Below, piece by piece: positions 1-56,070 of a stretch of 56,070 bases of DNA. Within the stretch, counting starts at the first letter, position 1. The number at the start of each line of letters is the position of its first letter. The notes beneath the pieces are model-generated. The model was not told the DNA's origin. It searched no databases and saw nothing but the letters and a program-made list of their open reading frames with translations. The stretch is from Verrucomicrobiota bacterium (lineage in GTDB: Bacteria; Verrucomicrobiota; Verrucomicrobiia; Palsa-1439): the NCBI GenBank assembly GCA_037146675.1, contig JBAWWR010000003.1, positions 1 through 56,070 on the forward strand. The letters are read 5' to 3'. Position numbers and translations under genes: made by a program.

Positions 1-2
1 AT

Positions 3-560
3 TGGCAACGGCAAATCATCTTCGTCAAAGACAACCAGAATCCCGGCGACGCCACTTACATGGTTTTTCGCGACATCGTCACGGCCGACCACTCAAGTGA
101 ATGGAACGTCTGGACGCTCGCCAAACCGGGTACTGAAAAGATCGCAGATCGAACGGCGGTGCTCGAAGGGCAATTTGGCGTGGATGTGCTTCTTGCGTTC
201 TACCGCAAACCGCGGGCACCACTGACCAGTTTATTTCATCATCACCGGACTCGGAGTTATATTCAGATGGATCAAAATCAGACACGCATTCAAGCGCGCG
301 CCGAAACTGGCGGGGACTATGGGGTAGTTCTCTTCCCGTTACGTCATAGCGCTGAGGATTCGCCGTCTGTGAAAGAACTGGAATCTGGAGCTGTGGAAAT
401 CCGCTGGGCGACCGGCCGTCGGCATTTAATTTTTCTCTTCCCGGAAGTCCGGGAGATAACGCAGGACGGTGTGACGTTTAAGGGGCGCGCCGGTCTGGTA
501 AAGTTTGAAAACGGAAAGACAACTATTGTGCCGCTGGAATGCGTGCGGATGACTCCGTAA
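3..560 (+). CDS. 5'-truncated CDS; C-terminus of a probable heparinase II/III-like or other polysaccharide-processing protein
   Basis: Frame is open from position 3 (WQRQIIFVKDNQNPGDATYMVFRD...), so the gene starts before the window. The beta-rich C-terminus resembles heparinase II/III-like proteins; product is tentative. Confidence 0.45.
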   Translation, partial: WQRQIIFVKDNQNPGDATYMVFRDIVTADHSSEWNVWTLAKPGTEKIADRTAVLEGQFGVDVLLAFYRKPRAPLTSLFHHHRTRSYIQMDQNQTRIQARAETGGDYGVVLFPLRHSAEDSPSVKELESGAVEIRWATGRRHLIFLFPEVREITQDGVTFKGRAGLVKFENGKTTIVPLECVRMTP

Positions 561-1266
561 TCGCGCCGGCAAGCTGACGGCGCAATTCTGACGCGGCAAC
601 CTGACCGGGGGCGATTGGCGCGTCGAGGTAGCCGTAGGTGAGACAGGAGCCGAGCTGCGGCAATAACGTCCGACTTACCGGGCCGAGCGCGCCCATGCCG
701 AGCAGGCAGACCGACGCGGAACATTGCTCGGTGAATAATTCGCGCAAGGTCGCAAGGTCGGCTTCGGTTTGCGTCAACGTGGCGATTTTTACGACGGTGC
801 CATAATTGGCGGCTTTGCGGATGACTTGTCGGAGTTCGGTTACCGGCGGCGTCCGTTCGAAATCGTGGTACGAAATGATCAGCGCCTTTTGGCGGCTCGC
901 CGCGAAGGCGGAGACTTTTTCGAGGAGCGGACTGCGAAATTCGATATCGACAGCGGTCAGATGTGTTAACGCCGTTTCCAACACCGGTAGGCGCTCGGCG
1001 TCGGGCCGTGTCCACTTGCCGCCTTCGCTGGCAAGGCGGAGCGTGGCGAGGACCGGCAAGCCTTGCGCTTCGATGGCTTTGGCGTGTTCGAGCCAGTGAT
1101 CGGTATCGATTAGGTCGAGACGGATTTCAACGATGTCGCACTGGCGTTCACTGCCGGCGGCGAGTTTTTCCAGTGTACCGGCTTGCGAGACGGTACCGAC
1201 TACTTTCGGCGCTAGGCCGAGGACGAGATTGCCGAAGCGGGTTTGTGGGCGAAGCATCGGAGTCAA
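523..1266 (-). CDS. aroD: Type I 3-dehydroquinate dehydratase
   Basis: DIVEIRLD, TLRxxxEGG, SYHDFERTP, VKIA (Schiff-base Lys) and APGQ motifs. Confidence 0.9.
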   Translation of the reverse strand: MTPMLRPQTRFGNLVLGLAPKVVGTVSQAGTLEKLAAGSERQCDIVEIRLDLIDTDHWLEHAKAIEAQGLPVLATLRLASEGGKWTRPDAERLPVLETALTHLTAVDIEFRSPLLEKVSAFAASRQKALIISYHDFERTPPVTELRQVIRKAANYGTVVKIATLTQTEADLATLRELFTEQCSASVCLLGMGALGPVSRTLLPQLGSCLTYGYLDAPIAPGQVAASELRRQLAGAITESSARIPAAQ

Positions 1267-1781
1267 ATTTTCCGGCTAGCCCAGTTGCCGGCGAAGACAG
1301 CGCCGAGAGTTAATAGCCCAACCATCAGCCAGCGAAAGATTGCCGGTGGCACGTCCATCTTCAACCACGCCGGCCAGATCGTCCACAACAACGCCGCCGC
1401 TCCCAGAAATATTACACAAAGCCAACCCAAGAACTCGAACGTGCGCCGCTCTTCCACCAGCGCGCCGCGCAAGCGATAGATTGTCGCCTGATCTACTTTC
1501 AACTTGTGGGCGGCGTTCTCAGAGAGTAGTGACTCGTCAGTTGCCGCCGTCAGAAACTCCGTGAGCAGCGCCTTCGCCCGCGCCGCTTCAGGCTCAAGCA
1601 CAAAGATGCCAAACGCCTCGTCGCTGTTACGCAGCAACTCGGTCATGTCAAACGACACATTTGGGTCGCCCTGAAAGGCGGCCTCAATACCGTTGTCGCG
1701 CAAGTAGCCGGTCAGCAATGTGCCTTCCCATGTGTCGCGCGCCTTGCGCACCTCGACCAGTTTTGCGTTGGGCTGGTTCAT
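1263..1781 (-). CDS. DUF2007-like N-terminal domain with two C-terminal TM helices
   Basis: 'EGTLLTGYLRDNGIEA...IFVLEPEAARAKALL' pattern, two hydrophobic helices, 4-bp overlap with the aroD start. Confidence 0.65.
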   Translation of the reverse strand: MNQPNAKLVEVRKARDTWEGTLLTGYLRDNGIEAAFQGDPNVSFDMTELLRNSDEAFGIFVLEPEAARAKALLTEFLTAATDESLLSENAAHKLKVDQATIYRLRGALVEERRTFEFLGWLCVIFLGAAALLWTIWPAWLKMDVPPAIFRWLMVGLLTLGAVFAGNWASRKI

Positions 1782-1842
1782 GCCGGTAATCTAGTCCCAC
1801 GCACGATTGCTTTCCACAACAATTCCGCTATGTTGTGGACTC

Positions 1843-2658
1843 GTGAAATCGCACTTTCACAATAAAGTCGTCATCGTGACCGGTGCCTCCAGTGGCATTG
1901 GCAAGGAAACTGCGCTCGCGTTCGGCCGGGACGGTGCGCGTGTCGTCATGGTCGCGCGCCGGGGTGAAGTGCTGCGGCAAATTGCCGAAGCAAACCCACA
2001 ATTACAATTACGACCCATACCGGCGGACATCACCACTCCCGATGCCGCGGCCGAGATTGCCACCACCACGCTCCGCGAGTTCGGGCGGATCGACATCCTT
2101 GTCAATAACGCCGGCATCGGCCAGCGCGGCTCGTTTGCCGAGCTGAATTTCGACGACGCTCGGCGCGTGATGGAACTCAATTTCTTTGCACTCTTGCGCT
2201 GCACACAAGCCGTCGTGCCGAGCATGCGCCAGCAAGGCGGCGGTCAAATCGTCAACATCAGCAGCATTGTCGGCGTGATCGCCACGCCGCAGAACAGCAT
2301 TTACTGCGCGAGCAAATTTGCGGTTCAGGCGCTGAGCGATTCACTCCGGTTGGAATTGGGCCCGGCTGGTATTGATGTCATTTCGATCTTGCCGAGCTAC
2401 ACCGACACACCGTTTTTTGATAATCAAATCCGCACCAGCGGCCCGGCGCGACTCAGTTCAATCCGCGGCCAATCACCGGCACACGTCGCGATGGTCATCC
2501 TGCGCGCCTGCCGGCATCGCCGCCGGGAGGTCGTGCTGACGCTGTCCGGTAACCTTGGCTGCTTGGTAAAACGTCTTTTCCCCGGTTTTGTAGATTGGTG
2601 TCTGCGGCGGTTGTCGGCGCGTAACGGAGATAATTCTTCATGCAATGGGAAAACTTAA
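1843..2658 (+). CDS. SDR family oxidoreductase
   Basis: TGASSGIG, NNAG and YCASK motifs; GTG 1843 preferred over TTG 1807, which is a -35-like box. Confidence 0.9.
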   Translation: MKSHFHNKVVIVTGASSGIGKETALAFGRDGARVVMVARRGEVLRQIAEANPQLQLRPIPADITTPDAAAEIATTTLREFGRIDILVNNAGIGQRGSFAELNFDDARRVMELNFFALLRCTQAVVPSMRQQGGGQIVNISSIVGVIATPQNSIYCASKFAVQALSDSLRLELGPAGIDVISILPSYTDTPFFDNQIRTSGPARLSSIRGQSPAHVAMVILRACRHRRREVVLTLSGNLGCLVKRLFPGFVDWCLRRLSARNGDNSSCNGKT

Positions 2659-3455
2659 CCGCTCGGGAATTCAAAAAAGCCGCCGAGAGCACCGGCGTCT
2701 GCGTCATTGCCATGGGCGTGTTGGAGAAGCACGGTGAGCATTTGCCGCTCGGCACCGATTTTCTGAATGGTCACAAACTGGCGTGCTTGGCGGCGGAGCA
2801 AGAACCGGCGGTGGTGTGGCCGCCGTTTTACTTCGGCCAAATTTACGAGGCCCGGTGCTTCCCGGGAACGGTCACATTGAAACCGGCATTGCTGCTAGAA
2901 CTGATTCAAGGCGTGTTCGATGAAATCGGCCGGAACGGATTTCGCAAGATTATCGTCTACAGTGCGCACGGTGGGAATAATCATTTTTTGCCGTTTGTGG
3001 CGCAATGCAGTTTATGGGAAGAGAAACCGTACAGTCTTTATCTGCCGCCGGTTAATTACCTGACTGCCGACCGCCAAAAGAAATGGGATGCTCTCTGTGA
3101 GACGAAGGAACACGGCCACGCCTGCGAATGTGAAACCAGTGTTTCTCTCGCCAATCATCCACACCTTGTTCAGATGGATCGCCTCCCGAAGCAACCGGCA
3201 AAGGCGCTGCACCGCTTGAAAGCGTTGCGGCCAACATTTACCGGTGTCCATTGGTACGGCGATTATCCTGAACATTATGCCGGTGATGCGCGCCCGGCCA
3301 CTGCCGCCAAAGGACGGATTATGCGCGATCTGCTCGTGGATTCGCTGGCGGAATACATTGCCGCTGTGAAAAAAGATCGGGTCGTTCCCGCGCTCGAGCG
3401 TGAATTCTTCCGGCGCGTCAAGACCGTCGCCAAGCGGAAGAACTCCGCAGCTTAA
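2640..3455 (+). CDS. Creatininase family amidohydrolase
   Basis: EKHGEHLPLGTD, HGGN and GHACECETS metal-binding motifs. Confidence 0.88.
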   Translation: MQWENLTAREFKKAAESTGVCVIAMGVLEKHGEHLPLGTDFLNGHKLACLAAEQEPAVVWPPFYFGQIYEARCFPGTVTLKPALLLELIQGVFDEIGRNGFRKIIVYSAHGGNNHFLPFVAQCSLWEEKPYSLYLPPVNYLTADRQKKWDALCETKEHGHACECETSVSLANHPHLVQMDRLPKQPAKALHRLKALRPTFTGVHWYGDYPEHYAGDARPATAAKGRIMRDLLVDSLAEYIAAVKKDRVVPALEREFFRRVKTVAKRKNSAA

Positions 3456-3509
3456 TTTGTCAGCCATCCATTGACAGGTGCCGGCTTTTTGTGGCAAGAG
3501 GCTAACCCA

Positions 3510-4604
3510 ATGAACACCCAATCTCTTCGTCAGAAGAACAGTATCGCTGCCGCGTTGCAGCCATTTATCGACAACTATTCACTGGCCGGCGCAGTGACAT
3601 TGGTGGCGACTAAAGATAAAATTCTCGACGTGACCACTGTCGGCTTCGCTGATGTGGTGGCACAGAAACCGATGCAGCCGGATAGTTTGTTTTGGATTGC
3701 CTCGATGACCAAGCCGATGACCGGCGCGGCAGTGATGATGCTGGTGGATGAAGGTCGGGTGAGCATGGCCGACCCGGTTGAGAAATATTTACCGGAGTTC
3801 AAGGGTCAGATGGTAATTGCCGAACAGGACGAGCAAAACGTGTTGTTGAAACGCCCGGCGCATCCAATCACGCTCGGCAATGTGTTGTCGCATACGAGCG
3901 GGTTGCCATTTAATTCGCGGGTGGAGTTCCCGACCGCCGATGGATTGCCACTGCGAACAGCGGTACTCAGTTACGCGATGATGCCGCTGCAGCAGGAACC
4001 GGACACGAAGTACGTGTATTGCAACGCCGGCATCAATATCGCCGCGCGCGTCCTCGAAGTCGTCACCGGCCAATCATACGAAAAATTTCTCACGCAACGC
4101 ATCTTGAAGCCGCTCGGCATGACGGAAACTTCGTTCTGGCCAAACGCGCTTTTGTTAAAACGCCTGGCGAAATCTTATAAGCCCAATGCCACCAAGACTG
4201 GCTTTGAAGAAACCGGTATCGCCCAACTGCAAACACCATACAGCAGTCGGCGCCGGTATCCGCTGCCGGCCGGTGGATTATTTTCAACGGCGCGGGACGT
4301 GGTGCGGTTTGGCCAGATGATTCTCAACGGCGGCACCTTGGACGGGCGCCGGTATCTGTCCGACGCCGCCGTCCGCGAAATGACACGCCGGCAGACCGCC
4401 CCGCAACTTTCTGAAGGCTACGGATTTGGCTGGCAAGCCGGTGAGGGCTGGAGTGGCCACGGGGGCGCGCTCGCGACCAAATTTACCATTCACTGGCAAG
4501 TCGGTTTGGTTACTGTTTTACTAGTGCAATACCTTGGCCCTTGGGATGACAGCCTCAAGTTCCGTGAGGCGTTTGAGCAAGCGGCGTTACAGTTAAAGGA
4601 TTAA
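3510..4604 (+). CDS. Serine hydrolase, beta-lactamase class C-like family
   Basis: SMTK (SxxK), LSHTSGL, YCN (YxN), PAGGLFST and GHGG motifs. Confidence 0.88.
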   Translation: MNTQSLRQKNSIAAALQPFIDNYSLAGAVTLVATKDKILDVTTVGFADVVAQKPMQPDSLFWIASMTKPMTGAAVMMLVDEGRVSMADPVEKYLPEFKGQMVIAEQDEQNVLLKRPAHPITLGNVLSHTSGLPFNSRVEFPTADGLPLRTAVLSYAMMPLQQEPDTKYVYCNAGINIAARVLEVVTGQSYEKFLTQRILKPLGMTETSFWPNALLLKRLAKSYKPNATKTGFEETGIAQLQTPYSSRRRYPLPAGGLFSTARDVVRFGQMILNGGTLDGRRYLSDAAVREMTRRQTAPQLSEGYGFGWQAGEGWSGHGGALATKFTIHWQVGLVTVLLVQYLGPWDDSLKFREAFEQAALQLKD

Positions 4605-4606
4605 TC

Positions 4607-5212
4607 ATGAAAACTAATTTCGTCGCAGACTGGATGATGTGCCAAGCGTGGCGCCAGGAGCCGGAAGCCGATTTATTGCCGGCGCGTGTCCGCGTCGGGT
4701 GGAGCCGAGATGCGATGGTCGTCGAGGCCGAGTTGTCGGACCGCGATATTTTTAATCCGGTCACCGAGTTCAACCAGGCGGCATTCAACAACGGCGATGT
4801 GTTTGAGATTTTTTTGCGACCCGAAGCGCAGGAGCCATATTTCGAGTTCCACATCACGCCGAGCAATCAACTATTCCAGTTGCGTTTTGCCGACGCTCAG
4901 AAAATCCGCCAGCTTCCACCCACCGGCACGCTCGACGAACGGCTGGCTGCCAACAAAATCTGGAAAACGCGCATCACCAGTGCTGTTCGCGTGAATACCG
5001 CCGCGCAGAAATGGTTTGTGAGCGCGACCATTCCGATTGCGATGGTGGTTGAAACGGGTGCGATGCAGCCGGGTTCTCGATGGTTCTGCTCGTTCTGCCG
5101 GTATGACCACACGCGTGGTAAATCAGCACCGGTTTTGTCATCCACGTCTCCGCATGCCGTGTGTAACTTTCACCGGCAGCAAGACTGGCAGCCGGTCGTG
5201 TTCCCGGGCTGA
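4607..5212 (+). CDS. CBM9/DOMON-like sugar-binding domain protein
   Basis: GDVFEIFLRP..YFEFHITP and FCRYD...NFH pattern typical of CBM9-like proteins. Confidence 0.7.
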   Translation: MKTNFVADWMMCQAWRQEPEADLLPARVRVGWSRDAMVVEAELSDRDIFNPVTEFNQAAFNNGDVFEIFLRPEAQEPYFEFHITPSNQLFQLRFADAQKIRQLPPTGTLDERLAANKIWKTRITSAVRVNTAAQKWFVSATIPIAMVVETGAMQPGSRWFCSFCRYDHTRGKSAPVLSSTSPHAVCNFHRQQDWQPVVFPG

Positions 5213-5222
5213 AAACGGTTGA

Positions 5223-5720
5223 CTAGCGTGCGGGCGCGGGCAGCGGAGTTTGCCGAACGCGGATCATTATTTTCTTCTTACCGGCTTCGTCACCGGTTTC
5301 GCTGACGGCTTCGATTTCCCGGTCGGAGTTGAAATGTTGCTGGATGATGCGCCGGTCAAACACGACCAACGGGCCGAGGGTCACGGCTTCGCCCCAGCGG
5401 CGGACTTGGTCGGCGGCATCGGTGGCTTGACGGAGAAGGCCATCGTTTTGCTGTTCCCGGTGATTCTCACAGTCAATGGTGACACGCGGCGCCTTGAGGT
5501 CGTGGCGTTGGAGAATGCGGTTGACGAGAAATTGGAGTTGGTACAGCGTCTGCCCGCGTTTGCCAATCAGCTGACCTGGGTCGGCAGTAGTGATCCGCAG
5601 GAACGGCGCACCATCAATCACTGATTGCTCGACAGTGCCGGGAATGGCGAGGCCGGCGAGAATGGTTTCGACGACAACTTTCGGATCGGCTGGCGATGTG
5701 GTTGGAGTGTCAGTGTTCAT
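5223..5720 (-). CDS. jag: Jag/EloR/KhpB-like KH plus R3H RNA-binding protein lacking Jag_N
   Basis: LIGKRGQTL KH motif and R3H-like DRRIIQ; ATG 5720 overlaps the yidC stop (ATGA). Confidence 0.82.
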   Translation of the reverse strand: MNTDTPTTSPADPKVVVETILAGLAIPGTVEQSVIDGAPFLRITTADPGQLIGKRGQTLYQLQFLVNRILQRHDLKAPRVTIDCENHREQQNDGLLRQATDAADQVRRWGEAVTLGPLVVFDRRIIQQHFNSDREIEAVSETGDEAGKKKIMIRVRQTPLPAPAR

Positions 5721-7279
5721 TTGGACATTACGACAACTGGGGCTAATTGCTTCTGCTTCCGCATGCTGAGCCACTGCTGGAGAATCGACAGAAATTGCTG
5801 GAGCGTCCAGTACAAGGTCAAGCCCGACGCCGCGCTGTAGAAAAACATCAGCATGATTAGCGGCATGAACATCATCATTTTCGCTTGTTGCGGGTCGCCG
5901 GTTTGTGGGGTGAGCTTTTGCTGCCAAATCATCGAGCCGACCATTAGCAATGGCAATGGATTGATGGCAAACCCGGCGATCATCGCCACCGTGTCCGGCT
6001 GCGCGAGGTCTCTGATCCACAGGAACGACTCGCCACGCAAGGCGACGTTGCCGCCGAGCACTTTGTAAAACGCGATCAGCACCGGCATCTGCACGAGCAT
6101 TGGCAGACAGCCGGAGAATGGATTGATCTTGTGCTCCTTGTAGAGCCGCATCGTCTCTTGGTTGAGCCGCGCCGGATCGTCCTTGAACTTGTCTTTGAGT
6201 TTTTGGACTTGCGGCTGAAACTTCTGCATCGCTTTCATCGACTGAATGCTCTTTGCCTGAATCGGCCAGAAGACAACTTTCAGCGCCGCAGTCACCAAGA
6301 TAATCGCGATGGCGTAGCTCGGAATCAGCCCGTGGAAAAAGTTCAAGCTCAGCAATAGGAGCCAGCCAAAGATGCCGGAGTACGCATCCATCCACGAACC
6401 GAAATCCATGGCTTCTTCCTGATTCTGGCCGAGCGCCCGCAACCGGTTGTAATCCTTCGGCCCGGCATAGAGGCTGAATTCGCATACCTGACCGGTTACC
6501 GGCACTTCCGCCACGGCGGTCACGCCGTTAGTGTTTTCGCTCTTGGGTTGATCTTGCCAGCGTGGCAATCCAACCGGTGCATACGTCACGCTGACCGCGG
6601 TGGTTGGCAGTGAAAGAATCGTCGTAAAAAACTGGCTCTTCACGCCGACCCATTTGGCATTAATAAATTCACGATTCTCGCCGGTCTTTGTCCGCTTGAT
6701 GACCTTGCTAACGTCCCGGTTGGAAAATTTCGGGCCGCCTTGCCAATCCACGTTCAGATAGTTTGCCGCTTCCTTCGCGTCAAGCGGGGCCGCTGTGCCA
6801 ACAGTGACAAACAGATTGCTCACGCCCGCCGGCACAACAAATTTACAAGCCAGTTGGTAATCTGCGCCGAGCGTTAATGTCTTCGTGACACCGCTACCAC
6901 GGAGCACAACTGTCCGCGCATCGGTCTGCTCAATCGCGAACACATCGGCGCCCGGCAACGTCAGCGCCGGGCCGGGCAGCGTCGCTTTGTATTTGAGCAA
7001 CTCCACAGACTTAATGCCGCCACCCCAGCTGGTGACTTCGACACGCACGCAATCATTGCTCAGCGTGATGACTTGCTCAGCTGGTCGCGTCCCGGTCGTT
7101 ACCGGCACGGACGCTGGCGCGGTTTGAATCGTCTCCACGACGTTGGGCGTGAACGCCGGCGCAACGGCAACCGGCCGCGCCTTGCGCGGGACAGGCGGGT
7201 AAATTTTATTGACGGCGTACTGCACGCCGAACAACGCCACGAGGCACGCAATAACAATTGGAAAGGTTTGTTTGTTCAT
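5717..7279 (-). CDS. yidC: Membrane protein insertase YidC
   Basis: [37 protein letters not shown] and GLTLYW motifs; ATG 7279 overlaps the yidD stop. Confidence 0.95.
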
Positions 7280-7497
7280 GGGACTGGATCGTAACCGCCG
7301 GCATGGAATGGATGACATCGCGCCAAGCGCCGGGCCGCCAGCCAGCTACCGCGTGCGATACCATGCCGGTCAATCGCTTCGCTGGCGTAGCAGGAGCAGC
7401 TGGGAAAATATCGACAGTCGCAAGCGACCAGCCAAATCGCGCGCACCGGCGCAAGCGACCGGTAAGTCTGTAGCAACCAAAGCAAAGTGCGCTTCAT
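7276..7497 (-). CDS. yidD: Membrane protein insertion efficiency factor YidD
   Basis: [10 protein letters not shown]...[14 protein letters not shown]; lies between rnpA and yidC. Confidence 0.93.
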
Positions 7498-7856
7498 CAC
7501 GCGGCACACAGCAAGCCAGCCGACCGAAATAAATCGAGCAGGCAGACTTCGACGTCGTGGCGTTTTTTGCCGTTGATTGAATTGCGGGCGACCATGACGA
7601 TTTGGAAGTGGTCTTGGAGTTGGTGCTGGTTCAGTCGGTAAGCTTCGCGGAGAAGACGCCGGGCGCGGTTGCGGGCCACGGCATTACCAACCTTGCGGCT
7701 GGTCACAATTCCGACCACACGCGGCTGGTCCGGCGCCGCGAGCACGTGGACGACGACCAGACTGCCGTGATACCGGCGCCCGTTGTCGTACACACGCTGA
7801 AATTGGCTGGGACGCAGCAGGTGCTGCTGTTTCGGAAATGACTGACTTCCATGCAA
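7497..7856 (-). CDS. rnpA: Ribonuclease P protein component
   Basis: [17 protein letters not shown] (RNR motif) and synteny. Confidence 0.95.
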
Positions 7857-7877
7857 CCGAACCTCCGGTGCAACAAC

Positions 7878-8015
7878 TTAGACCTGGGTTAGCTTTTTGC
7901 GGCCAACACGGCGGCGGTTGGCAAGCACGGCACGACCGCCGCGAGTGCTAGAACGTTTCAGGAATCCGCAGCGGCGCGACCGGCGGCGTTTTGATGGTTG
8001 ATAGGTACGTTTCAT
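7878..8015 (-). CDS. rpmH: 50S ribosomal protein L34 (absent from the ORF track)
   Basis: Manual translation [45 protein letters not shown], directly upstream of rnpA. Confidence 0.97.
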
Positions 8016-8026
8016 GTTAAGAAGGG

Positions 8027-8057
8027 ATTATCCTATCAGGCTCACGGCCAATGTCAA
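8027..8057 (-). promoter_or_regulatory. Putative sigma70 promoter of the rpmH operon
   Basis: Perfect TTGACA overlapping the upstream TGA stop, followed by TAGGAT (16-bp spacer) or GATAAT (19-bp spacer). Confidence 0.6.
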
Positions 8058-8896
8058 GGCAACCGCCGGAGAAACTCAGCGTAGACTTTCCGGGCTACCG
8101 GGCCGGGCTGACCGGTGCCTATCGGTTGGCCGTCTACCATAACTACCGGCACGACTTCGGCAGTGCTACTGGAAAGAATGACTTCGGCGGCGGACAGTAG
8201 CTCGGTTTTGCTAATGCGTCGTTCAGCGGTGGGAATACCGGCGCTGACAGCGGCTTGAAGCAATTTATCGCGGGTCACGCCGGCCAATATGCGGCAACTC
8301 TTCAGCGGCGTGACAAACTCGCCGGCAGTGGTGACGATGAAGATGTTGCCGGCGGTCGCTTCGTTGACTGTATCGTCGGCTTCACAGAAAATGGCGTCGC
8401 TGGCGCCGGCTTGATGCGCGGCTTGGTAGGCGAGGACGTTGGCGAGTAGGCCGACGGCTTTAATATCGCACCGCGCCCAACGTTGGTCGGGCACAGTGAT
8501 GAGCTTAACGCCGATTTCGCAAAAGTTTGCAGTGCTGACGAGCTGCCGGACGGTAAGTACTAAAGTCGGCTCGTAATTAGCCGGAACGCCGCGATGGCGT
8601 TTGGCTTGGCCACGTGACACTTGCAAATAAATTGCCGATTCTGGAAAAGCGGCGCGGCGGACGGCTTCTTGGATGATTGCCTCCAACCCGGCCAAGGTAA
8701 AGTTGTGCTTCAGTCCGATAGCGTCGAGGCTGACGAAGAGCCGGTGCAAATGCTCGGCAACGGCGAACGGCCGGCCGCCGTAGGTGCGCACAAACTCATA
8801 CACCGCATCAGCGAACTGGTAGCCGCGATCCTCAACGTGGACCGTGGCGCGTTCGAGCGGGAGAAACTCTCCGTTGACGTAGGCGATTTCTGGCAC
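8054..8896 (-). CDS. D-amino-acid aminotransferase, PLP class IV
   Basis: EDRGYQFADAVYE, RCDIK (PLP Lys) and ILAGVTR motifs. Confidence 0.88.
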   Translation of the reverse strand: MPEIAYVNGEFLPLERATVHVEDRGYQFADAVYEFVRTYGGRPFAVAEHLHRLFVSLDAIGLKHNFTLAGLEAIIQEAVRRAAFPESAIYLQVSRGQAKRHRGVPANYEPTLVLTVRQLVSTANFCEIGVKLITVPDQRWARCDIKAVGLLANVLAYQAAHQAGASDAIFCEADDTVNEATAGNIFIVTTAGEFVTPLKSCRILAGVTRDKLLQAAVSAGIPTAERRISKTELLSAAEVILSSSTAEVVPVVMVDGQPIGTGQPGPVARKVYAEFLRRLP

Positions 8897-8899
8897 GGC

Positions 8900-9982
8900 T
8901 TAGAGCGTCTTCAGGCAATCATCGAGCCAACCGAGCAATTCGGCGACTGTAGCCGGCGTTTCGTCACCCATGTGGCCGATGCGGAAACTCTTGCCCTTGA
9001 TCTGGCCGTAACCGCCGTCAATCAGCACCCGGTATTTGTCTTTGAGCGCTTTTTGGAGTTTGGCGACGTCGATGTTTTTATTGTTCTTCACGCAGGAGAG
9101 TGTGACGGATTCGTAACCAGCTTTCGGGAACATCTCGAAGCCGCGCGTCTTCACCCAATCGCGCACCAAGCCGGCCATTTTCAAGTGCCGGGCGTACCGG
9201 TTGTCGAGGCCTTCTTTCTCAATCTGGTCGAGCTTGAACTTCAAGCCGTAGATGTGCGGGATGCTCGGCGTGCTCGGCGTCATGTTCTTGTCGTGGTTCG
9301 CCTTGAATTCGAGGAAGTCGAAATAATAACCGCGCTCCGGAATGGTCTCGGCCTTCTTTAAGGCGCGCTCACTGACGGCGAACACCGCCAATCCCGGCGG
9401 CAACGCCCACGCCTTTTGCACACCGGCCAGCAATACATCAATACCCAGCGCGTCGGTATCAATCTTCACGCCGGTCATCGAGCTGACGGCATCCACGATG
9501 AACATCACGTCCGGATATTTCTTCATTACCGCTGCAATGTCAGCCAGTGGATTCATCAAGCCGGTGGAGGTTTCGTTGTGAATGAGCGTGAGTGCGTCGA
9601 ACTGACCGGTCTTGAGCTTGGCGTCAATCTGCTCCGGCAAAATCGGCTGACCCCACTCGACTTTGAGCGCTTCGGCGTCTTTGCCGCACCGCTTCGAGAC
9701 GTCGAGCCATTTGTCTGAGAATGCGCCGCAACAGCAGTTCAGGACTTTCTTGCCGGTCAGATTGCGAACGGAAGCTTCCATCACGCCCCACGCGGACGAA
9801 GTAGAGAGGAACACCGGGTTCTTCGTGTTCAGCAGGGTTTGGATTTTGGGTTGAATGGCGGCGTAAAGGTCTTGGAAGCCGGAGCCGCGATGCCCCATCA
9901 TCGGCTGACTCATGGCGGCAAAGGTTTCCTGGCTGACCTCGACTGGGCCGGGGATAAATAATTTCACATGTTTGTTGGGCAT
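8900..9982 (-). CDS. Class V aminotransferase (alanine-glyoxylate/serine-pyruvate family)
   Basis: LFIPGP, HNETSTG, DAVSS, QKAWALPPG and FRIGHMG motifs. Confidence 0.9.
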   Translation of the reverse strand: MPNKHVKLFIPGPVEVSQETFAAMSQPMMGHRGSGFQDLYAAIQPKIQTLLNTKNPVFLSTSSAWGVMEASVRNLTGKKVLNCCCGAFSDKWLDVSKRCGKDAEALKVEWGQPILPEQIDAKLKTGQFDALTLIHNETSTGLMNPLADIAAVMKKYPDVMFIVDAVSSMTGVKIDTDALGIDVLLAGVQKAWALPPGLAVFAVSERALKKAETIPERGYYFDFLEFKANHDKNMTPSTPSIPHIYGLKFKLDQIEKEGLDNRYARHLKMAGLVRDWVKTRGFEMFPKAGYESVTLSCVKNNKNIDVAKLQKALKDKYRVLIDGGYGQIKGKSFRIGHMGDETPATVAELLGWLDDCLKTL

Positions 9983-10072
9983 GGCGGTCTCCTTTTTTCT
10001 TGTGGTACAACTTGCACCTCTCCGGTATAAGATTCCCAGTCAAATCGCAACTTTTTTTCCACGGAGGACAAC

Positions 10073-11221
10073 ATGCCCAAGACGTTGAACGTTGGAATGG
10101 TCGGTTATAAATTCATGGGCCGCGCCCACTCAAATGCGTGGCTGAAGGCGGATAAATTCTTCGACCTTAAAGCCCGTCCAGTGATGAAAGTCATCTGCGG
10201 CCGCGACCGGGCCGGCGTCGCCCAAGCCGCTCACCGGTGGGGCTGGGATCAATTCGTCACCGACTGGCGCGACGTCGTCAACGACCCGGCGATTGACATC
10301 GTGGACATCAACACGCCCAACGACACGCACGCCGAAATCGCCATCGCCGCCGCCAAGGCCGGTAAGGCGATTCTTTGCGAGAAACCGTTGGCGATGGATG
10401 TAAAGGAAGCCAAGCAGATGGTGGATGTCGTCAAAAAAGCCGGCATCACCAACATGATTTGCCACAATTACCGGCGCATCCCCGCGCTCGTCCAGGCGAA
10501 GAAGATGATTGTCGCCGGCGACCTCGGCCAGATTTACCATTACCGGGCGCGCTACGCGCAGGACTGGATCGTGGACCCGAGTTTCCCGCTCGTCTGGCGG
10601 CTCCAAAGCAAGATTGCCGGCAGCGGCACCCACGGCGACATCAACGCTCATATCATTGACATCGGCCGGTATCTCATCGGCGAATTTGCCGAAGTCTGCG
10701 GCCAGATGGAAACCTTCATCAAGGAACGGCCGTTACCGGCCGCGCAAGGCGGACTCAGCGCCACCGGCACCAAAAAACTTGGTAAAGTCACCGTGGACGA
10801 CGCCGTGATGTTCATCGGCCGCTTCAAAAACGGCGCGCTCGCCAACCTTGAAGCCACGCGTTTCGCCCTCGGGCGCAAGAACGGTATCCAAATTGAAATC
10901 AACGGCAGCAAAGGCTCGCTCGTCTTTAATTTCGAAGACATGAATCGGTTGCAGTATTACAACGACGCCGACCCGGCCGACCGGCGCGGCTTCCGCGACA
11001 TCATCGTCACTGAAGGCGTCCATCCGTATGCCGGCGCGTGGTGGCCACCGGGCCACATTATCGGCTACGAACACACCTTCATCCACACGATTGCCGATTT
11101 CGTCAACGCCGTGGCCTCCAAAAAACAAATCCAGCCGGATTTCCAAGAAGGTTTGGCAAACCAGCTCGTCCTCGCCGCCGTCGAGAAATCTGCCAAGACC
11201 CACCGGTGGGTGAAATTATAG
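10073..11221 (+). CDS. Gfo/Idh/MocA family oxidoreductase
   Basis: GYKFMGRAH, CEKPLA, GDINAHIID and WWPPGHIIGYEHTF motifs; GGAGG Shine-Dalgarno. Confidence 0.92.
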   Translation: MPKTLNVGMVGYKFMGRAHSNAWLKADKFFDLKARPVMKVICGRDRAGVAQAAHRWGWDQFVTDWRDVVNDPAIDIVDINTPNDTHAEIAIAAAKAGKAILCEKPLAMDVKEAKQMVDVVKKAGITNMICHNYRRIPALVQAKKMIVAGDLGQIYHYRARYAQDWIVDPSFPLVWRLQSKIAGSGTHGDINAHIIDIGRYLIGEFAEVCGQMETFIKERPLPAAQGGLSATGTKKLGKVTVDDAVMFIGRFKNGALANLEATRFALGRKNGIQIEINGSKGSLVFNFEDMNRLQYYNDADPADRRGFRDIIVTEGVHPYAGAWWPPGHIIGYEHTFIHTIADFVNAVASKKQIQPDFQEGLANQLVLAAVEKSAKTHRWVKL

Positions 11222-11270
11222 TTAGCGTGTTACTGACAGAGCTTCACCAGCTATAGCCACCGTGGAGAAT

Positions 11271-11574
11271 ATGAAAACAGACGAGGTAGACCAAAAGCGA
11301 AGCGCGAGCAAGTTTCTGCGGGACTTGGTAGCTAGGCTCGACGCCGGTAAAGAAACTGGCCGCCGAGCAGGCTGCTCCATCACTGCGCAAGGTCATCGAA
11401 GAGTTGGCCAACGACATCAACAGTGGGAGCAACCTGTCATCGGCATTGGCAAAGCATCCTACCGTCTTTGATCTGGACTACGTCGGCTTGGTGGGACTTT
11501 TTGAGGAAGTGTCAATGCGCCGCAGCGGCTCGTCCGGAACGTTGGGCGATATTCGGTGCAGTAATACACGGTAA
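11271..11574 (+). pseudogene. Frameshifted remnant of a PilC/GspF (T2SSF domain) protein
   Basis: First frame ends ...KFLRDLVARLDAGK; the shifted frame continues KKLAAEQAAPSLRKVIEELANDINSGSNLSSALAKHPTVFDLDYVGLVGLFEE, matching the PilC pattern. Confidence 0.7.
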
Positions 11575-11618
11575 CTCCGGCATTGCGTGCCGGTGGTGGG
11601 GCCGGTAATGTGCGCGGC

Positions 11619-12878
11619 GTGAGCGATACCACCGGAGTAAACTGGCGGCGCGGATTTTGGAGCCTCATCGTCACGCAGTTTCAAGGCGCGTTCTCCGACA
11701 ACGCGCTGAAAACCCTCGTTACCTTCATCGCTCTCGCTGCCGCCACCAGCAGTCAGCACCGTCGCGCCGTGGTGCCGGTCCTCAGCATCCTGTTCTCGCT
11801 GCCGTTCATTATATTCTCGATGGCTGGCGGGCATCTCGCTGACCGGTTCAGCAAACGGCACGTCACCATCGGCGTGAAAGTTTTTGAAATCCTGCTAATG
11901 CTGTTTGCGCTGGCCGCCTTGTGGCTGAAAAACGTGCCACTGGCAATGGTGGCAGTCTGCGGCATGGGAATTCACAGCGCGTTCTTCGGGCCATCGAAGT
12001 ACGGCCTCTTGCCAGAACTCTTGCCGGAGAACCGGCTATCGTGGGGCAACGGCATTCTCGAACTCGGCACGTTCACAGCAATTATTACCGGCGGTGCGGC
12101 CGGCGGCCTGCTCTACGAAATTTTCAAAGGCCGGCAACAACACTCGGCGCTGGTGTTCCTCGCGCTCGCCGGGTTCGGGTTGGTGTGCAGTCTGGGTTTG
12201 CCGAAGTTACCGGCGGCGAATCCGGCGAAAAAGTTTCAGGCCAATTTCCTCGCCGATTTGATCCGGCAAGTCCGGGAAATCCGCCGCGACCGGGTGCTCT
12301 GGCTCGCGGTGCTCGGCAATATTTATTTCTCGTTCGTCGGCCTGCTGGTGCTGAACAACGCGGTGATGTTCGGCATGGATACGCTACAAATCGGCGAAAT
12401 CCGGACTAGTTACCTCCAAGTCGCATTGGCGCTCGGCATCGGTGCCGGCAGCGTGGCGGCGGGTTATTTGTCAGCCGGTAAGATTGAACCACGCCTTGTG
12501 CCGGTCGGCACGCTTGGGCTGGCGGCGTTCAGCGCGACGTTGGCATTACCGTCGCTCACTTACCAAAGCGCGTTGGCGTATCTGACGTTGCTCGGATTTT
12601 TCGGAGGCTTTTTCATCGTGCCGGTCACTGCACTTATGCAACACCGGCCCGCTGCCGGCCAAAAAGGCGCGGTGCTCGGTGCTGGTAATTTGCTGTCGTT
12701 CGTCGGCATCGCGCTGGCGTCCGGTGTGTTTTGGTTGTTGACGGAAGTGGCGGACTGCTCGCCCCGGCAAGTGTTCTTGATTAGCTGCGTGATGACGGCC
12801 GGCGTAACGCCGTTTGCGATCCGGTTGTGTTCAGTTTATCGCCACGACAGCGTGAGTGGTTGCCGGTGTTCGGGGTGA
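11619..12878 (+). CDS. MFS transporter, LplT/Aas N-terminal type
   Basis: TQFQGAFSDN, GHLADRFSK, FFGPSKYGLLPEL and GFFIVP motifs; about 12 TM segments. Confidence 0.85.
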   Translation: MSDTTGVNWRRGFWSLIVTQFQGAFSDNALKTLVTFIALAAATSSQHRRAVVPVLSILFSLPFIIFSMAGGHLADRFSKRHVTIGVKVFEILLMLFALAALWLKNVPLAMVAVCGMGIHSAFFGPSKYGLLPELLPENRLSWGNGILELGTFTAIITGGAAGGLLYEIFKGRQQHSALVFLALAGFGLVCSLGLPKLPAANPAKKFQANFLADLIRQVREIRRDRVLWLAVLGNIYFSFVGLLVLNNAVMFGMDTLQIGEIRTSYLQVALALGIGAGSVAAGYLSAGKIEPRLVPVGTLGLAAFSATLALPSLTYQSALAYLTLLGFFGGFFIVPVTALMQHRPAAGQKGAVLGAGNLLSFVGIALASGVFWLLTEVADCSPRQVFLISCVMTAGVTPFAIRLCSVYRHDSVSGCRCSG

Positions 12879-13735
12879 GTGGAATCACTGGCGTGGAGTT
12901 CGAGCCGGGCGCCGGTTTGTTCCAACTGCAAATCCACCCAGCCGGTCGGCCGGCCGGCAGTGAAGACGTAGGATACCGGCGGGAGATTGATCAGGTGTAG
13001 ACTATTTTGTCGCGTGACATGCCAATCGTGAGTGTGGCCGAAGATAAGCGCTTTAACGTGCCGGCGTGGACGAAGAACGGCTAGCAATTCTCGCGCGTCC
13101 ACCAAGCCGGTAGTTTTCGCAGGATCGTGTTCGTCGGGTTGGTGGTGGACAATGATAATCGCCGGTTTGTTGGGGTTAGCATCGAGCGCGGCAGTCAGCC
13201 AGTGTAATTGGGCTTCACCGCACCGGCCCGGTGTAGTGTTGGTTTGATCCAGCGAATCCAGAATGAAGAAATTGGCGCGTTCGGCGCGCACGAGGGCTAC
13301 GCACCGGTTGACGACCGGCGGTTGATTCGGTGGCAACGCCAGAAGAAAATTCGTTCGGTGATCACGATTGCCGAGCGCTAGATGCACCGGCAAGCCTGCG
13401 CCGCGAATTGGGTCGAGCAAAGCGGTAAACGCTTCATAATCCGCAATTTCACCGGTCTGATGAGCGAGGTCGCCAACAATGAATGCCGCCGCCGGTAAGC
13501 TGTCGAGGCTGGCCACTTTGCCGGCTACGCGAGTGAGGTTGCTAGCCATATTGGAATTGCGGTCGCGGGTTTCGAGTTTGAAGTTGATGTGGGTATCGGC
13601 CAGCAGCGCAAACCGGTGTTGATCTGGCGCAGGACGCGCGCCCATTAAGCGTGGCGCGATGAGTGCGCCGGCCAGTCCGGCGAGCGACCGGGTGATGAAT
13701 TGACGGCGCGAAATTGGCGCGAGGGTAATCGGCAT
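12836..13735 (-). CDS. Tat-exported calcineurin-like metallophosphoesterase
   Basis: SRRQF Tat signal; DTH, GDL, GNRD, HH and GHTH motifs. Confidence 0.85.
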   Translation of the reverse strand: MPITLAPISRRQFITRSLAGLAGALIAPRLMGARPAPDQHRFALLADTHINFKLETRDRNSNMASNLTRVAGKVASLDSLPAAAFIVGDLAHQTGEIADYEAFTALLDPIRGAGLPVHLALGNRDHRTNFLLALPPNQPPVVNRCVALVRAERANFFILDSLDQTNTTPGRCGEAQLHWLTAALDANPNKPAIIIVHHQPDEHDPAKTTGLVDARELLAVLRPRRHVKALIFGHTHDWHVTRQNSLHLINLPPVSYVFTAGRPTGWVDLQLEQTGARLELHASDSTHPEHRQPLTLSWR

Positions 13736-13793
13736 GAAGTCCACATGGTAGCGCAGTGGAACGGTTTCGCAAATGCGATTCTTGCTTTTGCTA

Positions 13794-13822
13794 TTGACCG
13801 GTCGGGCAGGCTTACTTAAAGT
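13794..13822 (+). promoter_or_regulatory. Putative sigma70 promoter of the pilus-like cluster
   Basis: TTGACC-17 bp-TAAAGT, 30 nt upstream of ATG 13853. Confidence 0.55.
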
Positions 13823-13852
13823 CACAAACGCGTAAATTTCGTGTGAGGTTTT

Positions 13853-14461
13853 ATGAGCTTAAGACAACTAATGACCGGGATGGTGTTGCTGGGGGTCTTG
13901 ACGGTTTGGACGAAAGAAACATTCGGCCAGGCGGAGTCAACCCGCGATGCGTTTGCAATTAAAGACATCCGGCAGCAGCAAGTAGATGCGCCAACGTACG
14001 GCGGGGCCGACGGTCTCGGCGGGCGGCCAGCCTCGTTGCAGCGGAAATGGCTCAAGATCGAGGTGCAGTTTGACAGCCGGCCGGAGTGGGCGGACGACGT
14101 GCAGGTGAAGTATTACGTGCTGATGAAATACCAAGCAAAAGAACGGATGGAAGAAAAGCTGTTTGTTGGTGAGGTCGCTCACATCAATGTGGCCAAGGGG
14201 AGTCAGCATTACTCAGCGATGTTTATTCCACCGAACGCACTAAAGCGTTATGGCGGCGGCCAGGCAGAAGTGGTGACAGCGCGAATATTTTACAATGGCG
14301 CCCTTGTTTCAACGAAGACGGAGGCACCGGGGAAGGCTGTTCCCGCAAGTTGGTGGGAGAAATACCCGCCGGTTTTAGGGTGTTTATTAGCGCCTCAGGA
14401 TACGCCGTGGGAACCGGTAGCTGGCGAGCGCTTCGAGGCGATTAAGCCAACAACGCGATAG
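13853..14461 (+). CDS. Amuc_1102-like pilus-associated protein
   Basis: Signal peptide; KWLKIEVQFDSRPEWADDVQVKYYVL...HINV...LAPQDTPW; first gene before pilM. Confidence 0.7.
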   Translation: MSLRQLMTGMVLLGVLTVWTKETFGQAESTRDAFAIKDIRQQQVDAPTYGGADGLGGRPASLQRKWLKIEVQFDSRPEWADDVQVKYYVLMKYQAKERMEEKLFVGEVAHINVAKGSQHYSAMFIPPNALKRYGGGQAEVVTARIFYNGALVSTKTEAPGKAVPASWWEKYPPVLGCLLAPQDTPWEPVAGERFEAIKPTTR

Positions 14462-14466
14462 TCACG

Positions 14467-16227
14467 ATGTTTTCCTCTGATAAAATCCTCGCCATCGACA
14501 TCGGCGCCGCGACCATTAAGGTCGGCGAATTTCAGATGTCGAAGACGCACGGGTTACGGCTAATTAATTTCAACCATGCGGATCTCGGGCTGGATCCCGA
14601 GCATGAAGAGGAGCGCAAGTCGCTCATCGTTGCCGCGATTCGCTCCGCGCTCCGTGAAAAAAACATCAAGGCGCGCCATGTGGTGTTTAGCGTCTCCGGT
14701 CAGTCGGTATTCACCCGGTTTGTCAAATTGCCGCCGGTGGAAGAATCGAAAGTCGAACAGATTATTCAGTACGAAGCACAGCAGAACGTGCCATTCCCGA
14801 TTGATGAAGTCATTTGGGATCATCAATTGCTTGGTAGCACGGAGCAGGGCGAACTAGAAGTTGTATTATTGGCAATCAAGAGCGACATCATCGAGGATTT
14901 AAATGAGGGTGTCGAATCTGCCGGATTGCACACTGAAATCGTGGATGTGGCGCCGATGGCGCTCATTAACGCCGTGCGTTACAATGAAGGCGAAATTGAT
15001 GGCTGCACGATGGTGGTGGACATCGGTGCGCGCACGACCAACTTGTTGTTTCTGGAAAAGAGCCGCATCTACTCCCGCCCGATTCCGATTGCCGGCAATG
15101 CTATCACTCAGGGTATTGCCGCCGAGTTTAATATCCCGTTTCTCGACGCTGAGCAGTTGAAGCGCGCCAAGGGGTTTGTGGCGCTCGGCGGAGCGTACGA
15201 AGAGCCGGCGGACGAACAACAGGCGCGGGTCAGCAAGATTATCCGCAATGTGATGACCCGGCTCCATTCCGAGACCACGCGGTCAATCAATTACTGGAAG
15301 GGGCAGCAGGGTGGCAAGGCACCCACCCGTCTATTGCTGTCCGGCGGAAGTTCGGTTATGCCGTACACTGACCGGTTTTTCCAAGAGAAACTCCAGTTGC
15401 CGGTGCAGCTGTTCAACCCGCTCCGCAATGTCGAAATCGGCGAACAAGTTTCCCGAGAGGAATTGGCCAAGTGCGCCCATTTCTTCGGTGAAATCGTCGG
15501 CCTCGGTTTGCGCCGTGTCACCCACTGTCCGCTAGAAGTTAATCTGTTGCCAAAAAGCATCCAAGATCGCAAGAAGATGCAGTTGAAGCGGCCGTATTTT
15601 TTCGGCGCGGCGCTAGCAGTATTATTAATTCCGCTTTGCTGGCTGATGTACGCTAATAAAACCACCGAACTTAAGAATCGCGAACTGCGCGAGGTTCGGG
15701 CTGAAGTAACCCACCTCAGCCAGCTCGCAGCCACAATCCGCAGTGAGCAGGACAAGCAAAACAAGTTAAAGGCCAACGCCGACCAAGTGGTGGAGTTGTG
15801 GCGCGACCGCGCGGTGTGGTTCGATTTTTTTGACGATTTCAGCCGGCGGATGGTGAGTAATGTGTGGATTACTGCATTCATACCGGAGCCTTGTGGCACA
15901 GCTAATACAACCTCGGCCGCGGCGCTTGGTGTCCGGGACGGGCGGCGTGGTGGGCAACCGGCCGCGATGTCGAGACCGATAGCAGGCCAACCGTCTGCAG
16001 CGACTCTGTCTGGCTGTGCCGAAGTTCGTATTGAGGGTGCCGGTCTCGGCTCCGCTGAGGCTTTGCGGTTGGTAGACGACTTGGCTCATAATCTCAGTCA
16101 GTCCACAAATTTCGTCGACAAAAGCGTGGTCATCGAACGTCCGCCGTCAGCGATGACGCACGAGGCAACCTTCACCTTTACCATCCGGGCGCGGCTAGCC
16201 AAGCCGGTTAGCATAATCTCAAACTGA
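14467..16227 (+). CDS. pilM: PilM-PilN-like fusion, Amuc_1101 type
   Basis: AIDIGA, FTRFVKLPP, EAQQNVPFP and VDIGARTT actin-like motifs, then a VNLLP PilN motif, a TM helix and a periplasmic domain. Confidence 0.88.
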   Translation: MFSSDKILAIDIGAATIKVGEFQMSKTHGLRLINFNHADLGLDPEHEEERKSLIVAAIRSALREKNIKARHVVFSVSGQSVFTRFVKLPPVEESKVEQIIQYEAQQNVPFPIDEVIWDHQLLGSTEQGELEVVLLAIKSDIIEDLNEGVESAGLHTEIVDVAPMALINAVRYNEGEIDGCTMVVDIGARTTNLLFLEKSRIYSRPIPIAGNAITQGIAAEFNIPFLDAEQLKRAKGFVALGGAYEEPADEQQARVSKIIRNVMTRLHSETTRSINYWKGQQGGKAPTRLLLSGGSSVMPYTDRFFQEKLQLPVQLFNPLRNVEIGEQVSREELAKCAHFFGEIVGLGLRRVTHCPLEVNLLPKSIQDRKKMQLKRPYFFGAALAVLLIPLCWLMYANKTTELKNRELREVRAEVTHLSQLAATIRSEQDKQNKLKANADQVVELWRDRAVWFDFFDDFSRRMVSNVWITAFIPEPCGTANTTSAAALGVRDGRRGGQPAAMSRPIAGQPSAATLSGCAEVRIEGAGLGSAEALRLVDDLAHNLSQSTNFVDKSVVIERPPSAMTHEATFTFTIRARLAKPVSIISN

Positions 16228-16233
16228 ACCATC

Positions 16234-17142
16234 ATGAACTCACGCTGGTTCCGAAATCATTTAGTCAGCCTCATTGCCGGCGGAATGTTTATTGTACTGC
16301 TTGGCGGAATCATTTGGGTCCTGCTTAAATCGTTTGATACTCAAGATGCTGTCTTGCAGGACTTGAAGGCCGGCACCGCCAAGCTGGAGGAATTGCGCAA
16401 TACCAAGCCGTTTCCATCCCAAGAAAACATCGACCTGTTACGGCAGGACTACGAAAATGTCCGGCAACTCTACGATGCCATGACCAATGCGGCAGTTCAC
16501 CCGCTAATCCACGGGCCAAGCTTAACGCGCGACATTGACTTTTCGCAGTTGGTACGAACAACGGTCAACCGACTGACCGCCGTGGCAGCCGAGCAACACG
16601 TGCGTACGCCGGCAGACTTCACATTTGGTTTTAGCCGGTACGATGTGAAGTTTCCTTGCCGGATTCCGCCAGCCCACGGCGACGAGTGTCCAAAACTGCT
16701 GGCATTACTGAGTAAGCAATTAATGGTGGCTGAAACATTGGCCAATCTCCTAATCACTAATAAAGTTGAGGAGATTTCGGCCATTCGACGCACTGAAGTC
16801 GAGCCGGGCGAAACAAGTGCCGACGCGTTGAATTTCCCAATCAACAATGATCCGACTGCGCTCTACCATACCTATCCGTTCGAATTGCGCTTCACCTGCG
16901 ACACGCCGACATTGCGCAATATTCTCAATGGGCTAACAGAGGCGCCGGGCTTGTTTATCGCCCGCGCAATCCGAATCGAAACGGTACAAGTTAGGCTTAA
17001 ATCGCTCGACGCACCGGCGACTGGTTCAGATGCCACGCCCGCTGAGCCGGCTAGTGCTGTTGTCACCCGCCGTCTTAATGTCGCCCTGCGGTTGGACCTC
17101 GTCGAGTTCGCACCGCCAAAACTACGCGCCGGTAAGGGGTAA
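16234..17142 (+). CDS. Amuc_1100-like (PilO-like) protein
   Basis: N-terminal TM, coiled coil, PFPSQEN, FTFGFSRY and YPFELRF motifs; position after pilM. Confidence 0.72.
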   Translation: MNSRWFRNHLVSLIAGGMFIVLLGGIIWVLLKSFDTQDAVLQDLKAGTAKLEELRNTKPFPSQENIDLLRQDYENVRQLYDAMTNAAVHPLIHGPSLTRDIDFSQLVRTTVNRLTAVAAEQHVRTPADFTFGFSRYDVKFPCRIPPAHGDECPKLLALLSKQLMVAETLANLLITNKVEEISAIRRTEVEPGETSADALNFPINNDPTALYHTYPFELRFTCDTPTLRNILNGLTEAPGLFIARAIRIETVQVRLKSLDAPATGSDATPAEPASAVVTRRLNVALRLDLVEFAPPKLRAGKG

Positions 17143-17159
17143 GACCAGAAACAACGCTA

Positions 17160-17966
17160 ATGGATTTCATCAAAAAACATTTAGAGAAACTCCTGCTGGC
17201 TGGCGTGTTGCTGGTATTGATCGGCGTGGCTGGGTTGTTGGCGTGGAAAGTCGAAAAGCTTAGCGAGATTATAAATGCCGGCCTCAGTAGTCCAACCCGC
17301 AGAGTTCCGCCAAGTCCATTGCCGACCGAGGTGTACTCCAAGGCAATTGCCGGCTTCACAAACCCAATGCCTTGGCGGACCAGTATTGTGGACCCATTTC
17401 ACACTGGGATTGAGATCATCAAAACAACAACGGATAAAGGGCCTGACAAGCAACCACCCAAGCCGCCGACCCAGCCGTTTAAGATTAATGAGATCAAGCG
17501 CAAGCCGAGTAGATTCGTTTTCAAATCCTATAGCAAGCAGGGTGAAAATTTCTTTGCAATCAACGATGCAAATAGCAAGCGCACTTTCATTGTAGACAAA
17601 GCGGGCGATAAGATCTGGAATCCGATTGATAAGTACGACACCGGCTTCGTTGTGACCAAGTTCGAGAAAAAAGACAATGAGGTGGAGAACCCGCGCACAC
17701 ACGCCAAGCACCAGCAGGATGACTCTGAGTTAACCATCCAGCGCGGCGCAGAGACGCCGCTTGTTCTTCCGTTGAACCGCATTATCGAGGAACGGGAGCC
17801 GGAAGCAGTGCTCACGTGCACGGCGGACAATCAAAACCAGCCCGTTCGCAAGGGTCAATCCGTGGTGTGTGGCGGCCGAATTTACAATGTCGTTGACATC
17901 ACTTTAAGGCAAGTGTTAATCGTTGACGAACAAACAAAAGAGAAGCTAACCATCACCAATGAGTAG
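17160..17966 (+). CDS. Amuc_1099-like pilus system protein
   Basis: MDFIKKHLEKLLL N-terminal anchor, beta-rich C-terminus (KFEKK...DDSELTI); lies between Amuc_1100-like gene and secretin. Confidence 0.65.
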   Translation: MDFIKKHLEKLLLAGVLLVLIGVAGLLAWKVEKLSEIINAGLSSPTRRVPPSPLPTEVYSKAIAGFTNPMPWRTSIVDPFHTGIEIIKTTTDKGPDKQPPKPPTQPFKINEIKRKPSRFVFKSYSKQGENFFAINDANSKRTFIVDKAGDKIWNPIDKYDTGFVVTKFEKKDNEVENPRTHAKHQQDDSELTIQRGAETPLVLPLNRIIEEREPEAVLTCTADNQNQPVRKGQSVVCGGRIYNVVDITLRQVLIVDEQTKEKLTITNE

Positions 17967-18022
17967 GTAGCTTGATTGATGGAATATTGTCACGTCTGAA
18001 GAATCAAATGGAGAATTGCGTT

Positions 18023-20482
18023 ATGAAGAAAACCCTGTTGGCGATGTTGGTAACAAGCTTGCTACTCGCCCCCATTGCTCTTCGAGCTGACATCTTGGTA
18101 GCTGATGCGACGCAGAATCTTGGTGCCGGCCGTACCAATGTGAGCGCGCCGGTCGTCACTCTTATCACTACCCCGGCCGCTGCGCCGGTTAATCCTGAAG
18201 TCACACAGACCGAAAAGGAAGAAGTCCTGCGCCGGCAAGTCGCACAGATTGAGGCGCGGATATTGATTGATGTCGGTTGCCGTCTGGAAAACGCAGGCAA
18301 GCACGAAGATGCCATTCCTAAGCTCACAGAAGGCCTCAAAGTACTGCCACGCGCCAAGGCTACTGAAGCGGATTACAAAAGGGCCGTTCGCGCGTTAGGC
18401 ACCGCTCATGCAAAACTTGCCATCAATGCACTCAAGGGCGGCGACAAAAACACAGCGATTGAACAAGCCAAGAAAGCCATAGAATGCGATTCCGCCAACC
18501 GCCAAGCTGAAGCTATTATAGTCAAAGCCAAGCAGATTAAGCAGACCGCTATCGCTACTCCGCCGCCGGCGCCTGACAAAACTCCTGAATTTCTAGCTGC
18601 GCGCGAGCAAATTAAAAAATTGTTCCGGGAAGGTAAAATCCTCCTCAACTCCGGTCAGTTCGATGAAGCCGAACGGCGTTTCCAGCAAATTCTAATGCTC
18701 GACCCATACAATGCCGACGCGCAGGAAATGCTCGTAATGGTGCAAGCCGCCCGCCAGCCCAGTAATCAAGCCGGCGCGGAGGCCGCCCGCCGCAAGATGT
18801 TGTGGCAAGCCGATAGCGCATGGTTGTTGCCGACCGGCGGCGAAATCAAACGCCCAGAGCCAGAAATTACCAGCACTCGCCTAGAGAATACCGGCCTAAA
18901 TAAGGCGATCCTGCAAAAAATGAGTGAGATCAAATTTCCTGAAATCAACTTCCGCGAAGCGTCGCTTGTGGATGTGGTGACTTATTTAAGCGAACAAAGC
19001 CGCAAGCTCGATCCTAAGGGCGACGGTGTGAACATCGTACTGGGACCGGGTGTAAGCGGCGGCGCTGAAGCGACGCCGGCCCCGGCTGCCGGTGCTGACG
19101 CCCCGTCTGTTGGTGGAACAGGCGGCCGTTCCATCACCCTGCAATTGCGCAACATTCCAATGATTGACGCGCTGAAGCTAATCGTACCGCTAGCCGGATT
19201 GAAGTACCGCGTTGATAGCTATGCGGTAGTTCTGTTGCCGACTGATGCACCAGATGAAGAGATGACTACTGAAACCTATGGCGTTTCACCGGATGCATTT
19301 ACCAAGTACGCCGTTACAGCTGAAGCCGGCGGTGGTGGCGGAGCTGAGAAAATGGGCGGCGGCGCGTCGGTCACACAGGTTACAATTGACCTAAAAGCGC
19401 TCTTCAAGGATGCCGGCGTTGATTTCCCACCGGGCGCGAGCATTACCTTTAATCAAAAGACGAGCAAGATTATCATCCGCAACACACCGAAAAATATTGA
19501 AGCGTTCCTGAAGGTTCTCCCCAGCTTCGATGCCGTTCCCACGCAGGTGGAGATTGAGGCTCGGTTCATTGACATCTCGCAAAGCGATTTGGATGAACTC
19601 GGCTTTACCTGGTCATTTAGCGGGGGCAGCATTGTCGGTCAACATACGCATGCCAATCTTAATTACAACGGTCCGAACCCCAGCGGCTTGCCTGATGGTA
19701 GTATGCCAGCAGACACTAGCGGTGCGATGCGCGACAGTAGTAAACTCGGTGGTAACGCGATTGCTTCGGCGTTGTCAGGCGCGAGCTCTGCATCAGGCGG
19801 TAATCAGGTTTTCAGCCTTGGCGGCGTGTTTAACGGTGCAACGTTTAACATGATTATCAAGGCACTTTCCCAAAAACAATCTACTGATGTGTTAAACGCC
19901 CCGAAAGTCACCACGTTGAGCACTTTGGAAGCCACCATCAAGGTTGTGCAGTCGTTCATTTATCCCAGCGAATATTCCGAACCACAAACCGGCACGGGCA
20001 CCGCGATCACGCCCAGCGTTCCATCTGGTTTTAAAACCAAGGATGTGGGCGTAATCCTCCGTGTTACCCCAACGGTAAGCGCTGACAAGAACACGATTGA
20101 CTTGATGCTGACACCGGAAGTTACCGAGTTCCTTGGTTTTATTGACTACGGTCCCGGCCCAGTTACATTTGTTACCACCAATGGTACCGAGACTGTGCCA
20201 TTCAAAATTCAGCAACCGCTCTTTTCTGAGCGTAGCGTTTCTACCCGTGTGGTTGTGTGGGATGGCCAGACCGTCGTGCTCGGTGGCCTGATTAAGGAAA
20301 ACGTCCAGAAGATTGATGACAAAGTTCCATTTCTCGGCGATCTGCCGGGTATCGGTCGGTTATTTCGCAGCAAAGTCACCAATCGCAGCAAGCAAAACTT
20401 GCTGATCTTTGTGTCGGCGCGGCTAATTGGTCCCGACGGCAGTCCGATTCACAAAGAAGTTACCCGCGGCGGTCTCCGATAA
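18023..20482 (+). CDS. Outer membrane secretin with N-terminal TPRs (Amuc_1098/PilQ/GspD family)
   Basis: QVEIEARFIDI, APKVTT, VGVILRVTP, VLGGLI and DKVPFLGDLPGIGRLFRS motifs. Confidence 0.92.
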   Translation: MKKTLLAMLVTSLLLAPIALRADILVADATQNLGAGRTNVSAPVVTLITTPAAAPVNPEVTQTEKEEVLRRQVAQIEARILIDVGCRLENAGKHEDAIPKLTEGLKVLPRAKATEADYKRAVRALGTAHAKLAINALKGGDKNTAIEQAKKAIECDSANRQAEAIIVKAKQIKQTAIATPPPAPDKTPEFLAAREQIKKLFREGKILLNSGQFDEAERRFQQILMLDPYNADAQEMLVMVQAARQPSNQAGAEAARRKMLWQADSAWLLPTGGEIKRPEPEITSTRLENTGLNKAILQKMSEIKFPEINFREASLVDVVTYLSEQSRKLDPKGDGVNIVLGPGVSGGAEATPAPAAGADAPSVGGTGGRSITLQLRNIPMIDALKLIVPLAGLKYRVDSYAVVLLPTDAPDEEMTTETYGVSPDAFTKYAVTAEAGGGGGAEKMGGGASVTQVTIDLKALFKDAGVDFPPGASITFNQKTSKIIIRNTPKNIEAFLKVLPSFDAVPTQVEIEARFIDISQSDLDELGFTWSFSGGSIVGQHTHANLNYNGPNPSGLPDGSMPADTSGAMRDSSKLGGNAIASALSGASSASGGNQVFSLGGVFNGATFNMIIKALSQKQSTDVLNAPKVTTLSTLEATIKVVQSFIYPSEYSEPQTGTGTAITPSVPSGFKTKDVGVILRVTPTVSADKNTIDLMLTPEVTEFLGFIDYGPGPVTFVTTNGTETVPFKIQQPLFSERSVSTRVVVWDGQTVVLGGLIKENVQKIDDKVPFLGDLPGIGRLFRSKVTNRSKQNLLIFVSARLIGPDGSPIHKEVTRGGLR

Positions 20483-20494
20483 CGACACAGTCAG

Positions 20495-20523
20495 CTTTTC
20501 CGATGTGCAGTTGCGTCGGGAAA
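20495..20523 (+). terminator. Possible stem-loop after the secretin gene
   Basis: tttccgatg...cgtcgggaaa stem with G-U pairs; no clear U-tract. Confidence 0.3.
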
Positions 20524-20566
20524 TTCGTTGAAACCGGTGCTCTTCTCCGGTAGTCTCCGTACCGGC

Positions 20567-22102
20567 ATGAGTCAAATCCGTCGCGCGCTTATCAGTGTTT
20601 CAGACAAGACAGGTCTGGCAGAGTTCGTGCGCGAACTCCACAAGCTCGGTGTCGAAATCATCTCCACCGGCGGCACAGCGCGCACGGTTAAGGAAGCGGG
20701 TGTACCGGTTATCGAAATCAGCGCTTTCACCGGCTTTCCGGAAATGATGGATGGCCGCGTGAAGACGCTGCACCCGAAGGTCCACGGCGGCCTGTTGTTC
20801 ATTCGTGGTAATGCCGAACATGAAGCCGCTGCCGCCCAACACAGCATCCAACCAATTGATTTGGTCGTCGTGAATTTGTATCCGTTTGAGAAAACCGTCG
20901 CCCAGCCAAATGTCGCACTCCACGATGCGATTGAGAATATCGACATCGGCGGGCCGAGCATGTTGCGGAGCGCAGCGAAAAATCACGCGAGCGTGACGGT
21001 GGTAGTTGACCCGGCTGACTACGCACCGGTGGTGGCGGAAATGAAAGCCAACAGCGGCGCGACGTTGCCGGCAACACGCGCGCGCTTGGCGGTGAAGGTG
21101 TTTGCGACGACGAGCCGGTACGATGGCGCGATTGCAGCGTTTCTCGGCAAAGGCGATGGATTGCCGGAGACATTGACGCTGTCGCTGCCGAAAGTGCAGG
21201 CGCTCCGGTACGGCGAGAATCCGCACCAGAAGGCGGCGTTGTACGGAGCGTTCGATAAATATTTCCAACAACTCCACGGTAAGGAGCTTTCCTACAATAA
21301 CATTCTCGACCTGACTGCGGCGGCGGAGTTAGTGACTGAGTTTGAAGACCCGACTGTCGCAATCATCAAACACACAAATCCATGCGGCATCGGAAGCGCG
21401 GCGACGTTGCGGCAGGCGTGGGGGTTGGCGTACGAGACCGACAAACAGGCACCGTTCGGTGGCATCATCGCGGTGAACCGGCCCCTCGACGCAGCGATTG
21501 CAGAGGCGATTGCGGAAATTTTCAGTGAAGTGATAGTCGCGCCAGAATTCTTGCCGGAGGCGCTGGCGATCTTGCAGAAGAAGAAGAATTTGCGACTAAT
21601 CCGGCAACTCGCGCCACCGGCGCTGGGGCTGGCGTTGCGATCTGTGACCGGTGGTGTGCTGGCGCAGGAACGCGACAGCCGGCTGGTATCGGCAGCGGAT
21701 TTGAAAGTGGTCACAAAACGAGCGCCGACGCAGGCGGAACGGCACGCGTTGTTGTTCGCATGGCGCGTGGTGAAGCATGTGAAGAGCAACGCTATCGTGT
21801 TCGCCACGGCTGACGGCGTGATTGCGCGGACGCTTGGCATTGGTGCCGGGCAAATGAGCCGGGTGGATTCGTCGAAAATTGCGGTTTGGAAAGCCGGTGA
21901 AGCTGGCTTGAGTTTGGCCGGTGGCGTGGTGGCAAGTGACGCGTTTTTTCCATTCCCGGATGGCGTACTTGCGGCAGCTGATGCCGGCGCGACAGCGGTA
22001 ATTCAGCCGGGCGGCAGCGTGCGCGATGCGGAAGTGATTGCGGCCGCTGATGCGCGGAACTTGGCGATGGTGTTTACCGGAATCCGTCATTTCCGGCACT
22101 AA
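20567..22102 (+). CDS. purH: Bifunctional AICAR transformylase/IMP cyclohydrolase
   Basis: [50 protein letters not shown] and RHFRH motifs. Confidence 0.97.
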
Positions 22103-22144
22103 ACACTTCGGCAGCAGAACGGTCGATACCTGGGTAGATTTATT

Positions 22145-25100
22145 ATGGCAAAACAACCGAATGATATTTCTCCGGCTCCACAGCCGGTTGCAGCGGCTGA
22201 AACGCGCCGGGTGTTCACGCCTGTGGAATGGCTCGTGGCCGGGCTGGCATTCGTGGTGTCGGGGTTGGTTTATTTTTACTACATGTCGCCAGAAGTGACA
22301 TTGGAAGATTCTGGCGAGCTGGTAACCGGCGCATTCAATTTTGGCGTGCCACATCCGCCGGGTTATCCGCTGTGGGCGTTCATGGGTTGGCTCTGGCGCT
22401 ATCTGGTGCCGTTTGGTAATCCGGCTTGGCGCATCTGTTTGATGTCGGTGCTGACCGGCGCAACGTTGGTCGGAATCATGACGCTATTGATGTCGCGCAG
22501 TATTTTGATGCTACTGCGGAATGTGACTTGGGCGGACAAGATCGAGGAATCGTTAAAGAGTTGGTTGTCGCTGACGATCGGTGTGGCGGCGGCAATGCTG
22601 TTTGCCTTCAATCGTGGCGTCTGGCTCTGGGCGTGCGTGCCGGAGATGCGCGTGTTGAATGCGTTTCTGTTCGTGCTGATCAGCTGTATGTTTTTCGCGT
22701 GGATGATGCGGCCGGAGAAGAGCCGGTATTTGTACGCCACACTGCTTTTGCTGGGGTTGAGCATCGCGAACCACCAGACGATCGTGGTCATGGCGTTTCC
22801 GTTTTTGGTGGGCGCATTTGCAGTTGGCTGGCTGGCGGAACACAAGCCGGGGTACTTGTCCGGCTTTTTGGAGCTGACGTTCGCGCTGTTGGTGGGCTGG
22901 GCGGCCGGCGTGCTGGTCAATGCTTGGCTGTTGGCGCCGACGGCCGATTTGCTCTGGATGCAAAAAGTCCGGGTCGGAATTTTATTTGGACCACCGACCG
23001 AAGCCTTGCCGGTGCTACTGGTGAGCGGCGGCGCGGCCGCGGCATTGTTGGTGTTGGGCGCGTCGGCGCGGTGGCTGAACTGGCGGCGGGCGGTGTGCGG
23101 CGCTGGTTTGTTCCTACTAGGCTGCGGCATGTACGCATACATGCCGTTGGCAGCGGCAACGAATCCGCCGATGAACTGGGGTTACTGCGCGACCAAACAA
23201 GGCTTCCTCCATGCAATCACGCGCGGTCAGTATGAGCAATTGCACACGTCGCCAATCCTGAGTTTCGCGTTCTTGACGCAAATCCGGTTATTCACGGAAG
23301 CGTTGATCAATCAGTACAGTTGGCCGGTGGCGCTGTTTGCTCTCCTCCCGATGGTCTTATTAGTTTGTCGCTGGAATGACTTGCGGATGCGCGGCCGGCA
23401 ATGGCTGATCTACGTGTTTGCTGCCATAGCGACCACGAGTTTTGGGTTGTTGATGATCATCAATCCCGGCCTCGATAAGACCCAGCAAGAAATCAACATG
23501 AAGTTCTTTGCGCCAGCTCACGGGTTCTTCGCCATGCTGATTGGCTACGGCATCGCGCTGGCAATAACGTGGGCACTGGCGCGCTGGCCGCAACTGCCCC
23601 GGTCGGTATTCCGGTATGGCAGTCTTGGATTGGTTGCGCTAGCGATCATTCCCTTCACCGGTAACTGGAAAACGTGCGAACAACGCGGCCATGATTTTGG
23701 GTATCAATTCGGTTACCGGATGTTTTATCCCGGTGGCGATTATCCGCCAATGGACCGGGATGCGTTTTTGTTTGGCGGTACCGATCCCGGCCGCTTTGTG
23801 CCGACGTACATGATTTTCTCCGAAAGCGTCGTGCCGGCCCGTGATAAATTCCGCGACCCGAATCTACAAAACCAAGAACTGAACTTTGACCGTCGCGACG
23901 TGTACATCGTCACGCAAAACGCATTGGCCGACACAACCTACATGGCGTACATCCGCGATCATTACGACTACTCGCGGCCGACCAACTACAACGCGTTCGC
24001 GCGGGCCATCGGCCGGGCGCAAGCTTATCCCGTCGCGCCGATTTGGATTCCAACGGAACTGGATTCGCAGCGCGCGTTTCAGGAATACGTCGCCGATGTG
24101 CAAAGCCGGCGCGCGCGTGGCGAACCACAGAATCCCGACGAGGACGTCACGCTGGAGGGCGGCCGGGTGCAGGTGCGCGGCGTCAAGGGCGTGATGAACA
24201 TCAACGCCATCCTGTGTAAATGGATTCACGATCATAACAAGGCCAAACACACCTTCTATGTCGAGGAAAGCTACGTGATTGATTGGATGTTCCAATATCT
24301 CGAGCCCTACGGCATCATCATGAAGATCAATGCTGAGCCGTTACCGTCGCCCAGTGACAACCCGGTGTTGTGGTCGCGAATCTTCGAGCGCGACAAGGCG
24401 TATTGGGACAAGCTCGTGGCGGAGTTCACGGCGCGGCCGGAATTCTGGCGCGACAATGACGCGCGCAAAACGTTTTCCAAACTACGCTCGGCCATCGGCG
24501 GTGTGTATGCTTACCGGAAGCTTTATGACAAAGCCCAGTATGCTTATCAGCAATCGCTGCAACTTTGTCCCGACAGCCCTGAAGCCAATTTCCGCACTTC
24601 ACAACTGTATCTGGAAACCGGCCATCCCGACGCCGCCATCGCCATTCTGGAAGCGTATAAGAAGCTTGATCCGCTCAACAGCAAGATCGAATTGGCGATC
24701 AACCAGATTCGCGGCATGCAACAAGCAGGTGCCAGCATCCAACAGCTCGAGCAGCAACTCGCCACGCAACCGCATAACCTCCAGCTTGTTGGTGAGCTCG
24801 CTAAAAACTATCTGCGCGTGCAACAGTTTGGCCGCGTTCAGGCGCTGTTTGACAACTTCGTCGCCCAACCTGCTACCACTGTCGGTGATATGCTCCAAAT
24901 TGCTCAGTTTTACCTGAGCATCAATCAAGCGCAACTGGCTGTCCGCGCCATCGAACAGGCGACGCAACGGTTCCCACAGGAGGCCGATCCATTCTACGCG
25001 CTCGCCATCCTTCGCGGCGCAATGGGCGCACCAAATGACGCGTTGGGCGCATTGCAGCGCGCGATTCAAATCAACCCGGCCGTCCGTGCTCGCGCTCAGA

Positions 25101-25165
25101 GCGATCAGCAGTTCGCGGCGCTACGGAATGATGCGCGTTTCCAAGCGTTGGTGGCCAGCCAGTAG
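22145..25165 (+). CDS. DUF2723/TMEM260-like GT-C membrane glycosyltransferase with C-terminal TPRs
   Basis: EDSGEL...GVPHPPGYPLW motif, multiple TM helices, PPMNWG, TPR tail. Confidence 0.82.
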   Translation: MAKQPNDISPAPQPVAAAETRRVFTPVEWLVAGLAFVVSGLVYFYYMSPEVTLEDSGELVTGAFNFGVPHPPGYPLWAFMGWLWRYLVPFGNPAWRICLMSVLTGATLVGIMTLLMSRSILMLLRNVTWADKIEESLKSWLSLTIGVAAAMLFAFNRGVWLWACVPEMRVLNAFLFVLISCMFFAWMMRPEKSRYLYATLLLLGLSIANHQTIVVMAFPFLVGAFAVGWLAEHKPGYLSGFLELTFALLVGWAAGVLVNAWLLAPTADLLWMQKVRVGILFGPPTEALPVLLVSGGAAAALLVLGASARWLNWRRAVCGAGLFLLGCGMYAYMPLAAATNPPMNWGYCATKQGFLHAITRGQYEQLHTSPILSFAFLTQIRLFTEALINQYSWPVALFALLPMVLLVCRWNDLRMRGRQWLIYVFAAIATTSFGLLMIINPGLDKTQQEINMKFFAPAHGFFAMLIGYGIALAITWALARWPQLPRSVFRYGSLGLVALAIIPFTGNWKTCEQRGHDFGYQFGYRMFYPGGDYPPMDRDAFLFGGTDPGRFVPTYMIFSESVVPARDKFRDPNLQNQELNFDRRDVYIVTQNALADTTYMAYIRDHYDYSRPTNYNAFARAIGRAQAYPVAPIWIPTELDSQRAFQEYVADVQSRRARGEPQNPDEDVTLEGGRVQVRGVKGVMNINAILCKWIHDHNKAKHTFYVEESYVIDWMFQYLEPYGIIMKINAEPLPSPSDNPVLWSRIFERDKAYWDKLVAEFTARPEFWRDNDARKTFSKLRSAIGGVYAYRKLYDKAQYAYQQSLQLCPDSPEANFRTSQLYLETGHPDAAIAILEAYKKLDPLNSKIELAINQIRGMQQAGASIQQLEQQLATQPHNLQLVGELAKNYLRVQQFGRVQALFDNFVAQPATTVGDMLQIAQFYLSINQAQLAVRAIEQATQRFPQEADPFYALAILRGAMGAPNDALGALQRAIQINPAVRARAQSDQQFAALRNDARFQALVASQ

Positions 25166-25170
25166 CCGCC

Positions 25171-25470
25171 ATGCAGCCAAAAAATATTCAAGTCATCAAC
25201 CGGACACTCGCCGTTGTGTGGAACGACAAGCGGGAAGACTATTTCGACTTGGAAGCTTTGCGTCGCGCCTGCCCGTGCGCCGGCTGTTGCGGCGAGGGCA
25301 ATGTCCTTGTTGCCGCGCGACCGGCCCCGCAGAATTATACGCCAGTCAGTTTTGAGGTGCGCAGCTGGCAATTTATCGGCAGCTACGGCATGCAACCGCA
25401 GTGGGCCGATGGCCACGCTACCGGCATCTACTCGTTTGCTTACCTCCGGCAGTTGAACACCGGGAACTGA
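25171..25470 (+). CDS. DUF971 (GBBH N-terminal-like) protein
   Basis: LRRACPCAGC and WADGHATGIYSFAYL motifs. Confidence 0.85.
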   Translation: MQPKNIQVINRTLAVVWNDKREDYFDLEALRRACPCAGCCGEGNVLVAARPAPQNYTPVSFEVRSWQFIGSYGMQPQWADGHATGIYSFAYLRQLNTGN

Positions 25471-25482
25471 GGTTCTTTTTCA

Positions 25483-26283
25483 ATGCGCATTATTGAACCG
25501 CATTGCCACATGGTGTCACGGGTCACCGATGACTACGAACGCATGGCGGTAGCCGGTATTGAAGCTGTAGTTGAGCCGTCGTTTTGGTTTGGTTCACCGC
25601 GCACAAGCGCCGGTACCTTCGTGGACTACTTCGAGCTGATCATCAGCTGGGAAACGCAACGCGCCAAGCTGTTCGGCATCGAACACTTCACCTGCATCGC
25701 CATGAATCCGCGCGAGGCCAACAACGTGCCGTTGACTCAGGAAGTCTTGCCGGTCGTTGCGCAGTATTGCCGGCGCGAAACGTGCGTGGCAATTGGCGAA
25801 ATCGGTTTCGACCGGCAGACTGACGCCGAAGAAGTCGCCATCCGCTCGCAACTTCAGCTCGCGAAGAAATTGGACATGCCGGTCGTCATTCACCTGCCAC
25901 ATCAATTTAAAAAAGTCGGCACTGAACGCACACTGAAAGTCGTTACCAGTGAGAACATGAATCCCGGCAAGGTTCTGCTCGACCACAACACCGAAGAAAC
26001 ACTGCCGCTCTACGCCGGTACGAAGTTCTGGCGCGGCTTAAGCATTTACCCGATCACCAAGCTGACCGTCGAACGCGCTGCCAACATCGTCGAGCAATAC
26101 GGTGTCGAGCGATTGCTGGTGAACAGCGCGTGCGATTGGGGGCCGAGCGATCCATTGAACGTGCCGAAGTTGGTGCAAGAACTGGGGGCCCGAAAATTTC
26201 CCCGCGACCAAATCGAACAACTCGTCTTCCGGAACCCGATTGCCTTTTATGGCCAGAGTGACCGGTGGACCTATCGGGCCTGA
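25483..26283 (+). CDS. TatD family hydrolase, EboB-like
   Basis: PHCHMVSRVTDDY, EPSFWFGSPRT, GEIGFD, DHNTEET and NSACDWGPSDPL motifs. Confidence 0.82.
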   Translation: MRIIEPHCHMVSRVTDDYERMAVAGIEAVVEPSFWFGSPRTSAGTFVDYFELIISWETQRAKLFGIEHFTCIAMNPREANNVPLTQEVLPVVAQYCRRETCVAIGEIGFDRQTDAEEVAIRSQLQLAKKLDMPVVIHLPHQFKKVGTERTLKVVTSENMNPGKVLLDHNTEETLPLYAGTKFWRGLSIYPITKLTVERAANIVEQYGVERLLVNSACDWGPSDPLNVPKLVQELGARKFPRDQIEQLVFRNPIAFYGQSDRWTYRA

Positions 26284-26294
26284 GCCGCTAACCG

Positions 26295-27761
26295 TCAGTC
26301 CACTGTTAACACGATGTTATTCTTGCTCAGAATCGTGCCTTCGACTTGATCAAGCGTGACGAGCGATTCTCCGTAATCGGTTCGGGCCCGGATTTCGGCA
26401 GAGCGGGTGGTCGCCAATTGGGCTTGGGCTTGGAGGACAAGGAAGGTCGTCGAGGTGCCGGCTAATAGTTTCTTTTTCTCGGCCGCGAGCGATTCTTGGG
26501 CAAGGCGCGTGGCTTCGTGCGCGGCCGCAACGCTTTTCAGATTCGCTTCAACGTGGCCGACGGCGTTGTCGACTTGAATGATGATGTCTTGTTCGATGGC
26601 TTTGAGGTTCAAGAGGAGTTGGTCAGCGTCAAGCCGGGCAATCCGGTAAGTCGAGCGCGCTTGCCGGTTGCCGAGTGGAAATGAGACGGCCACACCGACG
26701 CCCCAGACCGGGCTGTTGCCGGTCGTCAGGTTGTCGGTGTAACCGCTAAAACTATGGCCGTAGCCATTCAAGCCATAGCTACCTTGCAAATCAACCTCTG
26801 GCCAGAGTTGGTTGCGGTTGAATTTAACAACAATGTTTTGTTTCTCTAAAGTCTCTTTGGCGCTGAGGTAATCGGGGCGCCGCGTCAATGCCGTCCGCGT
26901 GCTCTCGTCGACGTCGGTTTGGATCATCTGCACCAGTGGGTAGTCGACCGGCAACAAAGTCGTGCCGCGAAACTCCGAGACTTCCCGGCAGATCAGCCGC
27001 TTGAGTGTGTTCTCGTTGTCCTTAATCTTGCGCGCGGCCAGAATAACGGCCTGTTCGCGCTCGGCCACACCGGCTTCGGCTTGGGTCACATCGAGCGGCG
27101 TTAGGACGCCAACTTGGACGCGGCGCCGGTCTTCTGTTAGTAATTCTTTGGCCCGGTTGAGATCTTCGACTTTGGCTTTGTGATCCTCGATGGCGAAACC
27201 TAATTCGTAATACGCCGAACAGACCGTAGTCATTTTTGTCATGACCAGCTGGATGAAGTTCTGGACAGCGATTGCTTTGGATTTGCGGGCGATGCGGATG
27301 TTGGCGGAATTGATACCCAGCCCGAAATTTTTCAGCAACGGCTGGGTCACGCTCACACCGGCTTGACCGGTGTAGAGAAAATTGTAGTTCGTGATGGCAT
27401 TACCGGAGGTGCGATAGTCGTGAGCAGTGAAATCGTAGGTCGCGCCGGTCGGCAACTTGCCGGCCAGGCTCAACGTGGGTTGCATCGTCTGTTGTGTCAG
27501 AGCTGGAAAGACCGGATCGAGTGGACTTGTTGAATCTTGGTAAGTTAGCGCGCTGGTCAGCACCGGATCGTAGACGCCTTGCGCGCCAATAATTCCCCAC
27601 GTTTGAATGCCGGGATTGATGCGCTCGGCGCGGATTTCGAGGTTGTTGACCAATGCGCGTTCCACGCATTCACGCAAGGCCAAGGACTTCACGCTGGTTT
27701 CACTACGCGCCGGGCTGCTGCACAGGATTGCCGACACGAGGACGAGAGAGATTTTATTCAT
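26295..27761 (-). CDS. TolC family outer membrane efflux protein
   Basis: Signal peptide, two OEP repeats (VTQPLLKNFG; VSFPLGNRQAR). Confidence 0.9.
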   Translation of the reverse strand: MNKISLVLVSAILCSSPARSETSVKSLALRECVERALVNNLEIRAERINPGIQTWGIIGAQGVYDPVLTSALTYQDSTSPLDPVFPALTQQTMQPTLSLAGKLPTGATYDFTAHDYRTSGNAITNYNFLYTGQAGVSVTQPLLKNFGLGINSANIRIARKSKAIAVQNFIQLVMTKMTTVCSAYYELGFAIEDHKAKVEDLNRAKELLTEDRRRVQVGVLTPLDVTQAEAGVAEREQAVILAARKIKDNENTLKRLICREVSEFRGTTLLPVDYPLVQMIQTDVDESTRTALTRRPDYLSAKETLEKQNIVVKFNRNQLWPEVDLQGSYGLNGYGHSFSGYTDNLTTGNSPVWGVGVAVSFPLGNRQARSTYRIARLDADQLLLNLKAIEQDIIIQVDNAVGHVEANLKSVAAAHEATRLAQESLAAEKKKLLAGTSTTFLVLQAQAQLATTRSAEIRARTDYGESLVTLDQVEGTILSKNNIVLTVD

Positions 27762-28971
27762 AACGAAGCGCTTCAATGGGATCTAGTTGGGAGGCCTTGC
27801 GCGCCGGATAGAAGCCAAAGAAGACGCCGACCGCCGCGCTGAACAAAAACGCTACCACCACTGCCGGCACTGAGATCAGTGTCGGCCAGCCAGCTACTGC
27901 GGACAAGACTTTGGCGGTGCCCAGCCCGATGGCGATACCGAGGATGCCGCCCAGTGAGCTGAGCGTGATGGCTTCAATTAGAAATTGCAGCAGGATGTCG
28001 TGGCCGCGCGCGCCGACCGCCATGCGAATACCGATTTCACGGGTGCGCTCGGTGACGCTGACGAGCATGATGTTCATGATGCCAATGCCGCCGACCATCA
28101 GCGACACGCAGGCGATTGCGAATAGGAGCACCCGCATGATTTTTGAGGTGGCCGTTGCCATCTCAGCGATTTCCTGCTGGTTGCGGACGGTGAAATCATC
28201 ATCTTTGCCGGGCACGATGTGGTGGTGTTCGCGCAATATCGCTTCGATCTGGCGTTGCACCGGCACGAGCATCTCCACCGACTCCGCCTGCACGTTGATG
28301 GCGCGGAGCGTGGTCTGCCGCAGCAAGCGTTTCATCACGCTGGTGTACGGCGCAATGATGACATCGTCTTGATCGGTGCCCATTACCGACAGACCCTTCG
28401 GCGTCAATACGCCAACGACAACAAATGGAACTTGCCGGACGCGGATGACTTGACCGACTGGATCGTCGTCGCCAAAAAGTTGCGCGGCTATTGTTTTGCC
28501 GATGATGGCCACCTTGTTGGCGCTGCGCACATCTTGGTCGGTGAATACCGCACCGGTTGCCAGTGGCCACTCGCGAATTGAAAAGTATTCCGGTGACTCG
28601 CCGATAACCGTCGTATACCAGTTCTGATTGCCGGCACCAATCTGGGCGCCGACACGCGTTTCCGGGCTAACAGCCACAACACCGGGAATCTCGCGCGCGA
28701 TGCTGCGGAAATCGTCCAATGTGAGTGTGCCGGCGCTGCCCCAGCCACCGCGCACGCCGCCACTGCTGCTGTTGCCGGCCCACACGATGATTAAATTCTG
28801 GCCGAGGCTGGCGATTTGCGCTTCGACTTGCGCCTTCGCGCCGTTGCCCACACCAACCATCGCAATCACCGCGCCGACGCCAATAATAATACCGAGCGCG
28901 GTCAGCGTCGAGCGCAGTTTGTTGCGGCGCAACGCGCGCAGAGCGATTCGCAATGTGGCCAGAAATCTCAT
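27754..28971 (-). CDS. MacB-family ABC permease
   Basis: RSTLTALGIIIGV, GGIGIMNIMLVSVTERTREIGIR and LDPIEALRYE motifs. Confidence 0.93.
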   Translation of the reverse strand: MRFLATLRIALRALRRNKLRSTLTALGIIIGVGAVIAMVGVGNGAKAQVEAQIASLGQNLIIVWAGNSSSGGVRGGWGSAGTLTLDDFRSIAREIPGVVAVSPETRVGAQIGAGNQNWYTTVIGESPEYFSIREWPLATGAVFTDQDVRSANKVAIIGKTIAAQLFGDDDPVGQVIRVRQVPFVVVGVLTPKGLSVMGTDQDDVIIAPYTSVMKRLLRQTTLRAINVQAESVEMLVPVQRQIEAILREHHHIVPGKDDDFTVRNQQEIAEMATATSKIMRVLLFAIACVSLMVGGIGIMNIMLVSVTERTREIGIRMAVGARGHDILLQFLIEAITLSSLGGILGIAIGLGTAKVLSAVAGWPTLISVPAVVVAFLFSAAVGVFFGFYPARKASQLDPIEALRYE

Positions 28972-29729
28972 GCGGTCAATTGAATCGCCTGATGTTGGTG
29001 GTCGAGCTTCCGGAGCTCGTCTTGTGCAATCAACCGGTGCGCGACCGGCGTATCGCTAACGACGAGGCCATCGCGCATGACGACGCTGCGTTTGGTGTAC
29101 TGCGCAATATCGAGTTCGTGTGTGACCATTACAATCGTAATGCCGGCATCATTTAATTTCTGGAAAACACCCATGACTTCGACACTGGTGCGGGTGTCGA
29201 GGTTGCCGGTCGGTTCGTCGGCGAGCAATAGCTTCGGATCGTTCACCAAGGCGCGGGCAATGGCGACGCGTTGCTGTTGACCGCCGGAAAGTTGGCTTGG
29301 ATGATGATCGGCTCGGTCAGCCAAGCCGACGATTCGCAGGGCGTGTGTGGCGCGTTCGGCGGCTGTGTGCGACGCGATCCGTTGCCGGCTGTAAAGCAGT
29401 GGTAGCTCGACATTTTCCAGCGCCGAGGTGCGGGCGAGCAGGTTGAAGCCTTGGAAGACAAATCCAATTTTTTGGTTACGAATGTCGGCTAATTGTTCGC
29501 GTTCCAACTTGGACGCGTCGACGCCATCAAGCAGATACTGTCCGCCTGTGGGTCGGTCGAGACAACCGAGAATATTCATCAGCGTGGACTTACCGGAACC
29601 GCTGGCACCCATGATGGCGACAAACTCGCCGGTCTGAATTTCCAGCGTCACGCCACGGACGGCATGCACATCCACCTCGCCGGTATGGTAGGTTTTGTGG
29701 ACGTCCACAAATTGAATGACGGCGCTCAT
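28968..29729 (-). CDS. MacB/LolD-type ABC ATP-binding protein
   Basis: GASGSGKS, LSGGQQQR and ADEPTGNLD motifs. Confidence 0.95.
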   Translation of the reverse strand: MSAVIQFVDVHKTYHTGEVDVHAVRGVTLEIQTGEFVAIMGASGSGKSTLMNILGCLDRPTGGQYLLDGVDASKLEREQLADIRNQKIGFVFQGFNLLARTSALENVELPLLYSRQRIASHTAAERATHALRIVGLADRADHHPSQLSGGQQQRVAIARALVNDPKLLLADEPTGNLDTRTSVEVMGVFQKLNDAGITIVMVTHELDIAQYTKRSVVMRDGLVVSDTPVAHRLIAQDELRKLDHQHQAIQLTA

Positions 29730-29730
29730 C

Positions 29731-30927
29731 TTACCGGAAGCGCATGCCACCACCGGCGAGCGGGTTGCTTGTCTGCGTGCCAGCTTTGTAAATTGCGCTA
29801 GTGATAACCTGATTGCTCTCGCTTAACCCCTCGGTCACTTCGGTGTATATACCATCGCTGATACCGATTTTGATTTTAACCGGCGTGGGTTTGCCGTCCA
29901 GCGTGTACACGGTGCGGGCAAAGCGGCGCTCACTTTTGTCGCGTTTACCGGCGGCGCTGTTAGCGATTGGCGGAACGGCGTTGGTGGCGGTTTCAGCAGG
30001 CCGGAACCGCAGCGCCGCGTTCGGAACGCTGAGAGCGTTGTCGAGTTGGGCAATGATGATGGAGACGTTGGCGGTCATGCCGGGCTTGAGCTTCATGTCT
30101 GGATTGTCTACGGCGATGACGGTGTCGTAGGTCACGACGTTCTGGACGGTGAGCGGAGCATTGCGGACTTGAACAACTTTGCCGTGAAACGTCCGGTACG
30201 AAAACGCGTCGACAGTAAAATCCACGTCCTGACCAACGACAATGCCGCCAATATCTGCCTCCGCGACATTGGAATCGATCTGCATCTTGGTTAAGTCGTT
30301 GGCAATGGTGAACAACGTCGGCGCGCTGAGGCTGGCGGCGACGGTCTGGCCGACCTCTACATTGCGGGAGATCACGATTCCGTTAACTGGTGAGCGGATT
30401 GTGCAATGGAGTAAATCTACCTGGACTCGCGCCAATGTTGCTTGGCGATTTTGCAGCACAGCTTCGGCTTGATGCAGGCTGGCAACGGCGGTGTCGAAGT
30501 CGGATTGTGGAATGAGCTTGCCGGCGAGTAATTCCTGCGCGCGCTTGGCGTTGATCTGGGTGAGTTCGAGCGCCGCGCGGGCATTGGCGACATCGGCGGC
30601 GGCGAGCTTGACGTTGGCGTCGTAGATGAGGGGTTCGATTTCAGCAACGATCTGGCCATTTGTGACCGGCGAATTGAAATCCACCGGCAACTTCGCAATC
30701 GTCCCGGAAATCTGGCAGCCAACGGTGACATTGGTGACCGGATTGAGGGTGCCGGTTGCTGTGATGGTCTGGATCATTTCCCGGCGCGTCACGGTGGCGG
30801 TTTGGTATTGGGTGCCGTCATGATTCTGCCGGTGCCACCACCAGCCAATGCCGGCTCCAACCAGCGCCAGCAGGGCGACAATTAAAATCCATTTCCAACT
30901 ACGGCTCACATTTTTAGGCACGTTCAA
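29731..30927 (-). CDS. MacA-type periplasmic adaptor subunit
   Basis: TGTLNPVTNVTVG, IRSPVNG, GQTVAASL and LKPGMTA motifs. Confidence 0.92.
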   Translation of the reverse strand: MNVPKNVSRSWKWILIVALLALVGAGIGWWWHRQNHDGTQYQTATVTRREMIQTITATGTLNPVTNVTVGCQISGTIAKLPVDFNSPVTNGQIVAEIEPLIYDANVKLAAADVANARAALELTQINAKRAQELLAGKLIPQSDFDTAVASLHQAEAVLQNRQATLARVQVDLLHCTIRSPVNGIVISRNVEVGQTVAASLSAPTLFTIANDLTKMQIDSNVAEADIGGIVVGQDVDFTVDAFSYRTFHGKVVQVRNAPLTVQNVVTYDTVIAVDNPDMKLKPGMTANVSIIIAQLDNALSVPNAALRFRPAETATNAVPPIANSAAGKRDKSERRFARTVYTLDGKPTPVKIKIGISDGIYTEVTEGLSESNQVITSAIYKAGTQTSNPLAGGGMRFR

Positions 30928-31520
30928 TTTCTCCGATCAACGGGGGTGATGACAACGCTAACTTGATTAAACCCGATTGTCTGTAAAAAGTTGCGGATAA
31001 TCGTTTCCGCGTTTTGCTGGGCGTTACTGAGAATACCCATCTGCACTGCCGCCTGCCGCACATCTTCCAGAGCGGCCCGGCGCGCGCTTTGTTCTAGGTC
31101 GGGATTAAGTCTGACCCACGGCGTCCACCACGTTTTACTGCGGTCCCAGACTTTCGTTTCCGTGTCATCGAGCGACACGTCAATGATGCTGGCTGGCGGC
31201 AACCGGATCAACACCGCCTTGCCGGTTTGACTGGCCGTGGCGCTGGCGAGATTGACGCCACCCAGGACTTTGGCTTGCACGAGCATCAGCACCTGCTCGT
31301 TGCCGAACGGGACTTTCTGCTCTTTCAGGCCGATGACTTTCTGGATGTTGTAGCGAACGGTGACCAAATCATTGAGCAGTTGGATTTGCCGGAGAATTGC
31401 CGGCGCCGCAACGGTTGTTTGACTGGTCGGCTGTTGCGGAAAATACCTGTAATACACCGCCAGCCCGGCGAGGCCGATAATGACGGCCGAGACAAAATAG
31501 AATTTAATGGCGCGCCACAT
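30924..31520 (-). CDS. DUF4230-like membrane-anchored protein
   Basis: N-terminal TM; LVTVRY...AKVLGGVNL...GILSNAQQNAE pattern. Confidence 0.7.
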   Translation of the reverse strand: MWRAIKFYFVSAVIIGLAGLAVYYRYFPQQPTSQTTVAAPAILRQIQLLNDLVTVRYNIQKVIGLKEQKVPFGNEQVLMLVQAKVLGGVNLASATASQTGKAVLIRLPPASIIDVSLDDTETKVWDRSKTWWTPWVRLNPDLEQSARRAALEDVRQAAVQMGILSNAQQNAETIIRNFLQTIGFNQVSVVITPVDRRN

Positions 31521-31523
31521 TGG

Positions 31524-32027
31524 TCACCAATCCCGCTGCCGGAACGAAACAAACTGCCCTTTGCCAACCGGCTGGGTATACGGTCGCTGGCTTTTGACGG
31601 TGACGAAATGCTGTTGCCCGATTTTTAGCGCAATCAACCCAGCCAGCGCCTCATCGGTGACCATGAACCCCAATACTTCACGCTCGATGACGCCCTGCGC
31701 CGGGATGCGAATCGTGCCCAGCGTCGTCGGCTCATAGTAATCTTTCTCGTGAGCCAGTAGAACAAACCATTCGCGTTTCAAAATCACCTCATACGGATTC
31801 GGATTTTTCAACCGCAACGACACAATCACCATGCAGCTGGCGTCCACGCGGTCAACGGCGGTTTCGAGCAGTTGGACAATGTAATTTGTGCCGCCGTATG
31901 TGTGAACTTGGCTCGGTTGCGAAAACGCCTGCGCATCCCGCAAGCGCAACCACGCCAGCGTGCTGAGACTGATGACGTTGACGAGGACAATTGCGCCGAT
32001 GACAATCTTCAGCCATTTATTCTTCAT
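31524..32027 (-). CDS. Membrane-anchored hypothetical protein, DUF4352-like Ig fold
   Basis: ATG 32027 gives MKNKWLKIVIG plus a TM helix and a beta-rich domain (VSLRLKNPNPYEV...FVL). Confidence 0.55.
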   Translation of the reverse strand: MKNKWLKIVIGAIVLVNVISLSTLAWLRLRDAQAFSQPSQVHTYGGTNYIVQLLETAVDRVDASCMVIVSLRLKNPNPYEVILKREWFVLLAHEKDYYEPTTLGTIRIPAQGVIEREVLGFMVTDEALAGLIALKIGQQHFVTVKSQRPYTQPVGKGQFVSFRQRDW

Positions 32028-32127
32028 GGCTGTTCCACCGCGCTGGTCCGCGTCCCGACCGCAAACGTCGCTACAAGTTTCATTGCCGGCAATTATAGCC
32101 GTTTTTGCCACGGCGCAATAGCAATTC

Positions 32128-33645
32128 TTAAGCCACGTTCCGGTCGGCAACCGGCGAATATCGATAAACTTCATCGAGCGGCGTCGTGCCGGCTGCGGCT
32201 TTCGCGATGCCGTCAGCACAGATGGTGATCATGCCGTCTTTGATTGCCAAAGCGTGCAACTCATCCACACGTGCACCCCGGCGCAATGCGGCTCCAACTG
32301 CCGGCGTGACTTCGAGCATTTCAGTAAGCGTTGTGCGACCCCGGTAACCAGTTTGCCCGCACTTGGCGCAGCCGACGGACTTGCGGAACTTGTGTGGCAA
32401 GGTCGTCCAGTCCAAGCCACCTTCCTGAGCTAGTTTCTGCGCTTGGGCCAATTGACTTCGGGTCGGTTCCGCCGCAACACTGCATTCTCGGCATAGCACC
32501 CGAACTAAACGCTGGGCGACCACCAACTTGGCGGTATCGGCAACCAAGAACGGCGCTAAGCCAATGTCCATGATTCGCGTCAACGCGCTTGCGGCGCTAC
32601 TGGTATGAAGCGTGGTCAGGACCAGATGGCCGGTCAGTGCCGCTTGCACGGCAACCTGCAATGAGTCGAGGTCGCGCATTTCTCCAATCATGATCACATC
32701 GGGATCGCTTCGTAGAAATGACCGCATGACACGGGCAAAGGTCAGACCAACGTTCTGATTGACCGGCACCTGCGTCACCCCCGGCAATAAATATTCCACC
32801 GGATCTTCGACGCTCATGACTTTCACGCCGGGCTTGATCACTTCCTGGAGACAGGCGTAAAGCGTGGTTGTCTTGCCGGAGCCCGTCGGACCAGTACAGA
32901 AGACGATGCCATTTGGGGTCTGTAGATGCCGCCGTAGTGTCGTCCGGTGCTGCGCCGAATACGGCAACTGGTCGAGAGTGCGTTGGGCTTCCCCCTGCCG
33001 CAAGAACCGGGCCGTCAGGTTTTCTCCAAGGACGGTGGGGATAATGCAAACTCGCAGATCCAGCCGTGAGTCGTCCAAATCCAGAACAATGCGGCCGTCT
33101 TGCGGTACGTCCTTTACGTTCACATCGCAGTGGCCCAGTTGTTTCCATTGCTCGATGAGCGCCGGCAATAGCCGCACATCGGCGGTCACCGCCGTGTGTA
33201 ACACGCCGTCCACCCGGTACCGCAAATGGAGTTGGGAAATCTGGCCGTCGGTTTGCGATTCGAGATGGAAATCAGTGGCGCGCATTGCCGATCCGAGCCG
33301 AATCATCAGGTTTACGGCCTGAGCTACCGGCTCGCCGGCATTCACCCCATTCTGTTTTCCGCCGACCGCCGCCAGCTTAGCTGTAAGCGCATCAATCAGC
33401 GGATGAATATCAGCCACCAATTCGATGCGCGGCTGCTGGCCTTTAACGAATCGTTCCACATCGGTCCGGTAAAACCGCCATTGCCGACCGGCTTTCATAC
33501 CTTTAATCTTGCCGGCGCGCAGCCAGCGATAGAACGTTGGCCGGGTGGTTTTCAGCAGTGCAATTGCCTGCTCCATATCGAGTAATTCTTCAGCTACGAC
33601 CGCTGCTTGAGGGTTGGCGAGAGCCTTTTTTTGTTTCATGACCAT
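32128..33645 (-). CDS. GspE/PilB-family ATPase with N-terminal excisionase-like HTH (HTH_17)
   Basis: N-terminal LLDMEQAIALLKTTRPTFYRWLRAGKIKGMKAGRQWRF; then RYRVDGVL, GPTGSGKTT, EDPVEY, DPDVIMIGEMRD, TGHLVLTTLH and two CxxC. The AGGAG spacing favours ATG 33639. Confidence 0.9.
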   Translation of the reverse strand: MVMKQKKALANPQAAVVAEELLDMEQAIALLKTTRPTFYRWLRAGKIKGMKAGRQWRFYRTDVERFVKGQQPRIELVADIHPLIDALTAKLAAVGGKQNGVNAGEPVAQAVNLMIRLGSAMRATDFHLESQTDGQISQLHLRYRVDGVLHTAVTADVRLLPALIEQWKQLGHCDVNVKDVPQDGRIVLDLDDSRLDLRVCIIPTVLGENLTARFLRQGEAQRTLDQLPYSAQHRTTLRRHLQTPNGIVFCTGPTGSGKTTTLYACLQEVIKPGVKVMSVEDPVEYLLPGVTQVPVNQNVGLTFARVMRSFLRSDPDVIMIGEMRDLDSLQVAVQAALTGHLVLTTLHTSSAASALTRIMDIGLAPFLVADTAKLVVAQRLVRVLCRECSVAAEPTRSQLAQAQKLAQEGGLDWTTLPHKFRKSVGCAKCGQTGYRGRTTLTEMLEVTPAVGAALRRGARVDELHALAIKDGMITICADGIAKAAAGTTPLDEVYRYSPVADRNVA

Positions 33646-33723
33646 TAGCTCCTTTATGGTCGTGATATATCATAGTGCTTATGAATTACAATGATAATTG
33701 TCAGCGACTACTGAAACACCGCG

Positions 33724-34425
33724 TCAAATCAACCCCAGCTCCTTCAAGCTCACGAAGTCCTGTTCGCGTCCGGCGCTGCGTCGGCCGAGGATGATATGGT
33801 CGTGAACGGCGATGCCGAGTATCTCGCCGGCCTTAACCAAGCGCCGTGTGATTGTAATGTCTTCGTTGCTCGGTGTCGGGTCTCCACTTGGATGGTTGTG
33901 AACGAGAATCATGCCGGCAGCAGATGCCGTGATGGCGTCCTTGAAAACCTCGCGCGGCTCGACAACACTGGCGTTCAACGAACCTCGTGAGACCGGACAG
34001 CTTTTGAGGAGCGCGTTTTTAGTGTTGAGCAGCAGGACGTGAAATTCTTCCCGGTCGAGCAACCTAAAATCTTCCCGGACACAGGCCGCTGCCTCTGCCG
34101 GTGTGGTGATGATGCGCATTGCCGACCGGGAATATTCCGCCAACCGGCGGGCCAACTCAAACGCCGCCTTCAATTGAATCGCCTTCGTCTCGCCGACGCC
34201 TTTGGTTTTCGCAAGCGCTTCGAGCGGGGCGCCGGCGAGTTGGTCGAGTGCGCCGAACTGCCGGATCAATTCTTGCGCCAACTGAATCGCCGACACGCCT
34301 TTCGTCCCAGTGCGTAGCAGAATCGCCACCAACTCCGCCTCGGTCAACGCCAGCGGCCCGCGCTTTTTGAGCCGTTCGCGCGGACGTTCATCTTCCGGCA
34401 TCTCGCGGATGAGATAACTGCGCAT
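33724..34425 (-). CDS. radC: RadC family protein
   Basis: ERPRERL, HhH motif and HNHPSGDPTPSNED JAB motif; full-length form. Confidence 0.93.
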   Translation of the reverse strand: MRSYLIREMPEDERPRERLKKRGPLALTEAELVAILLRTGTKGVSAIQLAQELIRQFGALDQLAGAPLEALAKTKGVGETKAIQLKAAFELARRLAEYSRSAMRIITTPAEAAACVREDFRLLDREEFHVLLLNTKNALLKSCPVSRGSLNASVVEPREVFKDAITASAAGMILVHNHPSGDPTPSNEDITITRRLVKAGEILGIAVHDHIILGRRSAGREQDFVSLKELGLI

Positions 34426-34489
34426 GCCGGCAACGATGGCGAACCGGCGCCGGTGTGTCGAGGAGATTTTCGCTGGCTGACCGGCGGAT

Positions 34490-34517
34490 TTGACAGACGC
34501 GCGTTCGCCGCTATGTT
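34490..34517 (+). promoter_or_regulatory. Putative sigma70 promoter of the glutaredoxin gene
   Basis: TTGACA-16 bp-TATGTT. Confidence 0.55.
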
Positions 34518-34548
34518 GCCGAGTCGCAGTCAGCCAAAGGAAATTAAA

Positions 34549-34881
34549 ATGCCAATTACAAAACAACCAACGATTATTGCCTGGTTAAAGCCAACGTGCG
34601 GCTGGAGCAACGGCGTCCGCGCCACATTCAAGAAATACGACCTAGCCTACGAAGATCGCAACATCATCGTAAATCCCGAGCATCGGGCTGATATGGAAGC
34701 GCGCACCGGCCAAGAGTTGTCGCCGTGTGTCGAGGTGGATGGCCACATTCTGGCCGATATCAGCGGGGCTGAAGTGGAAGCGTGGATGATTAAACGCGGT
34801 TATATCAAGCCGAGCGCTGCGCCGACTGAGGTGCCAAATAATTCTGCCTGTCAAACGCACGGCGGTACTGTCCCGGTCTAG
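34549..34881 (+). CDS. Monothiol glutaredoxin-like protein
   Basis: CGWS active-site motif and TGQELSPCVEVDG cis-Pro region; AAGGA Shine-Dalgarno. Confidence 0.8.
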   Translation: MPITKQPTIIAWLKPTCGWSNGVRATFKKYDLAYEDRNIIVNPEHRADMEARTGQELSPCVEVDGHILADISGAEVEAWMIKRGYIKPSAAPTEVPNNSACQTHGGTVPV

Positions 34882-34896
34882 CTCGGCACCGGCGTG

Positions 34897-36180
34897 TTAC
34901 TCTTCGGCGACGACGTACGGCTTTAATTCGCCGGCCAGCACGCGCGGAATTTGCGCGCGGAGAATGACCTTGCCGGCTTCGTGTTCGCGCGCCGTGACAT
35001 AACCGGCCCGGTACACCAGCGCAATCGCTTGTTGCCGGTTCGCCGGAATCGCCAGCGTGACGCTGACGCGCCGGTCGCTGAGCCGCAGCGCGATTTCTTC
35101 CTGTAACACATCGAGATTTGTTCCGCACTTCGCCGAAATCGCCACGCTACCGGGATGTTCGCGCTGCAATCGCTCCAACACCGACCGGTCTTCGCCAATC
35201 CGATCGATCTTGTTCAGCGCCACCACGGTCGGCTTCGTGCCGGCATCGAGTGCGTTCAGCACGACCGCGACCGCAGCGATTTGCTCGTGCACTTGCGGAT
35301 GCGTCACGTCCACGACGTGCAACAGCAAATCCGCTTCAGTGGTTTCTTCGAGCGTCGCCTTGAAAGATTCGACCAGATGATGCGGCAGCTTGCGCAAAAA
35401 GCCGACCGTGTCGCTCAGTAAAATATTTTGGTTATTCGGCAACCGGTGTTTGCGTGTCGTCGGATCCAGTGTCGCAAACAACTTATCTTCCGCGAGCACG
35501 CCGGCATCGGTCAGCTTGTTCATCAACGTGCTCTTACCGGAGTTCGTGTAGCCAATAATTGAGACGCGCGGCCAATGTAGTTTCTCGCGGCCGCTGCGTT
35601 CGATGCGCCGGTTTTTCCGGACTTCTTCGAGTTGCCGCTGCAAGCGCGTGATTTTTTCCTGCACGCGCCGGCGGTCCACTTCTAATTGCGTTTCGCCCGG
35701 CCCCCGGCAGCCGACGCCACCGCGTTGCCGGGACAAGTGCGTCCACATACCGGTCAGGCGCGGCAACATATAATGAAGCTGGGCCAGCTCGACCTGAATC
35801 TTGCCTTCCCGAGTCCGTGCGCGTTGCGCAAAAATGTCGAGGATGAGTTCCGTCCGGTCGATCACTTTCACGGTCGGGCCGAAAATTTCGCACAGATTGC
35901 GGCCCTGCGCCGGCGACAAGTCGTCGTCAAAAATTACGGTATTGGCAGCCAACGCCTGACAGCGGGTAGCGATCTCGTCAGCCTTGCCTTTGCCGACAAA
36001 GGTTGGCGCGCTCGGAGCGTCGCGTTTCTGGGTGAGCAACTCGAGAACGGCGACGCCGGCCGATTCGGCGAGTTCCCGGAGTTCGGCGAGTGAATCCTGT
36101 GCCGCCCAACGATCCTGACCGGGTCGCTCCAAGCCGATGAGCAACGCCGCCTCTGGTGGCGGCGCTTGGGTGTCGTACAT
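34897..36180 (-). CDS. hflX: GTPase HflX
   Basis: RGPGETQLEVDRR, GYTNSGKS, FATLDPT, DTVGF and NKID motifs. Confidence 0.96.
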   Translation of the reverse strand: MYDTQAPPPEAALLIGLERPGQDRWAAQDSLAELRELAESAGVAVLELLTQKRDAPSAPTFVGKGKADEIATRCQALAANTVIFDDDLSPAQGRNLCEIFGPTVKVIDRTELILDIFAQRARTREGKIQVELAQLHYMLPRLTGMWTHLSRQRGGVGCRGPGETQLEVDRRRVQEKITRLQRQLEEVRKNRRIERSGREKLHWPRVSIIGYTNSGKSTLMNKLTDAGVLAEDKLFATLDPTTRKHRLPNNQNILLSDTVGFLRKLPHHLVESFKATLEETTEADLLLHVVDVTHPQVHEQIAAVAVVLNALDAGTKPTVVALNKIDRIGEDRSVLERLQREHPGSVAISAKCGTNLDVLQEEIALRLSDRRVSVTLAIPANRQQAIALVYRAGYVTAREHEAGKVILRAQIPRVLAGELKPYVVAEE

Positions 36181-36182
36181 CT

Positions 36183-37061
36183 TTAGTGCGATGGTAGTTT
36201 CTCCAAAATTCGGGTCGCCGTGACTGCCGGCGGTTCATCCGCCGCGACTGGAATCCAGATTAAACCCGGCTCCCGGCGAAACCAAGTCAATTGTCGCCGC
36301 GCAAGTTGCCGGGTGCGCGTTTTGATGAGTGCAACTGCTGCCGGTAACGTCAATTCACCGGCAATGTATCCGGCCAGTTCCCGGTAACCGGCCGCTTGCA
36401 TGGCAATCGGATTTTTTGCCAACCCATGCGCAAGCAATTGCCGAACTTCAGCCACCCAACCGGCGGTGATTTGCTCGTCAATCCGCTGTTCAATCCGCGC
36501 GAACAAATCTTGCCGGTCGCGTTCCAATCCAAAAATGAAATCCGTTGGTTTGCTTGTTTGTGTCTGGAATTCACGGATGGACCGACCGGTGGCGTGAAAC
36601 ACCTCTAGCGCGCGAATGAGTCGGCGCGGATTGTGCCGGTCAATCGTGGCGGCGGCCTGCGGATCGAGTTGCTGGAGTTCGGTAAAAAGTTTTTCCGCCG
36701 GCAAGGCTTCAAGCCGGTCACGCAAGACGTCGTTGCGGCCGGGGCCGGTGAACAATCCTTGCCGGAGTGAGCGCACGTACATGCCGGTGCCGCCGACAAC
36801 CAAAGAGCGAGCCAGATGCGGACCGGCGAGTTCGACGAATTGTTTTACGTCGAATGATTCGTTGATGTCGCAAACGTCGATGAGGTGGTGTGGGACTTGC
36901 CGGCGCTCGGCCGATGTCGGTTTGGCGGTGCCGATGTCCATGCCGCGGTAGACCTGCATCGAGTCGGCGGAGACGATTTCCGCGCCGAGCCGGTTAGCAA
37001 GCTCGAGTGCGATTGCACTCTTGCCAGAAGCGGTTGGCCCAACGAGAAAGACCGGGAACAT
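36183..37061 (-). CDS. miaA: tRNA dimethylallyltransferase
   Basis: GPTASGKS, DSMQVYRGMDIGTAKP, VGGTGMY and RRQLTWFR motifs. Confidence 0.96.
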   Translation of the reverse strand: MFPVFLVGPTASGKSAIALELANRLGAEIVSADSMQVYRGMDIGTAKPTSAERRQVPHHLIDVCDINESFDVKQFVELAGPHLARSLVVGGTGMYVRSLRQGLFTGPGRNDVLRDRLEALPAEKLFTELQQLDPQAAATIDRHNPRRLIRALEVFHATGRSIREFQTQTSKPTDFIFGLERDRQDLFARIEQRIDEQITAGWVAEVRQLLAHGLAKNPIAMQAAGYRELAGYIAGELTLPAAVALIKTRTRQLARRQLTWFRREPGLIWIPVAADEPPAVTATRILEKLPSH

Positions 37062-37109
37062 GCGGTGCACGATAAAATAAAACCAATACGCTGGCGACGT
37101 AAATCAGCA

Positions 37110-37138
37110 TTGAACGACTGTCCCGGTCAGACTAGGAT
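37110..37138 (+). promoter_or_regulatory. Putative leaderless sigma70 promoter of gmhA
   Basis: TTGAAC-17 bp-TAGGAT, 6 nt before the GTG start; no Shine-Dalgarno. Confidence 0.6.
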
Positions 37139-37144
37139 GCCGGC

Positions 37145-37714
37145 GTGAGCGAATCAATTCTTTCCAAGGCCATCACCGAATCGTGCGCCGCAATACAATC
37201 TTTGGCGGCGCAACAACCCACGTTTGACCGGCTTGCCGCCGCCACCGTTCAGTGCCTGCGTGCCGGTAATAAGGTGCTCACCTGCGGCAACGGCGGGAGC
37301 GCCGCTGACGCGATGCACATGGCCGAGGAATTTATCGCTCGGTACCGGAGTAACCGGCGCTCGCTGCCGGCGGTTTGCTTGAATGCCGACCCGACCGTGA
37401 TTACCTGCATCGCCAATGATTTCGGCTACGATGAGATTTTCGCTCGGCAAGTCGAAGGCCTCGGCGTGTGCGGTGATTTATTGGTCTGCTTCACAACTTC
37501 CGGTAACTCAGTGAACTGTCTGCGCGCTCTCGCCGTTGCCAAGGCGCGCGGTTTAATCACCGTCGCACTGCTCGGCAAAGACGGTGGCAAAGCAAGAGGG
37601 ATCGCGGATTTTGAATTCATCGTCGGCAACTCAGACACGGCGCGAATTCAAGAAGCGCACACGTTAATCCTCCACGCGTTGCTCGAAGTCGTGGAGCGCG
37701 AGTTCCCGGCTTAG
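37145..37714 (+). CDS. gmhA: Phosphoheptose isomerase (SIS domain)
   Basis: CGNGGSAADAMH, NDFGY, TSGNS and RIQEAH motifs. Confidence 0.92.
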   Translation: MSESILSKAITESCAAIQSLAAQQPTFDRLAAATVQCLRAGNKVLTCGNGGSAADAMHMAEEFIARYRSNRRSLPAVCLNADPTVITCIANDFGYDEIFARQVEGLGVCGDLLVCFTTSGNSVNCLRALAVAKARGLITVALLGKDGGKARGIADFEFIVGNSDTARIQEAHTLILHALLEVVEREFPA

Positions 37715-39102
37715 CGCTCGTCCGCTCGGCGCCAGTCGATAGGCAGCCAGGCAAGAACCTGACCGCTGATTTGTTGCAGCGCTTGGCCGACATGACCGCC
37801 GTGGCGGCGGGACAGTCGGTTGAGTAGCAACAACGGCAACAGCATGAGAGCAACCCGCGCGAGGAACACCAGTCGCGTCGCGTCGAGGATGAGCAGGCCA
37901 GCTTGGAAGTGTACCCCAGCAAACATGTGGAGAATCTTCGCGCCGGCAAACGGCGCCAGTCCGGCCGCCACGGTGTTGCACACAAACGCGATGTTCATGT
38001 ACGCGCTCCGGGACGAGCCTTCCGCGCTGCCCAACATCATATCGGTAATCCCAACGCCAATTCCCGCTGTGAGCACGCCCTGCACGACGAAATAAATCGC
38101 CAGCAATACCGACCACGACGCCCGGTCGCTCGCCACCAGCAGCCAGAGCAGGTTGATCAGCGCCAACGGCGGCAACAAGAGCGCAAACAGTGTGCGCGCC
38201 CCAAAGCGATCCACAAAATTTCCCCAAAACCGCAATGTGAGCGCGGCTCCCAGCGCGGCCAGCGTATCCATCCAAACCACAAAGCCGTCGCCCACGTGGA
38301 GTGTGGACTTCAGGCAGCGAATTGTAATTGGCCCGACGCATGCGGCGGCAAAACTGAACAGCACCCCGAAGATCAGGAAGTTGGCGAAGACCCGGTTGCG
38401 GAACGGAATGGCGAGCCGCTTGATGAACGGTTCCCGGTCGACGTTCTGGCGGACCGGCGCTTCCGGGACTGCCATAAGCGCCAGATTGCCCAGGATACTT
38501 GCGAGCACGGCCACTGCCAGCAGGACTTGGAACCGCCACAATTCTGGCTGGCTGCCGAGAAATAGGCCGCCCAAAGCCGTCGCGACGACCAGCACGGTTT
38601 GCCACTGGGTCCGCAACGTCCCAAAAAACCGGCCGCGCGTTTCGCCGGGCACGTTATCGTCCAAAATCGGGAACCAGCCGGGAAAACCGAGCGCGCGCAA
38701 TGCAGCATAGCAGCCCATGACGACCGCGGTTATCCGCACGGCGCCGGCCGCGCTACAAACCGACCGTGTCCACGGAATCAGAATCATCAACGCGAGTAAC
38801 ACCGTCGAGCACCAGTAGAATGGCACCATGATGCGCTTCTTACCAGCGACATCCACCACTGGACTCATCAACGCCGTGAGGATGGCGGCCAACGGCGTCA
38901 GCGCAAAAAAGAACGCCAGCACCGTGTCGCTGGCTAACGGATCTAGGCGCAGGACGAACAGCGAGATGACCCGCTCGTTGACGGCCAGCCAAAACACAAT
39001 CGACAAACACGAATAAAGCGTCGCGTAGCGCCGGCCCGCCCGCATCTGGTCGCCGGTCAACAGTGCCGGCTCGGCGCGAATTGTAAATCTGGGTCGCAGC
39101 AT
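37711..39102 (-). CDS. MFS transporter
   Basis: About 12 hydrophobic segments; RGRFFG and WGNFVDRFGAR loops. Confidence 0.82.
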   Translation of the reverse strand: MLRPRFTIRAEPALLTGDQMRAGRRYATLYSCLSIVFWLAVNERVISLFVLRLDPLASDTVLAFFFALTPLAAILTALMSPVVDVAGKKRIMVPFYWCSTVLLALMILIPWTRSVCSAAGAVRITAVVMGCYAALRALGFPGWFPILDDNVPGETRGRFFGTLRTQWQTVLVVATALGGLFLGSQPELWRFQVLLAVAVLASILGNLALMAVPEAPVRQNVDREPFIKRLAIPFRNRVFANFLIFGVLFSFAAACVGPITIRCLKSTLHVGDGFVVWMDTLAALGAALTLRFWGNFVDRFGARTLFALLLPPLALINLLWLLVASDRASWSVLLAIYFVVQGVLTAGIGVGITDMMLGSAEGSSRSAYMNIAFVCNTVAAGLAPFAGAKILHMFAGVHFQAGLLILDATRLVFLARVALMLLPLLLLNRLSRRHGGHVGQALQQISGQVLAWLPIDWRRADER

Positions 39103-39127
39103 CGAGCTTAAATATTATTGGCGAAAC

Positions 39128-39901
39128 TTAATCGGAATCAGCCTTGGGTTGTGTAGAGGCCGGTGGTTCCGGTTTTTTCTCAATGAGCCACCACGGCGTA
39201 GTCATGGCTGCATCACCTTCCTCTTTTGAACAAAACCGGTGCATGGAGTCGGTGGTGAAATACCGCCAGAATGAGGCCTCGTATTGCTTGTCAATAATCT
39301 GAAACGCCCCGGCTTGCTCTTGTTCCTTCAAGAAATCCCGGTAAGCGTCCAACGGCTCCATGCCGGCCTGCTGAAAAATCACTCGGCCGCCGTATTTTTC
39401 GTAAAGCGCCTGATTGATCTTCCACCGGCTGACCCATTGCTGCGCAATGCGCCGCCACATTGGGCGCATCTCCTCTCCCAAACCCATGCTTTGCGCCTGT
39501 ATTTCCCGAAACGTTTTCAGCACTTGCTCGGTGGACTTTAGTAGTTCTGCTTTCACTGTGCGTTCCCGGTCATTGAACGCGGCGGATTCCAGCTCCTTGC
39601 GAAGCTTGAGCGCGTCGTGCTCCAACTCAAGCTGCTGTTGTTGCCGTTTTTCTTCTGTCTTGAACGTGAACAGATCGAGTTCCACCTCTGTCGGCGCGAT
39701 GTTGTTTTCTTCGGCGAACTTTTCCAGCAACGTTCCAAAAATCAGGCCGTTCAACTTAGCTTTATCGGCGCTGGTGATTTCTTTGCCGCACACAATCGCG
39801 ATCACTACTTGATTGGATGCGGTCGCAGCCGGTAAATTGGTTTGCGCCGAACCAATGGCGGTCACCAACCCGAGGCCGAGCATGAGTATAACGCGTTTCA
39901 T
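39128..39901 (-). CDS. Secreted hypothetical protein (helical, weakly SurA-N-like)
   Basis: Signal peptide from ATG 39901, coiled coil, conserved-looking LYEKYGGRVIFQQAG segment. Confidence 0.65.
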   Translation of the reverse strand: MKRVILMLGLGLVTAIGSAQTNLPAATASNQVVIAIVCGKEITSADKAKLNGLIFGTLLEKFAEENNIAPTEVELDLFTFKTEEKRQQQQLELEHDALKLRKELESAAFNDRERTVKAELLKSTEQVLKTFREIQAQSMGLGEEMRPMWRRIAQQWVSRWKINQALYEKYGGRVIFQQAGMEPLDAYRDFLKEQEQAGAFQIIDKQYEASFWRYFTTDSMHRFCSKEEGDAAMTTPWWLIEKKPEPPASTQPKADSD

Positions 39902-40026
39902 GGCTGCCAAGCGTAACCAGCCGCAGCTACCGGCACAAGCCAAAGTGCTCGGTTTCGTTGGGCCGGCCGTCGCGCCGACCATTTCAGGCGTGACCGGTCG
40001 CCGGGCGCCGCTATAATCCGCCCGCG

Positions 40027-42513
40027 ATGGCGAATTCCACTACCGACGGCCTGACACCGATGATGCAGCAGTACCGGCGCGTCAAACACCAGATTCCTGG
40101 TGACGCGCTCCTGCTGTTCCGGCTCGGCGATTTCTACGAAATGTTTTTCGACGATGCCAAGACCGCCGCCGGCCTGCTCAACCTCACGCTGACCGCTCGT
40201 AACGGCACGCCGATGTGCGGCATCCCGCACCACGCCGCCGAAGGTTACATCGGCAAGCTGCTTCGGCACGGCAAGAAAGTCGCGATTTGCGACCAGATTG
40301 AAGAAGCCAAACCCGGTAAGCTCGTCCAGCGCGACGTCACGCAGATCATCAGTCCCGGCACGCATTTTGACACCCACATCCTCCACGCCGACCAGAACAA
40401 TTTCATCGCCGCCATCTGTCCCGGCTTCGGCTTGGCGCTGATTGATCTGACTACCGGCGACTTTAAAGTCACCGAACTCGCCACCATCGAACAGCTACAA
40501 AACGAACTCACGCGCGTTCGCCCGGCAGAGATTATCGTGCCAGCAGAATGGTTCGAGGAAGCCAAGCTGCTCATCCCAACTGCGGCGCCGTACGACGGTT
40601 GGACGTTTGAGCGCGAGACAGCGTTTTTCACTTTGCGCGATCATTTCAAGGTGCAATCGCTCGACGGTTTCGGCGCGCGCGATTTGACTGTCGGCATCGG
40701 CGCAGCCGGCGCGGCATTGCATTACCTCCAGCAAGCGCTCCGCCGCAAGACCGACCACATCCACCGGCTCAGTGTCTACCGCGTGACCGATTTCATGGTG
40801 CTCGACGCGGTGACTCAGCGCAATCTCGAGCTCCTCGAATCCGCCAGGGCCGACCGCCGGTATACGGTGATTGGCTGCCTCGACCGGACGAAAACGCCAA
40901 TGGGCGCGCGGCTGCTTCGCGAATGGGTCACGCATCCGTTGCGCGAAGTGCAGCCGATTGTGGAACGTCAGGATGTCATCAGCAAATTCTGCACGGCCAC
41001 GACTGTGCTCGCGGAGTTTCGGGACCAACTCGGCAACGTCCGCGACATGGAACGGACACTGGCCCGGTTGAGCGTCGGCACCGGTAACGCGCGCGACCTC
41101 GTGGCGTTGAAAGATTCGCTCGCGGCCTTACCGGCGTTGCGGCAGACGCTGGCCGGCGTCGCGGGAACCGGGCTGTTGGCCGCGTTGACCGGCCAGATTA
41201 CGGAATTGCCCGGTGTGGTGGATTTGATCACACGCGCCATTGATGACGCGCCGCCGCTGACATTGAAGGACGGCGGACTCATCAAGCCCGGTTACGCGCC
41301 GGAACTCGATGAACAGCGCAGCGCTGCCAAGTCCGGCAAGGACTGGATTGCCGCGCTCCAGCAGCGCGAAGCCGAACGCACCGGCATCGCGTCGCTGAAG
41401 GTCCGGTACAACTCCGTTTTCGGCTACTACATCGAAATCACAAAATCCCATCTCACGAAAGTGCCGGGCGATTACATCCGCAAGCAAACAGTTGCGACCG
41501 GCGAACGCTACTACACGCCCGAGTTGAAGGAGATGGAAGGCAAGATTCTCGGCGCGGAAGACCGCGCGCACGCGCTGGAGTTTGAATTATTTCTCCAAGT
41601 TCGCGCTGCGGTGATTGAGAAGTCGGTTGCGATTCAACAATCCGCCGCCGCCATCGCCGCACTTGACGCGCTAGCCGGCTTGGCAGAGCTCGCCAGGCAT
41701 CAGAACTATTGCCGGCCGGTGGTGAACGCGACCGGCGCAATCGAAATTATCGACGGCCGGCATCCGGTTTTGGAGCAAACCTTGGTCGAGGAACGGTTTG
41801 TGCCGAACGACACATTGCTCAACACGCCGGACAATCTGGTGTTAATCATTACCGGGCCAAATATGGCCGGCAAGAGCACCTATATCCGGCAAGTCGCATT
41901 GCTAGTGTTGCTGGCGCAAGTCGGTTCTTTCATCCCGGCGAAGCAAGCCACCATTGGGCTCGTCGACCGCATTTTCACGCGCATCGGCGCGACCGACGAC
42001 TTGTCGCGCGGCCAAAGCACGTTCCTCGTCGAAATGAACGAGACCGCTAATATTTTGAACAACGCCACCGGCCAGAGCCTCATCATTCTCGATGAAATCG
42101 GGCGCGGCACGAGCACGTTTGACGGCTTGAGCATCGCGTGGGCGGTGGCGGAACATTTACATAATGTCGTCGGCGCCAAGACGCTGTTCGCGACGCATTA
42201 CCACGAATTGACCGAGCTGGCCGTGACGTTGCCGGGAGTGAAGAACTACAACGTCGCCGTCCGCGAATGGCACGACCAGGTCATTTTCCTCCACAAGATT
42301 CTCCCCGGCGGCACCGACAAGAGCTATGGCATCCAAGTCGGCCGCCTCGCCGGCTTGCCAAAAGCTGTGATTGCGCGCGCCAAGGAAGTGCTGGGTAACC
42401 TCGAGGAATCCGAGCTTTCAGCCGAGGGCAAACCAAAGCTCGCGAAGACGAAGAAGAAGTCGGAAGTCCGGGAAGCACCGCAAATGTTTCTGTTCGGCGA
42501 AAAGAAAAAATGA
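40027..42513 (+). CDS. mutS: DNA mismatch repair protein MutS
   Basis: TPMMQQY, GDFYEMF, TGPNMAGKST, DEIGRGTST, ATHYHEL and SYGIQV motifs. Confidence 0.98.
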   Translation: MANSTTDGLTPMMQQYRRVKHQIPGDALLLFRLGDFYEMFFDDAKTAAGLLNLTLTARNGTPMCGIPHHAAEGYIGKLLRHGKKVAICDQIEEAKPGKLVQRDVTQIISPGTHFDTHILHADQNNFIAAICPGFGLALIDLTTGDFKVTELATIEQLQNELTRVRPAEIIVPAEWFEEAKLLIPTAAPYDGWTFERETAFFTLRDHFKVQSLDGFGARDLTVGIGAAGAALHYLQQALRRKTDHIHRLSVYRVTDFMVLDAVTQRNLELLESARADRRYTVIGCLDRTKTPMGARLLREWVTHPLREVQPIVERQDVISKFCTATTVLAEFRDQLGNVRDMERTLARLSVGTGNARDLVALKDSLAALPALRQTLAGVAGTGLLAALTGQITELPGVVDLITRAIDDAPPLTLKDGGLIKPGYAPELDEQRSAAKSGKDWIAALQQREAERTGIASLKVRYNSVFGYYIEITKSHLTKVPGDYIRKQTVATGERYYTPELKEMEGKILGAEDRAHALEFELFLQVRAAVIEKSVAIQQSAAAIAALDALAGLAELARHQNYCRPVVNATGAIEIIDGRHPVLEQTLVEERFVPNDTLLNTPDNLVLIITGPNMAGKSTYIRQVALLVLLAQVGSFIPAKQATIGLVDRIFTRIGATDDLSRGQSTFLVEMNETANILNNATGQSLIILDEIGRGTSTFDGLSIAWAVAEHLHNVVGAKTLFATHYHELTELAVTLPGVKNYNVAVREWHDQVIFLHKILPGGTDKSYGIQVGRLAGLPKAVIARAKEVLGNLEESELSAEGKPKLAKTKKKSEVREAPQMFLFGEKKK

Positions 42514-42828
42514 TTCCGGCGACGTTTCTCGCGGCTTACATGGTAGTAGGCGCTGGACAGACTCAGGGCTCCGACACTACTGGCGTCATCACCGCACCAA
42601 AACCTGGCCCGGCGGACCGACAAGGTGATGGTATTCACATTTACAATTTTGCTCGCCACGTTCGCCAAGGTCAATCGGACTCTGACGGCAGAAGAACGCC
42701 AAGCGCTCCTGAAACTTCGCAACCCCGACGAATATACTAGCGCCCCCGCCTACATCTACTCCACACCGGTTCACGAAGCGGTGCCGTTACCGGATACGGA
42801 TTCTTTCTTCAGAGCGCCGATGAAATGA
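42510..42828 (+). pseudogene. Probable internally deleted or frameshifted relic of a secreted hypothetical protein
   Basis: Signal-like start MIPATFLAAYMVVGAG overlaps the mutS stop. A protein-like C-terminus (ATFAKVNRTLTAEERQALLKLRN...AYIYS...PDTDSFF) lies in another frame and its stop overlaps the next ATG. Confidence 0.45.
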
Positions 42829-43101
42829 AAACTGCGCTGGTAGTTGTTGCGCTGTGCTCGACCGGATTCGCGACCGGCCTATCGGTAATTCCCGGTTGGC
42901 CACCGGACCGCTCGGTTACGTTGAGCGTGTTGTCGGTAACGAATACGGAGGCGCGTATCGAGAATGGCTACAAGTAGGGCTTGGGGTGGCTCCGGTTACC
43001 TCCGCGTGACTGTGTCGGCCGCCGAAGCCAAAGTGGAATACGTCCGCCCCGACCGGTCGCTAGCGCACTCGGATATCATTCCCGCCGGCAGCAACCCCTG
43101 A
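42825..43101 (+). pseudogene. Internally deleted metallophosphoesterase (purple-acid-phosphatase-like) relic
   Basis: Signal peptide plus IPGWPPDRSVTLSVLS..EARIE joined directly to NGYK*G and, after a +1 shift, GGSGYLRVTVSAAEAKVEYVRP; catalytic core absent. Confidence 0.6.
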
Positions 43102-43184
43102 AACACCCGGCGATAGCGTGCCGGACTTGCGCTTTACCGGGGTTGGAATGGGTGTATATTCCGGTGCCGAGAGGCAGGAGGTAC

Positions 43185-43376
43185 ATGATGAAACTGGAAC
43201 TGACTGAACAAGAGTGTCAGGAATTGACCAACCTCGTCCGGGCGGCGCATAGCGACTTAGGCTCTGAGATTCATCACGCGCGCGACAACCAGTATCGCGA
43301 AACGTTGCACATCCGTCGCCGCGTACTCGAAGAGCTGCTCAAACGCCTGAATGCCGAAATGAAAATGGCCGCGTGA
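43185..43376 (+). CDS. Small helical hypothetical protein
   Basis: AGGAGG Shine-Dalgarno, TTTACC-16-TATATT promoter, amphipathic MKLELTEQECQELTNLV...SDLGSEIHH. Confidence 0.75.
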   Translation: MMKLELTEQECQELTNLVRAAHSDLGSEIHHARDNQYRETLHIRRRVLEELLKRLNAEMKMAA

Positions 43377-43448
43377 CTGCGGCAAATGTTGCTTGGAATA
43401 GGTTGAAGGAAGAGGCGTGTGGGATGAATGAGACAAAAGCGCGTCTTG

Positions 43449-44168
43449 TTACAGCGGAAACGCTTCATTAAGCCAGCGCAGCGCGTCAAAGTAAAGCTCA
43501 TCCAAGGGACGGACGCTTGCGCAATACTGCGTGTGATTCGGCGACTGCGGGTTGTCGAAACAAGGATTCGTCGTGCGTTCGGCGGAAGTAGCCTTCGGTA
43601 ATAATTTGCGGAATTGTTCGACGTCTTTATCGAGCTGTGGGTCTTCTTTAGATTTGTACTTCTTGCATATGTAAACCCGCGTCGTGTAGCTCTCTAGAAT
43701 TCTTCTAGCCGCCTTCGAATCCGTACAGGAAACACCGAGTTCCGATTTCTTGCCGCTGCAAGTATCAGCGTCTTCAGTTACGCAGACATATTTCATATTG
43801 GAGCTTGTGCGGATCGCTAATCCCCAGAAAGCGACTTCAGTATGCCGAGCGTGGAACGAGACCTTACAGCTAATGATACCTAGTACACGCCACTTGGTGT
43901 CGTCCTTGTAAATAACATACAAATCTGTATCAGGATAATCTTTTATCTGATTCTGGTCGCAAGGACGTTTAACCGGCAATGTGCTGTATTCAATAATCTG
44001 ATCAACTAAGCCAGCGTCCTGCAAAACGCGACTCAGTTCCTTGCGGCTGCCTTTGATGACGAAAATCTTATGCTCGTTAAGTAACGGGTTAAGAATTCGC
44101 GCCACAACCGACTCCAGATTGTTTCCAGCTTGCGTTCGTGCAGCCTGCGCGATCCGGTTGTCAGTCAT
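43449..44168 (-). CDS. Putative type II restriction endonuclease, BsaWI-like PD-(D/E)XK family
   Basis: AGNNLE, YPDTD and IISCKVS motifs; AT-richer; ATGA-coupled to the methyltransferase. Confidence 0.65.
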   Translation of the reverse strand: MTDNRIAQAARTQAGNNLESVVARILNPLLNEHKIFVIKGSRKELSRVLQDAGLVDQIIEYSTLPVKRPCDQNQIKDYPDTDLYVIYKDDTKWRVLGIISCKVSFHARHTEVAFWGLAIRTSSNMKYVCVTEDADTCSGKKSELGVSCTDSKAARRILESYTTRVYICKKYKSKEDPQLDKDVEQFRKLLPKATSAERTTNPCFDNPQSPNHTQYCASVRPLDELYFDALRWLNEAFPL

Positions 44169-45145
44169 TTCTGTTTGGCCTTTTTGCGAATCGTGTACGT
44201 CGTTTTGCTATCTGCCATTATTGTTGATATCGGTATGCTTTTAGATTTTTCGACCTGTATCTCGGCGAGATGCATTTGCTTAAGTTCAGCGGTAACACGC
44301 TCAGCGGATATGGCGCAATATCTTTTAGAGAGGTCTAGGTGGACGTAATGCCTGCCGGTCCGGGCGGCGACGGTGGCCACGGTGCCGGTACCTCCGAATG
44401 GATCTAGAATGACGTTGCCACGGTAGCTGTAAAATTTTATGAGTCGGTATATGAGTTCTTCTGGAAATGGAGCTGGATGCCCTTCTTCTTTTTGTTCTGG
44501 TGCTTTACGGCCGTGTTTCGGCGGGTATAGACTTTTCAAAAATGGTTGCCGGCCGCGCGTCTCAGGCGAAATCCGCCAGAAGGCATCGGAAAATTTGATG
44601 AATTCTTCACTGGTTATGTCGGCGTCGGCTTTGTTGCCTTCTAGCGTCCACGAACCCTTCGAGAAGACGAGGACGTATTCCCAACTCGGTAGCACGTGCG
44701 GATTGCGCGGGCTCTTCCATGAACCCCATGCGGTCCGGCGGCGAATGGTTTGTTTGTACCAGAGAATTTCGGTACGCATGATGAAACCGAGTTTTTTCAA
44801 GTCTCGCGTCATATCATAGTGGACTGGTTTGAAATCCTTGATACTAGTCGGGGCTATGTTGAGAGCAAATCGACCTCCCGGTGCCAGCACGCGGTAAAGC
44901 TCACTCCAGAATTTCGTAAGCCATTGCAAATACTCATCATAAGGCATCTTGTCATTATGGGAGTCGTACTGAAGGCCGACATTGTACGGTGGAGACGTAA
45001 TGGCTAAATGGACGGATTCTGCTGGCATGGCTTGCAAGATCGCGTGGGAATCGCCACATATGATCTGGTCCTTCCACCAGTCACTGGTAGTAGTCGGTGG
45101 TGGAAAATTCAGGATACTTAACTGCGGTTGGACGGAGCTTGGCAT
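44165..45145 (-). CDS. Beta-class N4-cytosine/N6-adenine DNA methyltransferase
   Basis: TSPPY (motif IV) precedes HPAPFP and LDPFGGTGT (motif I). Confidence 0.93.
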   Translation of the reverse strand: MPSSVQPQLSILNFPPPTTTSDWWKDQIICGDSHAILQAMPAESVHLAITSPPYNVGLQYDSHNDKMPYDEYLQWLTKFWSELYRVLAPGGRFALNIAPTSIKDFKPVHYDMTRDLKKLGFIMRTEILWYKQTIRRRTAWGSWKSPRNPHVLPSWEYVLVFSKGSWTLEGNKADADITSEEFIKFSDAFWRISPETRGRQPFLKSLYPPKHGRKAPEQKEEGHPAPFPEELIYRLIKFYSYRGNVILDPFGGTGTVATVAARTGRHYVHLDLSKRYCAISAERVTAELKQMHLAEIQVEKSKSIPISTIMADSKTTYTIRKKAKQK

Positions 45146-45189
45146 GGCCTTTGTCTAGCAAAACCTGACGTGTTTGCCGACAGAAAACT
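45139..45189. repeat. 51-bp direct repeat, copy 1 (promoter and start of the methyltransferase)
   Basis: 40/51 identical to 46330-46380, with blocks tgtctagcaaa and ttgccgacagaaaact identical. Confidence 0.85.
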
Positions 45190-45208
45190 ACGCTCTGACG
45201 TTTGATGG

Positions 45209-46336
45209 TTATGGCGTACGCGCCAAAATTTCCCACGCCTTTTGGATGTAGAACCGGTAGTTCGCCAATGACGTGCCGTTGGGAATCCGATGATCGAGAC
45301 CGAGTATGCAACCGCCGGTACGCACCATCGGCGGAATCTTGTATTCCAGTTCCGTAGTGATTTCTTCCTGGCTCCGACGCAGGACGTGCTTGTCGATGCC
45401 ACCCATAAACGCCAGCTTTGTGCCGTATTGCTCACGCAATTTCACAATGTCCATCCCGGCAGCCGGTTCGCACGGATAGATGAAATTTAAGCCGGCCGCT
45501 ATCAGTGCCGGGATGATCGGGCGCATATCGCCATCGCTGTCTTGCTTGAATAAGCGCGCGCCGCGTTCGCGAGCCACATCCCATACCCGCCGGTAATACG
45601 GCGCGATGAATTCCTCCACCTGCCGTGGCCCGAACAACGGCCCGCTCCGCCCGGCCATGTCTTCGTGGACAAAAAGCTGGTCGAACTGCACGCGCTTAAT
45701 CGCCCGCACGGCCGTGTCGCCGAATGTCTGCAACATATCGTGGAGCAATTCCGGTTGCTCGTAGCAAGCCAGCGCAACCGCTTCCTCGCCCATCAGTTGC
45801 CGGGGCTCATCAAACCCACCCGGGATGGTCACTGCAGTTGCTTTACCTGGTCCGGGCCGGCTAGTGCCGATGCGTGCTTCTGAAAATTCATAGTTGTGTT
45901 TGATTCGCCGCCAGTCATCCATGTTGGTGACGGGATAAGTTGTCGGCAATGCGATGGTTGCCGCCTGTTTTTGTAACTCCATTCGGCGGCCCATCCGGTC
46001 GCGATACACCAGCATGGCTGCGGTTTCTTCGAGAATCACTTCCGCATCGCCACCAAGCCATCCGGTGTTAACTGGTAATTCTGTTTCCTCAGGAAACCGG
46101 AAGTGGAACACAGAAAGGTCGAGTTCAGGCAGGGTTGCACCTTGCGCCGCCCATTCTTCCTTCAAGCCTAGTAACGGCCCAAAAATCTCAGTGAAAAGCG
46201 GTCGCGTGTTCGACCGGAACGTCATGTAATCCAGATATTCTTCCCGGGGCACGACTTCACCACAACGGCGGATAGCGAGCGCGGCGTGGAACGACTGGAT
46301 GTGCTGAACTGCCGGCGGCGGAACTGTGTTTGGCAT
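45209..46336 (-). CDS. Uroporphyrinogen decarboxylase (URO-D/CIMS) family protein
   Basis: HEDMAGRSGP, DSDGD, GGIDK and DHRIPNG motifs; PVC-type paralog, not canonical HemE. Confidence 0.82.
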   Translation of the reverse strand: MPNTVPPPAVQHIQSFHAALAIRRCGEVVPREEYLDYMTFRSNTRPLFTEIFGPLLGLKEEWAAQGATLPELDLSVFHFRFPEETELPVNTGWLGGDAEVILEETAAMLVYRDRMGRRMELQKQAATIALPTTYPVTNMDDWRRIKHNYEFSEARIGTSRPGPGKATAVTIPGGFDEPRQLMGEEAVALACYEQPELLHDMLQTFGDTAVRAIKRVQFDQLFVHEDMAGRSGPLFGPRQVEEFIAPYYRRVWDVARERGARLFKQDSDGDMRPIIPALIAAGLNFIYPCEPAAGMDIVKLREQYGTKLAFMGGIDKHVLRRSQEEITTELEYKIPPMVRTGGCILGLDHRIPNGTSLANYRFYIQKAWEILARTP

Positions 46337-46380
46337 AACCTGTGTCTAGCAAACGCGTCCATCGTTGCCGACAGAAAACT
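46330..46380. repeat. 51-bp direct repeat, copy 2 (promoter and start of the URO-D gene)
   Basis: Same length and block layout as 45139-45189. Confidence 0.85.
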
Positions 46381-46416
46381 TTACCGGCGCTAACAGCGTG
46401 CGCTATATTGCCGGTT

Positions 46417-46674
46417 ATGAGTTCATTTACCTGTCAACACTTGAACGTGGCGGATGATCAGTGTTTGCTACTGAAAGCCGACTGTGTGCCGGGTCGCAAA
46501 GGCTGTGTGTTGGCCGGTCAGACGACCTTCCTCGTGCCGGCCGAGGAGCGGATCCGGCAACGCGCCGAAGAAAAACGACAGCTAGTCAGTTCCCAAAAAT
46601 CAGAACGATCTCCGACTGGAGAGACGGATCAAGTTGCGCGGCGAGTTTGCGATCATCGGCGAACTTCAGGTTAA
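46417..46674 (+). CDS. Small Cys-rich hypothetical protein
   Basis: MSSFTCQH...C...DCVPGRKGCVL (4 Cys); TATATT 7 nt before the ATG. Confidence 0.6.
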   Translation: MSSFTCQHLNVADDQCLLLKADCVPGRKGCVLAGQTTFLVPAEERIRQRAEEKRQLVSSQKSERSPTGETDQVARRVCDHRRTSG

Positions 46675-49009
46675 ATTGTTTAGCGAAAACCGCCGTGGCG
46701 AGATACCGGCGGGCGCGGTCGGCGGACTTGCCGTCTTGCGCGTAGAACTCGCCCAGTTGTTGGATCGTTGCCGGCAGCAAATCGCGCCAAAGGATGGTCA
46801 GCGCGCCGTATGGCAAAGTGAACGTCAATTCCGTATCCGTCGCGCCGGTCAGCTTGCCATCAACATGCGCGCCTCGCGTGACGATTTTGCTGGCCTCAAA
46901 CGGCTTGCGCGCGAAATCGGCGGCCAACATTCTTTTCAACTCCACCAACCAGTACAACATGGCGCGGCGCTGAGCGAGCGCTTGCTTGCCGGCCGGTGTT
47001 ATAGGTTTCGGCAGCATGGCGTCGAGTTTGTCGAGCGCGGATTTGAAATCGTAATTAGTTAACGGCGTCTCGAGCGCTTGGACTTGTCGGATTTCGGCGT
47101 CGGCGCGTTGTTGGGATTGTTCTTCAGCGAGGCGTTGCTGGGCCTCGGCTGCGGCATTTAGCTTCGCATCCTCCAGTTTCTGTTGGGCGAGTTGCTGGGC
47201 TTTTAGAATGTCAGCTTCAAGCTCGGCGAGTTGTATTTTGAATGCGGGGGAAAGCAACCAATCCCGCGCAGCGCTCACTGCCTTAAGCGCAGCGTCAAGT
47301 TTTCCGGTTTGTTTGAGCCGGTCAATCTCAGCAAACACGCTAGGAATTCGCTGAATGTCGTCGGTAAGTTTCTTTGCCAACGGTTGGAGCGCGTAAGCCC
47401 ATGGCTGATCAGAATCGGGTTTTCGCTGTTGGTATTGTTCAAATGCTAGGCGGGCCGCGTTGGTTTGACCGGCAGACAGATACTTGAGACCGGTGAGCAT
47501 TTGCGAAAATGCCGCGGCCCAATCCGGCCAATTTGTTGCGACAGCGGCCGGTAATGTATCGAGCATCAGCGCGGCAAGCGGTTCGGCTAGGTTGGCAATG
47601 GTAATTTTCCCCGGCAAGGCGGGGTTGGCTTTCTGGAATTCCGGTGCGGCTTCATCGGCGCGGCCGGCAGTGACCAGCGTGATGCCTTCGAGCAGGAACA
47701 CCCATTGCCGGTGGTGCGGCTGGCCACGTGTAAGTTTTTGTTTGAGGTTTGCGCACTCACTGAGCGCGGCTTGAATGTTATTTTGGGCAAGTTGAGCGAT
47801 GGCGTTGGTCCACGCGTCAGCCCACGGCGTTGCGGCGTTGAAGTTGACTTCTTCGTCGGGAACAACAACGACTGGCGCGGTGTTGGTGACGGCTGCTGAT
47901 GGCGCCGGCGTGTGAGCGCTGGTTTCGATGTCGAACAACTTGGCGCGGTTGAGCCAGAGGAATGTGACGGCAGCGCCAGTCACGATGACGGCGGTAACTG
48001 TGGCAATGATCGAGAGCAACGTAATGCGCTCGCCGGTTGCTGTGACCAGTGCCGGACCGGCTTGTTTCTCATGCAGTAAATGTTCGGCTTGATGGAGTTC
48101 TTGAATGAGCGCGTCGTAGGTCGCGAATCGTTCGGTTGGTTCCTTGGCCAGCGTTCGGCCGATGACGTTCGCAGTGAAGTCCTGCACGGATGGATTATAA
48201 GTTTTGAGACTAAAAGCTGGCGCGGTGGCTTGTTTGGCTAAAACTTCGGCGGCAGTCTTGGCGTCGAACGGTGGGCGCGCGGCCAGCGCATGAAACAACG
48301 TGGCGCCGAGCGAATACATATCGCTGTGAAAATCTTCCGGTTGGCCGCGAAGTTTTTCCGGGGCGATGTAGTAGGGCGTTCCCCAAATGACACCAGGACC
48401 AGGGCCGGTGGCTTCGTGTTGGGCGCCGGCGAGGCCAAAATCCACCAACTTGGCGACGCCGTCTTCGTTGAAGAGGATGTTGCCGGGCTTAATGTCACGG
48501 TGGAGTAGCCCGCTGTGGTGAGCGGCATTCAGACCAGCAGCGATGCCGGCGCCGACGGCGAGCACGTCGACTTCTGGCATTTTGCCGAGCTTGGTGATGC
48601 GGTCGTCGAGACTGCCGCGTTCGAGTAATTCCATTGTGAGGAAATACTGACCACCGTGTTCGGCAAAGGAATAAACTTGAGCGACGTTGGGATGGTTGAT
48701 GGAGGCAGCGGCGCGGGCTTCGCGGGCAAACGCTTCGATGAATTGCGGATTGCCGGCAAATTTCGGCCGAAGAATTTTAACGGCAACGCACCGGTTGAGT
48801 TGGAGATCAATGGCCTTGTAGACAGTACCCATGCCGCCAATGCCGAGCACATTAAGCAGCAGTAGCTTGCCAAACTGCAGCGGCACCACCGAAAGCGACC
48901 CGCAGCGCGAACATTCTACTTGCGTGAATGCCGGCTGACCAGCCGGGTCAATAGGCGCATTGCAGGCGTGGCAATTAATGGATTCTGGCACAAGGCCGGG
49001 AGCGTCCAT
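46586..49009 (-). CDS. Hanks-type Ser/Thr kinase with N-terminal Zn ribbon, TM helix and extracytoplasmic helical domain
   Basis: CHAC..CSRC; GIGGMG, AVK, HRDIKPGN, DFG and GTPYYIAPE motifs. Confidence 0.92.
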   Translation of the reverse strand: MDAPGLVPESINCHACNAPIDPAGQPAFTQVECSRCGSLSVVPLQFGKLLLLNVLGIGGMGTVYKAIDLQLNRCVAVKILRPKFAGNPQFIEAFAREARAAASINHPNVAQVYSFAEHGGQYFLTMELLERGSLDDRITKLGKMPEVDVLAVGAGIAAGLNAAHHSGLLHRDIKPGNILFNEDGVAKLVDFGLAGAQHEATGPGPGVIWGTPYYIAPEKLRGQPEDFHSDMYSLGATLFHALAARPPFDAKTAAEVLAKQATAPAFSLKTYNPSVQDFTANVIGRTLAKEPTERFATYDALIQELHQAEHLLHEKQAGPALVTATGERITLLSIIATVTAVIVTGAAVTFLWLNRAKLFDIETSAHTPAPSAAVTNTAPVVVVPDEEVNFNAATPWADAWTNAIAQLAQNNIQAALSECANLKQKLTRGQPHHRQWVFLLEGITLVTAGRADEAAPEFQKANPALPGKITIANLAEPLAALMLDTLPAAVATNWPDWAAAFSQMLTGLKYLSAGQTNAARLAFEQYQQRKPDSDQPWAYALQPLAKKLTDDIQRIPSVFAEIDRLKQTGKLDAALKAVSAARDWLLSPAFKIQLAELEADILKAQQLAQQKLEDAKLNAAAEAQQRLAEEQSQQRADAEIRQVQALETPLTNYDFKSALDKLDAMLPKPITPAGKQALAQRRAMLYWLVELKRMLAADFARKPFEASKIVTRGAHVDGKLTGATDTELTFTLPYGALTILWRDLLPATIQQLGEFYAQDGKSADRARRYLATAVFAKQFNLKFADDRKLAAQLDPSLQSEIVLIFGN

Positions 49010-49093
49010 GACGGCAAGGTAGCACGCGACCGCTTGCGCCGGCAAGCTTGCCGGCGTAGGTTACCGACCAGAATAACAACTGGAGAAATCAAA

Positions 49094-49405
49094 ATGAAAA
49101 AATGGTTATGCGGATTGACGGCGGTGCTTGCGGTGGGAATGTTGGCGTTGGCGGACGAAGTGAAGAAGCCGGACACGATTGAACTGAATGGAACACTCGG
49201 CTGCGGGCATTGCACATTTCATAATACGAGCAGCTGCGCCGCGGTTGTGAAGGCGGCGGACGGAAAGTTCTATGTAATCGATAACGCTACACCCAAAGTA
49301 ATGGAAGTGCGCGACAGCGGCGGAAAAATCTCCGTCGCCGGAACCGTGACCGAAAAAAACGGCCTGGCTCACATTACTGCGACGAAACAAGAATTAGTTA
49401 AATAA
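49094..49405 (+). CDS. Small secreted CxxC protein, DUF6370-like
   Basis: GGAGA Shine-Dalgarno, signal peptide, GTLGCGHC...C and an OB-like beta pattern. Confidence 0.65.
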   Translation: MKKWLCGLTAVLAVGMLALADEVKKPDTIELNGTLGCGHCTFHNTSSCAAVVKAADGKFYVIDNATPKVMEVRDSGGKISVAGTVTEKNGLAHITATKQELVK

Positions 49406-49425
49406 CCCACTGTCCAGACAGTTAG

Positions 49426-49469
49426 GCAACGGAGCGAACGAAATTCTTTGTTTGCTCCGTTTGCTTTTT
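49426..49469 (+). terminator. Rho-independent terminator
   Basis: cggagcgaacgaa/tttgtttgctccg stem followed by a T-run. Confidence 0.55.
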
Positions 49470-49494
49470 GCTAGAGTCCGGCCAGGAAACAATT

Positions 49495-50595
49495 ATGTCT
49501 GAAACTTATTTCATCGTTCCAGCGTCCCAACATAACCAACTCGTCGAACGCGCGTACCGGCAGCGCGGCTACACACCAGACGAAGCCGCCGACGGCGCAC
49601 GCTTTTGCGAATTAGCCGCGACGCACGGCATCCGCACGCACAACGCCATCAAGGCGATTCACCTCGACGAACTGTTTGGTTCGAAAGTCGGCGGTTGCAC
49701 GCCGGGCGCGAAACTGGAAAAGCTGCCGACGAAATTCAAGGCCGTCCAGCGCTGGAACGCCAATAAAAAACTCGGCCAGTCCGTCGCGTTCGCAGCGATG
49801 GATGCCTGTATGAAAATGGCCGACGAATACGGCGTGGGCGTCGTCACTGTGGACAATGCCTTTCATTACCTCTGGGGCGGCGGTTACGTGATTGACGCGG
49901 CTAAAAAAGGTTACATTGCGTACACCTGTTGCACCGCCGGCACCAGCGAAGTCGTGCCATTCCTTGGTAAGTATCCAACGATGGGTACCAATCCGCATTC
50001 GTGGGGTTTCCCGACCACCGACGCCATTGGTTATCCAATTTGCATTGATTGGGCCACGAGCACTGTCGCGATGGGCCGTGTCCAACAGCTCGCCCGCGAA
50101 GGGAAACAACTCCCGCCCGCCGCCGCCGTGGACGCCGCCGGCAACCCGACGACCGACCCGACGCAAGCAAAGTCGCTCTTGTTCTTCGGCCAGCACAAAG
50201 GTTACGGCCTCGCGCTCGTGAACGAACTGCTTGCGGCCTTTACCGGCAGCGGCATTCCTTATTTGCGCGGCAAGTGGAGCGAAGGTCCGGCCAACGAAAA
50301 GCACACGCCACACTTCTTCTTCCAATGTATCAAAGCAGAAGCGCTCGACTGTGCCAACTTCCCGGCCGGTCGAACACAGAAGACCAACGTCAACGCCGTC
50401 ATTGAAGACATCCGCGGCCACGGCAACGACAGCGTCATGTTGCCGGGCCAACTCGAAGCCAGCGCGGCGGCGCGCACCGCGCAACACGGCGGCCTCCTTT
50501 TCACAAAAGCCGAGATCGAAGCCTTTAACGAGATCGCCAAGGAATGTGGCGCGGAATTGTGGGACCCGGCAAAGTTGAAAGCGATTACGGCCTAA
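49495..50595 (+). CDS. Ldh_2 family (malate/L-lactate-type) oxidoreductase
   Basis: HGIRTH, GTNP, DWATS, HKGYGL and LPG motifs. Confidence 0.88.
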   Translation: MSETYFIVPASQHNQLVERAYRQRGYTPDEAADGARFCELAATHGIRTHNAIKAIHLDELFGSKVGGCTPGAKLEKLPTKFKAVQRWNANKKLGQSVAFAAMDACMKMADEYGVGVVTVDNAFHYLWGGGYVIDAAKKGYIAYTCCTAGTSEVVPFLGKYPTMGTNPHSWGFPTTDAIGYPICIDWATSTVAMGRVQQLAREGKQLPPAAAVDAAGNPTTDPTQAKSLLFFGQHKGYGLALVNELLAAFTGSGIPYLRGKWSEGPANEKHTPHFFFQCIKAEALDCANFPAGRTQKTNVNAVIEDIRGHGNDSVMLPGQLEASAAARTAQHGGLLFTKAEIEAFNEIAKECGAELWDPAKLKAITA

Positions 50596-51958
50596 CAAAG
50601 TTCGCAACTTGGCCGGTGGCAAACGCCGCGCCGAGCGACTCGATTAAATCTGTCGCCAACAGCGCCGGTGCGCTAACTCGCTGAGTAGCTAGATCGCCGG
50701 CGCGCCCGTGCAGAAACACACCGGCCTTTGCCGCTTCCAATGCTGGCAATCTTTGTGCTAGCAGCGCGCCGATGATGCCGGTCAGCGCGTCGCCCATTCC
50801 ACCTTTAGCCATGCCGGGATTACCGGTGGAATTAATCCAGAGCTTGCCGGAGTTGTCAGTAACAACCGTGCCGGCGCCTTTGAGCGCGAGGATCACGTCG
50901 TGATCGCGAGCGAATTGCCGGGCAAACTCCCACCGGTTGGCCTGAACTTCCTGCGCAGTTTTTCCGGTGAGCCGGCTCATTTCGCCGGGATGCGGCGTCA
51001 ATACCAGTCCCGGTCGCAGCGCGACAGCGGTCAATGCATCAGCATCGACAGCGACTGGTAATCTTAGTTTTGCCACAAAATCACGGACGAACTTTTGCGT
51101 TTCCGGTGCGCGTCCCAAACCAGGGCCGATGGCGACGGCGTTGAAGTTTTCCAATGCTGGCAGTCGGTCTAGCGTCACCGTCATAACTTCAGGCGGACAG
51201 TTGCCGGCGACGATTTCGTAAATATTGCGTGGCACCGCAAGGGTTACCAAGCCGACGCCGGATCTGGCGGCGGCGTGGGCGCACAGGACCGGCGCGCCGG
51301 TATAGCCTTCCGCACCGGCAATGATCAGGAGATGACCGAACGTGCCTTTGTGTGCCGACCGCTTCCGTTCCGGTAACGCGAAATCGGCGCGCGTGAGCCA
51401 TTCCACATCCGACACCGTATCGGTCGGTTCAAGTAAACCGATGTCAGCGATTTCGAGTTGGCCGACGTAATCCACGGCAGATGGCTGGAGTAAATCAATT
51501 TTCGGCAATCCGAAGGTCACTGTCACGTCAGCGCGCACGCAAGTGCCGGTTCCCAATCCAGACGGCACATCAATGGCGATGACGAAGCTCCGGCTTCGGT
51601 TAATGAATTCAATGGCCGACCGGTACGGCTCGCGAACTTCGCCGGTCAAGCCGGTGCCGAGTAAGCCATCAATGATCAACGGTGCTGCCGGTAACTCGCC
51701 GGTGAGTTGGTCAAAGGTGATGAGTGTCGGCGCAAAACCGGCTGCGGTGAGAAACCGGGCGGCCACGATAGCGTCCCCGCCGTTGTTCCCTTTACCGGCA
51801 AGCAGGAGCACTTCGCGCGCGTTGTGTTGTCGGAGAAATTCGCCGGCCAGCTGGGCGACGGCGCGTCCGGCACGTTCCATCAACACTGCGCTCGGTGTCC
51901 CGGCGGCGACAGTGCGCGCGTCGAGTTGCCGCATTTGCGCGGTGGTGACGATTTTCAT
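50585..51958 (-). CDS. nnr: Bifunctional NAD(P)H-hydrate epimerase/dehydratase
   Basis: LMERAG, GKGNNGGD, DVPSG, HKG, GPGLG, TPHPGE and GGMGD motifs. Confidence 0.94.
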   Translation of the reverse strand: MKIVTTAQMRQLDARTVAAGTPSAVLMERAGRAVAQLAGEFLRQHNAREVLLLAGKGNNGGDAIVAARFLTAAGFAPTLITFDQLTGELPAAPLIIDGLLGTGLTGEVREPYRSAIEFINRSRSFVIAIDVPSGLGTGTCVRADVTVTFGLPKIDLLQPSAVDYVGQLEIADIGLLEPTDTVSDVEWLTRADFALPERKRSAHKGTFGHLLIIAGAEGYTGAPVLCAHAAARSGVGLVTLAVPRNIYEIVAGNCPPEVMTVTLDRLPALENFNAVAIGPGLGRAPETQKFVRDFVAKLRLPVAVDADALTAVALRPGLVLTPHPGEMSRLTGKTAQEVQANRWEFARQFARDHDVILALKGAGTVVTDNSGKLWINSTGNPGMAKGGMGDALTGIIGALLAQRLPALEAAKAGVFLHGRAGDLATQRVSAPALLATDLIESLGAAFATGQVANFVRP

Positions 51959-53178
51959 TACGCGCCGAATTTATCGAAGCGTTTGGCGTTGGCTTGCATA
52001 AAGCGGATCAGATATTTTGCGTCGAAAATGCCAAGGCTGCCGTGGTTGGCGGCGCGTTCGGTGAAGCGTTCCATCCCATCCCAGCCGGCAATCTCGCTGC
52101 TAATCATCACCGGTTGCGGATGCCAACTATGGCCTTTCATCGGGACCGGCGTGGAATGATCTCCGGTCACGACGAGCACATCGGGATTTGCCGCAATCAA
52201 TGTCGCCAAGCCGGCGTCGGCTTCTTCGATGGCTTGGACCTTGGCGTCAAAGTCGCCATCCTCACCGGCGGCATCGGTCGGCTTGATGTGGATGAAAACG
52301 TAATCGAAAGTTTTGAGCGCTTCGACGGCCATTGTAAATTCTTCAGCGAGCGAGTGCGCGCCTTCGATTTTCGCCATGCCGACGAGTTGAGCGAGGCCTT
52401 TGTACATTGGATAAATCGCGATGCAGGCGGCTTTCAAGCCGTACCGGGCCTGGAACGTCGGGATGTGCGGCTGGTGGGCGATGCCGCGGAGGAGGAAGCC
52501 GTTGGCGGGTCGGCAGTTTTTCAGCAGCGGCAACGCTTGCCGGTAAAACTCGGCGACGAGTTTGGCGGTCTTGGCGGTCTTGGTGGTTTTTTTGACCGGC
52601 CTGGCCACGCCGATGGGCTGGCCTTCGCGGCCGGGATCGGAATTAGTCAACGGCCCTTCGAGACCTTTGCCGCGGAACACGACGACAAACCGGTGGCCCT
52701 TACCGGCCTTGATGATGACTTCGACGCCGCTGATTTTTTTGATTTTCTTTTTCAGGATCTCGACCTGCGCTTCGCACACGCTAGTGTCAATGCGCCCGGC
52801 GCGCCGGTCGGTGACGAGGCCTTTGGCGTCGAGCGTGCAGAAGTTGGCACGGGCGGCGACGTCACCGGCTTTGAGGTCGATGCCGAGGCCGAGCGCTTCA
52901 ATGACGCCACGGCCGACTTCAAATTCGAGCGGGTCGTAGCCGAACAAGCCCAGGTGGCCGGGGCCGCTGCCGGGTGTGATTGCCGGAGCGACTGGTGTCA
53001 GGCGCCCCATTGCGGAGCGTTTGGCGAGCGCGTCAAGATTCGGCGTCTTGGCAACTTCAAGTGGCGTGCGGAAGCCGGTTGACTCGGTAGCGATGTCACC
53101 GACGCCATCGAAAACGACGAGCGCGAGCTTGGATTGGTTCGGGATGGTGAGGTCGGAATAAATCTTGTCGAGGTTCAT
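51958..53178 (-). CDS. apgM: 2,3-BPG-independent phosphoglycerate mutase, ApgM type
   Basis: DGVGD, TPNLD, PGSGPGHLGLFGYDP and TGDHSTP..HSWHP motifs. Confidence 0.9.
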   Translation of the reverse strand: MNLDKIYSDLTIPNQSKLALVVFDGVGDIATESTGFRTPLEVAKTPNLDALAKRSAMGRLTPVAPAITPGSGPGHLGLFGYDPLEFEVGRGVIEALGLGIDLKAGDVAARANFCTLDAKGLVTDRRAGRIDTSVCEAQVEILKKKIKKISGVEVIIKAGKGHRFVVVFRGKGLEGPLTNSDPGREGQPIGVARPVKKTTKTAKTAKLVAEFYRQALPLLKNCRPANGFLLRGIAHQPHIPTFQARYGLKAACIAIYPMYKGLAQLVGMAKIEGAHSLAEEFTMAVEALKTFDYVFIHIKPTDAAGEDGDFDAKVQAIEEADAGLATLIAANPDVLVVTGDHSTPVPMKGHSWHPQPVMISSEIAGWDGMERFTERAANHGSLGIFDAKYLIRFMQANAKRFDKFGA

Positions 53179-53231
53179 AGTGCCCGGCTTGTAACACTTT
53201 GGGGCACCACCCGGCAAGCCTGCGCTACGCG

Positions 53232-54374
53232 TTACCGGTTGATGTGAATGATCTCGGCGGGCGGGAAACCGTTGAAATATGTGGACGAAGCGTGGCTGTA
53301 GGCACCGATGTTTTCGCTGTAGAGCAAATCACCCAGCGCCAAGTTTGACGGCAATTGCTCCGCCATCGAAACCACATCGAGCGCGTCGCACGTTGGGCCA
53401 AACACGGAACAGATCTGGGTCGGGCCTTTTTTGAACGCCTGCAAGTGGTAGTGGCAGTGGTCGAAAATAACGCCGGAGAAAGTGTGATAGACGCCATCGT
53501 CAATGTAGTAGCAAACCTTGCCGTCGCGCACAGCCTTGCCAATGATCCGCGAGACGGAAATGCCGGCCGTCGCCACGAGGAAGCGGCCCGGTTCGGCGAG
53601 GATTTGAATGTTAGGCGGGAAGAGTCGCTCAAGCTCACGGTTGATGATGTCGGCCAATTCCGCAAACGGTTTGACCGAGGCATCGTATGGCGCCGGGAAG
53701 CCGCCACCGATATCGAGTACGTTCATCTTCGTGTAGCCACGTTCTTTGGCTTCCTTGAAAATGTTGGCGGCAAGGTTCAACGCTTGGACGTAGTTCTCGA
53801 AATTCGTAGTTTGGCTACCGACGTGAAAACTCAAGCCTTCGACGGTCAACCCGGCTTTGACAGCCGCCAGAATCAAATCCACCGCTTCGCCTGGCGCGGC
53901 TCCAAACTTCGACGACAACTCGACCATCGCGCCGGTATTGGCCACCTTCAGCCGCAACGCAAGACCGGCATTAGGCGCGAATTTTTTGATTTTACGGATT
54001 TCCTCGGCGTTGTCGTAGGTCACGAGCGGATTGTAGTGATCCAATTCGGCGAGCGTCTCGTTGGCCTTGATCGGATTGGCGTAAATGATCTTGTCCCAAA
54101 TCCACTGTTGCCGCTTCTTCGCCGGCAGGTCTTTGATGTTCTCGCAGACGATTCGCAGTTCCGGTAATGACGCGACATCGAAGCTCGCGCCGGCCTTGAA
54201 CAATGTGCGGACAATTTCCGGATTCGGGTTGGCCTTGACCGCGTAGTAGGCTTGGACGCGCGGCAAGTACTTCTTGAACGTGGCGTAGTTGCGCCGCAAT
54301 TCAGCGTGATCCACCACAAACAACGGCGTGCCGTGCTCCCGCGCGAGCCTCTTGAGTGTGGTGAGCGAAACCAT
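53232..54374 (-). CDS. Fold-type III PLP ornithine (or lysine/ornithine) decarboxylase
   Basis: YAVKANP, SKFGA, HVGSQ, DIGGGF, EPGRF and GPTCD motifs. Confidence 0.9.
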   Translation of the reverse strand: MVSLTTLKRLAREHGTPLFVVDHAELRRNYATFKKYLPRVQAYYAVKANPNPEIVRTLFKAGASFDVASLPELRIVCENIKDLPAKKRQQWIWDKIIYANPIKANETLAELDHYNPLVTYDNAEEIRKIKKFAPNAGLALRLKVANTGAMVELSSKFGAAPGEAVDLILAAVKAGLTVEGLSFHVGSQTTNFENYVQALNLAANIFKEAKERGYTKMNVLDIGGGFPAPYDASVKPFAELADIINRELERLFPPNIQILAEPGRFLVATAGISVSRIIGKAVRDGKVCYYIDDGVYHTFSGVIFDHCHYHLQAFKKGPTQICSVFGPTCDALDVVSMAEQLPSNLALGDLLYSENIGAYSHASSTYFNGFPPAEIIHINR

Positions 54375-54376
54375 GC

Positions 54377-55834
54377 TTAATCTCCGTCAGTGATTAAGAA
54401 ATTCTTAAACTGCCACGGGTCACGCCGGTCAATATTCGGTTTGTTATAGCCGGGGAACGCGTTGGCGTAATGCTTCAACGGGGTCCAGTCCGACGGCTTG
54501 GAAATCCATTTTCCGAGATACGGCTTGGCAATTTTCAGGACGTACTCGTGCGGTAAATCATCCGGCACGCATACGCCTCGCGCCGGGTTCTCAATCATCC
54601 ACGAGACCGCCGCCACGACTGAAATCGCGACCTGCATCGTCGTCGCATTTTGGTGCGGTACGAGCCGGCGTGATTCTTCGATGCTCAGATCGCTACCAAT
54701 CCACCACGAATTGTAAGAATGTCCCATCAGCAACGAACCAAGAATGTCCGCACCGGTGGTGATTTCGTCGTTCAGGATGCGCTGCTTCTCCGGTAGCTGG
54801 TAGTCGTAGCCGCGCAGCTCGTTGAGCGAGGCAATGGCCACATCCGCCGGACAATAGGCGTAGTGCACTGTGGGCCGGTAGACGGCTTTGCCCTTTTTCC
54901 AGACGGTGAGTCGGTCCGAAATGGTGAACGCTTCGCCGTGCCGGACCACCATGCCGCGGATGCAATAATTCGGCACCCATGACACGACCCAAGTGTTCAT
55001 GCCCATACGCGCGAGGCAAATCTGGTTGCGCGGGCCACTCGAGTGTTCGTAGGCGAGTTCGGGCAATTCCTTCTCGTGCGTGCCCCAGCCCATCTCGGCG
55101 GTCGTGGTGCCTTCTTCGCGAAACCCTTCCACGCTCCAAGTATTCACGAACTCATCCACTTCTTTGGGCCGGTTGGTGATTTGGGTGTCGCGTTCGCTGC
55201 AATGAATTACCTTCACGCCAAGCTGCATCGCGAGCTCATTAAATTTCTGGTCCGCGATGAGTTGCGCGAGTTTCTCCGCCGCGCGGCCGGTCACCCGCTT
55301 GTCTTTGAGTGTGCGCTTGCCAATATCCAAGAGGCCTTGTTTGGTGAAATGTGAAATCAGCCCGGGATTCGCACCGTGCTCCAACACCGCCGTCGGGCCC
55401 GGTGTTTTCCACTTGGCAATCATCGCGCGCAGTTTCATATGCCGCCAGTAGAGCGTCATCTCTTGTGGGGTCGCATTCTTCGAGTTCTCATACGGATCCC
55501 AGAGCTCGACCGAAGTGTTGACGTAGAGGATGCCGCGATCGTGGCACCACTGGACTAGTTCGCAGCAATCAATGTTCCAGGCCAAATCAATCAAGACGTC
55601 GCCGGCATTCAGATGTTTGCCGAGCAACGAGCCCATATTCTCGCGCGTGACGCGGTCCCGAACAAACTTCACGCCGCGCTTCAGCCACGGCTGGAGCGCA
55701 GTCCGCCGGTCCGCGAAATCCATGATGGTGATGTCCCGGCACGGCACACCGAGCTCTTTGACTAGAATCGGCAACGTGCATTGCGCGACCGCGCCGTAAC
55801 CGACAAATAAAATCCGTTTTCCAAATTTGATCAT
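54377..55834 (-). CDS. hss: Homospermidine synthase
   Basis: HGANPGLISH, NTWSVEGF, HGEA, YRPTVHYAY and QNAT motifs; AGGAG before ATG 55834. Confidence 0.92.
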   Translation of the reverse strand: MIKFGKRILFVGYGAVAQCTLPILVKELGVPCRDITIMDFADRRTALQPWLKRGVKFVRDRVTRENMGSLLGKHLNAGDVLIDLAWNIDCCELVQWCHDRGILYVNTSVELWDPYENSKNATPQEMTLYWRHMKLRAMIAKWKTPGPTAVLEHGANPGLISHFTKQGLLDIGKRTLKDKRVTGRAAEKLAQLIADQKFNELAMQLGVKVIHCSERDTQITNRPKEVDEFVNTWSVEGFREEGTTTAEMGWGTHEKELPELAYEHSSGPRNQICLARMGMNTWVVSWVPNYCIRGMVVRHGEAFTISDRLTVWKKGKAVYRPTVHYAYCPADVAIASLNELRGYDYQLPEKQRILNDEITTGADILGSLLMGHSYNSWWIGSDLSIEESRRLVPHQNATTMQVAISVVAAVSWMIENPARGVCVPDDLPHEYVLKIAKPYLGKWISKPSDWTPLKHYANAFPGYNKPNIDRRDPWQFKNFLITDGD

Positions 55835-55951
55835 AATTCTCCTTAAAAACTCGCCGGCGCCAATGTGTCTGAAATTGTTTTTCATGACAAGCGTTTTCCC
55901 GGTTTAAAATTGGGATTGCCGTGCCTTGCAGTGTGTGCACAATGCCGATCT

Positions 55952-56070
55952 GTGAATTTAACTGACCATGCCGCCAAATTGGTGGCCCGCACACGCGCCG
56001 CCGGTGGCTTGGCGCCGGTGGATCTCGCTCGGTTCTGGAGCGATCAGGACCGCGCGTTTGCCAATCCATT
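55952..56070 (+). CDS. 3'-truncated CDS, possibly URO-D family
   Basis: GTG start, open to the window end (MNLTDHAAKLVARTRAAGGLAPVDLARFWSDQDRAFANP); TTGCCG-16-CACAAT ends 8 nt upstream. Confidence 0.5.
   Translation, partial: MNLTDHAAKLVARTRAAGGLAPVDLARFWSDQDRAFANP

Follow-up and report, generated by a model that had tools for sequence, protein, structure and literature searches.

RCCGGY excess in a Verrucomicrobiota genome behaves like a genus-level compositional habit, not like a cyanobacterial-type iterated palindrome

Lineage-specific oligonucleotide usage (the 'genome signature') and context-dependent codon bias are associated with Karlin and co-workers. Dcm/Vsr very-short-patch (VSP) repair at CCWGG in E. 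coli also works at the DNA level, and can make a methylase target word more common. Among highly iterated palindromes (HIPs), HIP1 (GCGATCGC, cyanobacteria) exceeds the expectation of a second-order Markov model 15- to 300-fold and is better conserved than control palindromes, according to Xu, Lawrence and Durand 2018 (PMC5861425). Elhai 2015 (PMC4390886) counts the word rCCGGy itself among the 'alternate HIPs', in Oscillatoria PCC 10802, where the excess occurs alongside an m5C rCCGGy methylase, DmtD. The paper proposes a link between the two, and notes that most genomes carrying this methylase are without the excess.

Here we examine the same word in a soil or freshwater Verrucomicrobiota, where it is abundant within and between genes, starting from a 56,070-nucleotide stretch (the window; Table 1). 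RCCGGY makes up 55% of CCGG sites in the window (one per 132 bp at 56.9% G+C), with 7 to 31 copies per 2 kb, and dinucleotide-preserving shuffles held a mean of 102 copies (sd 8.8, maximum 124), with none of 100 reaching the observed 426. All hand counts of an initial annotation were confirmed on recounting, in its densest cited stretch, in the restriction–modification module (Table 1) and for the 8 copies in positions 1–1200 (among 15 CCGG). In agreement with that annotation, base composition leads one to expect RCCGGY about once in 600 bp and at 25% of CCGG sites. The window is a sample of a genome-wide bias. The 2.65 Mb assembly (228 contigs, longest 65 kb, 99.96% complete; G000 in genome comparisons) contains 19,113 RCCGGY, or 54% of its 35,331 CCGG, at one per 139 bp, and the observed-to-expected ratio over base composition (O/E0) is 4.37, with a median over contigs of 4.48. 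Under the looser usage of Elhai 2015, in which a HIP is a word with an outlying ratio over base composition and roughly 500–2500 or more copies per Mb, RCCGGY belongs among the HIPs at 7,199 per Mb. In Oscillatoria PCC 10802 (PMC4390886), the same degenerate word is likewise over-represented against base composition, at a density above that of other HIPs.

Table 1. Features of the window and their positions
Feature	Position	Strand	Remarks
RCCGGY field	1..56070	.	426 RCCGGY and 781 CCGG, across genes of both strands and spacers
mutS	40027..42510	+	Tail to tail with RM module
Spacer mutS–nuclease, 941 bp	42511..43451	.	G+C 57%; 16 CCGG, 4 RCCGGY; native-like composition
67-codon ORF in mutS–nuclease spacer	42625-42825		No family match
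RM module	43452-45145	-	1694 bp; 4 RCCGGY among 8 CCGG
Type II restriction endonuclease, BsaWI family (CCGG-family fold), 239 aa	43452..44168	-	Pfam PF18643, E 6.9e-21; G+C 48.4%; 1 RCCGGY among 2 CCGG
Beta-class DNA methyltransferase, 326 aa	44168..45145	-	Pfam PF01555, E 1.3e-43; stop overlaps nuclease start; G+C 49.9%; 3 RCCGGY among 6 CCGG
Densest stretch cited by the initial annotation	50581..51900	-	22 RCCGGY among 35 CCGG; inside NAD(P)H-hydrate dehydratase/epimerase gene
NAD(P)H-hydrate dehydratase/epimerase gene	50588-51958	-	G+C about 60%

Such an excess could be a by-product of the amino acids and codons that a 57% G+C genome uses (those for Ala-Gly, Thr-Gly, Pro and Arg). GCC, ACC, GGC, CCG and CGG are common codons, GC3 is 68%, and amino-acid order matters, with codon-order permutation giving an expectation of 6,433 against 8,718 by synonymous-codon shuffle. 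With protein sequence, codon usage and dinucleotides kept, however, the excess persists: the 2293 genes called by our own crude gene caller hold 17,359 RCCGGY, an O/E of 1.99 over the synonymous shuffle and of 1.51 over shuffles keeping codons and dinucleotides (11,461 expected; n = 20 for each kind of shuffle). All four RCCGGY words were over-represented in every codon frame (1.39–2.92), and O/E0 in 248 kb of intergenic DNA (GCCGGC 5.00, GCCGGT 4.79, ACCGGT 3.34, TCCGGA 0.83, CCCGGG 0.29) equalled that of the whole genome. Because the excess survives the codon controls, is found in all three frames and is equal in intergenic DNA, it acts on the DNA and not on codons. Codon or amino-acid usage as its cause is refuted by these shuffles, frames and intergenic ratios, and we regard it as extremely improbable. 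The remark in the initial annotation that the motif occurs in different frames and between genes was confirmed; its enrichment did not vanish under amino-acid and codon-usage controls, and the other NCCGGN words were not equally enriched (O/E0 of 0.49 for YCCGGR and 1.61 for mixed flanks).

The excess is short in range. Pooled RCCGGY O/E fell from 4.37 over base composition to 1.66 given trinucleotides, 1.09 given tetranucleotides (O/E3) and 0.99 given pentanucleotides (O/E4), and single words stood at 1.41–1.90 over the second-order Markov model, well below the 15- to 300-fold range of HIP1. None of the 8-mers and 10-mers listed went beyond its own sub-words (O/Emax 0.79–1.20), and non-palindromes matched the enrichment of RCCGGY (CGGCAA 5.28, TGCCGG 5.07). 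The flanks of CCGG do not cooperate: the ratio RY×YR/(RR×YY) is 0.83, and neither true palindrome comes up to the count expected from independent flanks, ACCGGT standing at 0.83 and GCCGGC at 0.90 of it. The claim that RCCGGY behaves as an iterated palindrome, whose halves would cooperate and whose enrichment would exceed that of its sub-words, was not upheld. A HIP1-type palindrome would also be expected to recur quasi-periodically at 10–90 kb; over short distances, RCCGGY is spaced near-geometrically. PMC4390886 places the Oscillatoria PCC 10802 word inside the 8-mer CACCGGCA (647 per Mb, O/E 32), with three of the four words enriched; here all four are, at 3.3–4.8, and, unlike CACCGGCA, the best 8-mers reach an O/E0 of only 13.7 with an O/Emax of about 1. 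HIP1 (PMC5861425) shares with RCCGGY a G+C-rich palindromic sequence and an occurrence in every frame as well as in intergenic DNA, and differs in its 15- to 300-fold excess and in being conserved above control palindromes, whereas RCCGGY is 1.66-fold enriched and its conservation lies on an abundance trend.

We think it probable that the RCCGGY excess is the visible part of an oligonucleotide bias that is short in range and symmetric between strands, a 'genome signature' that has become stronger in this Verrucomicrobiota genus. CCGG and RCCG/CGGY are the favoured words and CCC/GGG, YCCG/CGGR, CCWGG and GGCC the avoided ones (O/E0 0.41 for CCC and 0.24 for CCWGG), with RCCGGY arising as an overlap of favoured tetramers rather than as a hexamer recognised as a palindromic unit. 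The bias resembles a genome signature in being strand-symmetric, short-range, uniform along the genome, common to close relatives and weaker in acquired DNA, and differs from the usual one in size, in that CCGG, a palindromic tetramer, ranks first and the C:T ratio at synonymous positions ranges between 1:1 and 13:1 depending on the next codon. Before GG, GCN ends in C in 75% of cases (G 10%, A 4%) and ACN in 80%, while TAY ends in C in 93% before CGG versus 49% before CGC. Depending on the next codon, the bias shifts synonymous choice strongly, and its driver acts directly on DNA, whatever the type of site; we infer that mutation or repair biased by neighbouring bases is the most likely driver, the other candidate being weak selection against runs of C/G. 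CCGG, the most over-represented of the 256 tetranucleotides, keeps an excess over trinucleotide expectation of 1.35 genome-wide and 1.29 in intergenic DNA, a residual that a signature leaves unexplained and that runs counter to it.

The excess in every frame and in spacers could also reflect a selected function, with CCGG or RCCGGY read by a nucleoid protein, used as an uptake or recombination signal, or giving the DNA a structural property. Gains of RCCGGY roughly balance losses (26/21 in G000 and 33/25 in its relative G002, over 30.7 kb of three-genome alignment), a turnover near equilibrium, and site conservation between these two genomes (Jaccard 0.368) is above the 0.26–0.30 of same-G+C words, as such a function would predict. 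Word abundance alone nevertheless predicts that conservation: RCCGGY falls where words of its abundance generally do (residual z −0.26 to +0.67 from the conservation–abundance trend, G000/G002), its sites being conserved no better than other equally abundant words. Synonymous identity in CCGG contexts (0.83–0.94) is about equal to the stationary, context-specific codon frequency (0.75–0.93). Neither a longer consensus nor strand asymmetry was found for RCCGGY, its spacing is near geometric (CV 1.14; the sole deviation is a 3-base ripple at short range), and a word that recurs every 139 bp on average can convey little as a signal. A selected function therefore seems to us improbable. Other comparisons run counter to the signature reading: five of six codons were better conserved inside RCCGGY than the same codons outside it, as would be expected of a HIP1-type palindrome, and of 386 CCGG sites in G000, 174 (45%) were shared by the three genomes of the alignment, versus 15–28% for the other compared G/C-only tetramers, including 24% for GCCG/CGGC.

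The level of the excess follows lineage. O/E0 is 4.4–5.6 in G000, G002 and G001, 2.7–3.1 in G003 and G004, 1.1–3.05 in the family and 0.08–2.05 in the class; among 32 sampled relatives, most of them sampled over at most 20 kb, only same-genus genomes approach the level of this genome. Across these relatives, O/E0 was correlated with CCC avoidance (Spearman −0.75, kin not being independent). G000 and G002 have about half as much WCCGGW as G001, and since this drop equals the product of single-flank effects, it is not a specific avoidance.

A restriction–modification (RM) module in the window joins a nuclease of the CCGG-family fold to an adjoining methyltransferase, as in a CCGG-family type II system. 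Among CCGG-family enzymes, BsaWI cuts W/CCGGW (PMC4652773), Bse634I cuts R/CCGGY (PMC3413111), and AgeI is a CCGG-family type II restriction enzyme (PMC5389614). The window nuclease is like these enzymes in matching Pfam RE_BsaWI, and the top five fold matches of its model (pLDDT 86) are BsaWI (4zsf), AgeI (5dwc and 5dwb), PspGI (3bm3) and PfoI (6eko). Identity to the solved enzymes is 13–16%, TM-scores are 0.40–0.44 and phmmer gave no match in the PDB, so that flanking-base specificity is not readable from them. The nuclease may also carry a catalytic S-x-K motif. The nuclease was present in two of 41 genomes searched, G000 and G002.

The methyltransferase, whose motif IV reads SPPY in translation as it does in all 16 methylase sequences examined, has PDB relatives that include the N4-cytosine methyltransferases 8s9m/8s9n and M.PvuII (1boo), and is probably of the N4-cytosine type. 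As an SPPY methylase beside a CCGG-family nuclease, its predicted target very probably contains the nuclease's site. Homologues (68–81% identity) are widespread and mostly solitary: they occur in 20 of 40 relatives, 18 of these among the 24 family genomes, and a PF18643 nuclease was not adjacent in 14 of 15 methylase loci of relatives examined. In at least five relatives (G008, G010, G007, G022, G016) the methylase has housekeeping flanks and a G+C equal to theirs, and looks from these features like a solitary resident enzyme; in G010 it and mutS are immediate tail-to-tail neighbours, no nuclease intervening. The presence of a methyltransferase probably acting on a CCGG-type site, with homologues widespread in the family, runs counter to a pure signature.

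These enzymes bring in an 'alternate HIP' of the kind Elhai 2015 (PMC4390886) describes, in which a resident N4-cytosine methyltransferase would mark CCGG-type sites and let RCCGGY accumulate, through methylation-coupled repair or because N4-methylcytosine is protected from deamination. The SPPY motif, the adjoining nuclease and the resident-looking homologues fit this, as do the slower turnover of CCGG and the precedent in Oscillatoria PCC 10802 of the same excess with an rCCGGy methylase; both genomes have a candidate rCCGGy-recognising methyltransferase, and related genomes with the enzyme are mostly without the excess. The closest methylase alleles (G020, G011, G008, G021), however, sit in genomes with an O/E0 of only 1.2–1.7, and family ranges overlap with a close homologue (1.1–5.6) and without one (1.3–3.05). 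A 6-bp site should also be enriched as a whole, against the flank ratio and O/E3 found here.

VSP repair requires Vsr with an m5C methylase and predicts loss of T-containing neighbour words. C5 methylase (PF00145) gave 0 matches in G000 and none in G002, in contrast to the m5C enzyme DmtD of Oscillatoria PCC 10802 (PMC4390886); Vsr (PF03852) gave 0 matches in G000 and none in G002 or G001, and a Dam-type gene was not found in G000. As controls, the PF03852 and PF00145 searches matched in 3 and 9 of 14 genomes. C-to-T product words were not depleted, either by synonymous shuffles (RTCGGY 1.24, RCTGGY 1.35, RCCAGY 1.22, RCCGAY 1.26) or by dicodon shuffles (1.03–1.26). Where relatives have cassettes of C5 methylase and Vsr, the partner nucleases belong to the EcoRII-C or MvaI/BcnI families, presumably indicating CCWGG- or CCSGG-type targets rather than CCGG. 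We judge the 'alternate HIP' unlikely, and a link between RCCGGY and methylation possible but unsupported. In its fuller form, a solitary N4-cytosine methyltransferase, resident in most genomes of the family and recruited by a BsaWI-type nuclease in two of these, would mark CCGG-type sites, and in one genus methylation-coupled repair or deamination protection would have driven rCCGGy to one per 139 bp. We rate this as unlikely too; if true, it would be an m4C-based counterpart, outside cyanobacteria, of the rCCGGy/DmtD 'alternate HIP'. Of the HIP-like methylation or repair system suggested for this lineage, what stands is that the excess is real, on the DNA and lineage-specific; a palindromic unit, a site conservation above that of equally abundant words and a C5 methylase, Vsr or Dam-type gene find no support here.

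The RM module is motif-poor, as had been reported, and RCCGGY density in the nuclease gene lies at the 3rd percentile of 1607 genes. With codon scores at the 2nd–3rd percentile and a G+C of 48–50% versus 57% in the flanks, the RM genes look foreign. Under the signature reading, the module would be sparse in RCCGGY because the nuclease gene and, in this genome, the methylase allele are recent, lower-G+C acquisitions whose words have still to drift towards host usage. The suggestion that motif density marks residence time holds only loosely, in that low-density islands carry transposases, O-antigen and defence genes, but core genes are found there too, and density is correlated with G+C (rho 0.51) far more than with codon typicality (rho 0.16).

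This case illustrates how a strong genome signature can be told from a true iterated palindrome: RCCGGY would have passed on codon shuffles alone, but did not pass sub-word Markov, flank-cooperation and abundance-matched conservation tests. In this group the word bias also affects methods that use codons or k-mers for binning and for detecting islands. If its cause is mutational, a synonymous C:T swing reaching 13:1 with the next codon would be a large context effect.

The window (G+C 56.9%) holds 426 RCCGGY sites among 781 CCGG, while dinucleotide-preserving shuffles of the same sequence gave 102 ± 8.8 and reached 426 in none of 100 runs. The abundance of the motif reported in the initial annotation is therefore confirmed, and its hand counts proved exact: 22 RCCGGY among 35 CCGG at 50581-51900, 8 among 15 at 1-1200, and only 4 among 8 in the RM module at 43452-45145, with a single site in the nuclease gene. 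Across the assembly (2.65 Mb, 228 contigs, completeness 99.96%), in which the window is contig C3, we counted 19,113 sites, or one per 139 bp, representing 54% of all CCGG and 4.37 times the base-composition expectation. The observed/expected ratio against base composition (O/E0) had a median of 4.48 across contigs, with 5th-95th percentiles of 2.1-5.7. Six small contigs (C226, C201, C171, C196, C174, and C160) had at most ~ 1.1 times the base-composition expectation, compared to the genome median of 4.5, and may be mobile DNA or mis-binned; C171 carries a DDE transposase, and C196 a TAG-interrupted methylase and a VRR-NUC gene.

An artifact of amino-acid content or codon usage was rejected as the source of the excess, which persists in codon shuffles, in all three frames, and in intergenic DNA. 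In 2293 genes from a simple ORF and codon-score caller, covering 89% of the genome, 17,359 RCCGGY sites were observed against 8,718 ± 66 after within-gene permutation of synonymous codons (O/E 1.99, 20 shuffles) and 11,461 when all dinucleotides were also preserved (O/E 1.51, 20 shuffles). YCCGGR fell to 0.46 and 0.68 under these two controls, so the excess neither vanished nor extended equally to other NCCGGN words, the two outcomes that the initial annotation had named as counting against it. When all 4096 hexamers were ranked by z-score (12 shuffles each), the top words carried CCGG under both controls. The four RCCGGY words were enriched in each of the three frames (1.39-2.92), and across 975 intergenic pieces (248 kb) O/E0 was 5.00 for GCCGGC, 4.79 for GCCGGT/ACCGGC, and 3.34 for ACCGGT, with 0.83 for TCCGGA and 0.29 for CCCGGG; these ratios are close to those of the whole genome. 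The occurrence in different codon frames and in spacers holds beyond the window. Because the enrichment is found under codon controls, in every frame, and in spacers, the force acts on DNA.

The excess is accompanied by avoidance of other words. CCC/GGG, CCCC, and CCWGG occur at 0.41, 0.21, and 0.24 of base composition (CCWGG 0.27 in intergenic DNA), and against synonymous shuffles CCTGG, CCAGG, and RCGGGY stand at 0.26, 0.37, and 0.45. The choice among synonymous codons varies strongly with the codon that follows: before GG, the third base of GCN is C in 75%, G in 10%, and A in 4% of cases, and that of ACN is C in 80%; TAY is TAC in 93% before CGG and 49% before CGC; and CGN is CGG in 75% between AC and C and 41% after AG.

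The suggestion that RCCGGY is a highly iterated palindrome (HIP) did not hold up. The pooled O/E drops from 4.37 to 1.66 against a second-order Markov model, to 1.09 given tetranucleotides, and to 0.99 given pentanucleotides, and non-palindromic words match its enrichment (CGGCAA/TTGCCG 5.28, CCGGCA/TGCCGG 5.07). A longer hidden motif was also rejected, as no 8-mer or 10-mer checked genome-wide exceeded its sub-words: TGCCGGCA has 770 sites and an O/E0 of 11.7, with a ratio of 0.93 relative to its sub-words, and TTGCCGGCAA has 104 sites and a ratio of 1.01. The 4x4 table of bases flanking CCGG is near independence (RY*YR/(RR*YY) = 0.83), and the true palindromes ACCGGT and GCCGGC reach 0.83 and 0.90 of the independent-flank expectation, the same mild deficit as in other palindromic cores. 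Given trinucleotides, CCGG itself exceeds its expectation by more than any other tetramer (1.35 genome-wide, 1.29 intergenic). RCCGGY is therefore not a palindromic unit, and the irreducible remainder of the bias lies at the tetranucleotide level, in CCGG. In raw abundance the motif resembles the rCCGGy 'alternate HIP' of Oscillatoria PCC 10802 (Elhai 2015, PMC4390886), yet its excess over a second-order Markov model falls short of that of HIP1-type elements (Xu 2018, PMC5861425), and it fails the flank test.

Site conservation was evaluated on 210 kb of the window's genome (G000) aligned to its relative G002 at 84.7% identity, using a Jaccard index as in Xu et al. 2018 (PMC5861425). RCCGGY scored 0.368 vs 0.26-0.30 for hexamers matched in G+C (0.375 vs ~ 0.28 in non-coding DNA), and five of six codons were more conserved inside the motif than outside. 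Conservation increases with abundance over 190 hexamer classes (r 0.50), and the RCCGGY words fall on this line (residual z -0.26, 0.00, and +0.67), with the non-palindromic CGATTT and GATTTT among their neighbours. Synonymous identity in CCGG contexts was 0.83-0.94, even against the relative G001 (78% identity), near the frequency with which the genome uses that base in that context (0.75-0.93), as expected if each genome had drifted independently towards the same strong bias. The three-genome alignment spans only 30.7 kb, and parsimony on it inflates gains of all G+C-rich words (GGCC, 82 gains and 11 losses), so that the RCCGGY gains/losses of 26/21 in G000 and 33/25 in G002 serve only for contrast between words. 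Of 386 CCGG sites in G000, 174 were shared by all three genomes, while the other G/C-only tetramers compared reached 15-28%; abundance alone does not account for this slow turnover, which counts against a reading as short-range word bias.

The lineage distribution was sampled in 40 relatives, usually over 20 kb, in some over less, and in two more deeply. O/E0 was 4.9 in G002 (mutS 96% identical), 5.6 in G001 (190 kb), and 2.7 and 3.1 in the same-genus G003 and G004. Beyond the genus, values were 1.1-3.05 in the rest of the family, 0.76-1.5 in the order, and 0.08-2.05 in the class; around mutS in more distant bacteria they were 0.2-2.9, with one outlier of 7.0. That locus (L062, CAYYMT010000086.1, 'uncultured bacterium', 42% G+C, 16.5 kb, found via mutS) has CCGG at 4.95x and RCCGGY at 6.97x, a greater enrichment over base composition than in the window's genome. 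In the 32 relatives sampled over 8 kb or more, RCCGGY O/E correlated with CCC avoidance (Spearman -0.75) and CCWGG avoidance (-0.53), which is descriptive only, as kin are not independent. In public data, mutS has its nearest relatives (54-62% identity) in Verrucomicrobiota MAGs that carry labels such as Chthoniobacterales and Terrimicrobiaceae. The mutS matches of G003, G008, G018, G020, and G040 were split into two to four segments, all inside a single long open frame, which suggests that several genera have short insertions near residues 133-137 and 378-381; one TGA lies within the G040 match.

Coordinates of the genes and loci discussed are listed in the table below.

Restriction and methylation loci in the window, its genome (G000), and relatives
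Feature	Coordinates or loci	Genome
BsaWI-type nuclease, 239 aa	43452-44168 (-)	G000 (window)
SPPY methylase, 326 aa	44168-45145 (-)	G000 (window)
Homologues of the methylase	L186-L203	relatives
Type ISP-like restriction-modification enzyme, 1064 aa	C16:166-3357 (L125)	G000
Motif-poor island: RhuM-family gene adjoining Eco57I-type methylase domain	C29:7001-12000 (L149)	G000
C5 methylase beside IS1595-type transposase and two ORFs without family match	L160:9618-12926 (C140)	G001
Cassettes of C5 methylase, EcoRII-C or MvaI/BcnI nuclease, and Vsr	L174, L175, L177, L178	relatives

The nuclease of the RM module matches Pfam RE_BsaWI (E 6.9e-21), and those of its 86 homologues that are named at all are called 'BsaWI family'. 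A phmmer search against the PDB found nothing relevant at E <= 1, and NCBIfam gave no family. Its structure model (30 of the 86 homologues plus the query, pLDDT 86) most resembles the CCGG-family enzymes BsaWI, AgeI, PspGI, and PfoI. BsaWI cuts W/CCGGW (PMC4652773) and Bse634I R/CCGGY (PMC3413111). Word avoidance in G000 and G002 vs G001 revealed no specific WCCGGW signal. The nuclease was found only in these two, G000 and G002, among 41 genomes searched.

The overlapping methylase gene encodes an SPPY motif, seen in 16 of 16 sequences examined, and N4-cytosine enzymes are among its closest relatives of solved structure. Half of the relatives (20 of 40, including 18 from the family) have homologues at 68-81% identity. 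G+C equals that of the flanks in all 16 sequences examined except that of G000, and 14 of 15 relatives' loci examined lack an adjoining BsaWI-type nuclease. Several are flanked by housekeeping genes (dnaK, priA, mutS, shikimate kinase, dehydroquinase): the gene lies between shikimate kinase and dehydroquinase in G022, G004, and G009 and adjoins mutS in G010. In G004 and G018 the methylase precedes a gene for a conserved 250-aa protein (71% identical) with a signal-peptide-like start and no family match. The methylase tree departs from the species tree, placing G004 far from G000 and G002, and methylase identity to G000 stays within 68-81% over a mutS identity range of 63-96%. Taken together, the largely solitary methylase, probably an N4-cytosine enzyme, appears to be a long-term family resident that the nuclease joined in one sub-lineage. 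Such a resident keeps alive a possible link between methylation and the RCCGGY excess, and Elhai 2015 (PMC4390886) describes a pairing of this kind, rCCGGy excess with a methylase, in Oscillatoria PCC 10802. However, genomes with the closest methylase alleles reach an O/E of only 1.2-1.7, methylase presence and RCCGGY excess show no clear pattern of tracking each other across the 40 relatives, and the hexamer lacks cooperativity.

The conserved orphan methylase that the initial annotation had proposed to look for did not emerge among the other methylases of G000, which has three PF01555 genes and one Type ISP-like enzyme. The C95 PF01555 protein (636 aa, cut by the contig end) has a best relative at only 50% identity and was not found in G002, the C196 copy is interrupted by a TAG stop, and the Type ISP-like C16 enzyme is of adenine type; none is a conserved candidate for RCCGGY. 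Profile searches of this genome (99.96% complete) found no C5 methylase (PF00145), Vsr (PF03852), or Dam-type methylase (PF02086), the last thereby being rejected. Relative to trinucleotide expectation, no tetramer is scarcer than GATC (0.65), and CGATCG reaches 0.37 of the count expected from codon shuffles. VSP repair was rejected as the driver, with Vsr and C5 methylase not found and one-step C-to-T neighbours of RCCGGY not depleted (1.22-1.35 and 1.03-1.26 under two shuffle controls). Among the three highest-excess genomes, Vsr was found in none and a C5 methylase in G001 only. C5 methylase and Vsr cassettes are frequent in relatives; where recognisable (G004, G018, G012, G009), their nuclease is of the EcoRII-C or MvaI/BcnI family, with targets probably of CCWGG or CCSGG type. 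These cassettes accord with the strong depletion of CCWGG rather than with a CCGG-directed system, and together they suggest a family long exposed to CCWGG-type restriction.

The proposal that motif density marks the residence time of genes stood in part. In a set of 1607 genes of 600 bp or longer, those for the nuclease and the methylase rank at the 3rd and 10th percentiles for motif density and the 2nd and 3rd for codon score. In G002, the nuclease gene is also motif-poor (2 RCCGGY in 717 bp), while the gene for the methylase looks native (7 in 1032 bp, G+C 56%). The poorest 5-kb windows include O-antigen and glycosyltransferase clusters, two transposases, and the defence-like RhuM/Eco57I-type island, but also the core genes mnmE, gidA, carA, and ftsY. 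Density follows G+C (rho 0.51) and is weakly related to codon score (rho 0.16, or 0.05 after correction for own-gene G+C); as a marker of atypical DNA, low density performs about as well as G+C.

The RCCGGY excess is best read as a strong genus-level word bias that acts on DNA, has CCGG at its centre, and goes together with an avoidance of C/G runs. A mutational or repair process probably drives it.

Follow-up and report, generated by a model that had tools for sequence, protein, structure and literature searches.

An HTH_17–GspE/PilB fusion gene of Verrucomicrobiota with a candidate operator in its own promoter

Gene, domain architecture and motor core

The analysed window, a 56,070-nt stretch of verrucomicrobial DNA, contains on its minus strand the CDS of an HTH_17–GspE/PilB-type ATPase, an ORF at 32128–33645 with a 505-aa product (stop codon at 32128–32130); all features of the gene and its promoter described below are located on this strand. 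The true start is probably Met3 at 33639, since the Shine-Dalgarno sequence AAAGGAG (33649–33655) is positioned 9 nt before it as a ribosome-binding site and other gene callers begin there. The same start was found in a 503-aa database twin (P0002), the Atlas record likewise begins at residue 3, and AAAGGAG was present in 30/61 upstream regions of the family. The gene is preceded by radC and followed by an ORF of 231 aa, which had no Pfam match, by a DUF4230 gene and by an efflux set of the MacA/MacB/TolC type. In agreement with the preliminary description of a stand-alone gene, none of its neighbours in the window is a pilin, PilC or PilM gene; a cluster extending from pilM to a secretin was located at 13853–20482, 12 kb away and on the other strand, with PilM encoded at 14467–16227.

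The AF2 model of the whole protein had a pLDDT of 93.2 and a pTM of 0.86. The N-terminal tail (residues 1–20, 33586–33645) is poorly conserved (majority-residue fraction 0.31), was modelled with a pLDDT of 52–58, and is basic across the family, in which tails have a median length of 33.5 aa and a median net charge of +5. It is followed by a winged helix of the HTH_17/BldC-excisionase type (residues 21–70, 33436–33585), identified by domain matches, fold and conservation. A conserved linker (QPRIEL, residues 70–76) and a helix at residues 81–93 connect this domain to N2 (33334–33435); in the family alignment P72, L76, P82 and L83 are kept in at least 90% of the members and L87 is invariant, and the pLDDT of the region is 88–97. 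The remainder consists of a GspE/PilB-type N2 domain (residues 105–230, 32956–33333) and a C-terminal RecA-like ATPase domain (residues 231–505, 32131–32955), the latter including Walker A (32869–32892), Walker B with the catalytic Glu (32674–32700) and the tetracysteine motif (32359–32493). The winged helix is the best-conserved part of the protein, with conservation of 0.84 among 84 aligned members vs 0.70 for the ATPase domain and 0.62 for N2.

Pfam HTH_17 (PF12728) matched residues 21–70 with 47.4 bits against a cut-off of 27 (E 2.3e-12), and the TIGR01764 ‘excise’ model gave 41.6 bits against a cut-off of 28.8. The domain carries a net charge of +8, comprises a recognition helix (residues 35–43) with the invariant R40 and W41 and a wing at G53–F58 (GRQWRF), and adopts a b-a-a-b-b-a winged-helix fold in the AF2 model (pLDDT about 90–96). 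The best PDB fold match of the N-terminal domain was the BldC–DNA structure 6ama (target-normalised TM 0.76–0.78, rmsd 1.8 A), further top Foldseek matches being the RdfS excisionase 8dgl and Pukovnik Xis 4j2n; owing to the small size of the domain, the Foldseek E-values were weak (from 0.017 upwards). Thus, it resembles the BldC/excisionase winged helices (PF12728; 6ama, 6amk, 8dgl, 4j2n) in being the same small fold with a conserved Arg-Trp pair in the recognition helix and a basic wing.

Profile alignment placed T37, Y39, R40, W41 and R43 on T27, T29, R30, W31 and K33 of BldC, and Q55, W56 and R57 on H46, R47 and R48, all of which are listed as DNA contacts of BldC in an excerpt of PMC5859096. 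T37, R40, W41 and R57 were invariant in 84/84 members, the aligned contact residues were invariant or at least 90% conserved, and in the 26-aa HTH core every locus was within 7 positions of the consensus. At sequence level, the BldC-type DNA-contact residues are therefore retained in the predicted DNA-binding HTH, which presumably binds DNA. BldC itself has 68 residues, stands alone and occupies direct repeats, arranged head-to-tail, at many promoters (excerpt of PMC5859096), whereas the winged helix here is joined to a motor of about 430 aa.

The motor core was matched by T2SSE (PF00437) over residues 105–495 with 337.2 bits against a cut-off of 24.9 (Pfam). It contains Walker A (GPTGSGKT, 252–259), the Asp box (EDPVE, 280–284), Walker B (DVIMIGEMR, 316–324, with E322), the His box (338–348) and a zinc tetracysteine (C385/C388/C426/C429). 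K258, E280, P282, E284, E322, G339 and the four cysteines C385, C388, C426 and C429 were invariant in 84/84 members, and H347 was kept in 83/84. The N2 domain (pLDDT about 95) superposes on that of PilB, GspE and PilF, the core aligned with GspE 4pht, PilB 5tsh/5zfr and PilF 5oiu at target-normalised TM values of 0.91–0.94, and sequence scores against GspE and PilB chains were 273–277 bits.

GspE/PilB motors are membrane-docked engines, the N-terminal domains of which read GspL/PilM or c-di-GMP. The fusion protein shares with GspE, PilB and PilF the N2 and C-terminal ATPase domains, all catalytic motifs and the zinc tetracysteine, and differs from them in having HTH_17 where N1/MshEN stands and in being encoded apart from platform, pilin or PilM genes. 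Neither T2SSE_N/MshEN nor GSPE_N1E was matched in the protein at E≤0.1 (Pfam), residues 1–104 matched no GspE/PilB chain, and canonical paralogues have 123–400 extra N-terminal residues (175–200 in most full-length ones). Accordingly, the preliminary description of an HTH_17 domain in place of N1/MshEN, followed by intact N2, Walker A and B, Asp box, His box and tetracysteine, holds in full. The part replaced is the one that docks on GspL/PilM according to the title of PDB entry 4pht.

The protein did not reach the NCBIfam equivalog cut-offs of GspE (TIGR02533, 393.3 vs 630.25) or PilB (TIGR02538, 371.3 vs 675.65), whereas canonical paralogues score about 523–742 bits on the better of the two models. 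In a quick tree search, a branch with an SH-aLRT of 100 and a length of 0.87 set the fusion protein apart from all 30 sampled canonical proteins, in a tree that is in effect unrooted because the two PilT outgroup rows were very long and unstable. The NCBIfam ComGA model matched residues 116–382 with 198.8 bits, under its cut-off of 300, and the model of the archaeal branch-migration ATPase PINA matched weakly (E 2.4e-5). ComGA, the ATPase of the competence pseudopilus, likewise has a GspE/PilB-type core working without N1, but is without an HTH, and is encoded in the comG operon with its platform and pilins.

Distribution of the family and gene neighbourhood

The fusion was common to 119 of the best 120 database relatives and is therefore no assembly artefact, which closes the possibility, raised with the preliminary description, that it is unique to this assembly. 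The source names of the relatives included Verrucomicrobiae, Planctomycetota, Phycisphaerae and Lentisphaerae; three Atlas clusters of 61–64 members were automatically named HTH/T2SSE, and the 10 clusters looked up for a cultured host carry MAG names only. The gene is patchily distributed, being present in 4/31 related genomes and in 2/401 genomes of the phylum. A phylum-wide search around G426, a genome with a contig labelled Planctomycetia, found it in 0/401 genomes, a count uninformative for Planctomycetota since the genomes of this set, at 0.7–2.7 Mb, are probably not typical of that phylum. No description of an HTH_17–GspE/PilB fusion was found in the literature.

A scan of genome contigs with the whole protein was flooded by canonical PilB/GspE via the Walker B peptide, and was set aside as a means of finding the family. 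In all 80 loci listed in that scan the match began no earlier than residue 59, and mostly at residue 106, and these canonical PilB/GspE loci were used as the canonical comparison set. Stand-alone copies and other fusions of this HTH were likewise considered and rejected, as the short matches of the representative search that were examined (5/5) were copies of this very gene with a truncation or a frameshift.

Across 62 dereplicated loci no conserved neighbour was found. The recurrent neighbours (sulfatase, ECF sigma factor, GH123, alpha/beta-hydrolase, TruA and MttB) are generic families and not pilus or secretion partners, and T2SSE/T2SSF genes were located one gene away in only 2/62 loci (L157 and L168). 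The adjacent radC, offered in the preliminary description as a hint of competence, is confined to the closest clade (L111–L118, with N-terminal regions 80–84% identical), none of the more distant loci retaining it, and near the family loci no competence or conjugation genes recurred. A phage or defence origin was rejected: of 102 candidate stretches in viral contigs, 0 were confirmed, and PADLOC returned only generic matches, i.e. mad1 (HTH, 28.8 bits) and a P-loop fragment of mad8. Matches in PHROGs were to an unannotated T2SSE family and to excisionase HTHs.

Repeat motif in the promoter

Directly upstream of the gene, a 44-nt motif with three TATSATA repeats was present in 75/84 loci, counted as PWM scores of at least 19.6 bits no more than 450 nt upstream of the HTH. 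Most of the scored loci had served to train the PWM; of the only 12 held-out loci, 10 scored within 450 nt, while in an eleventh (L184) an inserted ORF had moved the site, of 48.5 bits, 2.3 kb away. Nine of the 84 loci were without a scoring site within 450 nt; among loci lacking the site, L110 is operonic behind a SulP gene, and L146, L148 and L174 have short flanks. Shifted variants of the motif, judged by eye, were seen in L125 and L165.

The family promoter is predicted as a near-consensus sigma-70 promoter with an extended −10 (TTGACA, 17 nt, TGn-TATAnT). R1 is located just after the −35 element and R2 12 bp further on, together forming the palindrome TATCATA-N5-TATGATA, and R3 follows 10 bp after R2, between the −10 element and the predicted transcript start. 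Some of the information in the motif comes from the usual promoter elements (−35, TGn, −10), the extended −10 being overlapped by R2, whereas R1 and R3 are unexplained by the promoter and hold about 1.0–1.5 bits per position. AT-rich repeats 10–12 bp apart with a central G/C resemble the sites of BldC, whose repeats combine an AT-rich minor groove with one recognised G (excerpt of PMC5859096); they differ from these in that R1 and R2 are inverted and not direct, and in that the motif occurs at one locus per genome only.

In the window, the candidate promoter/operator module was identified at 33651–33694 as a match of 38.7 bits to the family motif. It includes the −35 equivalent ATTGTA (33687–33692), R1 (ATTCATA, 33680–33686), R2 (TATGATA, 33668–33674), which holds the TGn of the extended −10, the −10 equivalent TATATC (33664–33669) and a degenerate R3 (33659–33664), with a further TATCAT at 33691–33696. 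The transcript is predicted to begin near 33657, about 7 nt beyond the −10 equivalent. This copy is degraded, R1 agreeing at 5/7 and R3 at 3/6 positions, and has a weak −35; relatives such as L166 and L185 carry a consensus version. A generic promoter scan proposed TTATCA-17-TATGAT at 33697–33669, 5 nt upstream of the register given by the family alignment; the latter register was adopted. No known RNA leader was matched in Rfam at E≤1 between 31400 and 34000.

The motif belongs to this gene, as it is conserved while the neighbours are not. TATCATA/TATGATA was present in 49/61 dereplicated upstream regions vs 6/161 of the remaining intergenic upstream regions at these loci, none of which (0/161) exceeded 12 bits with the PWM, and in 830 kb of loci all 134 matches over 15 bits were focal promoters, the displaced L184 site included. 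In the own genome of 2.65 Mb, the only matches over 14 bits were the two strands of the own site, and the sub-motifs R1–R3 and R1–R2 gave no second site. The exact palindrome TATSATA-N5-TATSATA occurred in genomes G002 and G004 nowhere but in the focal promoter, and with two mismatches its count in five genomes was at or near that of the control. A wider regulon was thus not detected in the own genome with the full PWM, the sub-PWMs or exact repeat patterns, searches that cover composite sites and by which single half-sites cannot be judged. The score of the motif was not found to covary with changes in the HTH core (Spearman rho −0.04, p 0.76, n 73), and the link between the HTH and the motif is one of association.

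Autoregulation and competing explanations

With moderate confidence, the gene is interpreted as a self-contained, self-repressing, stand-alone motor gene of the GspE/PilB class. The presence of the repeat motif inside the own promoter in nearly every relative suggests that, most likely, the motor represses the gene that encodes it. The HTH domains would bind the TATSATA repeats in the manner of BldC, Arg40 and Trp41 of the recognition helix entering the major groove around the central G/C and the basic wing (GRQWR) the AT-rich minor groove. Since both the spacer and the −10/+1 region are taken up by repeats, in a promoter that is intrinsically strong and has the optimal spacing of 17 bp, occupancy of the repeats would be expected to block RNA polymerase and to result in negative autoregulation. 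More tentatively, the ATPase core may assemble into hexamers as PilB and GspE do and serve a type IV filament or a type II secretion platform, the genes of which lie elsewhere. For such a hexameric motor, nucleotide state, hexamer assembly or membrane docking would compete with operator binding, and free motor would shut off its own synthesis. Of the DNA-binding regulator proposed in the preliminary description, the part that is supported is autoregulation, given the own-promoter motif (75/84) and the retained BldC contacts, while no wider regulon was detected.

A more elaborate version is speculative and rather unlikely, namely a two-state hexamer, the winged helices of which would clamp the three own-promoter repeats in one nucleotide or assembly state, and would dock with the same face on a membrane platform in the other. 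Were it true, the demand for the motor would be read out directly as transcription, which is the logic of type Ia ParA in a GspE/PilB motor; the protein would be the first ATPase of the secretion family with demonstrated sequence-specific DNA binding, and the gene a compact one-gene homeostat moving between PVC genomes with its own promoter.

ParA is a dimeric Walker-type ATPase, not a hexameric secretion ATPase, and its nucleotide state switches it between repressor and partition roles; BirA and PutA follow the same self-shut-off logic. Type Ia ParA proteins (P1 ParA, F SopA) resemble the fusion protein in combining an ATPase with an N-terminal DNA-binding domain and in self-repression, which is only predicted here. 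The analogy is one of logic only, as the ATPase is unrelated and ParA has the partner ParB and a centromere. Autoregulation of the type Ia par operon is mainly by ParA, according to an excerpt of bioRxiv 10.1101/2021.05.10.443373. Classical MerR regulators have a related HTH and a similar operator position, the R1/R2 dyad being centred in the −35/−10 spacer, but the fusion protein is without their coiled-coil dimerisation helix and effector domain, and a linker and N2 follow the HTH instead. MerR operators carry a dyad centred in the spacer, and activation requires a spacer of 19–20 bp, whereas the gapless motif here has 17 bp. As this spacer is optimal and not of 19–20 bp, repression appears likelier than activation by DNA twisting.

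The protein could instead be a dedicated transcription factor with targets beyond itself, in which the GspE-like core is only an ATP-sensing oligomerisation engine, as AAA+ domains are in enhancer-binding proteins. In accordance with this, 60/62 dereplicated loci are without a platform, pilin or PilM partner, the HTH is conserved beyond the ATPase, and the three platform genes of the own genome, on contigs C147, C13 and C28, are already paired with three canonical ATPases. This explanation is nevertheless improbable, as no second composite site was found in the own genome, nor one of the exact palindrome in G002 and G004; a regulator of itself only would need another activity, and the full catalytic set with the zinc tetracysteine typical of assembly ATPases is invariant (84/84). 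The invariance of the BldC contacts and the charge of the HTH (+8) in turn argue against an ordinary extra PilB/GspE motor, in which the HTH_17 fold was re-used for protein docking (e.g. on PilM/GspL) and the motif is a strong promoter for another regulator. That the replaced part is exactly N1, the docking domain for GspL/PilM, that R2 coincides with the extended −10, and that the HTH and motif do not covary would all suit such a motor. However, R1 and R3 hold information outside the promoter elements, and the foreign regulator would have to accompany a gene without conserved neighbours and would be expected to have other genomic sites, none of which were found, making this explanation quite improbable.

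The preliminary description also proposed a motor that links DNA to the type IV machine (uptake, export or chromosome tethering), an explanation in which the DNA substrate would be held by the HTH and which gained nothing from the analysis. A predicted DNA-binding domain on a hexameric-type motor, the radC gene adjacent in the window, and the action of some members of the wider secretion-ATPase superfamily on DNA (PINA model) would be compatible with it. The HTH is, however, of a sequence-specific type and its sole conserved candidate site is the own promoter, radC adjacency does not extend beyond the closest clade, competence or conjugation genes do not recur nearby, and no copy was found in viral contigs; such coupling is very improbable.

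The proposed self-repressing motor is one gene with its own promoter and candidate operator, and not a multi-gene system, so that the earlier term ‘undescribed system’ is too strong. To our knowledge, the pili and secretion systems of Verrucomicrobiota, Planctomycetota and Lentisphaerota are barely studied, and the family flags in these phyla a fourth, uncharacterised ATPase of the assembly type. With a predicted operator defined to the base and clear domain boundaries, the idea is directly testable. A sequence-specific DNA-binding fold in place of N1 across a widespread PVC lineage would add a new kind of motor control, i.e. direct feedback by the motor protein itself.

Fusion architecture and family

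The gene at 32128–33645 (minus strand) is an open frame of 505 aa, in which Pfam placed HTH_17 at residues 21–70 (47.4 bits against a cut-off of 27) and T2SSE at residues 105–495 (337 bits), and neither a T2SSE_N/MshEN nor an N1E domain was found in the same scan of the protein. The NCBIfam 'excise' DNA-binding domain was likewise recognised (41.6 bits, cut-off 28.8), and the GspE and PilB models scored 393 and 371 bits, far under the respective equivalog thresholds (630 and 676). Walker A (residues 252–259), the Asp box (280–284), Walker B with E322, the His box (338–348) and all four cysteines (385, 388, 426 and 429) are present, and are invariant or nearly so in an alignment of 84 family members. 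Translation likely starts at Met3, since AAAGGAG is located 9 nt before this codon and the protein begins there in two databases. Pfam, NCBIfam and motif inspection thus agree with the preliminary description of a fusion with intact motifs, which was right in every detail given.

An AlphaFold2 model built from the 84-sequence alignment (mean pLDDT 93.2, pTM 0.86) comprised a strand (21–23), helices 24–31 and 35–43, a two-strand wing (50–59) and helix 60–67, followed by a well-ordered linker with helix 81–93, the N2 domain and the ATPase domain. The modelled core superposed on PilB (5tsh, 5zfr), GspE (4pht, 1p9w) and PilF (5oiu) with 35–39% identity, and the sequence scores against GspE and PilB chains were alike (277 and 273 bits). 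When the N-terminal 92 residues were modelled alone (pLDDT 85), the best fold match was the BldC-DNA complex 6ama (target-normalised TM 0.76–0.78, rmsd 1.8 Å over 53–56 columns), followed by RdfS excisionase, Pukovnik Xis, RacA and TraN; the E-values of these matches were weak (0.017 and above), in line with the small size of the domain (50 residues).

The fusion is real and represents a conserved family, not an artefact: HTH_17 and T2SSE occurred together in 119 of the best 120 relatives inspected from 8000 scored proteins, the one exception being an N-terminally short entry of 401 aa. Source names of the relatives include Verrucomicrobiae, Planctomycetota, Phycisphaerae and Lentisphaerae, and their product names are generic only ('ATPase, T2SS/T4P/T4SS family', 'excisionase family DNA binding protein', 'PilB', 'GspE', 'TadA'). 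The ESM Atlas holds three clusters of 61–64 members each, auto-named HTH/T2SSE, with Planctomycetota as the commonest phylum. Among 1.84 billion representatives clustered at 50% identity, a profile of the N-terminal 92 residues matched 47 at E≤1e-30 and 355 at E≤1e-10, and the five short matches examined were truncated copies of the same gene. The representative search also returned proteins with 3–7 tandem HTH_17 domains (P0235 of 479 aa, P0266, P0244 and P0215). Related HTH_17 domains (E 4e-10 to 5e-9) in three genomes of the phylum, at G352:C71:18284-18463, G249:C29:26254-26421 and G417:C36:438-590, are located within open frames of 725–801 aa and represent different HTH_17 fusions.

The gene is patchy within its own lineage, full-length fused orthologues being present in four of 31 related genomes (the window's own genome G000, G002, G004 and G005) and in two of 401 genomes sampled from the phylum (G000 and G277); the orthologue in G004, of the same genus, is just 55% identical to the 505-aa protein. 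In a quick maximum-likelihood tree of the N2 and ATPase region, the branch splitting the 54 fused proteins from all 30 sampled canonical, N1-bearing ones had an SH-aLRT value of 100 and a length of 0.87; the tree is effectively without a root, as both PilT outgroup rows were too long. The window's genome encodes three canonical GspE/PilB-type ATPases (569–572 aa), three PilT-like ATPases and three platform (T2SSF) genes, which makes the fused gene a fourth, "extra" ATPase of the assembly type.

A full-text literature search (subscription journals and supplementary files aside) returned no paper describing an HTH_17-T2SSE fusion. Retrieved passages joining T2SSE and HTH concern the c-di-GMP-binding MshEN domain, and the listed papers joining PilB and excisionase treat, by title and abstract, phage excisionases and PilB separately. 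As far as searched, the fusion is uncharacterised.

Gene neighbourhood

In the window, the gene is flanked by radC on one side and by a 231-aa ORF, DUF4230 and MacA/MacB/TolC-type genes on the other. The downstream efflux set (26295–31520, minus strand) consists of DUF4230, an HlyD/MacA-like adaptor, an ABC ATPase, a MacB-type permease and an OEP/TolC-like protein. For comparison, 84 loci were gathered: the window, three genome loci and 80 metagenome loci, the latter being the best 80 of 164 confirmed among 598 candidate stretches. The ORF caller marked the fused gene in 72 of the 84, which formed 62 groups at 90% identity.

The radC...MacA context was limited to the closest clade (L111–L118, N-terminal region 80–84% identical), and all loci outside it had other neighbours, which on either side were often encoded on the opposite strand. 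Within this clade, the 1–4 small genes between the ATPase and MacA change from locus to locus (clusters 11, 13, 16, 18, 19, 74, 80 and 81), which suggests a small variable hotspot. Few neighbour families recur (sulfatase, ECF sigma factor, GH123, hydrolase, TruA, MttB), and no pilus or secretion partner was found among the recurring families of the 62 dereplicated loci. Only two of these loci, L157 and L168, lie near pilus or secretion genes, with three T2SSE ORFs and a T2SSF gene one gene away, about 1–5 kb downstream. The "undescribed system" of the preliminary description is reduced in scale to a one-gene module. Viral contigs yielded no confirmed relatives of the protein, and none of the defence-system models tried on it fitted.

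The window also carries a type IV pilus-like cluster (13853–20482, plus strand, pilM...secretin) with a 202-aa ORF, a 586-aa PilM (PilM_2 with an extension), an 836-aa secretin with TPR repeats, and two ORFs of 302 and 268 aa without Pfam match, possibly PilO/PilP-like. No ATPase or platform gene is adjacent to the cluster, and neither the cluster nor the three platform genes elsewhere in the genome are linked to the fused gene. Other features of the window include a 1006-aa protein that combines a TMEM260-like O-mannosyltransferase domain with TPR repeats at its C-terminus (22145–25165, plus strand), and a BsaWI-like type II restriction endonuclease (239 aa) beside an N4/N6 DNA methylase (326 aa) at 43449–45145 (minus strand), probably a restriction-modification pair.

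A conserved repeat array in the promoter

Within 400 nt before the HTH, the 7-mer TATCATA/TATGATA was present in 49 of 61 dereplicated loci; the best 7-mer in random regions of the same length reached at most 30. Among 161 intergenic regions preceding other genes of these loci, just 6 contained TATCATA/TATGATA. Gapless alignment of the occurrences gave a 44-nt motif of about 36 bits, tCtTgACa-TATCATAA-tgat-TATGATA-TAT-TATGAt, which reads as a promoter with TTGACA, a 17-nt spacer, a TGn extended -10 and TATAtT. Three TATSATA repeats overlie these elements: R1 directly after the -35, R2 12 bp beyond R1 and forming with it the perfect palindrome TATCATA-N5-TATGATA, and R3 10 bp past R2, in the stretch from the -10 to the expected start of the transcript. 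The extended -10 accounts in part for R2; R1 and R3, with about 1.0–1.5 bits per position, are not promoter elements.

The position weight matrix (PWM) of the motif gave at least 19.6 bits in the 450 nt preceding the HTH for 75 of the 84 loci, including 10 of the 12 left out of its building. The nine misses comprised a copy in an operon, 3 nt downstream of a SulP gene (L110), three loci with short flanks (L146, L148, L174), two with shifted variants seen by eye (L125, L165), two in which no site was recognisable (L145, L158), and L184, the eleventh left-out locus, with a 48.5-bit site 2.3 kb upstream. In L184, a metagenome locus, a 738-aa ORF (7716–9932, plus strand) with adenylate/guanylate-cyclase, AAA_16/STAND ATPase and TPR domains is inserted between promoter and ATPase gene; since it follows the operator-promoter and overlaps the start of the HTH-ATPase gene, the two are apparently co-transcribed under the same candidate operator. 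The window's own copy (38.7 bits) is somewhat degraded (R1 ATTCATA, R3 CACGAC, -35 ATTGTA) and has an extra TATCAT 11 bp upstream of R1. Rfam gave no family matches in this promoter region.

The motif was highly specific for the fused gene. Over 830 kb of locus sequence, all 134 PWM matches exceeding 15 bits were focal promoters, the displaced L184 site included, and none of the 161 other intergenic regions exceeded 12 bits (maximum 5.7). On both strands of the 2.65-Mb genome, matches above 14 bits occurred only at 33651–33703 (one site, two strands), and no second copy of the R1–R3 or R1–R2 sub-motif was found, these being equally unique. The exact palindrome was confined to the focal promoter in G002 and G004, and in each of the five genomes tested the frequency of two-mismatch matches equalled, or was close to, that of the control. 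A lone one-mismatch palindrome outside focal promoters was located at G002:C50:4529-4547 (TGTCATAACCTATATCATA) in the five genomes scanned.

The HTH as putative reader and proposed autoregulation

The HTH of the protein is the likely reader of the R1–R3 motif, as judged by sequence comparison, since the motif accompanies the gene through otherwise unrelated contexts and no other gene does. The HTH is also the most conserved region of the family (mean majority-residue fraction 0.84, against 0.70 in the ATPase domain, 0.62 in N2, 0.54 in the linker and 0.31 in the tail), and its core TTRPTFYRWLRxGKIKGMKVGRQWRF is nearly fixed although whole proteins are just 50–60% identical, which would match a nearly fixed DNA target. 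Profile alignment placed T37, Y39, R40, W41 and R43 on BldC T27, T29, R30, W31 and K33, and Q55, W56 and R57 of the wing on H46, R47 and R48, residues reported to anchor BldC on phosphates and contact DNA, with Arg30 recognising guanine, Trp31 kinking the DNA and the basic wing entering the AT-rich minor groove (PMC5859096). The TAT-G/C-ATA repeat, with a central G/C between AT-rich flanks, would suit such contacts exactly. The basic nature of the domain (net charge +8, with Lys/Arg at 12 of 50 residues) and of the family N-terminal tails (median net charge +5) argues in the same direction. However, part of the 44-nt motif is plain promoter, and HTH variation did not track motif score (rho -0.04). 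The "DNA-binding" of the preliminary description gains independent comparative support from the conserved promoter motif and the BldC-like contact residues.

The proposed mechanism starts from the observed architecture, the intact catalytic site and a conserved HTH that retains contact residues like those of BldC, and from the conserved array of repeats, unique in the genome, within the near-consensus promoter of the gene itself. The protein would bind R1–R3 and repress its own transcription, because the repeats cover the spacer, -10 and +1 of a promoter whose 17-bp spacer is of optimal length. In ParA, the repressor and partition roles are exchanged by a nucleotide switch, and BirA and PutA follow the same autoregulatory logic as type Ia ParA. 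Operator binding might conceivably compete with hexamer formation, the nucleotide state or attachment to a membrane platform, so that expression would follow motor demand, by a logic comparable to that of type Ia ParA, which is reported to autoregulate its operon (bioRxiv 10.1101/2021.05.10.443373). The protein is an ATPase of the GspE/PilB class whose N-terminal head probably binds DNA sequence-specifically and whose gene carries a predicted autoregulatory operator.
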